In this document: positions 1 to 64,000 of the stretch, piece after piece | Position numbering within the stretch: the stretch's first letter is position 1 | Layout: each line of letters opens with the position of its first letter | From: Antedon mediterranea | Taxonomy: Eukaryota > Animalia > Echinodermata | Reading direction: 5' to 3' | NCBI RefSeq assembly: GCF_964355755.1 | Contig: NC_092673.1 | Location: 17,605,648 to 17,669,647, forward strand | Length of the DNA: 64,000 nt | The notes under the pieces: model-generated | What the model was told of the DNA's origin: nothing | Database searches by the model: none | The model's input: only the letters and a program-made list of their open reading frames with translations | Made by a program: the position numbers and the translations under genes

Positions 1-312
1 GCAATTAAGAATTCATTTTATGTTTACAATGAGATTTCAATTTAGCATAAATGACCCACCCTTTTATTTATTTGTTGACCTTTCACCTTTGAATCAGTGA
101 CACAAAAAGTGTTGCAGTCAAGTTTAAAAACAAACAGAAAATATGAAATTAAATAATAAAAAAGGGAAAATAAATGGGAAGTACCCATAAGTAAAATATG
201 TTAAAATTAAAGCTAATCAGAAGAAAAATGACTTAAGTAACTTACTTACTTACTTGTTTACTTGTTTCCGGAGCTCAGCAATGCTGGGTCCGGAGTCGAG
301 GCTAGGCTATGC

Positions 313-3150
313 CTATAAGCCCCTCTTGATAATTACATCAACTCTTGAATATGGCGCAAATTTAAGAGGGTGGTTGGACCATGCCCGTTCAAGACCGGAC
401 TTAAATTGATTGGTTGATCTTGAAGCTACTACATCCTCCGATAACGAATTCCATAATATAATAGCTTTTCGACCAAATGAGTCCCTCATCCAATTTGTGC
501 GTGAGAACTTAAATTTTAATTTAAAAGAATGACCACGTGTTCTAACATCTTCATCACGCTCAAAAAAAGAATCAGCAGAAATACTATCCACTCCATGTAA
601 AATTTTAAAAATCTGTATCAAATGAGCTCTTTGCCTTCTGTATGCGAGAGTAGGTAGGTTGAGAATTTTCAGCCTTTCTGAATAAGGTAAATGACGAATG
701 GAAAAAATAAGCTTGGTGGCGCGTTCTTGGACTTTTTCCAATAGGTCTTCCTCCTTACAATGTAGCGAGTTAAAAACAACGTTGCAGTATTCCAAGGTCG
801 GACGAATAATAGCTTTATATAAACGAAGAAACCCATCCATATTTAAAAACTTGAAAGCTCGATATACCATGCCCAACTTCCGATTTGCTCTCATTGCTAC
901 ATCTGCCACATGTACATTAAAAACAAGTTTAGAGTCAATAGTAACACCGAGGTCTTTTTCATGATCAACTTCATTCAATAAGAAACCACGCATGGCATAC
1001 AGATGTTTGTTGTTTTTCTTCCCAAAGTGCATTACTTTGCACTTACCCTCGTTAAAAGGTAATTGCCATTTGTCAGACCAGTCACATGCTTTCTCTAAAT
1101 CTTCTTGTAGAACTTGAGCATCATTCACAGTGTTAACTACTCTATACAATTTAGTATCATCTGCAAACATGCGTACAGAGGAAGAAATAACAGAAGGTAA
1201 ATCATTTATAAACATACAGTAATGAAAAGAACAGGTCCAACGACGCTTCCTTGCGGGATACCACTACGAACATCAGCCCAATCTGAAACACATCCATTGA
1301 CACTAACCCGTTGTTGTCTATCGTTAAGAAATTCTTGAAACCAGTTTAGAAGTTTACCTCTAATACCCAATGCACTCATTTTCAGAAGGAGTCTATGATG
1401 AGGCACACTATCGAAAGCCTTCTTGTAGTCAAGGTAGATACAATCAAAACAATCCTGATTATCAAAATAAGAAAACCAGTTTTCAAGAACATCAAGTAAT
1501 TGTAAAGCACAGGAACGACCTTGCCGGAAACCAAATTGCTCATAACAAATAAGTGAGTGATGTTCAAGAAAGTCCAATAATTCCTTCCTGATAATTCTCT
1601 CCATAATTTTACCAACTACCGAAGTTAAACTCACAGGTCTATAGTTGCTTGGGTCAGACTTCACTCCTTTTTTAAAAATCGGTACCACTGTAGCCCGTTT
1701 CCAACTATTAGGGACGGCTCCTTCTAGAAACAATTTCGTAAAAATAATATGGAGGGGGTAGCAAATGATATCCTTTACTGTAGTTCGACTAAGATGCGTG
1801 GGTGAATACCATCAGGTCCAGCTGTTTTAGTAATATTCAACGTTGATAAAATATTTAAGATTTCGTCACAAGGAAAGTCAACTTGAGATAAAAAATCCTC
1901 TGAAGTGTCATCAATAGCCGGTACATTCGAAAAATTTTCATCGACAAATACACTACTAAAAAACGTGTTTAGCAACTCAGCCTTGTCCTTGTCATCAGAC
2001 ACATGCCTTCCATTACTATCAGTTAAGTTGGGTATACCAGACTTTATATTGATCTGAGAACTGAGATACCTCCAAAAAGACTTTTCATTAGATTTGATCT
2101 CAATTGCTATTTTATTTTCGAAGTCAGATTTACTACATCGAATCAGATCTACTGTTTGATTTCTTACTTGGACAAACTTCGACCATTTTGCTGACACACA
2201 TACTTTTTGTTTTCTCTTGGCCTTTACATACTGTTTCCAACATTTATTCTTTTTGGCAATCTGCTTTTCAATTTTTTTGTTCATCCAAAGAGGTTTTCTT
2301 CCGTGGCAAACCTTCCTCATCGGGATACACTCATCAATATTCTTCGCAAGAATATGCTCGAATTCGTCCCACGATTGAATACCTGATTTGTCATTGAAAA
2401 CCACATCCCAATCTACCAAACCAATTTTCTCGCGCAGCAAATCATAGTTACCATGCCTGTAACTTCGAATATTTGGTTCAATTCTGTCATCTCTTACAAG
2501 ATCCAATGAAAATTGTAACATCATATGGTCGCTTTTACCCAGTAGTGGAGACTGCATAATGCCATTTATAGTATTCTCTTTGTCTGTAAAAACCAGATCC
2601 AAAACATTGGGTGTTTCGCCTTCTCTGTATCTAGTAGGTTCCATAACGTGTTGAATTAAAAATAGATCGTTGATGGTGTCAAAGAAACTTCTGCTGGAAT
2701 CTCCATCTTCCGAAGACACACAATTTAATTCCCAGTTAATACTTTTATAGTTAAAATCGCCGACAACGATTAAATCAGAAAAAGATGATTTATATACTTC
2801 ACGGAACAATGAGTTCAGCTTGATATTATTATCCATACTACAAGTCGGGCTACGGTAAACACAACCTAATAAAAGATCCGTTTTTACTTCTTTTACTCTA
2901 ACCCAAACTGACTCTACAAACTTATTCTTCTTAAAGAAAATTTGAGAAACTGAAATTCCATTTCTGACATAAATTAAAACACCACGACCAGAAGTAAAAT
3001 CCTCATTCGAAAAAAATGCTTGGTAACCTTGGACACGAAATTCATTTATCAGTGGCGGGTACAAACAATGCAAAGTAACTCTGACTTCTTATTTAGAAAA
3101 CCATCACAATTTGAGTACCAAAAGTTAAATTTCTGATTGGAAAACGTACT
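313..3150 (-). pseudogene. LINE ORF2 (APE endonuclease + reverse transcriptase), frameshifted
   Basis: Pieces 1775-3073 (VYRSP, GDFN, LDLVF, SDH, GPDGI), 1206-1733 (NYRPVSLTS, YLDYKKAFD, GIPQGS) and 313-1215 (FADD). Frame breaks near 1770 and 1210. The EN start (FWYSNCDG, ~3100-3130) is out of frame with the remainder. Confidence 0.9.
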
Positions 3151-3187
3151 TTCTTTTAAATTAGAGAACTTTCTGTTTTTATTTTCT

Positions 3188-4042
3188 TTATTGGGAACGA
3201 AAAAGCTTCACAATCTTCCCACTTCGGATAACTATGTCTTTCTCACCTGCATCTAATCGCGTTTTTAATTCACCTTTTAACTTAGTGAATGCTTCTCTTT
3301 CTTTCATGGTTCTATCATTACTAACAGCAAAACCCTTTTGAATTGCTAGAGAAAAAACTTGACGTTTAATAGACTCCTTTCTGAAAACTAATTTCAAAGG
3401 CCTCTTAATATCCTTCTCAGCTTTTCCAACACGATAGATAACTTTCATTTCGGCGTCGATATCAACTGAACCGTTACAAAAAGAACGGATAACAGATAAG
3501 TCATGTTGTTTGCGGATTATGGGATCACTACTTGTATTTTCCTCAATATTATATAACATTAGGTTACACCTTCTTCTTTCCTTCTCAGCTTCATCTTCAA
3601 ATCTCTCATTTATTGCTGTTAACAAATCAATCTTATCAGTTGAATCCTTAGCCTTGAGATCAGCAATATCACTTGAATTTCGTGTGATAGTTTCATCTAT
3701 ACGTTTTATGTCTTTGAGAATATTTTCTTGTGTTTTACCGATCGTCGACAACGCTTTCAAAAAACCACAAGCAGACTTATTACAGGTACGACAATACCAA
3801 TGAAGGCCCTGTTCACCAGATGAAATAACATCAAATAAAGACTTTCCTACGTCTTGACATGAACAATGAAAACAAAACCCACACATGCCACACGTTACTG
3901 ATTGATTGTCAACAGCTTTACTACAACTACCACATAGGCCTAGATGAGGAATCGAATCATCCCCCGCTGGGGTTAACGCCGACCTAAGCTTACGAGCTGT
4001 CTTAGGCCTACCACCACCTCCAATATAGCCTCCACTAGCCAT
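3188..4042 (-). CDS. LINE ORF1 protein with PHD finger and coiled coil
   Basis: 284 aa open frame. CGSC..CGMCGFCFHCSC..HWYCRTC is a C4HC3 PHD finger, followed by a coiled coil and RRCNLMLYNIEE / RVGK..RPLKLVF motifs typical of CR1 ORF1. Confidence 0.85.
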   Translation of the reverse strand: MASGGYIGGGGRPKTARKLRSALTPAGDDSIPHLGLCGSCSKAVDNQSVTCGMCGFCFHCSCQDVGKSLFDVISSGEQGLHWYCRTCNKSACGFLKALSTIGKTQENILKDIKRIDETITRNSSDIADLKAKDSTDKIDLLTAINERFEDEAEKERRRCNLMLYNIEENTSSDPIIRKQHDLSVIRSFCNGSVDIDAEMKVIYRVGKAEKDIKRPLKLVFRKESIKRQVFSLAIQKGFAVSNDRTMKEREAFTKLKGELKTRLDAGEKDIVIRSGKIVKLFRSQ

Positions 4043-4341
4043 CCTTAAAAATCACAACAATCCTTGAACAAAAAGGCTTGTTTTCTATGAATCCGTCAAG
4101 CAATAATACTAAAGAGCAAATAGCGTTATGTTTTTTAAATACTTGCGATCGAAAAGTGTAAAAATTATGATAGTAAAAAGATCTCCAGACTACGAAATCA
4201 CAAACACGACCAACCACCGCTAGTGCGCCCTCTAATCGCTAATCGTAACTTTATTAAAATAACGATACTGGAATATTTACAAACATTAATAATACAAGCA
4301 ATCATTGGGATTTGTTTATTTTAATTTTATATTACATAAAG

Positions 4342-4394
4342 CATAGAGATATTATAGTGAACTATATATAATAGTTCACTATAATATCTCTATG
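4342..4394. mobile_element. 53-bp palindromic mini-element with CA...TG ends (P-element-like MITE)
   Basis: CATAGAGATATTATAGTGAACTAT...ATAGTTCACTATAATATCTCTATG flanked by the 7-bp direct repeat CATAAAG (4335-4341, 4395-4401). Confidence 0.7.
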
Positions 4395-6589
4395 CATAAA
4401 GTGATAAAGCTGTGAGTTTTTCTTGTCAGAGAATAATAGAGATTCTCTGCTATTCTGTATACATTTGTACATTACAGTGATAAAATATTACATAAAATGT
4501 GAATAAAGATGATTTATTTTTGTATATAGAAAATTGTAACAAAAAATAATTTATATTTTGATTCATTGTATCAGTCATTGTGTTTTGTGTGTATAGCAAT
4601 ATAAAGGATTATTTGTGTGTTACATTGTCTGCTACATTGATTTGTAACTAAAATACAGTCAACTCTCAAACCCTAAACATTCATGAAAACTCCTGACAAG
4701 ACCATTTTAAAGACCAGAATTCCTTTCTTGCTTTTATAAAATATTTTTAAAAAATCATACTTTTTAGCTTGGATGAAGTGTGTCTTGCTTCATTAAGGAG
4801 CATTGGCTCTATACTTTAATTAATATAATAGGTGTTACGTTACCAGTTTTGTCTACAATAAACATTTCTTGGTTTTCTTATTTTGCAATTATACATTTTC
4901 AGCCTTAAAATTGCTTTTTTTTCTACCCATAATACAAATATAAAACAAATCAATGCAAAATTTTGAGTAATAAGACTATAAAAAATAGAGAGGTAAAATA
5001 CGCTGGAACTGGAATCTTACTGGAGGCTTACTTGTCTTGTAATCAAATTAATTTGTGTTATGTATATTGGAAAACCAAACAGGACAAGATAGACGCACAA
5101 AATCAAATGTAAAATTGGAAATTACTCTTTATAAAAGAAAGATTATATTGGAAGAGGTGATGTATTATATTATGATTGATATTTGATAAGAAATGTAGGC
5201 CTACTACAATTTATAGCAATATAATATTTGTATCCATTTTACCATGGAGAAATAATCTTATTAACCCGGAGTTTCCCCTTGATTACTGTAGGGTTTTTTT
5301 ATGCGACTGTGGCCAATGTTCTCCGATTTTGACATGGACCTATTCTAATTTATAGGTCCTGGTCCATGATTTTAGGATTTTAGAGATAAACATTGATTGC
5401 GCCCTCAATAAAGTATAATTTCAAAAAACATAACACACCAACATCGAGGAGTGTTGACAAAGTGCGAGGCAGCGAGGCAAGCGAGGCATGCCAAATATTT
5501 GTGCGAGGCATCATTTTATCATTTCCAAAAGTGCGAGGCATATAGTTTACAATTTCAAAAAGGTGCGAGGCATATCTTAACGTGCTATTATGCTATATTA
5601 TAGGCCTAATAATCAATCGATACAAGCGTATCTAAATAGATTCGTGTATACACTCATCATGTTGTTTATTTTTATGTAACGATTGTTTTTTTATTCAAGT
5701 CATATCGTGTCAAATTTTACTTTTACAAAAGTGCCCAAACTACGGTTCAAAAATCTGAACGACAGTCTTCAACTTTCGATAAACAATAATTGTTATAGCG
5801 ACACACTCAGCAAATGACTGCAATGTTTGTTGGCATTTCGAGCGTGTTCACTCACATGTCTTTCGAACATAGCAGAGTGAAAGTAATATTTTGTCACACC
5901 CCTGCGCCTAGATCCGGTAGACCCGAGAGATGGAAAATCCCTCTTTACTATTTAGCAGGTAGCGGAATGATTCAGCCCTCAGCTCAGAGGATTGTGGTGC
6001 ATTCCCCTCCTATAGCACGTGGTTTCAGCAGCAACGCACAGACTTCTCTCTGAGCGGCGTGCCAAAGACATTTTTGACATTCCATTCTCTAAGAACAACA
6101 CGTGTACCTCTCTCGCAAATAAGGTGAACAGCGATTGCGAGGACAAGTTCAATAACTGGCGGTGAATAAAAGGTAACTGATATGCCGATCCAATAACATG
6201 CCGCAAAGAAAAAAATTGCGACAGAATTCTGGAGCGCGTGTGAAAAAAGACTTACGTCCGACAATTGTAATACTAGGCCTAAAATTAAACTTTAGCTAAT
6301 ATGCTTAGCCCCAACCTAGATAAAGGCCTATGTAGAAAATAGTTTAATCAATTTTGATAAAATAATAATTGGTGTAATATTTAATAATGATACACTATTC
6401 CTGTTTTAGTAAGCTAGGTATATTACGAACGATTTTTATTTATTTATACGATTTTACGTTAGGATACGTCTATAGGAGGCCTCCTGCACCTGTTTTTGTG
6501 AAACGATCCAATGAGCTATGCTCGACGCGATTATGAGATCATGTTTTCGAATATGAGCACTGTTTCTATAATTTGACAGTAGGATTCTA

Positions 6590-8012
6590 TATATAAATTT
6601 ACGTAAGGGCAAAATTCGGTAAATCTCGGTTTATTTCTAGAATTTCTACTCGATGGTATATAAAGTTGGTTCATACTTTCGGTACTGATTTTAACCATCT
6701 GATGTAACCCTGTTTACTAATTAAATTGAGTTAGGTAATTAGTTATTGACGATTAAAACGAATTTAGGTTCAACGATTTGCCCCAAATAGGGGTGTTTTC
6801 CGATCGTGGTATACACTGTCTAATGGATGTCCATCTTGAAAAAAACCCGCCACAAAAATACGAGGAGGCTTCGCATTTTCCTATCTCCTCCTACGATAAT
6901 TGTTTTTAATAGCTGAAAACTGGTTGAACAGCTAGAGTACAGCATCATAATGTTGAAGACAGGCCAATTTTCTTAAAAAAATACTATTTTGATAGATTTA
7001 ATATACGATTATACAAATGTATTGATTTGCGATGAATGGAACATTCCAATCTCTGTTTCACAAGTGTCTATTCCCTCAGGCGTCGTAAAGGCAAGTACAG
7101 TACTGTATACTCGAAATTCGATCCATTTTTGTTTTCAATCTGTGCTGCAGAGGTTGGATATAATTTTTTTTTAAACGGATAATGAGCTAGCGTTTTCACT
7201 CGCCGTATATTATGTACAAATCTTTATTATTGCAGTTAAACCACCCACATCATCACCTTTCCCTCACTGGCATGAGTAGCGTTGTAAAACCAGTAGAGAA
7301 TAGGCCTACGGTACATCACATGCCCTAAACGCAGAACAACTTTGGTGGGTAGGGTAGGAACCAACTTAAGTATGAATTGGCTCTAAGAAACAATTGAAAA
7401 CCATTAGGCCTACTAATTAAGTTGAGTTAGATAATTTAATATTTATTGACGATTAAATCGAATTTATGATTTTCCCCGAATAGAGGTGGTTTTCACAAAT
7501 TGTTTTACATTATATTATAAACATATACACGTCGTAGTGATGTATCGTTACATGTGCTGTACTATTTCAATCGACTAGGACGGTGATAGTTTCAACAAAG
7601 TATTACATCGCAATGTTTTACTGTGTTTAGTGGTATATTATTTGTAAAACATGAAAGCAATTAATATTTCGTTACTAAATGGATAAAGAATATATTTTAA
7701 CATTGTTCCTCTTTGCACCCATCCTCTTCCCCATCCCTCAACCCTAATGTTACATACAAAACACAAATTAAGTTTGTTTAAATTTGACTTAAACAATTGG
7801 TCTTATTTTGTGACAAGTTTCTCTTTCGGAAGTAATAGGGTGCTAATTTTAGTTGAGTACATAAATCACAGTGTCTATTTATTCGTTCCTGTACACGACA
7901 TGTAATATTATTGTCCTGCGGTACGTACATTTGAAATCGCCAGTTTTTTAACGCTGAAATTATTATGTATTCGAGAACCATCTGTGGGCACGACCTAGAT
8001 GGTACGCGAGCG
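6590..8012. repeat. Partial inverted copy of the Helentron-type repeat at 40155-43265
   Basis: 6590-6995 is the reverse complement of ~42365-42770, and 7520-8012 of ~40305-40820, in collinear order. Confidence 0.8.
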
Positions 8013-8641
8013 AGCGACCGATTTCATCTGACACCTTTAGGGGTATCACAAATAATATTTTTTTAAAGTTAGCCAGCTTTAGATATAAAATATATCGAAT
8101 CGGAATAGTAAAATATATCGATATTGATTGATATCACTACTACTAATTTTAATTTATTAATCTGAAAAATTTAGAAAAAAAGCATTTATTAAAACAATAA
8201 TTAAAAGTTAATTAATGACTTTATTAATTAGTATACATGTAGAATACGTGCTTATGCGCTGCATTAAATTTTAATTACTCACAATACAAGCATCGGTGGC
8301 GCGCCATACAATTCGGCTTTTTAATCCGGCGGCCGAGATTGTCGGCGGCCGAGATGGATCTAACTCTTTAATATGGATCAAAACAATTGTATTATTGCTT
8401 TACTACTAATGTTTGCATCTCGTTTTCTGAAGAATAGTAGTAGATCAATACGCCTTTTTAGCGAAACGGAAGACATTTTCGATCGATGACAAACAATGCC
8501 GTGCAACGAAGCGTAACCAACAGAAATAACATAGCGTTTTCAGCGGGTGTCACGAAAGCTCAGACCACGAAAGCTCAGACCCCCTAAGACCTAAGATCAC
8601 GAAAGCTAAGACCCAACACCTAAGATTACAAATATTTATCT

Positions 8642-9280
8642 TTCGCACCTGCCTTGTATTTTAACTCCCAACATTTATTCTGAATACCACACCTTAGAAT
8701 TGGCACTTTCATGAAAAAGAATCACATAAAAAGTAACAAATACATTTTTAAATTGATGATTTTACAGACGTTTTTCTCGCACACAAAATGACTAGCCTAC
8801 AGTACAGTAGGCCTACCCCATGGGCCATGTTCAATGTTTTTGTTTCTATGGAACGTCAAAAGAGCAAAAATTATATAGAGGGCTGAAAACTCTGTGGAGT
8901 CCATCTACAGTGTGGATGGATAATAGTATAATCATGCAAGTACGAAGAAATAAATACTGGCAAATAAATTTTAATTTAAAAATCATGATAAGTTTTTTTG
9001 TTTCGTTTTCTTTCTGTTTTTATACTTGTACTATTATTGTTGCTCTTTTGGCGCTCCATAGAAACAAAAACATTGAGCATGGGGAGCTCGAGGAGTTACA
9101 TTGTCATTACAGTATACAAAGAAACACATCTGTAAAATCATCAATTTAAAGGATTTATTTATTTGTTATTATGTGTTTCTCCTTCTGAAAGTACTTATAA
9201 GTCCTAATTTTAAAGTGTGGTGTTCAGGATAAAGTTAGTCAACAAATTTGGAGTCAAAATACAAGAAAGGCAGGTGCGTA
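8642..9280. mobile_element. Fold-back MITE (same family as 33190-34030)
   Basis: TTCGCACCTG.. and ..CAGGTGCGTAA ends with long internal inverted arms. Clear similarity to 33190-34030. Confidence 0.7.
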
Positions 9281-9407
9281 AGAAAAACATCCTCTGAAGC
9301 AACACAATGGAGTAAATATATACCAACAAACAACCCGTCAAGTTTGTTTGTTGTAAAGAAAAAATATACATTTACTCAACGGGCGAAAATAATGTGAGTT
9401 TATCTAT

Positions 9408-12400
9408 TAGGCCATAAGCAGTAGCTCAAAAGATGCCTAGAACATGGATTTCGTTCCCACCTCTTGGATCTACATTTTGAAAGTTGATATTGTGAAATGA
9501 ATATGTTACACATACTATATCAAAAGTTCTCCATGAAATACTTGTACACTTTTGAGCAATGGCCTCTCAAAGGTACCCCACTACTGCAAAAAAGGCACTT
9601 TTTGAGGTCTGGAGGTACTTTTATGGGCCAATATCTTTAAAAGTCTTTGTCCAAATGCAATTGTCTTTTCTCTGTGAGTAGTCCAGTATATTGTGAACAC
9701 TTATCCAAAATTTAAAATTTAAAAAATAAGTATTTTGTATGTGAAGAAAACTGAAAAATTACAATTATTTAGTTGTAATTGCACTTTTCAAGATGTTTAA
9801 GACACAATATCTTACCATACCATATTTATATTTTTTTCCCAACTATTTGAGAGGGTTGTTAAACAAGATTCAAAGTTTCAGCTTGTCAGCTTCAGGGAGG
9901 TTTTATTTATGAAGATGCAAAAACTGAGATTTGGCCAATTTTATAGATAATTTTGATATCTTTTAGTCGTTTTTTGAGCAGTTATATTTTAATAATCAAC
10001 TCTCACTATGTATTTATATTCATGCAATGGGTATCCTAGTGAGTTAGTGACACACAAGTGAAGTTTCAATGCAAAAGAAATTATTATGCAATAATATGAT
10101 AGTAACTTACATTGCATTTTTGTTTGTTTTTAGTGCCAATTTTGTGTGAACTCGACTCAAACAACCGTAAAAGGCGCCTGAATAAATACTATGCCTTTTC
10201 TGTACAACTACCCGAGAGGGTTGATAAACCAGCTTGATGATTTTTTTTATATAGGATGATTTTTTTTATATAGGAAGATGCACTGCACCAGCTGAGAATT
10301 TGCTAATTTTATAGATAATTTTGATGTTTTATTTGTTTTTGAGGAGTACGTAAGCCTACATGATTTCTTAGAAAATGACTTGCCATAATAATATTTATAT
10401 TCATGCAATGGGTATGCTAGTAGGTTAGTGACATCTGAGTAAATTTTCAACACAAACAATAAATGATTATGCAATAACTTATTTATTGTAACTTAAATAT
10501 TGCATTTTTTAGGAGTTTTTAGTGCCAATTTAGGCCAGGAGCTTCCATAAAAACAACCCATTTTTTTCTGTGAAACACCAGATAAGTAGGCCTGCCAGCC
10601 CATTTTTACTGTTTTTATATTGATAACATGAATGTAAGTCTTGTGGAGAGAACTATTATTATTGATAATGATATGAGATGGACATATATACACACAATAT
10701 ACAACAAATACCTTGTAATGTATTTTCATTTATTTTTTTTTTTATTCTTTTGGATTTGTGTTTTTTTACAACCCTACATGTTGCCCAATATACAATGTAT
10801 ATAATCCTACTCTTCTCTAGATACGTTGTACCAGCATAACTAGTAGTCAAGTAGAAAAGTTGTCAATTTCAGGTGCGGCGTGGCCAGTGTACAATGGAAA
10901 TAGCAAATATACTTTAACTAATTAATAAGTAATAATTACTATGTGGAATATCCTTCAGATACAGTATGTACATACTACGTGGTAGGTAGGTACAATTAAA
11001 CATAGATTCAGCAACATTTGCAGTAAGTATTTTACATTCAGCCAGTTGATGGTTTTGAAGTTTATGAAAAATTCAAGATGATGACAATTGTTTTGAAGTT
11101 GGTATCATTTCTGTAACAAATAATCAAGAATAGATTATTTAATTTATATCGATTACTTAATATTTTAGTTAAACTGAATATTATTAAATTACAATGAATC
11201 TTTTTGGTTTTATATTTAAAAATTAGTTCAGATTTGTGGTAAACCATACACAGCTAGAAATGTTGAAACATTTTCAACTTTACTTACTCTACCACACACT
11301 TTCCATTACTATAGTGTTTATTGACAATGCAACCTGGTATATAAAACATTTTTAAAGTAATGGATGTTTTTTCAGCTATTTCTTGCATTCATTACTATTT
11401 TTAACTTTCATTACTAATTTTACTACTATTGTATATAATTATAACAAAACATAAATCATTTGGCATTTCTCATCTCTACATTAAAAAAGGATCCAAAACT
11501 TACCAGAATCAGTGAACGTGTTCAGCATTTTTGTGCCTCCTTTCCACTAGACAACCTAGACATAAATAATTGAATATAAATTGAATTGAAATGATACAGT
11601 TGAAATGAAATAAATTATTTTTTATTAAAATTAAGCATTTATAAATAAAAATAATACCGGGCTGATGTATGAATACTAGGCCTAGTCTTCGGACCAGGCC
11701 ATCAAAATGAATGCATAATACTAAATAGGATAGCCTAGGTACAGTATAGGGAAAGCCTGCTTACTCTAGGCCAGACCAAATTAATTATTTCAAACAATTG
11801 TAATTATTAATAATAATAAATAATAATATATTAATTTTAATGTGTATTTATTATGTTTGCTCAAAATGTACTAAAATTATGCTATCCTCACCTGTGTCTT
11901 TGTATTCCGTTTGTCACCGTTTTAACTTAATAATAGCCCATTAAGTTATAGTTTAGTAGCAGGCCTAACTGTACTGTGCTGCTGCTGGGCCTACCTAGCC
12001 TATGCCATCTTGAGAGTAGCCTAGTATACACCTCCAGACCTAGGCCAGTGTGCTACCAGCCTAAAGACGTAGCTAGCTAGCCTAGCCTTTCTGTACGAAT
12101 ATTATTAATATAGCACACTGGTTTAAGTGGTAACATTCTAAAAATCCCATTTCTTATATGAGCAGGAGACTATTTCAATACAATAGGATGATCATAAGAT
12201 GCATCATTTCTTCGTTTACAGTAGCATTTGTTCGGTGGGGAATCAAACAAATTTTCCTCCACGTCTAGCTCCATTCATCATGATTGAATATTTTTGTCCA
12301 CGTGTGACGTTGCCGTGTGTGAGTTTTGGGGATTCCCCTCATCTGTAAACAGAGCATGATTGGTGAAATACGATCACGTGGTACAGTTTTTAAGACGTTG

Positions 12401-12632
12401 CGGATAATTTGAACGTGTAACGTTCGGCCCGACCAAATCACTCACGCGGTGTATATTAAAATAAAGTACCAAAATACTGTAAAACAGTAATTTCTCAAAA
12501 TTGTCTAACACGATTATGGAGAACTTTTGATATGTTGTTATTTATAAAATTATTATTCTAAATATGTAAAGAAATTGTAGATCCATGACATCGGAACGAG
12601 ATGAAACGTTAGAATTTACTGCTTATGGCCTA
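9408..12632. mobile_element. Academ-like non-autonomous DNA transposon
   Basis: Termini TAGGCCATAAGCAGTA...TACTGCTTATGGCCTA with 3-bp TSD TAT (9405-9407, 12633-12635). TAG..CTA ends and a 3-bp TSD fit Academ. No long ORF. Confidence 0.65.
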
Positions 12633-13549
12633 TATGTTTTGCGGTAGTATTAAATTATATTTATGGTTATAAATGAAACCTACTGTGTTAAAATTATGTA
12701 TGGATAAACAAGTATTGTTTTTAAGCTGTAGTATATCTTAGTATTTGTAATCTTAGGTGTTGGGTCTTAGCTTTCGTGATCTTAGGTCTTAGGGGGTCTG
12801 AGCTTTCGTGGTCTGAGCTTTCGTGACACCCCGTTTTCAGCCTATTTTCTGAGGACAAGTTACTCCGTTAATTCGTAACTCCTCAACGGACAGCCGTATG
12901 GACAACATATTTACTGTAAAATGTTCTTTAAAGATTAGCATACATAACTGTATGATTGAAAAAAATTAGAAAATTTGTTTTCACTTCAAGGCCATCGAAA
13001 AAAAACACCACAGTGTATAAGCATAGGCGCCGCATGGTGTCCTGAAATCCCCTGAAAACGCTATGTTATTTCTGTTGGTTACGCTTCGTTGCACGGCATT
13101 GTTTGTCATCGATCGAAGATGTCTTCCGTTTCGTGAAAAAAGGCGTATACATCTTCACCAATTTAATTTCAATGAAGAATTCCCGTTCATCAGCAATAAG
13201 TTTCGTAAACTTTAAACTAATGGTTGACCCATAACGTTCATTTTATGACCACGAGTGTTTACACTATACGAAGTGCCGGTGTAAGATTGAATTGTGTCCA
13301 GCATTCAAAAGTGTCCGGGTGGACACTTTTCAGCATTGGATAGTGTCCAGTTGCATTTTTCAACGGGTTCGTGGGCGTTTTTCAACAATTTAATGCTGTC
13401 CGGCCCGTTTAATAATGTCTGACCCATGGATTGAAATGCGTCCACTATTAAATACTGTATCATACGTTTTATGATAGGTGGTTGTTTTTATCACGCCTGC
13501 ACTTGTCTTGTCTTCTTTTAATAACCAATAATACTTAATGATGCCAAAC

Positions 13550-15025
13550 AAATTTTTTTTTCTAATTAAAGATCGCTTTGCCTAAACACCTCCAATTAGG
13601 GACCATTATATTATTTGGTATGTGAAAAGACAAGAAGAATAAATAATTGTTAAGTATGTGACAAAAACAAGTAAATGAAGTGGTCCTCTTCCAATTAAAA
13701 ATCACTTTACCTAAAACACCTCCAATTAGCGACCATTTTATTATTTAGTATTAATAAAGCAAGAATAATATATAGTTATTAATTATGTGACAAAAAACAA
13801 GTAATTGTACTGGACCTCTTTCAATAAAGGACCACTTTATTTAAAACATCTCCAATTAGCGACCATTTTATTAATTGGTATGAGTAAAGACAATAATAAT
13901 TAATAGTTTTAATTATGTGACAAAATTAAGTAACTGTACTGACTGGTCCGCTTCCAATTAAAGATCACTTTACTTTAAGACACCTCTAATTAGTGACCAT
14001 TTTTATTAATTGGTATGAGTAAAGGCAAGAATAATTAATAGTTTAATTATGTGACAAAATTAAGTAAATGTACTGGTCCGCTTCCAATTAAAGGTCACTT
14101 TACTTTAAGACACCTCTAATTAGCGACCATTTTATTTATTGGTAGGAGTAAATACAAGAAGAATACATAGTTTTAATTATGATAGTGACAAAATTAAGTA
14201 ACTGTACTAGTCCTCTTCCAGTTATAGATCACTTTACTTAAAGAAACCTCCAATTAGCGACCATTATATTATTTAGTATGAATAAAGACAAAAAGAATAC
14301 ATAGTTTTAATTTTGTGACAAAAACAAGTAATATTGTACTGGTCCTCTTCCATTAAAAACCACTTTACTTATAGACACCTCCAATTAGCGACCATTTTAT
14401 CAATTGGTATGAGTAAAGACAATAATAATTAATAGTTTTAATTATGTGACAAAATTAAGTAAATGTACTGGTCCGCTTCCAATTAAAGGTCACTTTACTT
14501 TAAGACACCTCTAATTAGTGACCATTTTTATGAATTGGTATGAGTAAAGACAATAATAATTAATAGTTTTAATTATGTGACAAAATTAAGTAACTGTACT
14601 GGTCCGCTTCCAATTAAAGATCACTTTACTTTAAGACACCTCTAATTAGTGACCATTTTTATTAATTGGTATGAGTAAAGGCAAGAATAATTAATAGTTT
14701 AATTATGTGACAAAATTAAGTAAATGTACTGGTCCTCTTCAAATTAAAGATCACTTCAGTTTAAGACACTTCCAATTAGCGACCGTTATATTATTTTGTA
14801 TGAATAAAGACAAGAAGAAGAAATAGTTTATAATCATGTGATAAAAAACAAGTATTTGTACTGGTCCTCTTCCAATTAAAGATCACTTTACTTTAAGACA
14901 CTTCCAATTAGCGACCGTTTTATTATTTTGTACGAGCACAGACAAGAGGAATAAATAGTTTATAATCATGTGATAAAAAACAAGTAATTGTACTGGTCCT
15001 CTTCCAATTAAAGATCACTTTACTG
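13550..15025. repeat. Tandem array, ~131-bp unit x ~11
   Basis: GTGACAAAA..CCAATTAAAGATCACTTTAC..CCAATTAGCGACCATTTT recurs about every 130 bp. Confidence 0.9.
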
Positions 15026-15051
15026 TAAGTACAGACACGACTAAAAGGTGA

Positions 15052-15120
15052 AATAATAATAACAAATAATAATAACAGGATTTTTATAGCGCACATACCA
15101 CAGAGTGCTCAAGGCGCATT
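15052..15120 (-). mobile_element. 3' end of an L2-type LINE or SINE
   Basis: Minus strand reads GCGCCTTGAGCAC..GCGCTATAAAAATCC + (TTA)n, matching the style of the L2 3' end at 58067-58135. Confidence 0.55.
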
Positions 15121-18100
15121 CAAAAAAAAAAATAATAAAAACAAATCATACAACTCTCCCGGTCCCGAGAGCCGCTGTTTTGAGGTTGACCTGACAATTG
15201 TGGCAATTACCAACTGGGACTTTACCCTTGCTGGACATCTGGTAAAAATAAATACTGATTATGCTGCCACTTTAGTACACAAAACGATAAATAAAAAAAA
15301 AATAATACAACTTGTAGCATTCCATTTAAACTAATACAGTAGGCCCTGTTCAAAACTGCTAGTGTAGAAAAGTCAAATCCACCCATATAATAAAACCTAG
15401 AACTAGCTAATGATGTAGAAACACCAACAGCTTATTTATTAAATAAAAATCAACATTATACTAATGTACAACTCAACAGGCAATGTAGTAACGAATTGCC
15501 TCACAGCTAATGTAGTTAATATCGCCAGCTAATAAAATATTATATATTTTACAAACCTAAATGTCTAAATCATGTGAAAATGTATTTCTCTACTTGCCGT
15601 CAGTCTATCCACCTCTCGTAAGTGATCGGCTTTCAAAACTTAGCACTCTGATCGTAAGCAACCACCCTTGTTAGCGACCACTTTTAATATTTAAAAGGGA
15701 CTACCTCTGTTTCCGCTTCTCACAATGGACAACCTCCTGAAAGGGTAACCACCTCTCATAACGGACTGCTTTCATAAACTACCACCGCTCGTAGACGACC
15801 ACTTCTTTTACCGACTACACCTCCCGTAAGTGACCACCTCAATAGAGGTGGTAATTTGCGAAAGGTGGTCGTTACGGAATTATGAGAAGTGGTCCCTTAG
15901 GAGAGGTGGACGTTTTTTTTTAGAGATTATTCGAAAAAAACAAAAAACCGAAATACCCTTGAGTGAACGAATAATTATGATGCGCAATTAAGGTGTTTAT
16001 TTTGCCATATAAAATATAAAAAAATAAATATTTTTTGGTAATATGCATCAACAATATTTTTCAAATGTATTTTAGATAAATAAATAAATAATGTAAAATC
16101 TCTAGAAACAAAAAAAAATATTGTGACTAACCATTCAATGTTTTATTAAATAAAACCAAAAATCAGGCATCTGTGAAAAAAAATATAATGAAAAAGAACT
16201 CACTTTAACAATGACGAACTTACTTGTTTAAAGCACTTTTGTTATCAGTTAATATTATTAAATTAGTAACAGTATTATGAATATTACAAAATAATATTTT
16301 GAGAACTGAAAAATATTTTGAGGGAACAAATATATTTAGGGAGAACAAAATAAGATTTCAAGAACTGAACAATATAAAAAACGAATTACTACTTCGAGAC
16401 AAGGAATGATCGAGAGAACGAAATAATTTCGAGGGAAATTATTTCGTTCTCTCGCGAATTAGTAATTCGAATTCCAATGAAATAATATTTCGAGAGAACG
16501 AAAATAGGTAGGCCCTATGCCTATATGATTTAGTGATATTCATTCCCTAGAAATAATAATACAGTACCGGTAGGCTATATATTTTTTCAAGTTGTCGATT
16601 TACTTCAAATTGACAACAGGTTGTATATACTCAATCAAAAACAAACAATTTAATTTGATTAGACTATATGTCTCCAGATATAATAATAGTAATATTTATT
16701 TCAATCGACTTGATATTTTGCGATTCAAGTTGGTATATTCTAAGGAATTATAATTACCCTAACGGGAGTTGGTGACCGTCCAGTGCCCTAGTTTTTACGG
16801 GGTTAATATGATGTCGATGTCGATGGTCCTACTTTCTTATCGATGAAAGCTGCCCGGGTGGTTGCAGCCATTTTCAACAGCTGGTATTACACTATTCAAT
16901 GCTGAAAATTGTCCAGTGGACACTTTCAAACACCGGACACATTTAAATCTTACACCGGCCCGAAGCCTACTCTAGACTAGAGTGTTTACACTTGTGCACT
17001 TTTGGCTCGGAGCCGGCCTCGGGCTCGCTAAAAGCTGAAGTGTAAATGGGGTCTTAGTGTTATATTATTAATTTAGCCAGAAAGGCCCCTCTTCTGCTTC
17101 CCAAGATAACCAGATAATCCACGACCGCGTTTGAAATCGGTCATGTTTCGAATTGGCTGCTTTTCGAATCAGTTAGGTACCCAATATATAATTTATTGAT
17201 ATTCTGGAAAAAATGATAAATTAAATAATGATATAGGCCTACATTCCAAAATTTATAAATTTTATAAAATTCATATAAATTTCTCATTTTTGGAAGAATC
17301 TTCCCACATTTTATATGTTTTTACTTGCTGTATCCCAACACTTGCATGTTTTGTTCATAAATAAAATTAACAGTTGACAGAATATAAAGTGGATGTGTAA
17401 ACAATACGCACCTCGTGAAAAGTGCAGGTAATTGTTTATTTGTTGAGTTTGTACGTTACATCCTTATTGAGTCGCAATACTGGAGACCATTAACTGATAT
17501 ACGTAGATAAAAGTGGAATCCATCAGTAAAAACACATACGAAGATGAACCAGCTGAAGTAGTCGAAATGTGCAGCTCATAAAATCCGACATGAAAATGAC
17601 ATTGTTAATGATACATAACATTGCCCATTGTATTTTGGTCACTGCACCGCTTTTGCACAATTCAAAGTTACGAAAAGAATTCCTTGCTCAAATTGTAAAT
17701 AATATTGCTGTGTTTTTTAATGAAGTTAAACAGCCTAAATAAATTGCACAAGAAAATCTGTTACACAACCTAATGAGGAACATACATGAAATCCCTATAA
17801 TCACACAGCCAACCACTTTACTTTCCAAACATGGTAAATGCTCCTCAACAAGAGGAGTTGTGTGTGATTTGTATGCAAGTCCTGGGTGGGCTATTGCACC
17901 ATTGGTGACCTTAAAATCTAAAACTTTGGCATTTCCACTATAAAGTGGTACAGTACAGTAACTCACTGCCAGTAATCTACAGTAAGTTCTGCAGACACTG
18001 GGCCACGGCAAAGTTTGTATCGTGAAACATTTGAAGTGCCACAGGGTGCCTTGAGGGACTGAAAATATTGGAATCAGTAATTTAAACCAGGCCGTTTTAT

Positions 18101-19281
18101 TGGGTGTTTATATTAGTTGTATATTACATTCCAGTTGATGAAGTAATTGGTGTTAATATACTAAATAACTAGATATCAATCAATATGTTATTACAAAATA
18201 GAACAAAAAAAGTAATTACAAGCATTTTTAAATAAATCAGTCTAACTTTAGGCATAATACTGTCCATGTTCACAAGTATTCCATGCATCAAGTACTTTAG
18301 TACACTTTGGACATTAAAAATTTAATAATTATCATCGTCAAATTGACTTTCCACCTGCATTGAAATTAATATTTTGTCAATTTTTAATTTTCTTTTTTTC
18401 TCTAAGTTCATGTCAAGCAATTTCTGTAACTATTTCATACACATCTGTCTAATGAGTGTTCTTTTTGAATTACTTATCCTAATTTAGTAAATGTTAACTT
18501 CAGATATTTGGGTAGTCTAGGTTCTAGAATTATGTAATTACTTAATGTTAGTAAAAAGATAACTGGTATAGTAGATCGGAATGCCCGATAATTATAAAAC
18601 GTATATCCACTGGCTTCTATTGTGCTGACTCACGCGAAGGCAGCAATCGTCAGGTTTTTATTCAATCAATGACAATCAGTAATTTGCATACATATTTACA
18701 TGTGTGACTAATCACTACAATTGCCACAATGGCGTTTCATACATATAAAAGCACAAAATCAAAACGCTGACTGGTGGACTAACATAAAAAAAAGAGAATA
18801 ACTACAGACTTGGGGAAAGTTTAATAATTGGGCAACTAATCTTTGTTATATGGATATGCTGTAATAAAATGGTATTAGTATAAAGATATTCAAAGTTCAT
18901 CCTATTTATTATCACTTTGGTATGTACAATATTGACTGATTGACTATTGACAAAGTTTATTATCACTGTGCGTAAATATAACCAAAAAAATGTAATTGTA
19001 CCGAACAGTAATAAACTGCTGTGTTCTATCTAGTAATACTATCTTTGTTGAACATTAGAATATCTCATATTTCACAGAGCAACGTAGGCCTAAAGACAGA
19101 AATAAATAAATAAGTATTCGTTAAAAAACAAAGTATCTCTTTATTATATGTTGAAGATTCATACTGAAGACATTAGTAATACACTTTTTTTTTACAAGAA
19201 AGCACATTCATCAAATATAATCAGAATGGATGATAAACTGCTGCTGTGTATTGACAAGTTCACTGTATTCATTATCACTGT

Positions 19282-19917
19282 GCATTTTGAAGAAAGCAGG
19301 AATCTTAATTAATGACCTGTTGACTGTTTATATGGCGTATATAAGACCTATTTTAGAATATGCTGCCCCTGTTTGGCATGGCGCTATCACTAAGGACATG
19401 TCCAAGTCTATTGAAAAGGTACAAAAGAGAGCATTGCGTATCATGCTATTTAACAACTATTTGTGCTATGATCATGCATTGTCTGTTACTGGTTTACCTA
19501 CTCTTGTTGAGAGAAGAAACAAACTTGTGTTGTCTTTCGGGGAAGGCTTATTACAATCCGAGCTGTTTAGAGAAATACTTCCCCCTCTTCATAAGCCAGC
19601 TCGGTCTCTCAGATTCAACCGCTTTCTAGAGGTACCTCATTGTAAAACCAGCAGACTTAGGTCGTCTCCAGTTCCCACCTTGGTGGATATAATTAATAGG
19701 CACCACTAGCTCTTTTTAGATATGTCATAAGTGAATGTTTTAAGGTTTTTTATTCATGTATGTTTTTAATTTTATGGTACGATATATAATTTTAATAAGA
19801 TGTTTCTATTTTTATAGCAATTTTAACTAATTTTTAGTCATTTGTAATGCAATTCATTTCAGTCCTTGACTGTCGTTTTGTATTTTTATATACCGAATAA
19901 ATAAATAAATAAAAAAA
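19282..19917 (+). mobile_element. 5'-truncated LINE (C-terminus of ORF2, 3' UTR and tail)
   Basis: YMAYIRPILEYAAPVWH..IEKVQKRALRI is a post-RT motif of CR1/L2-group elements. Stop at 19709, (AAAT)n tail at 19896-19917. Confidence 0.85.
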
Positions 19918-21925
19918 TATAATATCTCATCAGAATTAATGCATCATATCATTAGCATCACTTCCTTTTATCACAATCACTATTACCAAAATAGAGATTG
20001 TAGTGTTGTACAATGAAATCTGTGGTGTTTAATAATTGGAATAATTAGTCATTGCATTATCTTTATTATCATTGTTGAACATTGAAATACAATGCTTAAA
20101 TTTTAAATCTCTAAGATTATCTGATAACAAATTGTGTAGCAGGAACTCAATAGAATAATTATATAAATTTAATAGTTAGTTTTCTGTATAAATGCACTTA
20201 TATTGAACTTGTTATAATTATCAACATAATTGGTTCCTTTTAACTAATTGTATTCATTAATCATTGCATTATCTTTGTTGAACATTGAAATACAATAGTT
20301 ATATTAAATCTCTAGTTAAGATTTTTGATAACAAATTGTGTAGTAGCAGAAACTCAATAAATAGATTACCCGGGCGTTTATTCAGGGGAGGCATTTTTTT
20401 TTTTTTTATGTAATTTGGTAATGTGTATAATCAAATAAATACCCCAGATATGAAAAAATACAATATAATTTATATAAAAAACTGATAAACTACACTAAAA
20501 ATTGTATAAAAATGCTCAGTAAATTGTAGATCATGTCAATCATTGAATTCTACTGCAAATATAAATGTGTTGTAGAACAATATTGTATATATAATGCATG
20601 CGGCGGGCGTTTATTCAAGAAAATAAATACCACAGGGCATTTATTCAAAATTATGTTCTATTATATGTTTATTTAAAGCATGGCATATATTGGAATAAAT
20701 AAATTAGTTAGTTTTCTGTATAAATGCACTTATTATATTGAACTTGTTATAAATGGTCACATCAGTGTCACATTATCAATTTCATATCTCATAAATTTTT
20801 ACTAATTGGATTCATTAGTCATTGCATTATCTTTATTATCTTTGTTGAACATTGAAATACAATGCTTAAATTAAATCTCTAAGATTATCTGATAACAAAT
20901 TGTGTAACAGGAACTAAATTTCCTGATACACAAATAATTGTTTTATTAGTTAATGTTGATAATGTGACACTAATGTGACCATTTATAATGATAACAAGTT
21001 CATATAAGTGCATTTATGCAGAAAACTATCTGATACATTTGAATAATGAGGGTTTGTTGAAGTAAACTGACAGATACTGCGATATAATATAATTTTGTAT
21101 TTAAACAGAAGATAAAGTAAATATCACCTGATTGTTTTACAACAGGAATAAGACTATAAATGTTTGGTTTGGTGTTTTGATGTAGTACTGCAATATCAGA
21201 CTGCTAGACCAGTGGATGGAAGAATCTTGAAATCCATAGCCGACAATTGTAATTTTGTGGTTACCAACAACTTTTTATAAATTCACTTGTGTGAGTTATA
21301 TATTTTTTTTAAATTTCAGTAGATCCACCTGATTCCCAGTGCTGTATCTCCACATACTATCTATTTCCGAAGTATCATAGGAATATTTGGTAATACAGCA
21401 TCACATGTGGTGCCTGTATCGTGTAAGGACGTTAAGGGTTAGGTTACTCTAGATACATGTGAAACACATGTGATGTTGTATTACAAAATATTCCTGATAC
21501 TTCGGAAATCGATACAGATACAGTACCGAGAATCGGCTTGTAGATTAGTGATGTTAATTCTTGTTACAACTATACATTATTTGGGCTGCTTTGTGAAATG
21601 CGTATTAGACTCAATACTCCAATATGCCTCTTCAAAGTTAGCTTGGATATTGCTATTACTAGATGTATGTTGATATAATGTATTAATCCTCAACAAGTAA
21701 ACAAAAGCTGTTGAGTGATAATGTGTTTGTGTATGTCATGATCTACTGTATAAACACTTTTTAACAGGCCTACGCAGTTAGTTAAAATATACTGTTTAAA
21801 TCTAAATGCCCTAAAAAAATTATTTCAGTTAGATATTTTAACAGGAGAGATTTAATGTTTACTATTTTTATTTTAAGAGAGGCATAATTGACTTGATTGG
21901 TAAATGAAGACGGTGTATTTTTAAA

Positions 21926-24900
21926 ATGGAGAGGTATGGTTTTTCAAATTTATTTAAAATACGAATAAACTAACTTTCAATTATTTGTTGATATTTATTT
22001 TACTTTTTTAAATTTCATTTTTATGGCGCTTTTAACAAAGTGTCAACAAAAAAATATATATCAAAAGACCATAGAGATGTATTGTCCTCAAAAAACATGA
22101 CAAAATGAAGATTAATTAAATCAGACTTTGAATAGGTTATTTTGTAGTTTTAATAAAGTAAATCTCTTCCATAGAAAAGAAAAACAAACAAAAAAATGTT
22201 TTCACTTACAAAATAAATGGTTAAATTTAACTAAAAACCTATTGGCTGGCTGCCAGCCAATTTGACTGTTTTTTGGTTTAAATTACAGTTGTTTCAGGTA
22301 AATAATGTTTTTTTCTATTCAATTGTGGATAACTATTATGTGACAATAAAATGGCGTATTCAACAAAAAAATGTTTAGAATTATTTTTTCAGGGGGACAA
22401 TACATCTTTAAGTATGAAAAAAATTCAAATTTAAACATGCAATCAGGCCTGTCATGAACACTGACATCATCTGGCATTCATTTGGTCATCTCACTTTCTA
22501 GATCTTAAGAGATCTTAAGTTGACTTTTTGAAAGTGTAAAGTTAGGTTGACTTACAGTAAAGGGCAATTTGTATATTATTTCAATATGGAAATAGGTAAT
22601 TCCAAACCTTTTAGGATAATATTGAAGTTTATAACTTTCATTTTGACAGGAACAATTTAGAACAAGCTTTGGTCAGGAATGATTTGGAAACAGTTGAACG
22701 ACTTTGTAGGACGCAACCAGATCTTGTGAAAACTATCGATGAGGTATAACTAAATATAATCAGACTTTAAATAGGCAAATTGGCAGTTTTAATAAGTTAT
22801 TCACTTCCGTAGAAAAAAAAATTATTTCTCTTCACTAAAAACCATTGTCTGATGGACAATTTGACGATTTGTTACTTAATTAAATTACAGTTTTAATTTT
22901 TTTTATGATCCAATTTTGGTCAAAGTGATCTGAACATTCTTTTAAATACAATTTTATGAAATATATATTTTATTGATGTTCAATTCATTTTCCCTCTTTC
23001 CTTTTCTATATTAAAAAAATTGTATTTAAAGATGTATTGTCCCCCTGAAAAAAATTATTATTAAAACTTTTTTGTTGAATATGTCATTTTAATGTCACAT
23101 AATAGTTATCCACTTTGACCAAAAATTAGATTTAAAAAAAATATATTTACCTGAAATAACTGTAATTTAAAGCAAAATATAGTCAAATTGGCGGCCAGCC
23201 AATGGATTTTTGGTTGAATTTAACCATTTATTTTGTCATTTTATTTAATTTTTTTTTTCTACGGAAGTGATTAACTTGATTAAAACTACAAAATAACCTA
23301 TTCAAGTCTGATCTAATTAATCTTCATTTTTCATGTTTTCATGTTTCTAAACTTTACTTAAAATGACCTCAGTGATAATAACTGATAATTTATCAATAAA
23401 GATGACAATTAAGATCATTTACTACAGAGTGCATTATTTAATAATTGTTGTATTTACAGAAATCCAATTTCACACAATGTCTGTTTATGATTATGATTCC
23501 TTTACAGGATGGAAACACTCCACTGTATGTATATTTGTGTGATGACCTAATTAACCCTACTTTAGCAATCGTAAATTGTCTCTTAAATCATGGTGCATCA
23601 ACAACATTGCAAAATAAGGTAATTTACATAGATTTTCGTGAACCATTCTATTTTTTATTTCAATAATGACGATTAGAATTAGAATTGTTTACTAAATTAC
23701 TGTATTTAGCAGTAATTGTTACTATGTTGACAGAATAAACATCATCTCTGTTGTCAGTATTAATTATAAACTTCATGATTATGATTCCTTTACAGGATGG
23801 AAACACTCCACTGCATGTATATCTGAGTGGTGATAGACAAATACAACCTACTTTAGAAATAGTGGCATCCCTTGTTGCATCAGCAACATTACAAAATAAG
23901 GCAATTTATTTTCTTTGAATAATGACAAGATTATTTGTTACATTGTTTAGCTGTAATGGTTGCAATAATTTCCATTGACAGAAAACCAATTACACATTTG
24001 TAATGTAAACTCTAAACTCTTTACTATATTTTATGTTTATTTTTATATACCTCTTTATCAACTCAAACCTATGATACTGTACCTTTAATACAGTACCTAT
24101 ATTACCATGTTGGTAATGATTTTTCTTTTATGTTTTTGCAAATAGTTTAAGAACCTGTATCCGTCATATAATGTATTATTTTGATGTATTATGTTAAATT
24201 GGATGCACCACTTCTGTGTGTGCCACCGATGCAAAGGTGTCATTTCCTAATAAATTATTATTATTTTTTTTCATTTTTTTCATTTATCTTTTTTATTTCG
24301 GAATATCATGGTGACATAATATAAAATCCATAGCAAAAGAGAGAAAAAAAAATCTTAATCTAACAGCTCATAGAACAAAAACAAAGATATGTAAATAAAT
24401 AAAGTCAATGCAACAAAGCATTCCATTGTATGTGCATTCTTGACACATTAAGAACGTGGCGATTAATGGCCATGATCAACGAATTACTACTTGCGTTCAC
24501 ACGATTTTTAAAACTAAAAACAGATTTTCTAATGAACTCATCAAAGGATGGGACGTCATTTAAGACAAACATCATGCTTGCACTACAATGTCTAGGCTGC
24601 TTCAGCAGCAGACGTAAGGCATTGTTATAACATACTTTCAGTGATCTCAGAGTGCTCTTATTATATCTACACCATAAGGTTGAACAGTACATGCTGACAC
24701 AGTAACTCTTAAATAGATAACATTTAGTCTTAGTAGAACATTTTCCAAACTTTCTATTTAGATAGTTGGCCCTAATGCAAATAGATCGATATTGACGTTT
24801 GATGTCACCTTCATCACTCAGGTTATTACTGATCACATGACCAAGATAGGTTATTGAATTATCAACGATTAGAGGTGCCCCATTTAAGGTAATATGTGGA

Positions 24901-27900
24901 ACACCTTTGAGGTTGCGGACTTTCGGGCAAAATAGCAAGCATTTGGATTTGGTTTCATTAAAAGTAATATCTTGGTCACTAGCAAAACCTTTACAGAGTC
25001 CAATTAGGCTTTGTAAGCCAGTCACTAACGGAGCCAAAAGGACCAAGTCATCAGCAAAGCTTAGGCAATTCAGTTTAAGACTGTTAATTTCACAACCTTC
25101 TTTTGACTTAGTCAGTTCAACAGTTAACGGATCAGTGTACACATTGTAAAGTAGAGGGGACATAACGCCTCCCTGGCGAACCCCATTACGAACAGTGAAA
25201 GAATCGGAAACGGAACTTCCCCACCTGACAACAAATTCCTGGTTCCTATACCATGACCTCAGTATCTTAACTACAGGTGAAGGGGTACCCCTGTCAATTA
25301 GGGTCTTGAAAAGTGTCCAGTGGTTCACTTTATCAAAGGCTTTGCTAGCGTCCAAGAAACAGCAATAAACTGGGCTACCATGATTGTTGTAATGCTCGAT
25401 AATCTGTTTAAGAGCAAATATACACAATTCGGTTGAGTGACCAGATTTGAAGGCAAACTGGTTGTCATGGGAGTCCAGTGAATTACCACAATGTTGTATC
25501 ATTACAGACTCTAGAAGTTTAGAAGCTACACATGCCAAAGCTATTGCTATTATTATTATTATTATTACATAAAAGCTATTATTAGTATTTATAAACCTCA
25601 TATATTATGATTCTTTTACAGGATGGGAACACTCCATTACATGTATATCTGAGTGATGGATTCAATCATACCTTAGAAATAGTGACTTGTCTTGTACAGC
25701 ACAGTACATCAACCACATTGCAAAATAAGGTACTTTAAAATTGCTAATGTAGGCTAACATTCTTTATCTACTGCAGTAAACCCTTATATTTTTCTTTTAT
25801 ATCAACAATGACAATTTACGATTACTACATAATTTAGCAGTAATTGTTGCTATAGTTTGTATTGATTTTTGATTTTTTGATTTTTTGTCTGTTTTCAGTA
25901 TTTATAAACTTTATAATTATGATTTCTTTACAGGATGGGGACACTCCATTACATGTATATCTGAGTGATGGATTTAATCATACCTTAGGAATAGTGACTT
26001 GTCTTGTACAGCAATGTACATCAGCAACCATGCAAAATAAGGTAATGTACAGAGATTTAGATCTGTTGTGGTAAACCAGTCTATTGTTTAAAAAATGACA
26101 ATATTATTTACTAAATTACTTATCCAATAATTGTTGTATTTAAAGAGAAACAATTTCGTTCGCTTACCCTCTAGGAGTTCACAAAAACATGACCACGACC
26201 CAGGAAATCAGAAACCCGGGTCAGACCTATGCATATTACATATGATTACTGAATTAGACATTTCATGAGGGGTACCCAACTTATGTACAAAAACCAAAAT
26301 ATAGCGACCTGGGTAGTAAAGCTAGTTTTATTTTTTGGAAGTAACAGAGTTGAGATGGGTTACAGAAATGCTGTTTAGGACTGTTGTTATGACATCTTGA
26401 TGACGTCGTAAGAATGTTAAAATGCAGGTTTTTCTTGAGCATAGTAAAATTAGCGATATTACAGAAAGTATGATTAGGGAAACAGAAACTATAATATTTG
26501 GCAGTGTATGAAATTTGAGCCTGCTACTGAGAATAAGTACGATGAGACGCGAAATATCATTTATTAATAATTATATCTACTGACCACACACATCATAAGA
26601 ATATAATTTTAGAAGTTTTGCAAATTGATAATGTGTTACCTAAAACATAAAATAATAGACTTTATGGTACACAGGAGGGAAAGTCAATGCATCAATCACT
26701 GAGTGGTTATGTTATGTGCAATTTGAATGACTTGCACAATTTGAAATTGCTTATTTTCTTAAGTATTTGATTATCAAAACACATCTTACATATTACAGAT
26801 GTCTGTTATCAATATTTTAAAAGTCATGACTATGATTCTTTTACAGGATGGAAACACTCCATTACATGTATATCTGAGTGGTAATTATGACCCTACCTTA
26901 GAAATGGTGACATGTCTCCTAAATCAGGATGCATCAACAACATTGCAAAATAAGGTAATTTATAGGAAATTGTCAGTGTAATAGGCTAACAATCTATATC
27001 TTCTACGGTAAACATTCTCTCCCCCCCCCCCACTCATTTTATCATAGGCCACAAGAAATTCTATTGTTTCTGATGTTATTCTATAATTTGTTAATGTTAT
27101 ACAATGTTAATTTTATGGTTCACATCTCATCAAAAGTTCTCTAAAATGTGTGGCAATTTTGATACCTTTTATACCCCCTTTGCTCATAGGGTGTACAATT
27201 TGTATATTTAATTCTCTGACACATATCATTATCTCTATGATTCATTGTACAAAATTAAATAAATTATTGAGGTGCCCATACACCATATTTGTAGTGGGCC
27301 CTTTTAAGCCTCAGTTGAATTACACAATCAAAAATGGCAACTCCTGTGGCAGGCCATTGCTCAAATAAACTGGATATTTTGTGGAGAACATTTGATATAG
27401 TCCACAATATCAACTTTCAAAATGTTTACTGCTATTGCAAACAATTCACATAATGTCTGTTGTCATTATTTATAAACTTTATGATTATAATTCCTTTCCA
27501 GGATGGAAACACTCCATTACATGTATATCTGGGTGATAGATATCACCCTACCTTAGAAATGGTGGCTTATCTGAAACAGCATGGTGCACCAGTAACATTG
27601 CAAAATAAGGTAATGTAAAAAGAATTGTCAGGACAATCAGCTGCGGAAACATTTTTTTTGTTTCGTTGTTTATCAATAATGGCAATTATTATTATATTAT
27701 TTAGATTTACATATGTGAACTTTATTCAATCAATCGTACATTTGTTTAGGTGTCTAGAAAACTCAGATCTCGAATATACCTGAGTTTTCTAGATCTAGAA
27801 AACTCGGATATCTGACTTTTCTAGTTCCAAAATGGAGTTTTCTAGACACCCCATTTTTTTGGTATTATAATGGTAAACATAATAAAGTGTATTTACAGTG

Positions 27901-30872
27901 ATTTTTACAAAAAAAAAATTAATTATAAAATATATATAGTGATTATTTACAGTAATGATAATAATAAGAATGAATTTAATTATATTGACTATTATTTTTT
28001 TCGGTATTTATTTATAATGGTAACCATAATAACGTGTATTTACAGTGATTTTTACTTTTAATAGAAATAGTAAATACTATTCTCGTCTAAATTTAATATT
28101 TTGTCCAACGCAGCCAATGATGCTCTATCAACCAATCACTAGACAGTAAATGTTTGAGCCATGATATGATACTGTATCAATTAAAAAATATTCTGATACT
28201 CATTTTTATAGGAAGGAAATACACCCATCTCTGTTTTGAAAAATAACAAGCAGATACAGGACCCAGAAAAAAATGAAATTTTAAATTTTTTTGAAAGTAA
28301 GTGAAGTTTTAATTATCAAGATTTTGGGGTAAACCAATTTTCATTGCAAAGGACAGATGTTCAATTTCTTTTTCCAATGCTTTGATAAACTGATTTTGAA
28401 AATGTTCTCATACTGATCATATGATGAGCTCTGTAAAGGTTGTGCATGTGTAAGGTATCCATGCATTGTGCTATTGAAAAACTCTTTAAACTTATAGAGA
28501 ATCATTGTGAGGATGTATGTAATTTAATTATAATTTCTGAACCATGCCTTATGTAGATGTGAATGAATTATGCACATTTACAGGTTTGATAGTTTTCTTC
28601 TTTCATTAGCATTGACTATAATCACAAATGATACAGTCATTAAAAATACAATTCACGGGGTAGGGGTACAAAAACGGTTTTTAGAGTCAAAGTAATATTG
28701 ATGGATAATATGGTGCATAATTAGCAAGCAAGGTGATTGTTTACAACTGGAAATGTTTTGTGATCGATTAGGAGCTACCTGTTTCAGAGCATAGATTTCA
28801 TTTTTATGAGTTATTATAGGGGTCAAAAGGCTAATGATGACCTCTCAATAATTTATTTTGGGATCAATTGCTTACCCTGACCAACCTGTTTCTGTGTATA
28901 ATCATCAATGCACTATGACGAAGAAGAATGTCCAGAATCCAACTACAAAACCAACATAAGGTATATTAGGGACTTTTAGATTTGAGTGAACGTGAACTAA
29001 ATCCACGTGCGTCCACATGGGTCGTAGTCGACTGTTACTCGTCGACAGATATATGAACGCAACCTTTTTTGACTCCGACCCCATGATCCTATTTTGGTAA
29101 TTCTCGCGACCCAACATTGCGTATTTGAGCCACAGACCCCCCCCCCCCCCATGTTAAGTGACACCTACTGTATAGATGGCCGCAAATGGTACTCTTGCAC
29201 GTAAAAATCCATATAAATGGCACCTCTAGTCCACTATAATAATAGTTGCTCGCAATTGGAAAAAGGATCGTATCCTACTTTTTCCGCCGGTAAAGACATT
29301 TGTGTTCAATGCTAACATCCCGAACCATAAAAAGTCCCCCTCCCCTGGCTAGGAACAACATCGCTATGAGTGTAATTTGAGAGGGACCTGTTTCTATTGA
29401 ATGTTAATTGTAAATGTTCCCACCGCCGGTACATCAAAGGATGCACTTCAGTCAAGTTACACACTCATTGCAAACTACAGAACATAGTGTCATAGAACCA
29501 GTTGGTAGATTATTAAATCCACATCCTAATGGGGATTCCCCACTTGTATATTAGCAACAAACTATGCGTCAAAAGCGTCCATTGGCCCGTTGTCGATTCC
29601 CAATTGTGTGTACGCTACTCGCCTCAACATAGGGAAAAACTGTAGATATGTAAAATATAATTAGCCTTTGTAGATTCTACAAAACTGAGAACATTTCACA
29701 TCTAGATCAGTTTATACTTGCTAAAAAGTTTCAGTATCTGAAACATTCACGATCCATCAATTTGTTTTCGCGACTGAAACATTGGGTCTTGACCCATACT
29801 GTAGGTTGCGGAACGGCGGTTTAGATTAAGTGGACATTTATGTTGATTACATTAGCTGGCGATAATAACTACATAAGCTGAAAGGCAATTTTTGTTAATA
29901 CATTAGCTGTTAACCATTTGCTGGTAGCTGGTGTTGATTTTGTATTCAAATAATTATTATGATTATTGAGCTGTCGAAAAAAAATTAATAAATCCAATGT
30001 GCTTTATAAAAAATAATACTATAGAGTTCTTGCACTCGGGTATTAATAGAATATTTCAAAAGTTGTAACTTGAAAGTTTTATACATTACTGTATGTGAAT
30101 TGAATTGATATTCTACAGTGAGTGTACTGTATGTAAATGAGATTTCTAGCATACTGTAAAACATGGAAAAGAAGCCCATAGGCTTTTTTAGGACTCCTGG
30201 ATGGGCGTCTTTTTAAGATATATGATAATATGATCAGGATGATAATGACATAGAAGTTGGTGATATTGAGGATATTACTCAAAAATTTAGGATTTATAAA
30301 ACAAAGAATATAATAACGTACCTTATTATTATAGGAATAAAATAATTAGAGTGAGTAGGTTTTTGTTGTTGTTGTTTCTAAAAGCTGATAATAGATATAG
30401 AAAATATTATTATATTATAATCATATTCAAATAATGATGATTATTAAACAATACTTATAACAATGCTGAATTTATTACTTGAAATTTGAAAATGATTTTG
30501 TGGTTTTTCATGAATTTTTATTCATAAATCTTAAAACAGTAATTATGATAAGAATGCTATCTACTGAATTTATTACAAGAAATTGGAAATGATTTTGTGG
30601 CGTTCCAGGAATTATACTGCAAACTTATTCAAATAATGATTATGATTTCAACAATATTTATGATGCTATCTACTGAATTTATTACATTGGAAAATATTGT
30701 GGTGTTTTATGAATTTATATTCATTATTCATAATCTTAAAAAAACAATTACAATTTCCACAATAATCATGATAACTGTTATACTAAATTGATTGATACTG
30801 TTTTTCATTCGTATAGATCTCTCAGAGGATGTTGAAGACTTAAGTCACAGACTTAGCCCAATGATGCAATAA
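21926..30872 (+). CDS. Ankyrin-repeat gene 1 (10 coding exons, ~296 aa): N-cap, 6 single-repeat exons, C-cap, acidic tail
   Basis: join(21926-21933, 22650-22743, 23508-23618, 23796-23900, 25622-25729, 25934-26041, 26847-26954, 27502-27609, 28212-28296, 30817-30872). All acceptors are AG and all donors GT except one GC. The frame is continuous from MERNNLEQALV to LSHRLSPMMQ*. Confidence 0.8.
22076..22410. mobile_element. Kolobok-like MITE, copy A
   Basis: AGATGTATTGTCC...GGACAATACATCT followed by TTAA. Confidence 0.65.
22650..22743 (+). CDS. Gene 1 N-cap exon
   Basis: ttttgacag|G..GAG|gtataa. (R)NNLEQALVRNDLETVERLCRTQPDLVKTIDE. Paralog at 52551-52647. Confidence 0.85.
23027..23340. mobile_element. 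Kolobok-like MITE, copy B (inverted relative to A)
   Basis: TTAA-AGATGTATTGTCCCCCTG.. Reverse complement of ~22095-22410. Confidence 0.65.
23508..23618 (+). CDS. Gene 1 ankyrin exon R1
   Basis: DGNTPLYVYLCDDLINPTLAIVNCLLNHGASTTLQNK, 111 bp, phase 0/0. Confidence 0.9.
23796..23900 (+). CDS. Gene 1 ankyrin exon R2 (GC donor, possibly degenerate)
   Basis: DGNTPLHVYLSGDRQIQPTLEIVASLVASATLQNK, 105 bp. Donor AAG|gcaatt. Lacks the xHG turn. Confidence 0.65.
24267..25545 (-). mobile_element. 5'-truncated LINE RT fragment (RTEX-like) in a gene 1 intron
   Basis: Open RT frame: QFAFKSGHST, FLDASKAFDKVNH, GVRQGGVMSP, FADD, stop at 24405. A-rich tail on the minus strand. Flanked on both sides by (ATT)n. 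Confidence 0.88.
25622..25729 (+). CDS. Gene 1 ankyrin exon R3
   Basis: DGNTPLHVYLSDGFNHTLEIVTCLVQHSTSTTLQNK, 108 bp, phase 0/0. Confidence 0.9.
25934..26041 (+). CDS. Gene 1 ankyrin exon R4
   Basis: DGDTPLHVYLSDGFNHTLGIVTCLVQQCTSATMQNK, 108 bp. Close duplicate of R3. Confidence 0.9.
26847..26954 (+). CDS. Gene 1 ankyrin exon R5
   Basis: DGNTPLHVYLSGNYDPTLEMVTCLLNQDASTTLQNK, 108 bp. Confidence 0.9.
27502..27609 (+). CDS. Gene 1 ankyrin exon R6
   Basis: DGNTPLHVYLGDRYHPTLEMVAYLKQHGAPVTLQNK, 108 bp. Confidence 0.9.
27748..27851. mobile_element. 104-bp Mutator-like MITE
   Basis: GGTGTCTAGAAAACTC..GAGTTTTCTAGACACC. 9-bp TSD CATTTGTTT/CATTTTTTT (1 mismatch). Termini resemble 8545-12831. Confidence 0.65.
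28212..28296 (+). CDS. Gene 1 C-cap exon
   Basis: tttttatag|GAA..GAAA|gtaagt. EGNTPISVLKNNKQIQDPEKNEILNFFE, phase 0/1. Confidence 0.8.
30817..30872 (+). CDS. Gene 1 probable terminal coding exon
   Basis: tttttcattcgtatag|AT.. continues phase 1 as (N)LSEDVEDLSHRLSPMMQ*. No paralog in the window to confirm it. Confidence 0.55.
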
Positions 30873-31039
30873 ACATGGACGTTCTATTCATACAAGAATT
30901 AGACAAAGTGTTAAAGTGTTGAAAACTGGTACCAGTACAATCTACCTGTTAACTCTTTTATCTGTGAATTGAGTAGCGATTTGGTTGCGATGTAATGTTA
31001 GCGTGTCATACTAAATTTCCCCTTGTTTTATGAGAAAGT

Positions 31040-31420
31040 ATCCCCTGAATAGGGGTGTCCTAAAGAAGGGATTTACTCCAGTAGTAAAGAGGAGGGATGT
31101 GTCCCCTGAATAGGGTTGTCCTAAAGAAGGGGTTTGCTCCAGTAGTAAAGAGGAGGGGTGTGTCCCCTGAATAAGGGTGTCTTAAAAAAAGTGATTTACT
31201 CCAGTAGTAAAGAGGAGGGGTGTGTCCCCTGAATCTGGATGTGTCCCCTGAATAGGGGTGTCCTAAAGAAGGGGTTTACTCCAGTAGTAAAGAGGAGGGG
31301 TGTGTCTCTTGAATAGGGATGTGTCCCCTGAATAGGGGTGTCCTAAAGAAGGGGTTTACTACAGTAGTAAAGAGGAGGGGTGTGTTCCCTGAATAGGGGT
31401 GTGTCCCCTGAATAGGATTT
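31040..31420. repeat. Tandem array of ~60-78-bp units downstream of the gene 1 stop
   Basis: GTGTCCCCTGAATAGGGGTGTCCTAAAGAAGGGGTTTACTCCAGTAGTAAAGAGGAGGGG x ~5. Confidence 0.85.
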
Positions 31421-32227
31421 CAGTGTACTAAACAGTACATGAATGTTGGTAACAAAGAAAAGACGACAAAACAAATACTGGAACATTTACAAAAAATAAC
31501 AGTAGGTCTACAAGCATGTGGGTATAAAACATTGCTACTGTTCCTGTTGCAGACATTACATATTGCTATATTTAGAGATAAGACCATTTTAACTGTTTTT
31601 ATATTTTGTTGTGCATTTATATTAGAGTCTCTATGTTGAGATTACAGGCAAAAATCAAATGACAAACATACATTTTTTGAATAAGAATTGATTTAAGTAA
31701 GAAGAATATGTGCTACCCCAGCCCTCATGCCATAAACGAATAATATATTAATAAATTAATTTTAGATTATAATTAGAATGTCTTGAGGAACAAAATATCT
31801 CAACTTAAATAATATGCCTATTTTCTTACATTTTGAAATAAACTATGAATATTATTTTCCCATGAAAGAAATTTATCAAACAAGACTAAGTTTCTCTACT
31901 TCATTTATTACATTCTATCCAATTAAGAGATCCAATTTTGTTTAAAATGTTCCTTCTGTTTTGAAAAATAATTTAAAAAAAATAAAAATAATCCACTCTT
32001 GATTCCCCTTTTTATAAAAAAAATATTTTCCCCTGAAGGAATTCAACCTTGCTTGTCAAATGAAACGACAACATTATAGTACAGTACAGTAAATGAACTG
32101 AGATTAGATATTAATTCAATTTTTTTTTTAACTTCAGAGAATATCCAGTTAATTATATAGTTTTATATGCAGAATTACAAAACCAAAAATATATGCAAAT
32201 GAGACCAGGTAAACGGAAGAACAGAAT

Positions 32228-32271
32228 CAGAGCCATATATATAAAGTCGTAACTATATATATATGGCTCTG
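32228..32271. mobile_element. 44-bp palindromic CA..TG mini-element
   Basis: CAGAGCCATATATATA..TATATATATGGCTCTG with perfect 8-bp TSD AACAGAAT (32220-32227, 32272-32279). Confidence 0.7.
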
Positions 32272-33189
32272 AACAGAATTAAATCCTTGCACCCTCTAAT
32301 CCTTCCCCTTACCACACTAGACATAGACACAACTGTTAAATCTCACTGTGTTACTAAACGCCACTTCTCTAGCCCAGTTCCATATTTGATCCGATTATTA
32401 AACAAACAATGCTTAAATCTAAATTAATGTTTGATTAATTGTTTATACAGTAGTGTTCAATTTTTTTGTACAGTACTAAATTATTATATTTGTTATGAAT
32501 GAATTTTATAATGTCTATTTGTTGAATGAATATATTTTGATGTTTTTTCACTTTTAATTCAATTTGAATTAAACTCAATTCAGTATGCTGCTATGTTTTA
32601 ATGTTATTCATATTTTTTAATAAATACTAAATTATGAATGAAAAACTTATTTGTTTATTTGTAAGGATAGTGTTTTTTGAAGGGGGAGATTTTAACATCG
32701 AGGATATAAAATTATACGTTCTAGCTATTGTTAAAAATGTATTGTATATTATAGGAATAATAATATCCATTTCAACAACCCGCTGGAGGTCGAGTAATAA
32801 AGTTCTTCGATAATATTGCAGCGATAAAAATATGTAGACAAATTGTGATTGCGCCCTCTATAAAAAATAAAGTTTTATAAACATCACACGCATTTTATAC
32901 AGAAAGAATGTCCGAAACAAGAAGTAAGTTTTGTTTCATTATTATCATACCATATCATATACGGAATTCTTTATAATGTGTTGTTTTAATAGCAGGTCTT
33001 TTTTTGGATCTTATATTCGTATCCTAGGGCTAGGCTATAGGCCCTACCTAGCTAGCTAACAAACTAGGCCAGGTCAGGTCTAGGCTAGGCCCTAGAATAG
33101 TAGGGCCTAGCTAGGCCTCTACTACTACTACTAGCTCTAGGCCGAACCATCTACGTACTACACTACTAGGCCTAGGGGCGCTAGTTCCG

Positions 33190-34030
33190 TTTCGCACCTG
33201 TCTTTTATTTCGACTCCAAATGTGTTAAAGAACTTTATCCTGAATACCACACTTTAGAATTAGGCCTAGACCTCATCCATAAGTACTTTTACAATGGAGA
33301 ATCACAGAAAAAGTAACAAATATATCCTTTAAATCGATGAAATATACAGACATGTTTCTTGCATGTGGTTTGTGAATTTCGCACACTCCATGTTCAATAT
33401 TGACATTTCTATGGAGCGCCAAAAGAGCAACTATAATAGAGGGCTAAAAAGGCAGTGGAATGCGCATATTTAATGCATCTATTGGTGAAAATTACGTTCA
33501 ATTTAAATATATTTTATCAATGTTAATACAACTAAACTGTTGATACTGTACATGGTTTTCGACAAATCGACAAATTCATCATCATAAGATGTACTGTAGG
33601 TTATATACCTCAATGATCTAAATAATATCCGTTGTAGTCCTGGACATAGACCAATTAGATGCTGATTTAGAGTCGTTTAATAATGTTCTTTGAAAACAGC
33701 ACATTATCGCCAGTAACATGTAACAATTGACAAAAAATTGTGAATTAAAACGTGTATTTCGTAAATAGATGCATTAAAAGTAGACGCATTCCACTGAATT
33801 TTTAACCCTCTATTATAGTTGCTCTTTTGGCGCTCCATAGAGACGAAAAAAATGAACTTCGTGTATGCGAAATTTGCGAACGGTGTGCAAGAAACACGTC
33901 TGTAAAATCATCAATTTAAAGGATTTACTTGTTACTTTTTATGTGATTCTTCTTCATACAAGTACTTATGAGGCTCCAATACTAAGGTGTGGTATTCAAA
34001 ATAAGTTTGGAGTCGAAATAAAACAGCTAG
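33190..34030. mobile_element. Fold-back MITE (same family as 8642-9280)
   Basis: Long inverted arms, e.g. CTATGGAGCGCCAAAAGAGCAACTATAATAGAGGG at ~33408 and its reverse complement at ~33806. Confidence 0.75.
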
Positions 34031-34365
34031 GGCCAGGCATGGCCCAGGCGATCGGGGAGCCCAATAATGTTGTAAGACGATTGGGACAAGAGACGATCGG
34101 GCACAAAATAAAAATGTAGGGTCTCACAACTAAATGACAACTCAAGTCAAACAAATGTTTGTGCTCCCGAAGCCATCTTGCAGAGATGACCAGCTGAGAG
34201 TAAAAACGGAGAATATATAACAAGAATGAGTAATCTGCGACTTTTGCATTAGAAATTTGTAACAGAGCGTGGATGCCCGCCCTCATGAGAGCGGATGTAT
34301 ACAGACTAAAGAAGACTTCATTTGACAGTATATTATGTCATATTATTAATAGAATTATGATAATA

Positions 34366-34856
34366 CAGTAGTAGAACCTTCATTTTACGTACGGTACGCG
34401 TGAGACCAAAAGACATACGTAAAACATGGGATTCGTAAAATCCAGGTTGACCTTAAATTGACCCCAAATACGTAGATTATAGCTAAAAAGGCTGCCATGT
34501 TTGCCTACAGTACTTGCACAGCATGCATGTGGTCACTAGCTAGGCCTTGCCTAGACTAATCTAGGCCAGGCTAGCAGGCCTAGCAAGATGTGAGGCCTAA
34601 CTAGAAAAGTGCAGTATATACAGGCTGTGCGATGTTTAAATAAAAGTTTTAAAAATAAAATATCAATGTTCTTGTATTTTCCATAATAAAAACAGTCAGT
34701 GCTGTAGGTGGAATGCACATGTGTAGCTGAGTTCCTCACACATCCATGGCTTTGTGCTTGTTGTTAAATTGCGCCCTCAATGTAAGAAAATGATGATGTC
34801 ATCAGTCATTTTAAGCGTACATAAAATCCAGGGAACATAAAACAGAGGTTCTACTG
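34366..34856. mobile_element. Tc1/pogo-type MITE
   Basis: TA-CAGTAG(TAG)AACCT..AGGTTCTACTG-TA. Confidence 0.6.
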
Positions 34857-35066
34857 TATATTTAAATTTGATTTCTTTTAATTTAATTTATATTGTTACA
34901 TGTTTATGTCTCGTCATATTTTTGTGAGGGTCCCTAATGGTCAGCTTCGGCTGGATGGACCACCCTCATAAAATATTGTTGAAATAAAAATAAATAAATA
35001 ATGCATTTTATAAAACATATTTAATAGCAAACTATGGGTACATTCACTTCTACAAAAAATTATTAA

Positions 35067-35606
35067 AGATGTATTGTCGCTTGAACACAAAAAAATGAAG
35101 GTCAAAATATTCTAAATTTAAATTGGCCATACCAAAGTAATATTAAAGTTATTCACTTTAAGTTGAAAATTTGAGCCAGAAACAAAAATTTTACGTAATT
35201 AACAGCTAAATTAATTTGATTACATTTCGTCTGGAAAATCGTCGCGAGCGAAAGTAAACAAAGATTTCAAACCTTGAGTATACATTTGCATGATGCTAAT
35301 TAGGATTGTTTACAACTTTTCACGGTTGAGAAGATGGTGTTTTCACACAGATCGCGATGAAGTTTTATGATTATGCATACAGAGGAGCCAAATAAGCGCG
35401 TTGCATGAGATATGTTTTGATCGAAAACTTTGACTTCCAGTCAAAGTTATTTTTTGAACCAAAAAACATCTGTATTTCAGTTAAATGATTTTTTTTTCTA
35501 CTAATTTTTGGTGAAAGTTAATAACTATTATGATACTTCAAAATGACCCACTTTTTTCGAAATCTTTTTTTTTTTTTTTGGAATTTGACAAAGGGACAAT
35601 ACAACT
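35067..35606. mobile_element. Kolobok-like MITE with TTAA TSD
   Basis: TTAA|AGATGTATTGTC...GACAATACAACT|TTAA. Confidence 0.75.
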
Positions 35607-36457
35607 TTAAATTAGTTCACAAAGAAAGACCGAACCACAACAACAAACATCTACCAAGCGTTACTCAGCATGGTCTATTCTTTGCTGCGTAATAATCTAT
35701 GCCTGGTAAATTAAGTAATTTATTTATGATATATATATGTTACATTTAATTAATATTTATTTTTTCTACTAGAAACAAGTTAAATAGATATATTATTAAA
35801 CTATCCTTCGTGAAAACAAGTCAACAACAATCTATCTGCTATGCCAGGGCTAGGTAGTGCCATTGTTAACCCACTCACTATAGTTCATCCTCATTATCAC
35901 TTTGGTAATAGTAGTGTACAATGATTGACAGAGTATTGACATATTTCATTTTATTATCACTCTGTGTAAATATAACCTAAATGGTAATATTACAGAGAGT
36001 TATAAACTGCTGTGTTCTATTTATTATCTTTGTTTAACATTAGAATACAATGTTAATATTAAATCTATGGTAAAGATTATCTGATAACAAATTGTATAAC
36101 AGGAACTCAATAAAACAAAACAAACTAATCATTAATAACAATTTCTACCCTGGTTTTCTGTATAAGTGTTATAATGAACTTGTTATCATATAAACTGTCT
36201 GACCAGAGCAATATGTAAAAAAATATATTTAGATTATAAAGATAATAAATGTTTGCTAAAGTCTTATGACTGAACCAGACCAGATCAAATGTGAGATAAC
36301 AAATTACCTACAGTCTTTAATATGACTATGTATAGTCCCCTGAACCAGACCAGATCAAATGTGAGATAAACAAATTACCTATCAGAGGTCCCTGTAGCCC
36401 AACAGAAGATTAACCAAAAATGAAATTTCAAATAAAACCAATTTTGACAAATATAGT

Positions 36458-36616
36458 CAGGGCCGTACACAGGATTTTATTTGGGTGGATGCTGATTAAT
36501 ATATTTTGGACCATTTTCATAATATTGATTGAAGACGATAAGACCCTATAAAATGTGGACCTTTTGCAATTGGGGGGGGGGATGTCATCCCCCCCCCCCC
36601 CCTGCGTACGACCCTG
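36458..36616. mobile_element. Small MITE with CAGGG..CCCTG ends
   Basis: CAGGGCCGTAC..GTACGACCCTG with internal G/C runs. ATAGT is duplicated on both flanks. Confidence 0.6.
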
Positions 36617-36685
36617 ATAGTGACCCATGAAACCCAAAAAAGAGAGCACATCAACCAGATCTAACATGGGATACCACATAAGACT

Positions 36686-39600
36686 AATTCAATTCAATTC
36701 AATTCAATTCAATTCAAAATTCTTTAATCATCCCACACGGGGCAATTCAAATAAAAAGGTCTGGATTAAAATGATCTTACAAAATATACAAAATATCACA
36801 ATACACAGAACAAAAAAAAAAAAAAAAAAGTCAAGTCAAGGTTCAAGAATTTAAGAGTCGAATAGCCACTGGCAAAAAAGAATTCCTTTTCCGGTTTGTT
36901 CTACATGCCGGGCATCGAAAGCGACGCCCATGATTCATGAGCTCGAAATCACTGAACAAGGCATGGTTAATATTTTTTAGAATAGCTCTACTTTTTTCTA
37001 GAGTTTGCATGTCACAGAAAGAAGATAAGCTACGAAGTTGACAACCTATTAATTTAGAACTTAAGTTAACAATTCTTTGTAGTGAGTTTTTCTCTTTGAC
37101 CCTAAGACTAAAAAACCAGCATATAAAGGAAAAAGTTAAAACGTTCTCAATAAAGGAATTATAAAAAACCCTAAGAATTACTTTATCGACATTAAAATGG
37201 TTCAGCTTCCTTAACAGATAAAGTCTCTGGTGTCCTTTCTTTACTATTGCCTCTGTGTTTAATTCCCAGCCGAGATTGTCCTCAAATATAGTACCTAGGT
37301 ATTTAAAGGAATGGACAATATCGACTGGTTCGTCATTTATAATGGATACCCGGGGGTTGCGTCCTTTCTCCTTCCTAAAATCTACAATCATCTCCTTGGT
37401 TTTGGTCACATTGAGTTCCAAGTAGGAGTTTCCACAAAATTGGATAAAATCATCTAAAGCGGAACCATGGCCGTCCTGTGAATTTTGAAGGAGAGACAGC
37501 AAGACAGTGTCGTCAGCAAATTTAACAAGATGACTATTGTCCTGTTTGCTGCGACAGTCATCCGTGTATATAATATACAGGAGAGGAGAGAGGACGCAAC
37601 CCTGGGGGGATCCAATACTTGTCATACGTACATTCGATTGTCTTTGGTTAACTAAGACCCTCTGACATCTGTTCGTAAGAAAACTTATAATCCATAATAC
37701 AAAATCACGTTGAAAACCAAAATTCGAAATTAATTTGTTTGCTAAAATATAAGGGTGCATGGTATTGAAGGCAGAAGAGAAGTTGGCGAATAACATTCTG
37801 GCGTGAGATCGAGGCAGTTCAAGGTGCTTGTACAATGTGTTTAATAAAAAAAGCTTGGCATCCTCAACACCTCTTCCAGACCTGTATGCAAACTGCAGTG
37901 GATCGAGTTTAGACTCTACAACAGACGTGATGTAGGTTTTAACTATCTTTTTAAAGATTTTCATAACAAGAGATGTCAGCGCAATAGGGCGCAGATCATT
38001 CAGTTGTTTTATGACAGTCTGTTTAGGAATAGGTTTTATAATCGATTCTTTCCAAAGATTAGGAACTACACACTGGTTTATAGAGGTCTGGAAGAGGTAC
38101 CGAAGGACACCACTGAGCTGATCCGCACACGACTTTAATGTTCTGCCCTCAATACCATCGGGACCAGAACTCTTATTTACATTTATATTCCTGAGTAATG
38201 TTCTAACATGATCCTCAGAAATAATAATTTCATCTACATGCGGATCATTATTGCCAACAGTGTCGTCTTTTAAATTGTGTTTTTCAAACCTAGCAAAGAA
38301 GTCGTTTAATCTATCTGGCAATGCCTGGTCATCAATACCCTCTACATTTATTTTATTTCTTTGTGTTTTATCAGCTGTGTTTATAGACGCCATATGTTTA
38401 ATTCCTTGCCAAGCACTACGAATACATCCACTACTAAACTTATTTTCAATTTTTCTCTTATACATGTCTTTAGCCTTACGGACAGCTACTTTAACTTCTT
38501 TATTTATTTGCTTATTATCATGAGTGGTGCCTTGGTAAAAAATCCGTTTTTTCTTATTTAATATGTCTTTCAACTCTTTCGTAACCCACGGCTTATTATT
38601 TGCAAAAACGACAACCTCTTTTTTCGGTATTACTGAATCAACACAATAATTTACATATGATGTTATAACATCCGCCATTTCGTTTAGATTTGGTGACGAC
38701 TCATAAAATACTTGCCAATCAGTGCATTCAAAACACCCTCTTAAACGTTCGATACTGTCCAAAGTCCACAATTTAACAGTCTTGACTATTTTGTCCTTCC
38801 TCTGGATAACTGGGACATATTTTGGAATCAGATTCACACAATTGTGGTCCGACGCACCAAGCGGTGGTAATGCCACGGACCTATATGCGCTTGGAACTGT
38901 ACCGTAGCATAAATCTATTGTTTTATCTTTACGAGTAGGGCAGGTTACATATTGGTGGTATATTCTGAGCACTTTACCAAGCTTGTGTTGGTTGAAATCG
39001 CCCAATATGAGCCTGGGTGCATCAGGTGACAATGTCTCCAACTTGTGCGTATTTTCAGACAAGATTTCAGCTGCTCGTGTAGAATTAGCCTTTGGGTGTA
39101 TATACACAACTGTAACAAATAACTGTGGAAATTCCCGCGGACAATAGAATGGTCTCAGTGAAATTGTCAACAATTCAATATCAGGTGTACATTGCTTATC
39201 GCGAACAATAGTTATGTTGCACCATCGTTTGTTTACAAATAAGCATACACCACCGCCAATGTCTTTTCCGGATTGTTTTGTCCTATCTCCTCGAATTAGG
39301 GTGAATCCATCAATTTTGACACTTTCATTAAGGACATTTTCGCTCAACCACGTTTCTGTAAAACATAATAGATTGGCTTCTCTAAAAACCCTATCATATC
39401 GAATATTTGTCCAAACCTCATCCATTTTATTTTTTAATGACCGAACGTTTGCCAAAACAATTGTTGGCAAGGGTAAGCGATATTTATTTTTCCTTATCCT
39501 CTGTCTTTCTCCTCCTTTCTTACCCCTCTTTCTTCTTTTATGTCTGCTATTATTGTCGTAGTTGTTTCCTTTGCTAATTATATCTAGGCTTAGGCGTGTT

Positions 39601-39880
39601 ACATCTTGTATTGTGTCGCTCTTCGATCTAAGGCTTAGCAGCGCTTCCCTGCTGTAGACCAGTCTACCGTGACCGATACCATCGACGCTAACACAAAAAA
39701 CACAACATCGTATGAACAGTAAAAGTGACAAAACTCCACAAACCACGTAATTAGATCCACAATACATTCTTACAAGTGTCAATCAACAAGATTACTCCAA
39801 AAAAGTTACTAATTTAACAAAAATCGAATTTAGATCACAACAAGAATCCAGCCTTAGACATCGCCACTGAGCAGCGCCAG
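36686..39880 (-). mobile_element. Rex1/Babar-type LINE, near full length
   Basis: Single EN+RT ORF. 3' stem-loop and (TGAAT)n tail at 36686-36717. 5' boundary approximate. Confidence 0.88.
36843..39782 (-). CDS. APE endonuclease-reverse transcriptase polyprotein (Rex1-like)
   Basis: 979 aa: YSREALL, basic RKRGKKGG, LPTIVLANVRSL, FTETWL, GDFN, SDH, DPLQFAYR, PQGCVLSP, FADD. Confidence 0.9.
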   Translation of the reverse strand: MTLVRMYCGSNYVVCGVLSLLLFIRCCVFCVSVDGIGHGRLVYSREALLSLRSKSDTIQDVTRLSLDIISKGNNYDNNSRHKRRKRGKKGGERQRIRKNKYRLPLPTIVLANVRSLKNKMDEVWTNIRYDRVFREANLLCFTETWLSENVLNESVKIDGFTLIRGDRTKQSGKDIGGGVCLFVNKRWCNITIVRDKQCTPDIELLTISLRPFYCPREFPQLFVTVVYIHPKANSTRAAEILSENTHKLETLSPDAPRLILGDFNQHKLGKVLRIYHQYVTCPTRKDKTIDLCYGTVPSAYRSVALPPLGASDHNCVNLIPKYVPVIQRKDKIVKTVKLWTLDSIERLRGCFECTDWQVFYESSPNLNEMADVITSYVNYCVDSVIPKKEVVVFANNKPWVTKELKDILNKKKRIFYQGTTHDNKQINKEVKVAVRKAKDMYKRKIENKFSSGCIRSAWQGIKHMASINTADKTQRNKINVEGIDDQALPDRLNDFFARFEKHNLKDDTVGNNDPHVDEIIISEDHVRTLLRNINVNKSSGPDGIEGRTLKSCADQLSGVLRYLFQTSINQCVVPNLWKESIIKPIPKQTVIKQLNDLRPIALTSLVMKIFKKIVKTYITSVVESKLDPLQFAYRSGRGVEDAKLFLLNTLYKHLELPRSHARMLFANFSSAFNTMHPYILANKLISNFGFQRDFVLWIISFLTNRCQRVLVNQRQSNVRMTSIGSPQGCVLSPLLYIIYTDDCRSKQDNSHLVKFADDTVLLSLLQNSQDGHGSALDDFIQFCGNSYLELNVTKTKEMIVDFRKEKGRNPRVSIINDEPVDIVHSFKYLGTIFEDNLGWELNTEAIVKKGHQRLYLLRKLNHFNVDKVILRVFYNSFIENVLTFSFICWFFSLRVKEKNSLQRIVNLSSKLIGCQLRSLSSFCDMQTLEKSRAILKNINHALFSDFELMNHGRRFRCPACRTNRKRNSFLPVAIRLLNS

Positions 39881-40154
39881 GTATTCATTGTGAATACCTG
39901 TTTTAACACCCACTTAGCGTATGTGGACTTGTATCAGAATGGATGACACAATTGCAGTAAATGCATAACTAAACAATTAGTTAATGATATGACTAGAAAC
40001 CTACTTAAACAAATTAATTTCAAAAAAATAAAAGTTACAGTTATTTGGCAAATATAATTTGTTATAAACTAGAAATCTAGTTAGTCAACAGCAAAGTAAA
40101 AGATTAGGTCTCTTTAGAATACAGTGTGTGGTATTATGTTTGGACACTAAGAAA

Positions 40155-43100
40155 ACTAGAAAGACACTCCGAGAGTGCATACCTCCGCCTACTGTGAAAT
40201 TCTCCTACATAAGATTTCTCCGGTAAAAAAGAAATATATATATTATATTTGTGTGTGTCTAAATGCTGTTTGTGATTTAGGCTAATTTCACTACACTAGA
40301 TGGCACGCTCGCTTCGCTCGCGTACCATCTAGGTCGTGCCCACAGATGGTTCTCGAATACACAGTATTTCCAGCGAGAAAAAAATGGAGATTTCAAGTGT
40401 ACGTACCGCAGGACTATAATACATTGTCGTTTACAGAAACGAATAAATATACACAATGATTTATGTAGTCAACCAAAATTAGCACCCTGGGAATTACTTC
40501 CGAGAGAGAGAGAGAGAAACAAAATGAGTCAAAATTTTTTATTTGGACTCATTTAAACAAACCCAATTTGTGTTTTGTATGTAACATTAAGGGTTGAGGG
40601 ATGGGGGAAGAAGATAGGTACAAAGAGGAAACATTTTAAAATATATTCTTATCCACTCAGTAATGAAATATTGTTTTTAATGTGTTATAGGCCTATAAAT
40701 AATATACCACTAAATACAGTAAAACATTTACGATTTGATACGGTACTTTGTTAAAACTCTCACTGTCATAGTCGATTGAAATAGTAAAGTACATGTAACG
40801 ATACACCACTACGACGTTTATATATTTTTAAATTATTAATTAATACAAACGTTGAGAAGCAACTGTCAGTAATAACGTTTATTTATTTGTATATTATATG
40901 TTTATAATCTAACAGTAGGGCCTACCCACACTCACAGTAATAAAGTTTATTTGTATATATTTTTATATTACATCTAAAGCTCGAGTCCCACGATCGGGTT
41001 TTTTCTTCCGTCTTCCAAAGGGACTTGTATTGATTGATAGGACGTCAGGAGAAGAGTGTTGCAATCCCACAGTCATTTCTTCACTTGGTCACTAATGACC
41101 TACTTTTTGAATAGAATGTCATAAGCTTGCAATTTAGGGACAATCTTTGTATATTGTAGGTATTCAAGGATTGACCTTGTCAACCATTGTGTAAATACTT
41201 TCTCTGCTCTCTGCTTTGCTATTCTATTTATCATTTAGAATTCAATTGTGATATTGTATTCTTAATACAAATCAAAATGGATTTAGTGTTACTTTCGAAA
41301 GTTTTGATCATTTTGTATATGGTAAGAGAACTAAATAAACGCAAGCAGAAGAAAAAACGATTGCAAAAGAAACGCAGTGTGTGGGTGAAAACATGGATAC
41401 AGCGGCAAAAATCCCATGGAGCATACCATGATTTAATAAAGGAACTGGAAGTAGAAGACATAGAAAAATATAATAATTTTATCTATAATTATATATAAAT
41501 ATATAATATATTATGACTTTTAATAACACTTTATAATCTTTGTATTCCATTCAACTCCTAACTAAAGTTATTTCAGGTATCTATAATCAAAAGATATATA
41601 GTGAACTATATTATCTCTCTGCTACAATATTCAGATGTTGATCCCTACCAAGCCAAATTCCTGCCCATCTGATTGGCTATTGGTGTAAAAAACTGGTGTC
41701 AGTTTCGTTAATAATAGGACATGCACTAAAACTTATAAGTCACTATTTTCTCTCTTTTATACACAAGGGAGCAGTTAAAATAATAGATTTGACCCTAAAG
41801 GTGACTGGAAACAGGCACTTTCCATCAATCAATACAGTGTCCCTTTGGAAGACTGAAGAAAAAACCCGATCGTGGGACTCGAGCTTAACAGTACCAACAC
41901 TCACAGTAAGAAATTTGCGATTCAAATTGCCATCAAAAGTGGTTAATACCTTAACAGTATTGTACAGCATTGCAATACTATTTATGTTTATTCTCCAAGG
42001 GGGCCCATAAATCTAAATCTATACCTCTATGGTTAAACCAAATAATTTGGAATGTTTATTTGTATATTATATGTTTATAATCTAACAGTAGGGCCTACCC
42101 ACACTCACAGTAATAAAGTTTATTTGTATATATTTTTATATTACATCTAACAGTACCAACACTCACAGTAAGAAATTTGCGATTCAAATTGCGATCAAAA
42201 GTGGTTAATACCTTAACAGTATTGTACAGCATTGCAATACTATTTTTGTTTATTCTCCAAGGGGGCCCATAAATCTAAATCTATACCTCTATGGTTAAAC
42301 CAAATAATTTGGAATGTTCCATTCATCACAAATCAATACATTTGTAAAAACGTATATTAAATGTATCAAAATAGTATTTTTTAAAGAAAATCGGCCTGTC
42401 TTCAACATTATGATGCTGTACTCGAACTGTTCAACCGGTTTTCAGCTATTAAAAACAATTATCGTAGGAGGAGATAGGAAAATGCGAAGCCTCCTCGCAT
42501 TTTTGTGGCGGGTATTTTTCAAGATGGACATCCATTAGACAGTGTATACCACGATCGGAAAACACCCCTATTTGGGGCAAATCGTTGAACCTAAATTCGT
42601 TTTAACCGTCAATAACTAATTATCTAACTTAATTTAATTAGTAAACAGGGTTACATCAGGTGGTTAAAATCAGTACCGAAAGTACGAACCAACTTTATAT
42701 ACCATCGAGTAAAAATTCTAGAAGTAAGGCGCGATTTACCGAATTTTGCCCTTACGTAAATTTATATATAGAAGCATGTGTATGCGAGTTTGGTTTAATG
42801 GCTATGTAACAAGTCTTTCAATTAACAATAGCTTCAGTTGACTAACAATAGAACAGCAACGCGAAAATCAAACGAGTGAATTTGAAAAGAAATAGGTTTT
42901 TTAAACTACTCGCATCAAAAAACGTTGTACAAAAATGAAGTTTTTTGGAAAAGTAGTTCTCGAGAAAATGCAATTTTAGTTTATTTGTTACTTTAAGACT
43001 GCTCGCCGGCTTTTGGAAAATTCTGTCCTATCTTTTAACACTAGCAGGTCTGAATAGTATACTAAAAAAGTGTTCCAGAATTGGGACCATGGTCCCAAAT

Positions 43101-43265
43101 GGTCCCAACATTTAGTGGAATGGTCCTTGACCACATATCTATCCGTATATTCATTTTGGTAAAGATCTTGTAATTACTTTTTGAGTAATCCTGCTAACAA
43201 ACAAACAAACAGACAGACAAACAAACCCAGGCGATCGATTACATATACCTCCTTGGCGGAGGTAA
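40155..43265 (-). mobile_element. Helentron-associated non-autonomous element (HINE / DINE-1-like)
   Basis: Sub-terminal inverted repeats TACCTCCGCC (40180-40189) and GGCGGAGGTA (43255-43264). Terminal hairpin CACTC-CGA-GAGTG next to ACTAG. Self-hairpin TACCTCC..GGAGGTA, (ACAA/ACAG)n microsatellite at 43197-43226, and an internal tandem duplication. Confidence 0.7.
40978..41885 (+). mobile_element. PIF/Harbinger deletion derivative
   Basis: ~65-bp TIRs AGCTCGAGTCCCACGATCGGG.. and TAA TSD (40975-40977, 41886-41888). ORF remnant RSVWVKTWIQRQKSHGAYHDLIKELEVED resembles a Harbinger transposase N-terminus. An empty site is present at ~42148. Confidence 0.85.
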
Positions 43266-43912
43266 ACAAGTTTTTATGGAAAATCTTTATAGCCTAAATA
43301 CTTTTGGGGAATTAGAAGGTGATCCATGCAAACTACACAAGTTTAGAAGAAAATAAAATGCAAAGGCTTTGCCACTATGGCTATGTCGAAAAACACCCTT
43401 ATGACATTTTCTTTAAAGAAATTTAATTTCTTAATTGTAGAAACAAACCCATTTTGAGTAAGAAATAGAAAAATGTGAAACTAGAGAAATAAAAGAGGAT
43501 AAATTATGTTTTTTAATAATTTTTCTGTATAAACATACCCAATGTTTGACAATTTTATAGCTAAAACAATTTTTGTCAGATATTTTTCTTATGAAAAAAA
43601 GTACTGTAATTGTTCAGTAAGAGTTGATCAGGAATTGTGTTTCATTTCGGAATCCTTTTAGCCATGTTTGTTTTTGTACTTGAGAAAAATGTTATGCAGA
43701 TTGTCAACAAGCTTAAAACATTGAGAAAAACAAGGGGCCTGATTATTATTAATGACCGTTGTTTGCCTGTTGCCCCTAGATACAGCCAAACAAATCCTAT
43801 CAAAATCATTATCGTCAGTTTAATATTAACTTTGTATTTAAACAAAAGATAAAGTAAAAATCATCTGATTGTTTGAAACATGTATAAAGGTTATACAAAT
43901 GTTTGGTTATTG

Positions 43913-46900
43913 CTTTATGATCCATTTATTAATAGACTAAAATGCACTGCTTCCTCAGGGCTGTTAGTCAGGGTATTTGTGTGGGGTATTGTACTACCTT
44001 ACTTTATGATCCATTTATTAATAGACTAAAATGCACTGCTTCCCCAGGGCTGTTAGACAGGGTATTTGTGTGGGGTATTGTACTACCTTACTTTATGATC
44101 CATTTATTAATAGACTAAAATGCACTGCTTCCTCAGGGCTGTTAGTCAGGGTATTTGTGTGGGGTATTGTACTACCTTACTTTATGATCCATTTATTAAT
44201 AGACTAAAATGCACTGCTTCCCCAGGGCTGTTAGTCAGGGTATTTGTGTGGGGTATTGTACTACCTTACTTTATGATCCATTTATTAATAGACTAAAATG
44301 CACTGCTTCCCCAGGGCTGTTAGTCAGGGTATTTGTGTGGGGTATTGTACTACCTTACTTTATGATCCATTTATTAATAGACTAAAATGCACTGCTTCCC
44401 CAGGGCTGTTAGTCAGGGTATTTGTGTGGGGTATTGTACTACCTTACTTTATGATCCATTTATTAATAGACTAAAATGCACTGCTTCCCCATGGCTGTTA
44501 GTCAAGGGTACTTGTGTGGGGTATTGTACTACCTTACTTTATGATCCATTTATTAATAGACTAAAATGCACTGCTTCCCCAGGGCTGTTAGTCAGGGTAC
44601 TTGTGTGGGGTATTGTACTACCTTACTTTATGATCCATTTATTAATAGACTAAAATGCACTGCTTCCCCAGGGCTGTTAGTCAGGGTATTTGTGTGGGGT
44701 ATTGTACTACCTTACTTTATGATCCATTTATTAATAGACTAAAATGCACTGCTTCCCCAGGGCTGTTAGTCAGGGTATTTGTGTGGGGTATTGTACTACC
44801 TTACTTTATGATCCATTTATTAACAGACTAAAATGCACTGCTTCCCCAGGGCTGTTAGTCAGGGTATTTGTGTGGGGTATTGTACTACCTTACTTTATGA
44901 TCCATTTATTAATAGACTAAAATGCACTGCTTCTCCAGGGCTGTTAGTCAGGGTATTTGTGTGGGGTATTGTACTACCTTTACTTTATGATCCATTTATT
45001 AATAGACTAAAATGCACTGCTTCCCCAGGGCTGTTAGTCAGGGTATTTGTGTGGGGTATTGTACTACCTTACTTTATGATCCATTTATTAATAGACTAAA
45101 ATGCACTGCTTCCCCCAGGGCTGTTAGTCAGGGTATTTGTGTGGGGTATTGTACTACCTTACTTTATGATCCATTTATTAATAGACTAAAATGCACTGCT
45201 TCCCCAGGGCTGTTAGACACAGGGCATTTGTGTGGGGTATTGTACTACCTTACTTTATGATCCATTTATTAATAGACTAAAATGCACTGCTTCCCAGCAG
45301 GGCTGTTAGTCAGGGTATTTGTGTGGGGTATTGTACTACCTTACTTTATGATCCATTTATTAATAGACTAAAATGTACTGCTTCCCCAGGGCTGTTAGTC
45401 AGGGTATTTGTGTGGGGTATTGTACTACCTTACTTTATGATCCATTTATTAATAGACTAAAATGTACTGCTTCCCCAGGGCTGTTAGTCAGGGTATTTGT
45501 GTGGGGTATTGTACTACCTTACTTTATGATCCATTTATTAATAGACTAAAATGCACTGCTTCCCCAGGGCTGTTAGTCAGGGTATTTGTGTGGGGTATTG
45601 TACTACCTTACTTTATGATCCATTTATTAATAGACTAAAATGCACTGCTTCCCAGCAGGGCTGTTAGTCAGGGTATTTGTGTGGGGTATTGTACTACCTT
45701 ACTTTATGATCCATTTATTAATAGACTAAAATGTACTGCTTCCCCAGGGCTGTTAGTCAGGGTATTTGTGTGGGGTATTGTACTACCTTACTTTATGATC
45801 CATTTATTAATAGACTAAAATGTACTGCTTCCCCAGGGCTGTTAGTCAGGGTATTTGTGTGGGGTATTGTACTACCTTACTTTATGATCCATTTATTAAT
45901 AGACTAAAATGCACTGCTTCCCCAGGGCTGTTAGTCAGGGTATTTGTGTGGGGTATTGTACTACTGTACCTTACTTTATGGTCCATTTATTAATAGACTA
46001 AAATGAATTGCTTCCCAGCAAGGCTGTTAGTCAGGGTATTTGTGTGTGGTATTGTACTACCTTACTTTATGATCCATTTATTAATAGACTAAAATGCACT
46101 GCTTCCCCAGGGCTGTTAGTCAGGGTATTTGTGTGGGGTATTGTAAGTACTACCTTACTTTATGATCCATTTATTAATAGACTAACATGCACTGCTTCCC
46201 CAGGGCTGTTAGACAGGGTATTTGTGTGGCGTATTGCACTACCTTACTTTATGATCCATTTATTAATAGACTAAAATGCACTGCTTCCACAAGGCTGTTA
46301 GACAGGGTATTTGTGTGGGGTATTGTACTACCTTACTTTATGATCCATTTATTAATAGATTAAAATGCACTGCTTCCCCAGGGCTGTTAGTCAGGGTATT
46401 TGTGTGGGGTATTGTACTACCTTACTTTATGATCCATTTATTAATAAACTAAAATGCACTGCTTTCCCAGGGCTGTTAGTCAGGGTATTTGTGTGGGGTA
46501 TTGTACTACCTTACTTTATGATCCATTTATTAATAGACTAAAATGCACTGCTTCCCCAGGGCTGTTAGTCAGGGTATTTGTGTGGAGTATTGTACTACCT
46601 TACTTTATGATCCATTTATTAATAGACTAAAATGCACTGCTTCCCCTGGGCTGTTAGTCAAGGGTATTTGTGTGGGGTATTGTACTACCTTACTTTATGA
46701 TCCATTTATTAATAGACTAAAATGCACTGCTTCCCCAGGGCTGTTAGTCAGGGTACTTGTGTGGGGTATTGTACTACCTTACTTTATGATCCATTTATTA
46801 ATAGACTAAAATGCACTGCTTCCCCAGGGCTGTTAGTCAGGGTATTTGTGTGGGGTATTGTACTACCTTACTTTATGATACATTTATTAATAGACTAAAA

Positions 46901-47216
46901 TGCACTGCTTCCCCAGGGCTGTTAGTCAGGGTATTTGTGTGGGGTATTGTACTACCTTACTTTATGATCCATTTATTAATAGACTAAAATGCACTGCTTC
47001 CCCAGGGCTGTTAGTCAAGGGTACTTGTGTGGGGTATTGTACTACCTTACTTTATGATCCATTTATTAATAGACTAAAATGCACTGCTTCCCCATGGCTG
47101 TTAGTCAAGGGTACTTGTGTGGGGTATTGTACTACCTTACTTTATGATCCATTTATTAATAGACTAAAATGCACTGCTTCCCCAAGGCTGTTAGTCAGGG
47201 TATTTGTGTGGGGTAT
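43913..47216. repeat. Tandem satellite, 89-bp unit x ~37
   Basis: CTTTATGATCCATTTATTAATAGACTAAAATGCACTGCTTCCCCAGGGCTGTTAGTCAGGGTATTTGTGTGGGGTATTGTACTACCTTA in near-identical copies. Confidence 0.97.
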
Positions 47217-50200
47217 GCAGTAATACGATAGTTTAGTTTAGTTCTGTAGTTATAATGCTTTATATTTCACATGACAGAAGATTGTAAAAATCTGTTGAAT
47301 CAGTAAGTTTGTCTAACCTGCATAACATAATACCACACTCTTTTTGGTAGAAATACACCAGGAGTAGATCCAGGATTTAGAGGGGACGGCTAATAATAGA
47401 CTGGGGAAAGAAGCCTAGAGAAAGAAGCCTAGGCCCCATGGTTCTAATCAAAATTTTAAAATGTCCTCTTTCGCCATGCTTTTATAAAGTCTCCCACCAT
47501 TTAATTTTTATGATTTCGGACCTCCACATACTAAAATGGCAGTGCGAAATAACACTTTTGGTTTTTAATAATAAATGATATAATTATTAAATAAAGAATT
47601 GTTTATCTCATAATAAATATATTTAATTTAAAATAAAGTTCTGTTCTTATTATCCATAATTGTTATTTTAAAATATTTTGTATAAAGCTGGTAGATTGCT
47701 CACAATAAAATACAGACAGTAGTTTTTGTTTCATTATGCAAAAATATGATTTTTTTTAAATTAATAATTTTTTTTAAATTAATAATTTATAATTAGGTGA
47801 TACATTTAATATCTATAGCTTCTAGTGCATTCTTTATACAAATACCAATTTCTGATAAATAAAATGAATGTGATGTGAAGTAGGATTGGCTTTCCCATGG
47901 ATATCTTTTTTCCTTCTTGATATACCTTAGTACCAATAATTAACCAGTATATAGGCCAATAAATAATATTATCAATAATATTATCACAACATAAAATGGC
48001 ATAGTAGGCCTCTATTAACCAAACAGAGCCTCCTAATTAGCCTTAATATAAATTGTTTTTTATACCTAAACAATTCCTGGTAATCAAAATACACATTATT
48101 ATCCTAAAGCACAAAATATTATTAACAAATATAGCCACGACACTTTATTAATTTTATTTAATCAGCAAAGCATCTATTATGAATTAAAAATACACATAGT
48201 TATGTGATGTTTTGTTCCAAAATCAATAAATCTTATAGTGTACAGTACAAGCGCAAGCAAGTACTTCTGTACACTTTGCACATCAATAATTCACCATCAA
48301 ATATGCAATTACATTTTTAAAAATATAAGAAAACGTTTAAAGTATTTGTTGCTCCTAATCTATACTTTACATGGATTAATGGAGATAATTTTGAAAAAGT
48401 TTGAACTGTATATCACTTGACTTTGAAGTTTAACCCAATGTTGTGACTCTTTGTATATGGCACTAGCTCCGCTCATAATTCATTCGTTTGCATTGGTCGA
48501 ATATGAATTATGATATCTTCCTAACACTATCTTTGTTTAAATGAAGTTTGCAAACGATAGATAGGTAAACAAGACTTATATTTTCTATTATAGGCTAGCA
48601 TGCAAGATTGATTAGGAAGTCATGTGATGCACAGAAGCAGTGACAATTATAAACACCTTATAGTCAAGTAGCGTGTTTATGTAGAGCTTTTCAGTCGAAC
48701 TGATTTACCAGTGGATGGAGGATTGTTTCCAGGGTAGGGTACCAACAATTGTGTTGTTCAGATTCAGTTGTATTGTAGTGTGAGTTTTTATATTATTTTT
48801 ACAGAATATTTAATTTGACTTTACAGAATTGTGCTTTGTTTTATGACAATTACAGGAATAGCAATACTTTGTTTGGAAATGTTGGTTTATGGCAACCCAG
48901 TTGCATCCATTGAAAGTGTTTTCTGACTATTTTATTTTTACTGTACAGCAAAAATTGCAATACAATAAAATTACAGATTTTAATTCGAAATTCAGAGGCT
49001 TAAAAGCTAATCTTGGTGCACACACTACAAGGGTGATAACTATCTTTTGCTCAAATTCTGCCTATGTTATCACTTACCTTTCAGGCCTTTCGTTTAATAG
49101 CACATGAATTGTTCAATAAACTTGAGTTAAAAGGTAATTTCAAACCTACTAATGTCTGTTACAAAGGTCACAGAAGTTAGGCTGCTGAATATCTTTGAAC
49201 AAAACATGTCTGACGTGAAAATAAAAAAAGGTATATTAGTCTGATAGTACAGTGATACGCCCGTATTCTTTAAACCAGACTGTAGTCGTAGTTCGAACTT
49301 CGACTTCAAAAAGTCCTAGTACGAGCTACGGTCTCAAGCCCCCCTTGCCAGGGAGACTAGCTTTCCCACCAAATTTTTGTCGGGGAATATAATATACACA
49401 TTGTTCACGTTCACTTCGTAGCTTCAGCACCTAGAAAACCGCGACGTTCAATTGACCGTGAGTACGTCAGAGGACTATTATTATGCCCTATGCATTCATT
49501 ATTGCTAGCGATCTAACTACTAAACAATAGGAATGCACTTGTCTGGCCTTTGTACGAATCGTTCGCGTTACTTTGTGTACTGTGTATCGACGTACGCTAC
49601 AGCAAAAACAAGTTATGTTAATTATTCGTATGTTCACCAATTTTTTAATTTACAATTAACCCTCTGTACCGTGGGACACCTAAAATAAATATTTCATACA
49701 TTACTAAACAAAAAACATGCTATTTTCGCTTAGCCAACAACATCTTATTATAGTTTAGTTATTAAGTTTTTAATGTCCTGTATGTCATGAACTTCTCACC
49801 ATACTCAAAGTCCAGATGGTAAGCATACATACTTACGAGGTATACTGATTTTCGCGACTGAAAATGGTCTACGCTTGCGGACACACACCACCCACCCACC
49901 CCAATTAACCACTTTTATAAGCCTCTAGGCCCGATGTTTTCAAATTATAAGATGCAATTTTTGAAGACCTGCAGGTCTAGTTTACAAAATTTTCTTAGGT
50001 ACTTATAAATTTCATTTCATATTTCGAAGCACAATAAGTGCATTTTCCAGGACCTATAAACAGCTCTAATTTTCAAAAATGTCTTAGCTCAGTTCCTGCC
50101 TGTGGGTACGTTTTACATTTGTGTATATTTTCTATGCTACAATATACTCGATAAATATAGGCATATTTTGAACTTTAAAGGTCACTTCATTTTTAAAATT

Positions 50201-50794
50201 GAAATGGATTGCCACAGTCATCATTGCGCATCGGTTTTTTGCACGCAGTATTTTATTTATGCATTATGAAAAATGGAAAAAGTGGCTACCCTAAATCTGA
50301 TTAAAATTGCCTCAAATGACGCTAGAACGCGTTGCTTCCGTGGGCTTTGCCCTCTAGACTCCCTGGCGGCCCCCTTGCACCCAGCCTAGAGAGAGATTAA
50401 CAACATTTTTGACCAAATAACTGATATGTTTTTCTGATAGTGATACTCACAATTGCCTAGAGGGATGTTTTTGCTGTTTTTTTGGGGTTTAAAGTAAAGT
50501 GGGCCAAACTGAATGGCAGCCATTTGTTGTGTATTAATTAAAGAAAAGTCATAATTGCCGTTTGGGAAAATGAATCCACAAAACAATGTTTCCAGTTGTT
50601 GATCTGTCAATCAATTATTATGAACAAAATAATTTTTTAAATATTTAAAGATGAGACCATGGCCAGTTTAATATCAACTTGGTGATAAACTTAGATTTTA
50701 CAATCGTACAATGTACACAATAGGCTTTATTTGTTTAACAAGTATAACAGTTTAAAAATCTAAAGTATAATATGTTGTAATGCTAGCACAGGAG

Positions 50795-52165
50795 TCATCT
50801 TCATTCAGTAACGCCAACATACAGGTCATCTTCATGCAGTAACACCAGCATACAGGTCATCTTCATTCAGTAACACCAGCATACAGTTCATCTTCATTCA
50901 GTAACACCATCATACAGGTCATCTTCATTCAGTAACACCAGCATACAGGTCATCTTTATTCAGTAACACTGGCATACAGGTCATCTTCATTCAGTAACAC
51001 CAGCATACAGGTCATCTACATTCAGTAACACCAGCATACAGGTCATCTTCATTCAGTAACACCAGCATACAGGTCATCTCTTCATTCATTAACACCAGCA
51101 TACAGGTCATCTCTTCATTCAGTAACACCAGCATACAGGTCATCTTCATTCAGTAACACCAGCATACAGGTCATCTTCATTCAGTAACACTGGCATACAG
51201 GTCATCTTCATTCAGTAACACCAGCATACAGGTCATCTTCATTCAGTAACACCAGCATACAGGTCATCTTCATTCAGTAACACCAGCGTACAGGTCATCT
51301 TCATTCAGTAACACCAGCATACAGGTCATCTTCATTTATTAACACCAGCATACAGGTCATCTTCATTCAGTAACACCGGCATACAGGTCATCCTTTATTC
51401 AGTAACACCAGCATACAAGTCATCTTCATTCAGTATACACCAGCAAACAGGTCATCTTCATTCAGTAACGCCAGCATACAGGTCATCTTCATGTAGTAAC
51501 ACCAGCAAACAGGTCTTCTTCATTCAGTAACGCCAGCATACAGGTCATCTTCATTCAGTAACACTGGCATACAGGTCATCTTCATTCAGTAACACTGGCA
51601 TACAGGTCATCTTCATTCAGTAACACCAGCATACAGGTTATCTACATTCAGTAACACCAGCATACAGGTCATCTTCATTCAGTAACACCAGCATACAGGT
51701 CATCTTCATTCAGTAACACCAGCATACAGGTCATCTTCATTCATTTACACCAGCATACAGGTCATCTTCATTCAGTAACACCGGCATACAGGTCATCTTC
51801 ATTCAGTAACACCAGCATACAGGTCATCTTCATTCATTTACACCAGCATACAGGTCATCTTCATTCATTAACACCGGCATACAGGTCATCTTCATTCAGT
51901 AACACCAGCATACAGATCATCTTCATTCAGTAACACCAGAATACAGGTCATCTTCATTCAGTAACACTGACATACAGGTCATCTTCATTCAGTAACACCA
52001 GCATACAGATTATCTTCATTCAGTAACACCAGAATACAGGTCATCTTCATTCAGTAACACCAGAATACAGGTCATCTTCATTCAGTAATGCCAGCATACA
52101 GATCATCTTCATTCAGTAACACCAGCATACAGATCATCTTCATTCAGTAATGCCAGCATACAGAT
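50795..52165. repeat. Minisatellite, 31-bp unit x ~44
   Basis: CATACAGGTCATCTTCATTCAGTAACACCAG repeated head to tail. Confidence 0.97.
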
Positions 52166-52318
52166 GCAATTTAATTGTCGTAGCCTTTAATGCAAAGGTT
52201 TCTGTCTGATTAATTATGTTTTACCTTTCATATTTTCAGAACAGAATGTGTAGGCTTACTTTTACACTAGAAGCTATCAGTATTAATAATTGTTAAATGA
52301 ACACACTTTATTTTTGAA

Positions 52319-55300
52319 ATGGAAAGGTACGTTTGTTTTTTATTTCAAATCCAACAAAAATAACTGTAACGGTTAAAAACAAATTAAAATGTTTGAATAG
52401 TTAGCAATACTTTAAAACTTTCTTAAAAGATTATGAAATCATAAATATTACAATTAAAGGGCTCATTCTCATCAAATATAATGATTATTTCCATCAATCA
52501 TCATTTTCATAATATAATGTAATAATTCATTATTTCTTACATTTTAACAGGAACAAATTAGAAGAAGCTTTGTTGTACACGTGTGATTTGCAAACAATTA
52601 AACACATTTGTAAGACGCAACCAGATCTTGTGAAATCTATCAATGAGGTATTTAAAACAAGATGTACATTATTTTTATAATATTATCAAATAAGAAATTT
52701 AATTAAAGTTTAAAATTATAGAGATTGTAATTTTCTTTATTATTTATTATAACATTTTTTTATATAATGAATTACAATTATTTTGCAATATCACACTAAT
52801 GATGTTGGTAAGACCTGCATGCACTGATTAACCACATTAGGCTAAAAATAATAATATAAATACACACTGATGATGGGGATAACCTGCATGTACTGATTAA
52901 CCACATTAGGCTAAAAATAATAATATAAATACACACTGATGATGGAGGTATAACCTGCATGTACTGATTAACAACATTATGCTAAAAATAATAATATAAA
53001 TACACACTGATGATAGGGGTATAACCTGCATGCACTGATTAACCACATTAGGCTAAAAATAATAATATAAATACACACTGATGATGGAGGTATAACCTGC
53101 ATGTACTGATTAACCACTTTAGGCTAAAAATAATAATATAAATACACACTGATGATGGGGGTATAACATGCATGTACTGATTAACAACATTAGGCTAAAA
53201 ATAATAATATAAATACACACTGATGATGGGGGTATAACCTGCATGCACTGATTAACAACATTAGGCTAAAAATAATAATATAAATACACACTGATGATGG
53301 GGGTATAACCTGCATGTACTGATTAACCACATTAGGCTAAAAATAATAATATAAATACACACTGATGATGGGGGTATAACCTGCATGCACTGATTAACCA
53401 CATTAGGCTAAAAATAATAATATAAATACACACTGATAATGGGGGTATAACCTGCATGTACTGATTAACCACATTAGGCTAAAAATTATAATATAAATAC
53501 ACACTGATGGGTATGGCAAGCCTCAGCTGTCTGCAGTATTCGAAATATTATATTATTATATCATTTTCACGCTACATCACAAGAGAGGACTCAATCAGAT
53601 ATAAAGCAAGCAGCAATTTTAGGACTGAGAGACTGACGTTTTGCTAAAATGCATACTCGACTATAGTTTATAGGTCCCAGCTGCTGGACCCAAAAAACGT
53701 CTGGGAAAAGTGTCTATGAGGGCTCACGGTTGAACGATTTTGGATTCTTGCCCTTTGATTGGTTGACTTCAAGGCAAATGGTTTAACCTAAATTTGTTAT
53801 CGTATCTAGCTTAACTTAATTATGATATTAATTTCATTGGGTGTTAAAAATCAGTACCAAAAGTATGTACCAACTTTCTCTTCCATTGAGTATAAATTCT
53901 AGAAGTTGCACTTAATTTACTGAAATTTCTCATTACTTATATGTAAATTCATTAAACTGCTTATTGGCCTCATATTGTTAACATCTAAACATTTGTTTGT
54001 ACAATTTTATGAAATATGTATTTTATTAATGTTCAAATTTTGTGATTGATATTGTACAGTAAGTAGATTTTAATGATTACTTACATTAAGTAATAGGCTA
54101 ACAATCACTAGATCTGATCCATGGTAATATATTATATTTTGTTTTCATTTTATCAATAATGATAATTAGGATTTTATCACATTATTTAGCAGTAATTGTT
54201 GTTGTTTGTATTTACAAAAAAAACCAATTTTACATAATGTCTGTTGTCAGTATTTATAAACTTCATTATGATTCCTTTCCAGAATGGGAACACGCCATTA
54301 CATTCATATCTGGGGAGTGTATATACACCTACCTTAGAAATAGTGACATGTCTCATTCAGCATGGGACACCAGTAGCATTGCAAAATAAGGTAATGTACA
54401 GGGATTTGCTAGTGTAATAGGCTAATATTCTAAAGATATGCTGTGGTAGACCATTCTATTTTGTTATACTCATTTATCAATAATGATAATTAGGATTTTA
54501 TCACATTATTTAGCAGTAATTGTTGTTGTTTGTATTAACAAAAAAACCCAATTTCACATAATGTCTGTTGTCAGTATTTATAAAACTTCATTATGATTCC
54601 TTTCCAGGATGGTGAGACTCCATTACATTCATATCTGGGGAGTCTAAGCCTATATCCACTTCCCTTAGAAATAGTGACGTGTCTCATTCAGCATGGGGCA
54701 CCATTAGCATTGCAAAATAAGGTAATGTACAGGGATTTGCTAGTGTAATAGGCTAACATTCTATAGATCTACTGAAGTAAACCATTCAATGAGAGAAAAA
54801 AGTAAGCACATTAACAAAAATCAAATTTGATTAAAACAAACCAAATAAAAAAATAACTAAATAGTTATATATGATTTATGATAACTGATTTAAAGTGTAC
54901 AGCTACCTATCATATAACATAAATCTTTAATTTTCTTAATGAACAATTTTTTTTATATATTCAGTTATTAATAAACAATTATTGACAATGGTCTAATTAA
55001 TTGTAAATATGAAATAAAATGCGACAACTACTAAACAACTAAAAATGTTTATGTTAAAAAAATTAATAGAATCTGATTTTAATAAAAAATAATTATTAAT
55101 TAATAACCTACTCCCTCCCTTACCTTACAAAAAATGCTTCTGTCAGTCTATCCAGCTAATTATAAACATGGCCTTAAACTGCATCTGGAGATCTTTTTCC
55201 AACCTAGGATATTTTTGTGCAAACATTTTGCCACAAAAGGAAGAGAAATGTAAATAATATTTAGCCTTTAGTTAGTGGTTTCCAAAATTTAAAATGTTTG

Positions 55301-58300
55301 AGCAATGCAATTTAAAAAAGAAAGCTAATATGAAATTATTCTGTTCAAACTGAATGCTTTAAGAACAGTTCCGTCTCTTATCTTATGACTTTTCGGGGAA
55401 AAATGACATTATTAAAGTTGCTATATAAAATTTGATACTAGTAAGTGTCAATAGATGGTTCTTAAATACATGACCTTTGATAAATAACTGAAAATTGCAC
55501 TGTACACAAGGCAAATAAATACAGATATGATGGAATTTATGTAGTCAAATATAATTTTCATCCTGAGAATTACCTTAATTTTGTTTATTGCATGGCATTG
55601 TTCACCAAATTCCTGTCTTGGTACAATTGATGATGGGATGGTATAAGGCTTCATGATATGATATGATCTTCATCGAGGCAAATGATAAATTTGTTTTGAT
55701 CGTCAATATAGTACACTGGTTTTCATTAGGTGTTAAAAATTAGTACCGAAAGTATGTACCAACTTTCTCTACCATTGGGTTAAAATTCTAGAAGTTGAAC
55801 TTAATTTACAGAAATTTCCCATTACGTAAATTTATATATAAATTCATTAAACTGCTTTGTGGCCTCATATTTTTAATATCTAAACATTTGTTTGTACAAT
55901 TTTATGAAATATTTATTTTATAACGTTCAAATTTTGTGATTGATATTGTACAGTAAGTAGATTTTAATGATTACTTACATTAAGTAATAGGCTAACAATC
56001 ACTAGATCTGATCCATGGTAATATATTATATTTTGTTTTCATTTATCAATAATGATAATTAGGATTTTATCACATTATTTAGCAGTAATTGTTGTTGTTT
56101 ATATTAACAAAAAACCCAATTTTACATAATGTCTGTTGTCAGTATTTATAAACTTCATTATGATTCCTTTCCAGGATGGTGAGACTCCATTACATTCATA
56201 TCTGAGGAATGTATATAGAATACATAGCTTAGAAATAGTGACTTGTCTCATTCAGCATGGGACACCAGTAGCATTGCAAAATAAGGTAATGTACAGGAAT
56301 TTGCTAGTGTAATAATAAGCTAACATTATATAGATATGCTGAAGTAAACCATTCTATGAGAGAAAAAAGTAAGCACATTAACAAAAATCAAATTTGATTA
56401 AAACAAACCAAATAAAAAAATAACTAAATAGTTATATATGATTTATGATAACTGATTTAAAGTGTACAGTTACCTATCATATAACATAAATCTTTAATTT
56501 TCTTAATGAACAAAAAAATCTATTTTTTTTTATATATTCAGTTATTAAATAACAATTATTGTCAACGGTCTAATTAATTGTAAATATGACGTAAATACTA
56601 AACAAATAAAAATATTTATGTTAAAAAAATTAATAGAATCTGATTTTAATAAAAAATAATTATTAATTAATAACCTACTCCCTCCCTTACCTTACAAAAA
56701 ATGCTTCAGTCAGTGTATCCAGCTAATTATAAACATGGCCTTAAACTACATCTGGAGATCTTTTTCCAACCTAGGATCTTTTTATGCAAATATTTTGCCA
56801 CAAAAGGAAGAGAAATGTAAATAATGTTTAGCCTTTTAGTTAGTGGTTTCCAAAATTTAAAATGTTTGAGCAATGCAATTTAAAAAAGAAAGCTAATATG
56901 AAATTATTCTTTTCAAACTGAATGCTTTAAGAACAGTTCCGTCTCTTATCTTGTGACTTGTTGGGGAAAAATGACATTATTAAAGTTGCTATATAAAATG
57001 TGATACTAGTAGTGCCAATAGATGCTCCTTAAATACATGACCTTTGGTAAATAACTGAAAATTGTTTAAGTACAAAGCAAATAAATACATATATGTTGGA
57101 ATTTATGTTGTCAAATATAATTGTCATCCTGAGAATTAACTTAATTTTGTTCATTACATGTTATTGTTCACCAAATTCCTGTCTTGGTACATTTTATTAT
57201 GAGATGGTATCAGACTTCATGATATGATTTTCATTAAGGCAAATGGTTTAAACTAAACTTGTTATCGTTAATATCGAACTTAGCCTAATTATGATATTGA
57301 TTTCATTAGGTGTTAAAAATCAGTACCGAAAGTATTTACCAACTTTCTCTACCATTGAGTATAAATTCTAGAAGTTGCACTTAATTTACTGAAATTTCCC
57401 ATTACCTAAATTTATATGTAAATTCATTAAACTGCTTATTGGTCTCATATTGTTAACATCTAAACATGTATTTGTACAATTTTATGAAATATGTATTTTA
57501 TTAATGTTCAAATTTTGTGATTGATATTGTACAGTAAGTCGATTTTAATGATTACTTACATTAAGTAATAGGCTAACAATCACTAGATCTGATCCATGGT
57601 AATATATTATATTTTGTTTTCATTTTATCAATAATGATAATTAGGATTTTATCACATTATTTTGCAGTAATTGTTGTTGTTTGTATTTACAAAAAAAAAA
57701 CAATTTCACATAATGTCTGTTGTCAGTATTTATAAACTTCATTATGATTCCTTTCCAGTCTGGTGACACTCTATTACATTCATATCTGGGGAGTGGATAT
57801 AAACCTACCTTAGAAATAGTGACGTGTCTCATTCAGCATGGGGTACCATTAGCATTGGAAAATAAGGTAAATGTACAGGAATTTGCTAGTGTAATAGGCT
57901 AACATTATATAGATATGCTGAAGTAAACCATTCAATGAGAGAAAAAAGTAAGCACATTAACAAAAATCAAATTTGATTAAAACAAACCAAATAAAAATAG
58001 TTATATATGATTTATGATAACTGATTTAAAGTGTACAGTTACCTATCATATAACATAAATCTTTAATAATAATAAATGAAAACTTATATAGCGCCGGTAT
58101 CCTCCACCCATGTGGCGCTCATGGCGCTTTGTGCATTAACAACGTGCGAGAACATCAGCGAATAGCGACGTCTTTAGGTTGGTCTTGAAACTGTTTAGAC
58201 TAGTTGAGCATTTAACTGTTGCTGGTAAGCTGTTCCATACACTTGCGGCCGCAACGAAAAAAGATCTCTGACCCCACTGATTTTTCGCTCTACGCTCTTG

Positions 58301-61300
58301 AAGAAGGTTTTGTGACAATGATCGTAGGCCTCTGCGGGATGATTCGTAACGATCCACAAGGTCAGATAAATAAGCAGGAGCACTGTCATTTAGGATCTTG
58401 AATACAAACAACGCAAGTTTGTACTTAATACGTTGTTGAACAGGCAACCAATGCAAATCCATCAGGACAGGAGTTATGTGAGCGTTTGATTTTGTATAAG
58501 TTACAATTCTAGCTGCCATATTTTGCAAGCGCTGCAAACGTTGTATTTGAGATTTTGGTATGCCAAACAACAAGGCATTACCAATGTCAATTTTAGAAGT
58601 GACAAATGAGTGTACAATCAATTCAGCTGTTTTCTTGTTAAGATTACCGCGAATACGACCAAGGTTCCTAATCGATATGCATGCTGCTTTGGATACAGTT
58701 GTTATTTGTGCTTCCATAGTGAGATTACTATCCAGCATGATTCCCAGATTCCGGACCACCGATGAGGGAGCGATGTTAGAGTTTCCGATTCTGAAATGTG
58801 TGATGTTGATTTTGGAGATGTTACCTTTAGACCCGACGATAATAAACTCTGTCTTTCCATCATTCAACTTTAGGTAATTTGTTGTCATCCAATTGCGAAC
58901 ATCTTCTATACAGGCTTCCATCTTACTGATTGCTGCAGCAACATCCCTTTCCACTGGATTTACTGACACATAAATCTGTGTATCATCTGCATAGAAATGG
59001 AAATGTAGACTGTGTTTGCGAATAATGTCACCAAGGGGAAGCGTATAAATGGAAAACTGGCCAGGACCAATTACTGACCCCTGTGGTACACCATATTCCA
59101 GGCAAGCTTCATCTGAGAATGCATCATTGATACAGACTAGCTGACGTCTTCCTGTAAGATATGACTGGAACCAGTTAAGAGCAACACCATTTATGCCAAT
59201 GCGATTTCTCAGACGGGTTATCAGTCTTCGGTGATCAACTGTATCAAACGCTGCTGACAAATCCAACAACACCAATAGCGTTATTTTCCCATCATTCATT
59301 CCTTGTAACAAATCATTCTGTACCTTTAAAAGGGAACTCTCCGTGCTATGACATGCACGATATGCCGACTGGTAATTCTCATTTAAATTATGCTTTTGAA
59401 GATATGGAGTAATGCGTGATGTCACTACACGCTCCAGAGTCTTTCCAAGAAAAGAAAGATTCGACACCGGGCGGTAATTTTTCAGCGTGTTATGATCCAA
59501 GTTTTGCTTTTTTATTAAAGGACGAACGTGAGCAATTTTCAGTTCATCTGGCACTATGCCGGTATTAAGAGAATGGTTAATGATTTCCGTTATTATTGGA
59601 ACGACTGCGTCTATACACTTCTTCAGTATAGAAGTAGGAACTGGATCTAACCTGCATGATTTTGTTGGTGATTTCATCAGAATGTTGCGGATCTCATCTT
59701 GAGATGCTGGTGTAAATGTTGTGAGATGCTGATGAACAGCTGTCACAGGCTCATTAAATGACATGTCATCAATCTTGAAGTCGTCTCTGATGAAAAACTG
59801 ACAGAACCTGTTCGCAAGATCTAAGTCAGAAAGACTATCTGAGAGAGGTGATACCTGGCGATGATGAAGGAGTTGGTTAACAATTTTAAAAAGTCCTTTC
59901 TGATCTGCTGCATGTTCTTCACACAAGCCAATGTAGTAGTTGGCCTTTGCCTTTCTTACCATGGAATTTACATTCCTCTTCTGTGCAATGTAAGCTTGAC
60001 GATCTATTTCCAGATGAGAGATTCTCCATTTCTTTTCAAGCTTACGCTTTGTTCTTTTCTCAGCATAGATGTCACTGTTATACCAACTAGTGTTTGGTCG
60101 GACCTTTACTGTTCTCTTTTTCGGTGGTGCGTGTTTGTCAAGAAGTTCACTCAAAGTGGTGACATATAGTCGTACTTTACTTGATAAATCAAGATTTGAG
60201 AGCGAAGTTCCGAGATCAGACTGTGTGATATCTTTACATAATGTCTCAAAATTTATAGCATTCCAATGACGAGTTTCGATGGATTTAGTGATTACGGGTG
60301 GCTTCTTGATAAGGAGATTACATGTGATTGCATAGTGATCTGATATACCATCAATGACATTAAGGTTTGAGAAAACAGGAGGATCAGATGAACGAGTGAT
60401 CAGCAAGTCTAATGTATGACCATGTCGGTGTGTAGGTGTAGACACATGCTGTTGAAGACTGCTTGCTGCAAGTAGATTCCGAAAATGAATTGCATCTGCA
60501 TCATTTGGCATATCCACATGGATGTTAAAGTCTCCAACGAATAGTATGGGAGCCGGCTTCAATACATAGTGATCAACCAAAGTTGAGAATTCTTCAGTGA
60601 AAACATTTAGACTGCAACCCGTTGATTTGCTTTGAGGACGATATACTGCTACGAGGAAAACTGAGGATGCATTGCTGACTATTTCCACATTTAGCAGTTC
60701 AAATGATTTTGGTAATAATCCCGTGTCATAACATTTAACCGCTATGCTTTCCTTGTAAAGAAGTGCAACTCCACCACCTCTTTTAGTACTAGCACGGGGA
60801 GCATGTTTTAGAGAGTATCCGTTGGGTGTAATATTTCCTATAACTGATGTGTCTTCTGGTTTAAGCCACGTTTCCGAAAGGGCAACAACATCCAGATTAT
60901 GTTCGATAACGAAATCCACAAATTCTGTTGTTTTGTTCCGAACGGATCTTGTATTAATACAGCAAAATGTAATATTGTTTTTAGATAAGAGAGAGTTTGA
61001 TGATAAGTCCGGAAATGATAGATTGTTTTTAGTGTGTTTGTTTGTTTGTTTGTCACGCCCAGCTCTTGTACCACGCCTGGTTTTTCTTTTTGGCCTCCTT
61101 GGTAATAGGTGGATACTACAGCTACTGGAGTTCAACTTAAAAGATTGTATAATTAAGCAAGATTCTTCAGGAAGTTCACAACTGTTATTGTTGTTGGTTA
61201 CACAGCCCTGTAAACCATGAAGAAACTCAGAGCTATAGCTAATTAGCATGACAACAGCAGATCTTCAAGCATGAGGTGTACAAGGTCATTTACATAACAA

Positions 61301-62970
61301 TATGCACAGTCAGATTGAAAGTACAGGGCTAGCTTCCCACTGATGCTAGTAGACCATTGTTCTTGGGCAGTGATGAGTTTGAATTAAAACAATAAAGGCA
61401 CAAGCAGGGCCTAGCTGAACTTCAGGAAACAACAAGAAAAACAACTGCGATTTACTCCAAGATACGATTATTTCCACATAAGAAATTTGTGAATATATGG
61501 TGCTCAATTTGCTATTCCAGCATCCAGTAAAACTTATTTGATGAAAAAAACCATCTGCAAACAGATACGAAGTTGTTATGCACAGAGCAATATAGAGCCG
61601 CCACATGGGCGCTGCAACACTCCTCCTCTTATTTAAGTTTCTTAATGAACAAAAAAATCTATATTTTTTTATATATTCAGTTATTAAATAACAATTATTG
61701 ACAATGGTCTAATTAATTGTAAATATGAAATAAAATGCGACAACTACTAAAGAACTAAAAATGTTTATGTTAAAAAATTAATAGAATCTGATTTTAATAA
61801 AAAATGATTATTAATTAATAATGTGCTCCTTCCCTTATCTTACAAAAAAAATGCTTCTGTCAGTCTATCCAGCTAATTATGAACATGGCCTTAAAGAAAT
61901 CCTTTTCCAACCTAGGATCTTTTTGTGCAAACATTTTGCCACAAAATGAAGAGAAATGTAAACAATGGTTTGTTAGTTTTCAAAATCTAAATTGTTTAAG
62001 TAATGCAATTTAAAAAAGAAAGGTAATATGAAATTATTCTTTTCAAACTGAATGCTTTTAAGAAAAGTTCCGTCTCTTATCTTATGACTTTTTTGGAAAA
62101 ATGATTAAAATTAAAATATAATATACTAGTAAGTGCTCACAGATGCTTCTCGAATTCATGAACTTTGGTAAATAACGGAAAATTGCACTGTACACAAAGC
62201 AATACAGATATGATGGAATTTATGTAGTCAAATATAATTGTCATCCTGAGAATTACCTTAATTTTGTTTATTGCATGGTATTGTTCACCAAATTCCTGTC
62301 TTGGTACATTTGATGATGGGATGGTATCAGACTTCATGATATGATATGATCTTCATCGAGGCAAATGATAAATTTGTTTTGATCGTCAATATAGTACACT
62401 GGTTTTCATTTGGTGTTAAAAATTAGTACCGAAAGTATGTACCAACTTTCTCTACCATTGGGTTAAAATTCTAGAAGTTGAACTTAATTTACAGAAATTT
62501 CCCATTACGTAAATTTATATATAAATTCATTAAACTGCTTTGTGGCCTCATATTTTTAATATCTGAACATTTGTTTGTACAATTTTATGAAATATTTATT
62601 TTATAACGTTCAAATTTTGTGATTGATATTGTACAGTAAGTAGATTTTAATGATTATTTACATTAAGTAATAGGCTAACAATCACTACCTGTAGATCTGA
62701 TCCATGGTAATTATATTTCGTTTTCATTTATTAATAATGATAATTAGGATTTTATCACATTATTTAGCAGTAATTGTTGTTGTTTATATTAACAAAAAAC
62801 CCAATTTCACATAATGTCTGTTTTCAGTATTTATAAACATCATGATTATGATTCCTTTCCAGAATGATGACACTCTATTACATTCATATCTGAGTAGTGT
62901 ATATCCACCTACCTTAGAAATAGTGACGTGTCTCATTCAGCATGGGACACAAGTAGCGTTGCAAAATAAG
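52319..62970 (+). CDS. Ankyrin-repeat gene 2, 5' part (3' end outside the window)
   Basis: join(52319-52326, 52551-52647, 54283-54390, 54608-54721, 56175-56285, 57759-57866, 62863-62970). All GT-AG. Begins MERNKLEEALLYTCDLQ.., paralogous to gene 1. Confidence 0.82.
52551..52647 (+). CDS. Gene 2 N-cap exon
   Basis: (R)NKLEEALLYTCDLQTIKHICKTQPDLVKSINE, ttttaacag|..GAG|gtattt. Confidence 0.85.
52793..53510. repeat. Intronic tandem array, 71-bp unit x ~10
   Basis: TACACACTGATGATGGGGGTATAACCTGCATGTACTGATTAACCACATTAGGCTAAAAATAATAATATAAA. Confidence 0.95.
54283..54390 (+). CDS. Gene 2 ankyrin exon R1
   Basis: NGNTPLHSYLGSVYTPTLEIVTCLIQHGTPVALQNK, 108 bp, phase 0/0. Confidence 0.9.
54608..54721 (+). 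CDS. Gene 2 ankyrin exon R2
   Basis: DGETPLHSYLGSLSLYPLPLEIVTCLIQHGAPLALQNK, 114 bp. Confidence 0.9.
56175..56285 (+). CDS. Gene 2 ankyrin exon R3
   Basis: DGETPLHSYLRNVYRIHSLEIVTCLIQHGTPVALQNK, 111 bp. Confidence 0.9.
57759..57866 (+). CDS. Gene 2 ankyrin exon R4
   Basis: SGDTLLHSYLGSGYKPTLEIVTCLIQHGVPLALENK, 108 bp. Confidence 0.9.
58067..61631 (-). mobile_element. L2-type LINE, apparently complete, inserted in a gene 2 intron
   Basis: L2-style 3' end (..GCGCTATATAAG..(TTA)n). TTTAA duplicated at 58062-58066 and 61632-61636. Sister intron units show the empty site AATCTTTAA(T/G)TTTCTTAATG. Confidence 0.9.
58136..61249 (-). CDS. APE endonuclease-reverse transcriptase polyprotein (L2-like)
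   Basis: 1037 aa uninterrupted: INTRSVRNK, SETWL, GDFN, HGHTLDL, SDH, NYRPVSNL, LLDLSAAFD, GVPQGS, YADD, HWLP. Confidence 0.92.
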   Translation of the reverse strand: MLISYSSEFLHGLQGCVTNNNNSCELPEESCLIIQSFKLNSSSCSIHLLPRRPKRKTRRGTRAGRDKQTNKHTKNNLSFPDLSSNSLLSKNNITFCCINTRSVRNKTTEFVDFVIEHNLDVVALSETWLKPEDTSVIGNITPNGYSLKHAPRASTKRGGGVALLYKESIAVKCYDTGLLPKSFELLNVEIVSNASSVFLVAVYRPQSKSTGCSLNVFTEEFSTLVDHYVLKPAPILFVGDFNIHVDMPNDADAIHFRNLLAASSLQQHVSTPTHRHGHTLDLLITRSSDPPVFSNLNVIDGISDHYAITCNLLIKKPPVITKSIETRHWNAINFETLCKDITQSDLGTSLSNLDLSSKVRLYVTTLSELLDKHAPPKKRTVKVRPNTSWYNSDIYAEKRTKRKLEKKWRISHLEIDRQAYIAQKRNVNSMVRKAKANYYIGLCEEHAADQKGLFKIVNQLLHHRQVSPLSDSLSDLDLANRFCQFFIRDDFKIDDMSFNEPVTAVHQHLTTFTPASQDEIRNILMKSPTKSCRLDPVPTSILKKCIDAVVPIITEIINHSLNTGIVPDELKIAHVRPLIKKQNLDHNTLKNYRPVSNLSFLGKTLERVVTSRITPYLQKHNLNENYQSAYRACHSTESSLLKVQNDLLQGMNDGKITLLVLLDLSAAFDTVDHRRLITRLRNRIGINGVALNWFQSYLTGRRQLVCINDAFSDEACLEYGVPQGSVIGPGQFSIYTLPLGDIIRKHSLHFHFYADDTQIYVSVNPVERDVAAAISKMEACIEDVRNWMTTNYLKLNDGKTEFIIVGSKGNISKINITHFRIGNSNIAPSSVVRNLGIMLDSNLTMEAQITTVSKAACISIRNLGRIRGNLNKKTAELIVHSFVTSKIDIGNALLFGIPKSQIQRLQRLQNMAARIVTYTKSNAHITPVLMDLHWLPVQQRIKYKLALFVFKILNDSAPAYLSDLVDRYESSRRGLRSLSQNLLQERRAKNQWGQRSFFVAAASVWNSLPATVKCSTSLNSFKTNLKTSLFADVLARC
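62863..62970 (+). CDS. Gene 2 ankyrin exon R5
   Basis: NDDTLLHSYLSSVYPPTLEIVTCLIQHGTQVALQNK, 108 bp. Confidence 0.9.
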
Positions 62971-63927
62971 GTAAATGTACAGGGATTTGCTAGTGTAATA
63001 GGCTAACATTATATAGATATGCTGAAGTAAACCATTCAATGAGAGAAAAAAGTAACCACATTAACAAAAATCAAATTTGATTAAAACAAACCAAATAAAA
63101 AAATAACTAAATAGTTATATATGATTTATGATAACTGATTTAAAGTGTACAAATCTTTAAGTTTCTTAATGAACAAAAAAATCTATTTTTGTTTATATAT
63201 TCAGTTATTAAATAACAATTATTGACAATGGTCTAATTAATTGTAAATATGAAATAAAATGGGACAACTACTAAACAACTAAAAATGTTTAGGTTAAAAA
63301 AATTAATAGAATCTGATTTTAATAAAAAAATAATTATTAATTAAAAACCTGCTCCCTCCCTTACCTTACAAAAAATGCTTCTGTCAGTCTATCCAGCTAA
63401 TTATAAACATGGCATTAAACTACATCTGGAGATCCGTTTCCAACCTAGGATCTTTTTGTGCAAACATTTTGCCACAAAATGAAGAGAAATGTAAACAATG
63501 TTTTGTTAGTTTTCAAAATCTAAATTGTGTGAGTAATGCAATTTAAAAAAGAAAGGCAATATGAAATTATTCTTTTCGAACTGAATGCTTTTAAGAAAAG
63601 TTCCGTCTCTTATCTTATGACTTTTTTTGAAAAATGAATTCTCGTTAAAATATAATATACTAGTAAGTGCTCACAGATGCTTTTTGAATACATAAACTTT
63701 GGTAAATAACTGAAAATTATACTGTACACAAGGCAAATAAATACAGATATGATGGAGATCTGATCCATGGTAATATATTATATTTTGTTTTCATTTATCA
63801 ATAATGATAATTAGGATTTTATCACATTATTTAGCAGTAATTGTTGTTGTTTGTATTAACAAAAAAACCCAATTTCACATATGTCTGTTGTCAGTTTATA
63901 AACTTCATGATTATGATTCCTTTTCAG

Positions 63928-63939
63928 GATGGTGACACC
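63928..63939 (+). pseudogene. Gene 2 truncated ankyrin exon stub
   Basis: Intact acceptor attccttttcag|GATGGTGACAC, then an abrupt jump to intron-like AGATCTGATC. Confidence 0.7.
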
Positions 63940-64000
63940 AGATCTGATCTATGTTAAGATATTCTATTTTGTTCTCATTTATCAATAGTTAACAATTAGG

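What the first reader, a model, noticed from the sequence alone, without database searches (positions are those of the whole stretch)
21926..63939. DARPin-like locus: tandem ankyrin genes built from interchangeable one-repeat exon cassettes
Seen: two paralogous genes with a MER micro-exon, an N-cap exon and arrays of 105-114 bp exons (6 in gene 1; 5 plus a stub in gene 2). Each exon encodes exactly one ankyrin repeat, all are phase 0/0, all end in AAT AAG (NK) and all share a near-identical acceptor. Gene 1 closes with a C-cap exon and has no other recognisable domain, signal peptide or TM segment. Any subset of cassettes therefore splices in frame between the caps. Established: cap-repeat-cap is the architecture of designed ankyrin binders, and Dscam and lamprey VLRs diversify receptors from cassettes. 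Inference: a cytosolic binder family, possibly immune, diversified by exon skipping and/or unequal crossing-over. Symmetric ankyrin exons alone are common in animals; the case rests on their combination with focused hypervariability and active turnover.
Basis: partly seen in the sequence, partly recalled or inferred. Interest (0 to 1): 0.9.

Follow-up and report, generated by a model that had tools for sequence, protein, structure and literature searches.

The report
Feather-star swappable ankyrin sensor exons
Two neighbouring feather-star genes build an ankyrin binding domain from one small exon per repeat, with one loop changing faster than the introns around it; the same domain heads a large family of GTPase-switch (ROCO) proteins that likely act as immune sensors inside the cell, and mix-and-match splicing is possible but not shown.

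Summary
The exon arrays are real: 11 phase-0 exons of 105-114 nt, one ankyrin repeat each, plus a stub. The window is Antedon mediterranea: RefSeq XP_071949162.1 is identical to the 3' part of gene 1. This is not a stand-alone DARPin family. The same N-cap, cassettes and C-cap form the head of Antedon ANK-ROC-COR(-DED) proteins carrying 2-8 cassettes. No ROC-COR lies in the window. Gene 1 is a head-only member with one damaged cassette (GC donor, 3-residue deletion) and a probable extra last exon. Gene 2 runs off the window. In gene 2 the helix 1-helix 2 loop shows 12 amino-acid-changing and 0 silent changes, about six times the intron rate. DNA-level turnover is evident; exon skipping is untested, and no Dscam-like pairing signal was found. 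Closest known: brown-algal LRR-ROCO candidate receptors with one repeat per exon. Ten literature searches found no animal ankyrin version. This scan noted a similar mussel gene before (e1-9532795, unchecked). Verdict: new variant of a known kind.

The parts
21926..21933 (+). Gene 1 start micro-exon (M-E-R, phase 2)
22650..22743 (+). Gene 1 N-cap exon; 23 of 34 residues identical to the N-cap of ANK-ROC-COR protein XP_071947615.1 (P0014)
23508..23618 (+). Gene 1 cassette 1 (111 nt)
23796..23900 (+). Gene 1 cassette 2 (105 nt): GC donor and 3-codon deletion; probably weak or dead
25622..25729 (+). Gene 1 cassette 3 (108 nt)
25934..26041 (+). Gene 1 cassette 4 (108 nt), same loop as cassette 3; the RefSeq model starts at its internal Met
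26847..26954 (+). Gene 1 cassette 5 (108 nt), in XP_071949162.1
27502..27609 (+). Gene 1 cassette 6 (108 nt), in XP_071949162.1
28212..28296 (+). Gene 1 C-cap exon, ending in a consensus donor (stop at 28302-28304 if unspliced); 12-14 of 28 residues identical to the C-caps that precede ROC in four relatives
30817..30872 (+). Probable last coding exon of gene 1 (18 codons and stop), as in RefSeq; no ROC follows
52319..52326 (+). Gene 2 start micro-exon
52551..52647 (+). Gene 2 N-cap exon; 29 of 34 residues identical to the N-cap of P0014
54283..54390 (+). Gene 2 cassette 1 (108 nt)
54608..54721 (+). Gene 2 cassette 2 (114 nt)
56175..56285 (+). Gene 2 cassette 3 (111 nt)
57759..57866 (+). Gene 2 cassette 4 (108 nt)
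58047..61630 (-). Non-LTR retrotransposon with an open 1042-codon frame, inserted into one duplicated unit of gene 2 (empty site in the sister unit); ends approximate
62863..62970 (+). Gene 2 cassette 5 (108 nt)
63928..63939 (+). Gene 2 stub: acceptor and four codons fused to a copy of the upstream intron flank (deletion product)

Best explanation
These are ankyrin 'sensor heads' of an expanded feather-star ROCO family, in which an exon-plus-flank unit coding one repeat has been copied and deleted in tandem and one loop has diversified, likely under selection for new binding specificities. Shown: the head (N-cap, n cassettes, C-cap) is the N-terminus of Antedon ANK-ROC-COR(-DED) models with 2-8 cassettes, and in gene 2 the loop changes faster than the neighbouring introns. 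Inferred: the units are gained and lost by unequal crossing-over and conversion in the germ line, and the phase-0 ends keep every gain or loss in frame. In full-length members, ligand binding to the head would control the ROC-COR GTPase switch and so a death-fold or other tail, much as in NLR-type receptors. Gene 1 lacks the ROC-COR part and is likely a head-only offshoot, either a decoy or a decaying copy. Gene 2 is likely the 5' end of a longer member that continues past the window. Exon skipping may add variants but is not needed to explain the data.
For: Family: a cassette profile scores >=25 bits in 8 of 214 proteins held, all Antedon models. 5 of the 8 carry Roc and 4 carry Roc plus COR. 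The caps match too. GTPase motifs G1-G4 are present in the full-length models. 30 Antedon models with Roc and/or COR lie on four chromosome-scale sequences, 17 of them on the one that holds the gene 1 model; some are fragments or isoforms. Selection (gene 2, five cassettes): loop plus two codons has 12 amino-acid-changing differences on 15.2 sites and 0 silent on 5.8; introns have 22 on 168. The whole exon has 24 on 81 against the intron rate (Fisher p=0.003). The scan peak falls on the loop (permutation p=0.010 for 21 nt). The same loop is the most variable part in 19 repeats of six paralog models: within-gene pairs differ at 65-78% of loop positions against 0-11% at the G, T, L, H, Y, L framework positions. 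All 11 exons keep frame although loop length varies from 5 to 7 codons. Turnover: stub, damaged cassette, duplicated units of 1-2 kb at 86-93% identity, and a DNA contig joint that implies a further in-frame cassette with another six-codon loop. In Anneissia the related ROCOs have short heads of unlike repeats, and only one repeat weakly matches the cassette (best 18 bits, 3 of 16 models), so the amplification looks recent. Precedent: PMC3341825, PMC11378527.
Against: No ROC-COR sequence lies in the window, so family membership of these two genes rests on the head alone. The unbiased cassette search found Roc in only 1 of 4 hits; the later searches used Roc-bearing queries and favour such hits. 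All relatives are automatic RefSeq models, several visibly split or partial, and their exon structure was not seen. In gene 1 the loop does not exceed silent divergence (pN 0.33 against pS 0.46, six equal-length pairs). The scan test is weaker at other widths (p=0.063 and 0.15), and minimum-change counts on five related copies are crude. Site incompatibility (48 of 78 pairs) shows no clustering by distance (p=0.52), so conversion is not proved. No ligand, immune expression or signalling evidence exists.
Confidence: 0.62

Rival explanations
1. One reading: stand-alone cytosolic DARPin-like binders whose repertoire is made mainly by skipping cassettes between the caps.
For: All cassettes are phase 0/0, so any subset is in frame. 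Gene 1 has no ROC-COR and folds as a capped ankyrin domain. 3 of 4 hits of the cassette search are ankyrin-only models. Brown-algal ROCO exons are alternatively spliced (PMC11378527).
Against: Caps and cassettes are those of ROCO heads. Two of the three ankyrin-only models end without a C-cap and look truncated. No docking/selector complementarity above shuffles. Introns between cassettes are 177-4996 nt, so nothing forces mutual exclusion. Six cassettes give at most 63 non-empty subsets. No isoform labels on 7 cassette-bearing models listed.
Confidence: 0.13
2. The two loci are decaying by-products of ROCO birth-and-death, duplicated 5' fragments whose variation was fixed earlier or is neutral.
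For: Gene 1 lacks ROC-COR, has a cassette with a GC donor and a deletion, and RefSeq models only its 3' part. Gene 2 has a stub, two cassettes with the TPLH proline changed to leucine, and a retrotransposon insertion. Over half of Ectocarpus ROCOs were first called pseudogenes (20 of 37, PMC11378527).
Against: No stop or frameshift in 11 of 11 cassettes or in the caps. Gene 1 has an open 296-codon frame if all exons are joined and framework omega 0.45. Amino-acid changes in gene 2 exceed the neutral rate among recently duplicated units. Likely for gene 1, less so for gene 2.
Confidence: 0.17
3. The family is a variable sensor for something other than pathogens, such as self/non-self recognition, symbionts or stress signalling.
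For: Fungal NLRs with variable repeat numbers act in allorecognition (PMC13449251 passages). Algal ROCOs respond to abiotic stress (PMC11378527). No ligand is known here.
Against: Lineage-specific expansion, swapped tails (DED, Death, HEPN, ZU5) and loop-focused selection fit a conflict with invaders best (general pattern in PMC8195603 passages).
Confidence: 0.08

Closest known systems
Brown-algal LRR-ROC-COR (ROCO) and NB-ARC-TPR candidate receptors (Zambounis et al., PMC3341825; Teng et al., PMC11378527)
   Same: One repeat per symmetric exon in the sensor head of an expanded ROCO family; variable repeat number; inactivated exon copies; diversifying selection on the presumed binding residues; immune role proposed but not shown.
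   Different: Ankyrin rather than LRR; phase 0 rather than phase 2; an animal; death-fold and other tails behind COR; no inverted cassettes in the introns here; alternative splicing documented there, not here.
ROCO GTPases (LRRK2, DAPK1, MFHAS1/MASL1; Trichoplax ROCO expansion; listed in PMC11378527)
   Same: ROC-COR core with G1-G4 motifs in the full-length Antedon relatives; ankyrin and death-fold domains also occur in DAPK1 and LRRK2 (recalled).
   Different: No kinase in the cassette-bearing members; many copies; homogenised, length-variable ankyrin head. The two genes in the window show no ROC-COR.
DARPins (designed ankyrin repeat proteins; PMC8683736, PMC9611651)
   Same: N-cap, self-compatible internal repeats, C-cap; nearly all top structural matches are DARPins (TM about 0.67, rmsd about 2.1). 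Variable cassette positions 1, 3 and the end of helix 1 match randomised DARPin positions (numbering recalled).
   Different: Natural; repeats of 35-38 residues with extra residues between helix 1 and helix 2, where most variation lies; normally the head of a larger protein.
Fungal NLRs with high-internal-conservation WD40/ANK/TPR repeats (PMC13449251)
   Same: Effector, NTPase switch and homogenised repeat sensor, with repeat number varying by recombination.
   Different: NACHT or NB-ARC instead of ROC-COR; reversed domain order; allorecognition shown for some.
Arthropod Dscam1 and lamprey VLR (recalled, not read)
   Same: Arrays of interchangeable binding cassettes.
   Different: No docking/selector pairing found; cassettes lie inside the gene between the caps rather than in a flanking donor pool; at most tens of combinations per gene; cytosolic.

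Membership tests
ROCO GTPases | ROC followed by COR in the same protein: full-length relatives | tested here: met
   Pfam Roc and COR-A above cut-off in P0014, P0022, P0047, P0191; Roc only in the partial P0004
ROCO GTPases | ROC-COR encoded by the two genes in the window | tested here: not met
   No tblastn hit for 16 ROC-COR queries apart from one weak match inside a retrotransposon frame. Gene 1 is therefore not itself a ROCO; gene 2 is cut by the window end and undecided.
ROCO GTPases | Intact GTPase motifs G1-G4 | tested here: met
   All four in 7 of 9 models scanned; the two partial models lack the later motifs
ROCO GTPases | GTP binding, hydrolysis and dimer switching | not testable with these tools
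   needs biochemistry
Brown-algal-type exon-shuffled ROCO sensors | One repeat per symmetric exon | tested here: met
   11 of 11 cassettes; exon structure of the paralogs inferred only
Brown-algal-type exon-shuffled ROCO sensors | Repeat is an LRR on a 72-nt phase-2 exon | tested here: not met
   ankyrin, 105-114 nt, phase 0; works alike but is not a member
Brown-algal-type exon-shuffled ROCO sensors | Diversifying selection on presumed binding residues | tested here: met
   gene 2 and paralogs; not seen in gene 1
Brown-algal-type exon-shuffled ROCO sensors | Inactivated or inverted exon copies inside the array | tested here: inconclusive
   one stub and one damaged cassette; no inverted copy
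Brown-algal-type exon-shuffled ROCO sensors | Alternative splicing of repeat exons | tested here: inconclusive
   no confirmed RNA data
DARPin-like capped ankyrin domain | N-cap, stackable repeats and C-cap fold as one domain | tested here: met
   two partial models: P0001 pLDDT 88.5, P0002 pLDDT 92.4; Foldseek on the first
DARPin-like capped ankyrin domain | Stand-alone protein | tested here: inconclusive
   true for gene 1 as far as the window shows; not for the full-length relatives
Dscam1-type mutually exclusive splicing | Docking site pairing with selector sequences before each exon | tested here: not met
   best duplexes -11 to -15 kcal/mol, within the range of 10 shuffles for 10 of 11 cassettes and 0.1 beyond it for one; only part of the N-cap intron was tested
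Lamprey VLR-type somatic assembly | Incomplete germline gene filled from flanking cassettes | tested here: not met
   gene 1 is complete in the germ line, with spliceable cassettes between the caps; somatic change itself not tested

The most novel reading that the evidence does not exclude
Feather stars carry an anticipatory intracellular receptor repertoire: individual cells assemble different natural-DARPin heads by combinatorial splicing or somatic recombination of ankyrin cassettes, wired to a ROC-COR switch and a death-effector tail, with head-only genes such as gene 1 acting as decoys or cassette donors.
Probability: 0.1. Interest if true: 0.9.

Novelty: new variant of a known kind. Interest (0 to 1): 0.55.

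Why it matters
It points to an unannotated, expanded family of candidate intracellular immune sensors in crinoids, a branch of echinoderms for which my searches found little immune genomics. It also extends the one-repeat-per-exon ROCO design, in print for brown algae, to an animal and to ankyrin repeats, apparently by convergence. The locus makes the open question of germ-line shuffling versus splicing versus somatic change testable with one cap-to-cap long-read amplicon. The selected helix 1-helix 2 loop is a natural diversification site that standard DARPin libraries use only in part (recalled). Gene models in RefSeq are split or missing here, so such families are probably under-counted.

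Tried and rejected
No whole genome was held, so loci could not be counted genome-wide and gene 2 could not be followed. Sequencing-run search: no RNA holder listed; this is no evidence on expression. Contigs of 4 of the 9 runs were laid on gene 1; repeats dominated the tables and no exon-exon joint was among the 15 joints shown (783 not shown). One contig of X8, a run only guessed to be RNA, stops exactly at the N-cap donor (22743) with 124 letters beyond, but it also includes about 100 nt of upstream intron. A second, targeted laying was not obtained, so this stays unresolved and is not used as evidence. Homology of gene 1's last exon to the linker before ROC in P0004: not significant (p 0.46-0.70). 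Docking/selector pairing: none. Spatial test for recombination: not significant. Cassette trees from separate partitions differ but are poorly supported, except for the split between the two genes in the whole-unit tree. Poly(A) signals (none in 28300-29000, four in 30870-32700) are too weak to decide the gene end. Literature searches found no paper on crinoid or other animal ankyrin-cassette ROCO genes; one search was for DARPin background. The library lacks most subscription journals. Supplements were not opened; those of PMC11378527 (domain lists for animal ROCOs) may include ANK-ROC-COR-DED architectures.
Full report
Observation. A motif scan and tblastn recover 11 cassette exons and a stub at the coordinates listed under parts. 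A nucleotide HMM built from them finds no further copy on either strand (next hit E 0.36). All 11 are 105-114 nt, in phase 0/0, free of stops and end in N-K; 10 of 11 match Pfam Ank. Each gene starts with an 8-nt coding micro-exon and an N-cap exon. Cassette 2 of gene 1 has a GC donor and lacks three codons, and unspliced read-through stops after five more codons. The C-cap exon ends in a consensus donor. Gene 2 has no C-cap in the window, and its stub joins a copy of the flank that normally lies upstream of a cassette, which suggests a deletion and a further cassette beyond the window (inference). The long open frames elsewhere in the window that I inspected are retrotransposon-like.

Identity. 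A profile search with the cassettes gave 12 hits among 7994 scored candidates; the best four are Antedon mediterranea RefSeq models. P0001 (XP_071949162.1) is identical to the end of cassette 4, cassettes 5 and 6 and the C-cap of gene 1, spliced to an exon at 30817-30872. It omits the N-cap and cassettes 1-3; whether RNA supports it is not visible to me. P0004 continues from two cassettes and a C-cap into a Roc domain.

The family. Searches with P0004 and P0022 returned full-length relatives: P0014 (N-cap, 2 cassettes, C-cap, two ROC-COR units), P0022 (4 cassettes, ROC-COR, DED-like tail), P0047 (8 cassettes, ROC-COR, DED-like tail) and P0191 (3 cassettes, ROC-COR). The DED matches in P0022 and P0047 (E 2e-7 and 7e-6) are below Pfam's cut-off. 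The cassette profile reaches 25 bits in 8 of the 214 proteins held, all Antedon; 5 of the 8 have Roc. This share is biased upward because the later queries contained Roc; the unbiased search gave 1 of 4. The N-cap of gene 2 is 29 of 34 identical to that of P0014, the N-cap of gene 1 23 of 34, and the C-cap of gene 1 12-14 of 28 identical to four C-caps that lead into ROC. P0004's model begins with the translated acceptor motif seen before the window's cassettes, which suggests the same exon layout at that locus (inference). I counted 30 Antedon models with Roc and/or COR on four chromosome-scale sequences, 17 on the 36.2-Mb one that also holds P0001; some are fragments or isoforms. A tree of 22 ROC-COR segments gives two well-supported crinoid clades, and cassette heads occur on both (three rows under half filled, outgroup on a long branch). 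Of the 28 hits, 11 are Antedon, 16 Anneissia japonica and 1 a coral. Anneissia members carry DED, Death or HEPN tails and, where present, short heads of unlike repeats, of which only one weakly resembles the cassette (3 of 16 above 8 bits, best 18). The tandem amplification therefore looks younger than the split of the two genera, or was lost in Anneissia (inference from automatic models). No ROC-COR lies in the window.

Structure. AlphaFold models of P0001 (cassettes and C-cap) and P0002 (N-cap and cassettes) are confident ankyrin stacks (pLDDT 88.5 and 92.4). Nearly all top Foldseek matches of the first are DARPins (TM about 0.67). The variable segment starts at the end of helix 1 and runs to helix 2 (helices 9-15 and 22-30), where the cassettes carry about three extra residues relative to 33-residue ankyrins. 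DARPin papers confirm the cap-repeat-cap design with six randomised surface positions (PMC8683736, PMC9611651, passages seen); my mapping of those positions to cassette positions 1, 3 and the helix 1 end is recalled. That this loop contacts ligand is inferred.

Selection and turnover. In gene 2 the five cassettes sit in units of 1-2 kb that are 86-93% identical. Minimum-change counts are: introns 22 on 168 sites; loop 8 amino-acid-changing on 11.0 sites and 0 silent on 4.0; loop plus two codons 12 on 15.2 and 0 on 5.8; tail 5 on 44.1 and 3 on 12.9; head 7 on 21.9 and 2 on 8.1. The whole exon, which needs no chosen window, has 24 on 81 against the intron rate (p=0.003). A sliding scan peaks on the loop at 21 nt (p=0.010) but is not significant at 15 or 30 nt (0.063, 0.15). 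As an independent check, 19 repeats from six paralog models vary most in the same loop and at positions 1 and 3 (37 within-gene pairs; P0105 left out as a more distant type). Against: in gene 1, whose copies are older, the loop does not exceed silent divergence (0.33 against 0.46), while its framework is conserved (omega 0.45). 48 of 78 pairs of informative sites are incompatible with one tree, without spatial clustering (p=0.52), which fits conversion or recurrent change equally. One contig of run X1 joins a cassette-2-like head through 11 other letters to a cassette-1-like tail, in frame: a cassette not in the window, allelic or paralogous.

Splicing. Any subset of cassettes is in frame, but nothing points to regulated choice. 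Introns are 177-4996 nt, no selector-like pairing was found, and none of the 7 cassette-bearing RefSeq models whose clusters I listed has a second member or an isoform label (P0191 not looked up; weak, since RNA cover is unknown). Expression was not established (see Tried and rejected).

Mechanism. Shown: cassette anatomy, homology of the head to ROCO heads, variable cassette number, excess amino-acid change in the loop of gene 2. Inferred: germ-line unequal crossing-over and conversion as the generator; a sensor-switch-effector function (ankyrin head, ROC-COR, death-fold tail); an immune target; a decoy or decaying status for gene 1. Confidence 0.62; rivals are decay (0.17), splice-generated stand-alone binders (0.13) and a non-pathogen ligand (0.08).

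Comparison and novelty. Brown-algal ROCO genes have one LRR per exon, shuffling, dead exon copies, diversifying selection and alternative splicing (PMC3341825: abstract, section 15, first part of Discussion; PMC11378527: abstract, Results, first part of Discussion). This locus works like them but is not a member: different repeat, phase, kingdom and tails. PMC13449251 (fungal NLR repeat-number polymorphism), PMC8195603 (marine invertebrate expansions of death-fold proteins) and PMC9334734 (Aplysia TIR-ROCO proteins) were seen as passages only. Searches found no description of an animal ankyrin-cassette ROCO family. This scan earlier noted a mussel ankyrin-cassette gene read as a ROCO head and similar arrays in microbial eukaryotes (unchecked notes, seen after I had stated the ROCO reading), so the design recurs. 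Verdict: new variant of a known kind, interest 0.55.

Noticed in passing
window 58047-61630 (-): Non-LTR retrotransposon with an open 1042-codon endonuclease/reverse-transcriptase frame, inserted in a gene 2 intron at a short TTTAA site; the sister unit shows the empty site, so it is younger than that duplication.
   Followed up: partly
window 36843-39782 (-): Second non-LTR element with an open 979-codon frame, next to an AATTC repeat at 36686-36717, between the two genes.
   Followed up: no
window 313-4051 (-) and 24405-25604 (-): Non-LTR element with an ORF1-like frame and an ORF2 broken over three frames; a reverse-transcriptase fragment lies in gene 1 between cassettes 2 and 3.
   Followed up: no
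window 22092-22414 and 23023-23339: Arms of a high-copy inverted repeat (82% alike) flank the N-cap exon of gene 1; in pre-mRNA they could pair across that exon.
   Followed up: no
window 43913-47216, 50794-52163, 52787-53509, 13560-15029: Minisatellite arrays of 89, 31, 71 and 130 nt; three lie upstream of or inside gene 2. Part of the 89-nt unit resembles 21085-21169 upstream of gene 1 (84% over 89 nt).
   Followed up: no
P0014 (XP_071947615.1): Model with two ROC-COR units in tandem, one from each crinoid clade, and a hydrophobic C-terminus; a real double ROCO or a fusion of two genes.
   Followed up: partly
P0018, P0024, P0057, P0072, P0190, P0198, P0202: Crinoid ROC-COR cores carry swapped partners: N-terminal DED, kinase or Death domains, and C-terminal DED, Death, ZU5 or HEPN domains.
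   Followed up: partly
window 18894-20919 and 35882-36189: Repeated AT-rich segments upstream of gene 1 recur near 36000 (74-86% alike); a dispersed repeat or a remnant of another upstream region.
   Followed up: no

What the first reader, a model, noticed from the sequence alone, without database searches (positions are those of the whole stretch)
54283..62970. Hypervariable patch inside exons whose flanking introns are nearly identical
Seen: the framework TxLHxYL...LEIVTCLIQHG...LxNK is almost fixed. The segment between the helices differs in nearly every cassette, in sequence and by whole-codon length. Gene 2: GSVYTPT, GSLSLYPLP, RNVYRIHS, GSGYKPT, SSVYPPT. Gene 1: CDDLINPT, SGDRQIQPT, SDGFNHT (x2), SGNYDPT, GDRYHPT. 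The turn residues also vary (NGN/DGE/SGD/NDD). The ~1.5-kb introns duplicated with the gene 2 exons look far more alike than this ~25-bp coding patch, all exon indels preserve frame, and Tyr is frequent. Inference: diversifying selection, or patch-wise gene conversion, on a ligand-binding surface.
Basis: partly seen in the sequence, partly recalled or inferred. Interest (0 to 1): 0.8.

Follow-up and report, generated by a model that had tools for sequence, protein, structure and literature searches.

The report
Feather star's variable ankyrin exon cassettes
These are tandem exons that each encode one ankyrin repeat, whose predicted binding face changes about four times faster than the surrounding introns, in a feather-star gene family whose relatives join such repeats to a ROC-COR GTPase and a death-type domain, so they likely form an undescribed variable immune-type receptor in this animal group.

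Summary
The window holds two paralogous genes built from phase-0 exons of one ankyrin repeat each (6 in gene 1; 5 plus a truncated one in gene 2). In gene 2 the patch (pairwise difference 0.24) and the turn (0.33) exceed introns (0.04-0.08) and framework (0.06). The changes are mostly non-synonymous (surface omega about 4.9, p=0.001), and all 6 exonic indels keep frame. The variable sites are the hairpin turn, the end of helix 1 and a lengthened helix1-helix2 loop. Relatives are crinoid ankyrin-ROC-COR-(DED) proteins with the same hypervariable positions (31 distinct patches in 35 repeats); one Antedon mediterranea gene model matches four gene-1 exons. The exon-plus-intron units are recombination mosaics. 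Limits: gene 1 shows no positive-selection signal and lacks ROC; gene 2's ROC is not in the window; five cassettes give modest statistics; no expression data. Best reading: a ligand-sensing ROCO receptor family diversified by exon duplication, recombination and selection. It parallels brown-algal LRR-ROCOs and fungal ankyrin NLRs. Ten literature searches found no description in echinoderms.

The parts
52319..52326 (+). Gene 2 start mini-exon (ATG, M-E-R, phase 2)
   Evidence: homologous to 21896-21975; N-terminus MER matches P0003, P0005, P0010, P0011
52551..52647 (+). Gene 2 N-cap exon (phase 2-0)
   Evidence: 66-85% identical to the N-cap of P0003/5/10/11
54283..54390 (+). Gene 2 ankyrin cassette 1; patch GSVYTPT at 54313-54333
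54608..54721 (+). Gene 2 ankyrin cassette 2; patch GSLSLYPLP at 54638-54664 (+2 codons)
56175..56285 (+). Gene 2 ankyrin cassette 3; patch RNVYRIHS at 56205-56228 (+1 codon)
57759..57866 (+). Gene 2 ankyrin cassette 4; patch GSGYKPT at 57789-57809
62863..62970 (+). Gene 2 ankyrin cassette 5; patch SSVYPPT at 62893-62913
   Evidence: no Pfam hit on its own, 83% identical to cassette 1
63928..63939 (+). Truncated sixth cassette of gene 2: intact acceptor, 12 nt, then a junction back to intron sequence and an in-frame stop
53771..63927 (+). Tandem array of exon-plus-intron units (period about 1.55 kb), recombinant mosaics
58067..61631 (-). LINE retrotransposon inserted in gene 2 intron 4; open endonuclease-RT frame of 1041 codons; flanked by TTTAA on both sides
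21926..21933 (+). Gene 1 start mini-exon
22650..22743 (+). Gene 1 N-cap exon
23508..23618 (+). Gene 1 ankyrin cassette 1 (CDDLINPT)
23796..23900 (+). Gene 1 ankyrin cassette 2 (SGDRQIQPT); 3-codon deletion after helix 2, GC donor
25622..25729 (+). Gene 1 ankyrin cassette 3 (SDGFNHT)
25934..26041 (+). Gene 1 ankyrin cassette 4 (SDGFNHT)
26847..26954 (+). Gene 1 ankyrin cassette 5 (SGNYDPT)
   Evidence: identical in P0004
27502..27609 (+). Gene 1 ankyrin cassette 6 (GDRYHPT)
   Evidence: identical in P0004
28212..28296 (+). Gene 1 C-cap exon (phase 0-1)
   Evidence: 28 of 28 residues identical to P0004; splice sites
30817..30872 (+). Gene 1 terminal exon with stop; gene 1 is a 296-codon ankyrin-only frame

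Best explanation
Each cassette is a phase-0 exon encoding one ankyrin repeat with a fixed framework and a fast-changing predicted binding face, and the array is likely the sensor of a crinoid ankyrin-ROC-COR-death-effector-domain receptor family under selection for new ligand specificities. Shown: the exon anatomy, the mosaic exon-plus-intron units, the excess of amino-acid change at the turn and patch in gene 2, and the architecture of relatives with the same repeat. Inferred: unequal crossing-over or conversion copies, deletes and re-pairs whole cassettes and keeps introns and framework alike, while point changes and whole-codon indels at the turn, the end of helix 1 and the helix1-helix2 loop are favoured by selection. 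Inferred from the relatives: gene 2 continues past the window into C-cap, ROC, COR and a DED-like domain. Inferred by analogy and untested: binding of a foreign or altered-self protein in the cytoplasm switches the ROC-COR unit and the DED recruits a caspase or adaptor. Gene 1 is an ankyrin-only paralog under relaxed constraint, either decaying or acting as a decoy or cassette reservoir.
For: Ankyrin identity: Pfam Ank for 10 of 11 exons, 3 above the curated cut-off; model of relative P0003, pLDDT 87, matches DARPins at TM about 0.78. Rates in gene 2. Codon models: M2a over M1a p=0.017; surface omega 4.91, p=0.0012. Positions taken from non-window repeats hold 15 of 29 gene-2 changes in 11 of 36 codons, p=0.014 (p=0.0018 with my narrower 9-codon set). 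The three indel-free exons alone: 8 changes in 27 nt against an intron rate of 0.099, P=0.006. Between genes 1 and 2 surface pN 0.50 vs pS 0.21-0.27. Frame kept in 6 of 6 exonic indels vs 7 of 28 intronic. Mosaic units: intron breakpoint permutation p=0.0005; 9 of 10 possible splits among 17 informative columns, best tree explains 6. Family: P0006 joins two repeats of the gene-2 framework to a C-cap and ROC; its closest ROC relative P0065 and P0063, P0064, P0066 carry COR and DED hits; P0001, P0052 are ankyrin-ROC-COR-DED. A third framework (P0082, unlabelled) shows the same variable positions in 6 repeats and has a ROC P-loop.
Against: Gene 1: no positive selection (p=0.93), framework pN/pS near 0.87 in four indel-free exons. 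All 11 pooled: p=0.22. Gene 2 framework omega is 0.87, so purifying selection there is not shown. Recombination inflates site-model tests, and the 8-codon surface class was chosen after seeing the data. Patch alone in indel-free exons P=0.06; contiguous-window permutation p=0.13. No ROC or COR exon in the window. None of the fetched gene models contains gene 2's cassettes. Intron 5 ends in a truncated cassette. Expression, ligand and immune role are untested. The lengthened loop is at the rim of the usual ankyrin binding face, not its centre (inference; no coordinates were available).
Confidence: 0.65

Rival explanations
1. The patch is an unconstrained surface loop in recently duplicated, relaxed or decaying genes; indels and indel-linked mutation or misalignment make it look fast.
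For: Framework omega 0.5-0.9; gene 1 neutral-like; an indel-rich intron spot is as divergent as the patch; the two indel-bearing cassettes contribute most patch difference; truncated cassette and LINE in gene 2.
Against: Neutrality cannot exceed the intron rate, yet indel-free exons still do (P=0.006); the turn has no indel and differs at 0.33; third codon positions are spared (7/9/3); 17 of 17 exons keep splice sites and frame.
Confidence: 0.15
2. Introns and framework are homogenised by conversion while old, diverged patches escape it or are pasted in from paralogs (patch-wise conversion), without point-mutation selection.
For: Strong mosaicism; cassettes 2 and 3 share an identical turn but have the most different patches; many paralogous donors exist.
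Against: Synonymous difference in the patch is 0.03, not raised; no gene-2 patch recurs among 35 non-window repeats listed at protein level; escape from homogenisation at exactly the binding codons would itself need selection. The synonymous test has low power (P=0.17).
Confidence: 0.12
3. The variable surface serves self/non-self or gamete recognition, or a non-immune signalling partner, and not pathogen sensing.
For: Fungal NLRs with the same evolutionary pattern act in allorecognition (PMC4986451, PMC13449251, passages); no immune data here.
Against: Large multi-locus expansion with DED effectors fits counter-invader systems of marine invertebrates (PMC8195603, passages); no signal peptide-like start (M-E-R then N-cap helix), so the sensor is likely cytoplasmic.
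Confidence: 0.08

Closest known systems
[quoted passage not shown]
   Same: ROCO family; one repeat per symmetric exon; sensor domain is a recombination hot spot; positive selection on the binding face; inactivated repeat exons in introns; many pseudogenes; immune role proposed, not shown.
   Different: Repeat is ankyrin (phase 0, 105-114 nt, variable length) and not LRR (phase 2, fixed 72 nt); animal host; DED-like C-terminal domain; no inverted cassettes in this window (12 of 12 hits on the + strand); alternative splicing not tested here.
Fungal NLRs with highly conserved ANK/WD/TPR repeats, HET-E type (PMC4986451: passages; PMC13449251: passages)
   Same: Near-identical internal repeats, concerted evolution by unequal exchange, positive selection at ankyrin inner helix and hairpin, coupling to cell-death effectors.
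   Different: Switch is ROC-COR, not NACHT/NB-ARC; repeats are N-terminal and split by introns that are duplicated with them; a length-variable helix1-helix2 loop; allelic repeat-number polymorphism untested.
DAPK1 (architecture recalled: kinase, ankyrin, ROC-COR, death domain)
   Same: Ankyrin before ROC-COR and a death-fold domain after it.
   Different: No kinase in the ankyrin-bearing relatives scanned; multi-copy and hypervariable; DED rather than death domain in Antedon.
Designed ankyrin repeat proteins (DARPins; PMC8229355: passages)
   Same: Fixed framework with N- and C-caps and variable residues at the same aligned positions; top fold matches.
   Different: Natural; repeats of about 36 residues with a loop of 5-23 residues in place of the short turn.

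Membership tests
Ankyrin repeat (PF00023) | Sequence profile match | tested here: met
   10 of 11 exons hit, E 1.2e-5 to 0.027; 3 of 11 above the cut-off; Atlas features agree
Ankyrin repeat (PF00023) | Stacked helix-loop-helix fold | tested here: met
   Model of relative P0003 (gene-2 framework), pLDDT 87.4; Foldseek TM about 0.78 to DARPins
Ankyrin repeat (PF00023) | 33-residue period | tested here: not met
   35-38 residues here; extra residues between helix 1 and 2
ROCO proteins | ROC-COR tandem in the window's own genes | tested here: inconclusive
   No ROC/COR match in the window: gene 1 ends without it; gene 2 runs off the window
ROCO proteins | ROC-COR tandem in proteins with the same repeat | tested here: met
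   P0001, P0007, P0011, P0052 pass Roc and COR-A cut-offs; P0006 passes Roc; P-loop and G3 motifs intact
ROCO proteins | GTP binding and hydrolysis | not testable with these tools
   The clade holding P0006 has THKG in place of THxD at G4
Brown-algal exon-shuffling ROCO system | One repeat per symmetric exon | tested here: met
   11 of 11 cassettes are phase 0-0
Brown-algal exon-shuffling ROCO system | Recombination among repeat units | tested here: met
Brown-algal exon-shuffling ROCO system | Positive selection on the binding face | tested here: inconclusive
   Met for gene 2, not for gene 1 or pooled
Brown-algal exon-shuffling ROCO system | Repeat is an LRR | tested here: not met
   Ankyrin
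Brown-algal exon-shuffling ROCO system | Intact repeat exons on the non-coding strand | tested here: not met
   12 of 12 nhmmer hits on +; one window only
Brown-algal exon-shuffling ROCO system | Alternative splicing of repeat exons | not tested
   No RNA reads were examined
Fungal HiC NLR | NACHT or NB-ARC switch | tested here: not met
   Close relatives carry Roc/COR
Fungal HiC NLR | Over 85% internal identity across 100 residues | tested here: not met
   Gene-2 cassettes are 78-83% identical to cassette 1
Fungal HiC NLR | Repeat-number polymorphism between individuals | not tested
   One assembly window only
DAPK1 | N-terminal kinase | tested here: not met
   Genes start M-E-R then N-cap; no kinase hit in ankyrin-bearing relatives
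Dscam-type mutually exclusive cassettes (recalled) | Conserved docking site pairing with a selector before each exon | tested here: inconclusive
   A weak 25-nt pairing in gene 2 only, none in gene 1; gene models join consecutive cassettes

The most novel reading that the evidence does not exclude
Feather stars run a natural DARPin library: ankyrin cassettes with a CDR-like, length-variable loop are recombined between genes and, because every cassette is phase 0, skipped or re-joined in individual cells (by splicing or somatic rearrangement at the recurrent intron break site), with ankyrin-only genes such as gene 1 as donors or decoys, giving a combinatorial intracellular receptor repertoire wired to a ROC-COR/DED death switch.
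Probability: 0.15. Interest if true: 0.9.

Novelty: new variant of a known kind. Interest (0 to 1): 0.62.

Why it matters
Crinoid immunity is barely described, and most ROCO proteins have no known function. An animal ROCO family with a recombining, positively selected sensor and a death-fold effector would be a further independent origin of a design known from brown algae and fungi, and would support the idea that ROC-COR can serve as an NLR-like immune switch. It names exact codons and exons to genotype and test. The length-variable loop between the two helices is a natural diversification site that standard DARPin libraries do not appear to use (recalled). Public gene models for the cluster are fragmented, which may have hidden the family.

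Tried and rejected
Assembly artefact: five units differ by 5-8% with a LINE in one and in-frame indels only; rejected. Targeted hypermutation of one chemical type: turn and patch changes are 7 transitions and 12 transversions vs 47 and 43 in introns; no signature. Dscam-like docking: best pairing -18.6 to -21.8 kcal/mol in gene 2, reached by 0-6 of 30 shuffles per exon, found after the fact, the five selectors not independent, absent in gene 1; not accepted. Structured RNA: 0 Rfam hits in the window. ROC/COR exons in the window: none. Homology of gene 1's last exon to the linker of P0006: no alignment. Same repeat type outside the family: 0 of 142 new proteins from the profile search fit a strict pattern; 6 inspected by eye, of which P0082 and P0195 are ankyrin-ROC family members and P0081 has divergent long-loop repeats. 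P0008, the only unlabelled hit among the top 11, has mostly ordinary 33-35-residue repeats. Tree: 18 rows; P0053, P0055, P0069, P0059, P0071, P0072 and distant hits left out; P0070 is a long branch. Codon models are my own implementation with a fixed tree, 3 inserted codons dropped in gene 2 and ambiguous patch codons masked in two gene-1 exons, which lowers power for gene 1. Earlier findings: 4 look-ups, nothing. No whole genome was held. No reads were examined.

Full report
What is there. The window is repeat-rich animal DNA. A profile of one cassette finds 12 copies, all on the + strand: 11 intact exons of 105-114 nt and one truncated. Every intact one is phase 0-0 with an AG acceptor and a GT donor (one GC). 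Pfam of 11 an ankyrin repeat, 3 above the curated cut-off. They belong to two paralogous genes, each opening with an 8-nt start exon and an N-cap exon. Gene 1 (21926-30872) has six cassettes, a C-cap and a short last exon, 296 codons without an internal stop. Gene 2 (from 52319) has five cassettes, 218 open codons, and runs off the window.

The observation. In gene 2 the mean pairwise difference is 0.238 in the patch, 0.333 in the three turn codons, 0.058 in the framework and 0.036-0.053 in the near flanks; the three long introns differ by 5.0-8.3%. Counting minimum changes per column in four units, the intron rate is 0.135; the patch has 12 in 21 nt (Poisson P=4e-5), the turn 5 in 9 (P=0.008), the framework 8 in 78 (P=0.82). 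Against this: 14 of 693 intron windows of 21 nt reach the patch level, nearly all at one indel-rich spot, so 15% of exon-sized intron stretches contain such a window; and a permutation for one contiguous cluster inside the exon gives p=0.13. The patch was also picked from these data. I therefore took variable positions from 35 repeats of nine non-window relatives: those at 0.25 or more hold 15 of 29 gene-2 changes in 11 of 36 codons (p=0.014; p=0.0018 for the 9-codon set I had fixed earlier). With only the three indel-free exons, 8 changes in 27 nt remain against an intron rate of 0.099 (P=0.006); the patch alone gives P=0.06. All 6 exonic indels are multiples of three, against 7 of 28 intronic ones.

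Selection or conversion. In turn plus patch pN is 0.32 and pS 0.07; in the framework 0.05 and 0.08. Changes fall on codon positions 1/2/3 as 7/9/3, against 3/3/4 in the framework. My codon models give M2a over M1a at p=0.017 and surface omega 4.9 (p=0.0012) for gene 2, nothing for gene 1 (p=0.93; omega 0.8 and 0.5) and p=0.22 pooled. Between the two genes surface pN is 0.50 against pS 0.21-0.27. The units are mosaics: along the long introns the closest pair switches at one point (permutation p=0.0005), and 17 informative columns support 9 of the 10 possible splits, of which one tree explains 6. Recombination can inflate the codon tests, so the tree-free counts carry more weight. Import of old patches should raise synonymous change; it is not raised, but the test is weak (P=0.17).

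Where the residues sit. Against DARPin sequences the variable sites align to the hairpin positions before and after the Gly, the residue after TPLH and the two residues ending helix 1; the rest of the patch is an insertion between the helices. A model of relative P0003 (pLDDT 87) places the patch at the end of helix 1 and in the helix1-helix2 loop, less confidently when the loop is long; the fold matches DARPins. Hairpin and inner helix are the ankyrin binding face, and carry the selected sites in fungal NLRs (PMC4986451, passages; PMC8229355, passages). That the long loop adds a second wall to the groove is my inference.

The family. A profile search returned 50 proteins; 10 of the top 11 are labelled Antedon mediterranea. 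P0004 contains gene 1's cassettes 5 and 6, C-cap and last exon, so the window is likely from that feather star or a very close relative. P0003, P0005 and P0006 have gene 2's framework; P0006 continues through a C-cap into ROC. Two ROC-COR searches added 11 more Antedon-labelled and 8 Anneissia-labelled proteins; these are gene models, several clearly fragments, and the searches were capped by length and candidates. Eleven of the Antedon models share one contig length with P0004. DED hits: P0064 above cut-off, P0001, P0052, P0063, P0065, P0066 below it; three have a hydrophobic C-terminal segment. The ROC-COR tree has two crinoid clades, each with Antedon rows grouped together. Three Anneissia proteins show one long-loop repeat next to the C-cap, whereas Antedon proteins have up to 11 or more similar ones, so I infer amplification of that one exon in the Antedon line. 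Across nine relatives 35 repeats give 31 different patches of 5-23 residues, with identical or near-identical cassettes recurring at non-adjacent positions. In the full-library profile search the next family members were P0082 and P0195.

How it likely works. Symmetric exons inside long near-identical introns allow unequal exchange to add, drop and re-pair cassettes without breaking frame (anatomy and mosaicism shown; mechanism inferred). Selection keeps new residues and loop lengths on the binding face (shown for gene 2 with moderate strength). The array would sense a cytoplasmic ligand and signal through ROC-COR to a DED (inferred from relatives and analogy; untested). Gene 1 has lost the switch and looks relaxed. 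Confidence 0.65.

Comparison with what is known. The closest system is the brown-algal LRR-ROCO family: one repeat per exon, shuffling, positive selection, dead exons in introns, alternative splicing (PMC3341825, abstract and sections; PMC11378527, abstract and sections). Fungal ankyrin NLRs share the evolutionary pattern with another switch. Death-fold expansions with ankyrins in marine invertebrates are described (PMC8195603, passages), without this family in the passages seen. It works like these systems but is a member of neither. Ten full-text searches (listings seen) showed no paper on a crinoid or echinoderm ankyrin-ROCO family; subscription journals and supplements were not covered.

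Verdict. Real feature, new variant of a known kind, interest 0.62.

Noticed in passing
window 62693, 63756, 63940 (compare 54110, 56004, 57585): Three of six copies of one intron site are rearranged at the same base: a 6-nt insertion reading TA-CCTG-TA, a ~490-nt deletion ending there, and the truncation of cassette 6 ending there. The insertion resembles a Tc1/mariner excision footprint (recalled). Unexplained; could be a recurrent break site.
   Followed up: partly
window 58067-61631, minus strand: LINE with an open 1041-codon endonuclease-RT frame and a 5-bp flanking duplication, inserted after the unit was duplicated.
   Followed up: partly
window 36846-39782 (-), 24408-25604 (-), 316-4051 (-): Further LINE-type elements: a 978-codon open RT frame, a truncated RT inside gene 1 intron 2, and a broken element at the left end.
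   Followed up: partly
window 52962-52986 vs the segment about 30-55 nt before each gene-2 cassette: One copy of a 71-bp tandem repeat in the intron after the N-cap is weakly complementary to the conserved pre-acceptor segment; not seen in gene 1.
   Followed up: yes
window 43913-47216, 50794-52163, 13560-15029, 52787-53509: Tandem arrays of 89 bp x37, 31 bp x44, 130 bp x11 and 71 bp x10.
   Followed up: no
window 22092-22414 and 23023-23339: Inverted copies of a ~320-bp element (81% alike) flank gene 1's N-cap exon and could pair in the pre-mRNA.
   Followed up: no
P0006, P0063-P0068, second ROC of P0011: One crinoid ROC clade has THKG instead of THxD at the G4 motif in the Antedon rows, which may alter nucleotide preference.
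   Followed up: no
P0011, P0064, P0065: Some family members end in a hydrophobic segment (Kyte-Doolittle 19-mer 3.0-3.4); P0011 is modelled with two ROC-COR units, possibly a fused gene model.
   Followed up: no
P0002: Antedon protein with two alternating cassette frameworks, loops up to 23 residues and no ROC hit.
   Followed up: partly
P0068: Kinase-ROC-COR-death protein within the same crinoid ROC clade, with no ankyrins.
   Followed up: no
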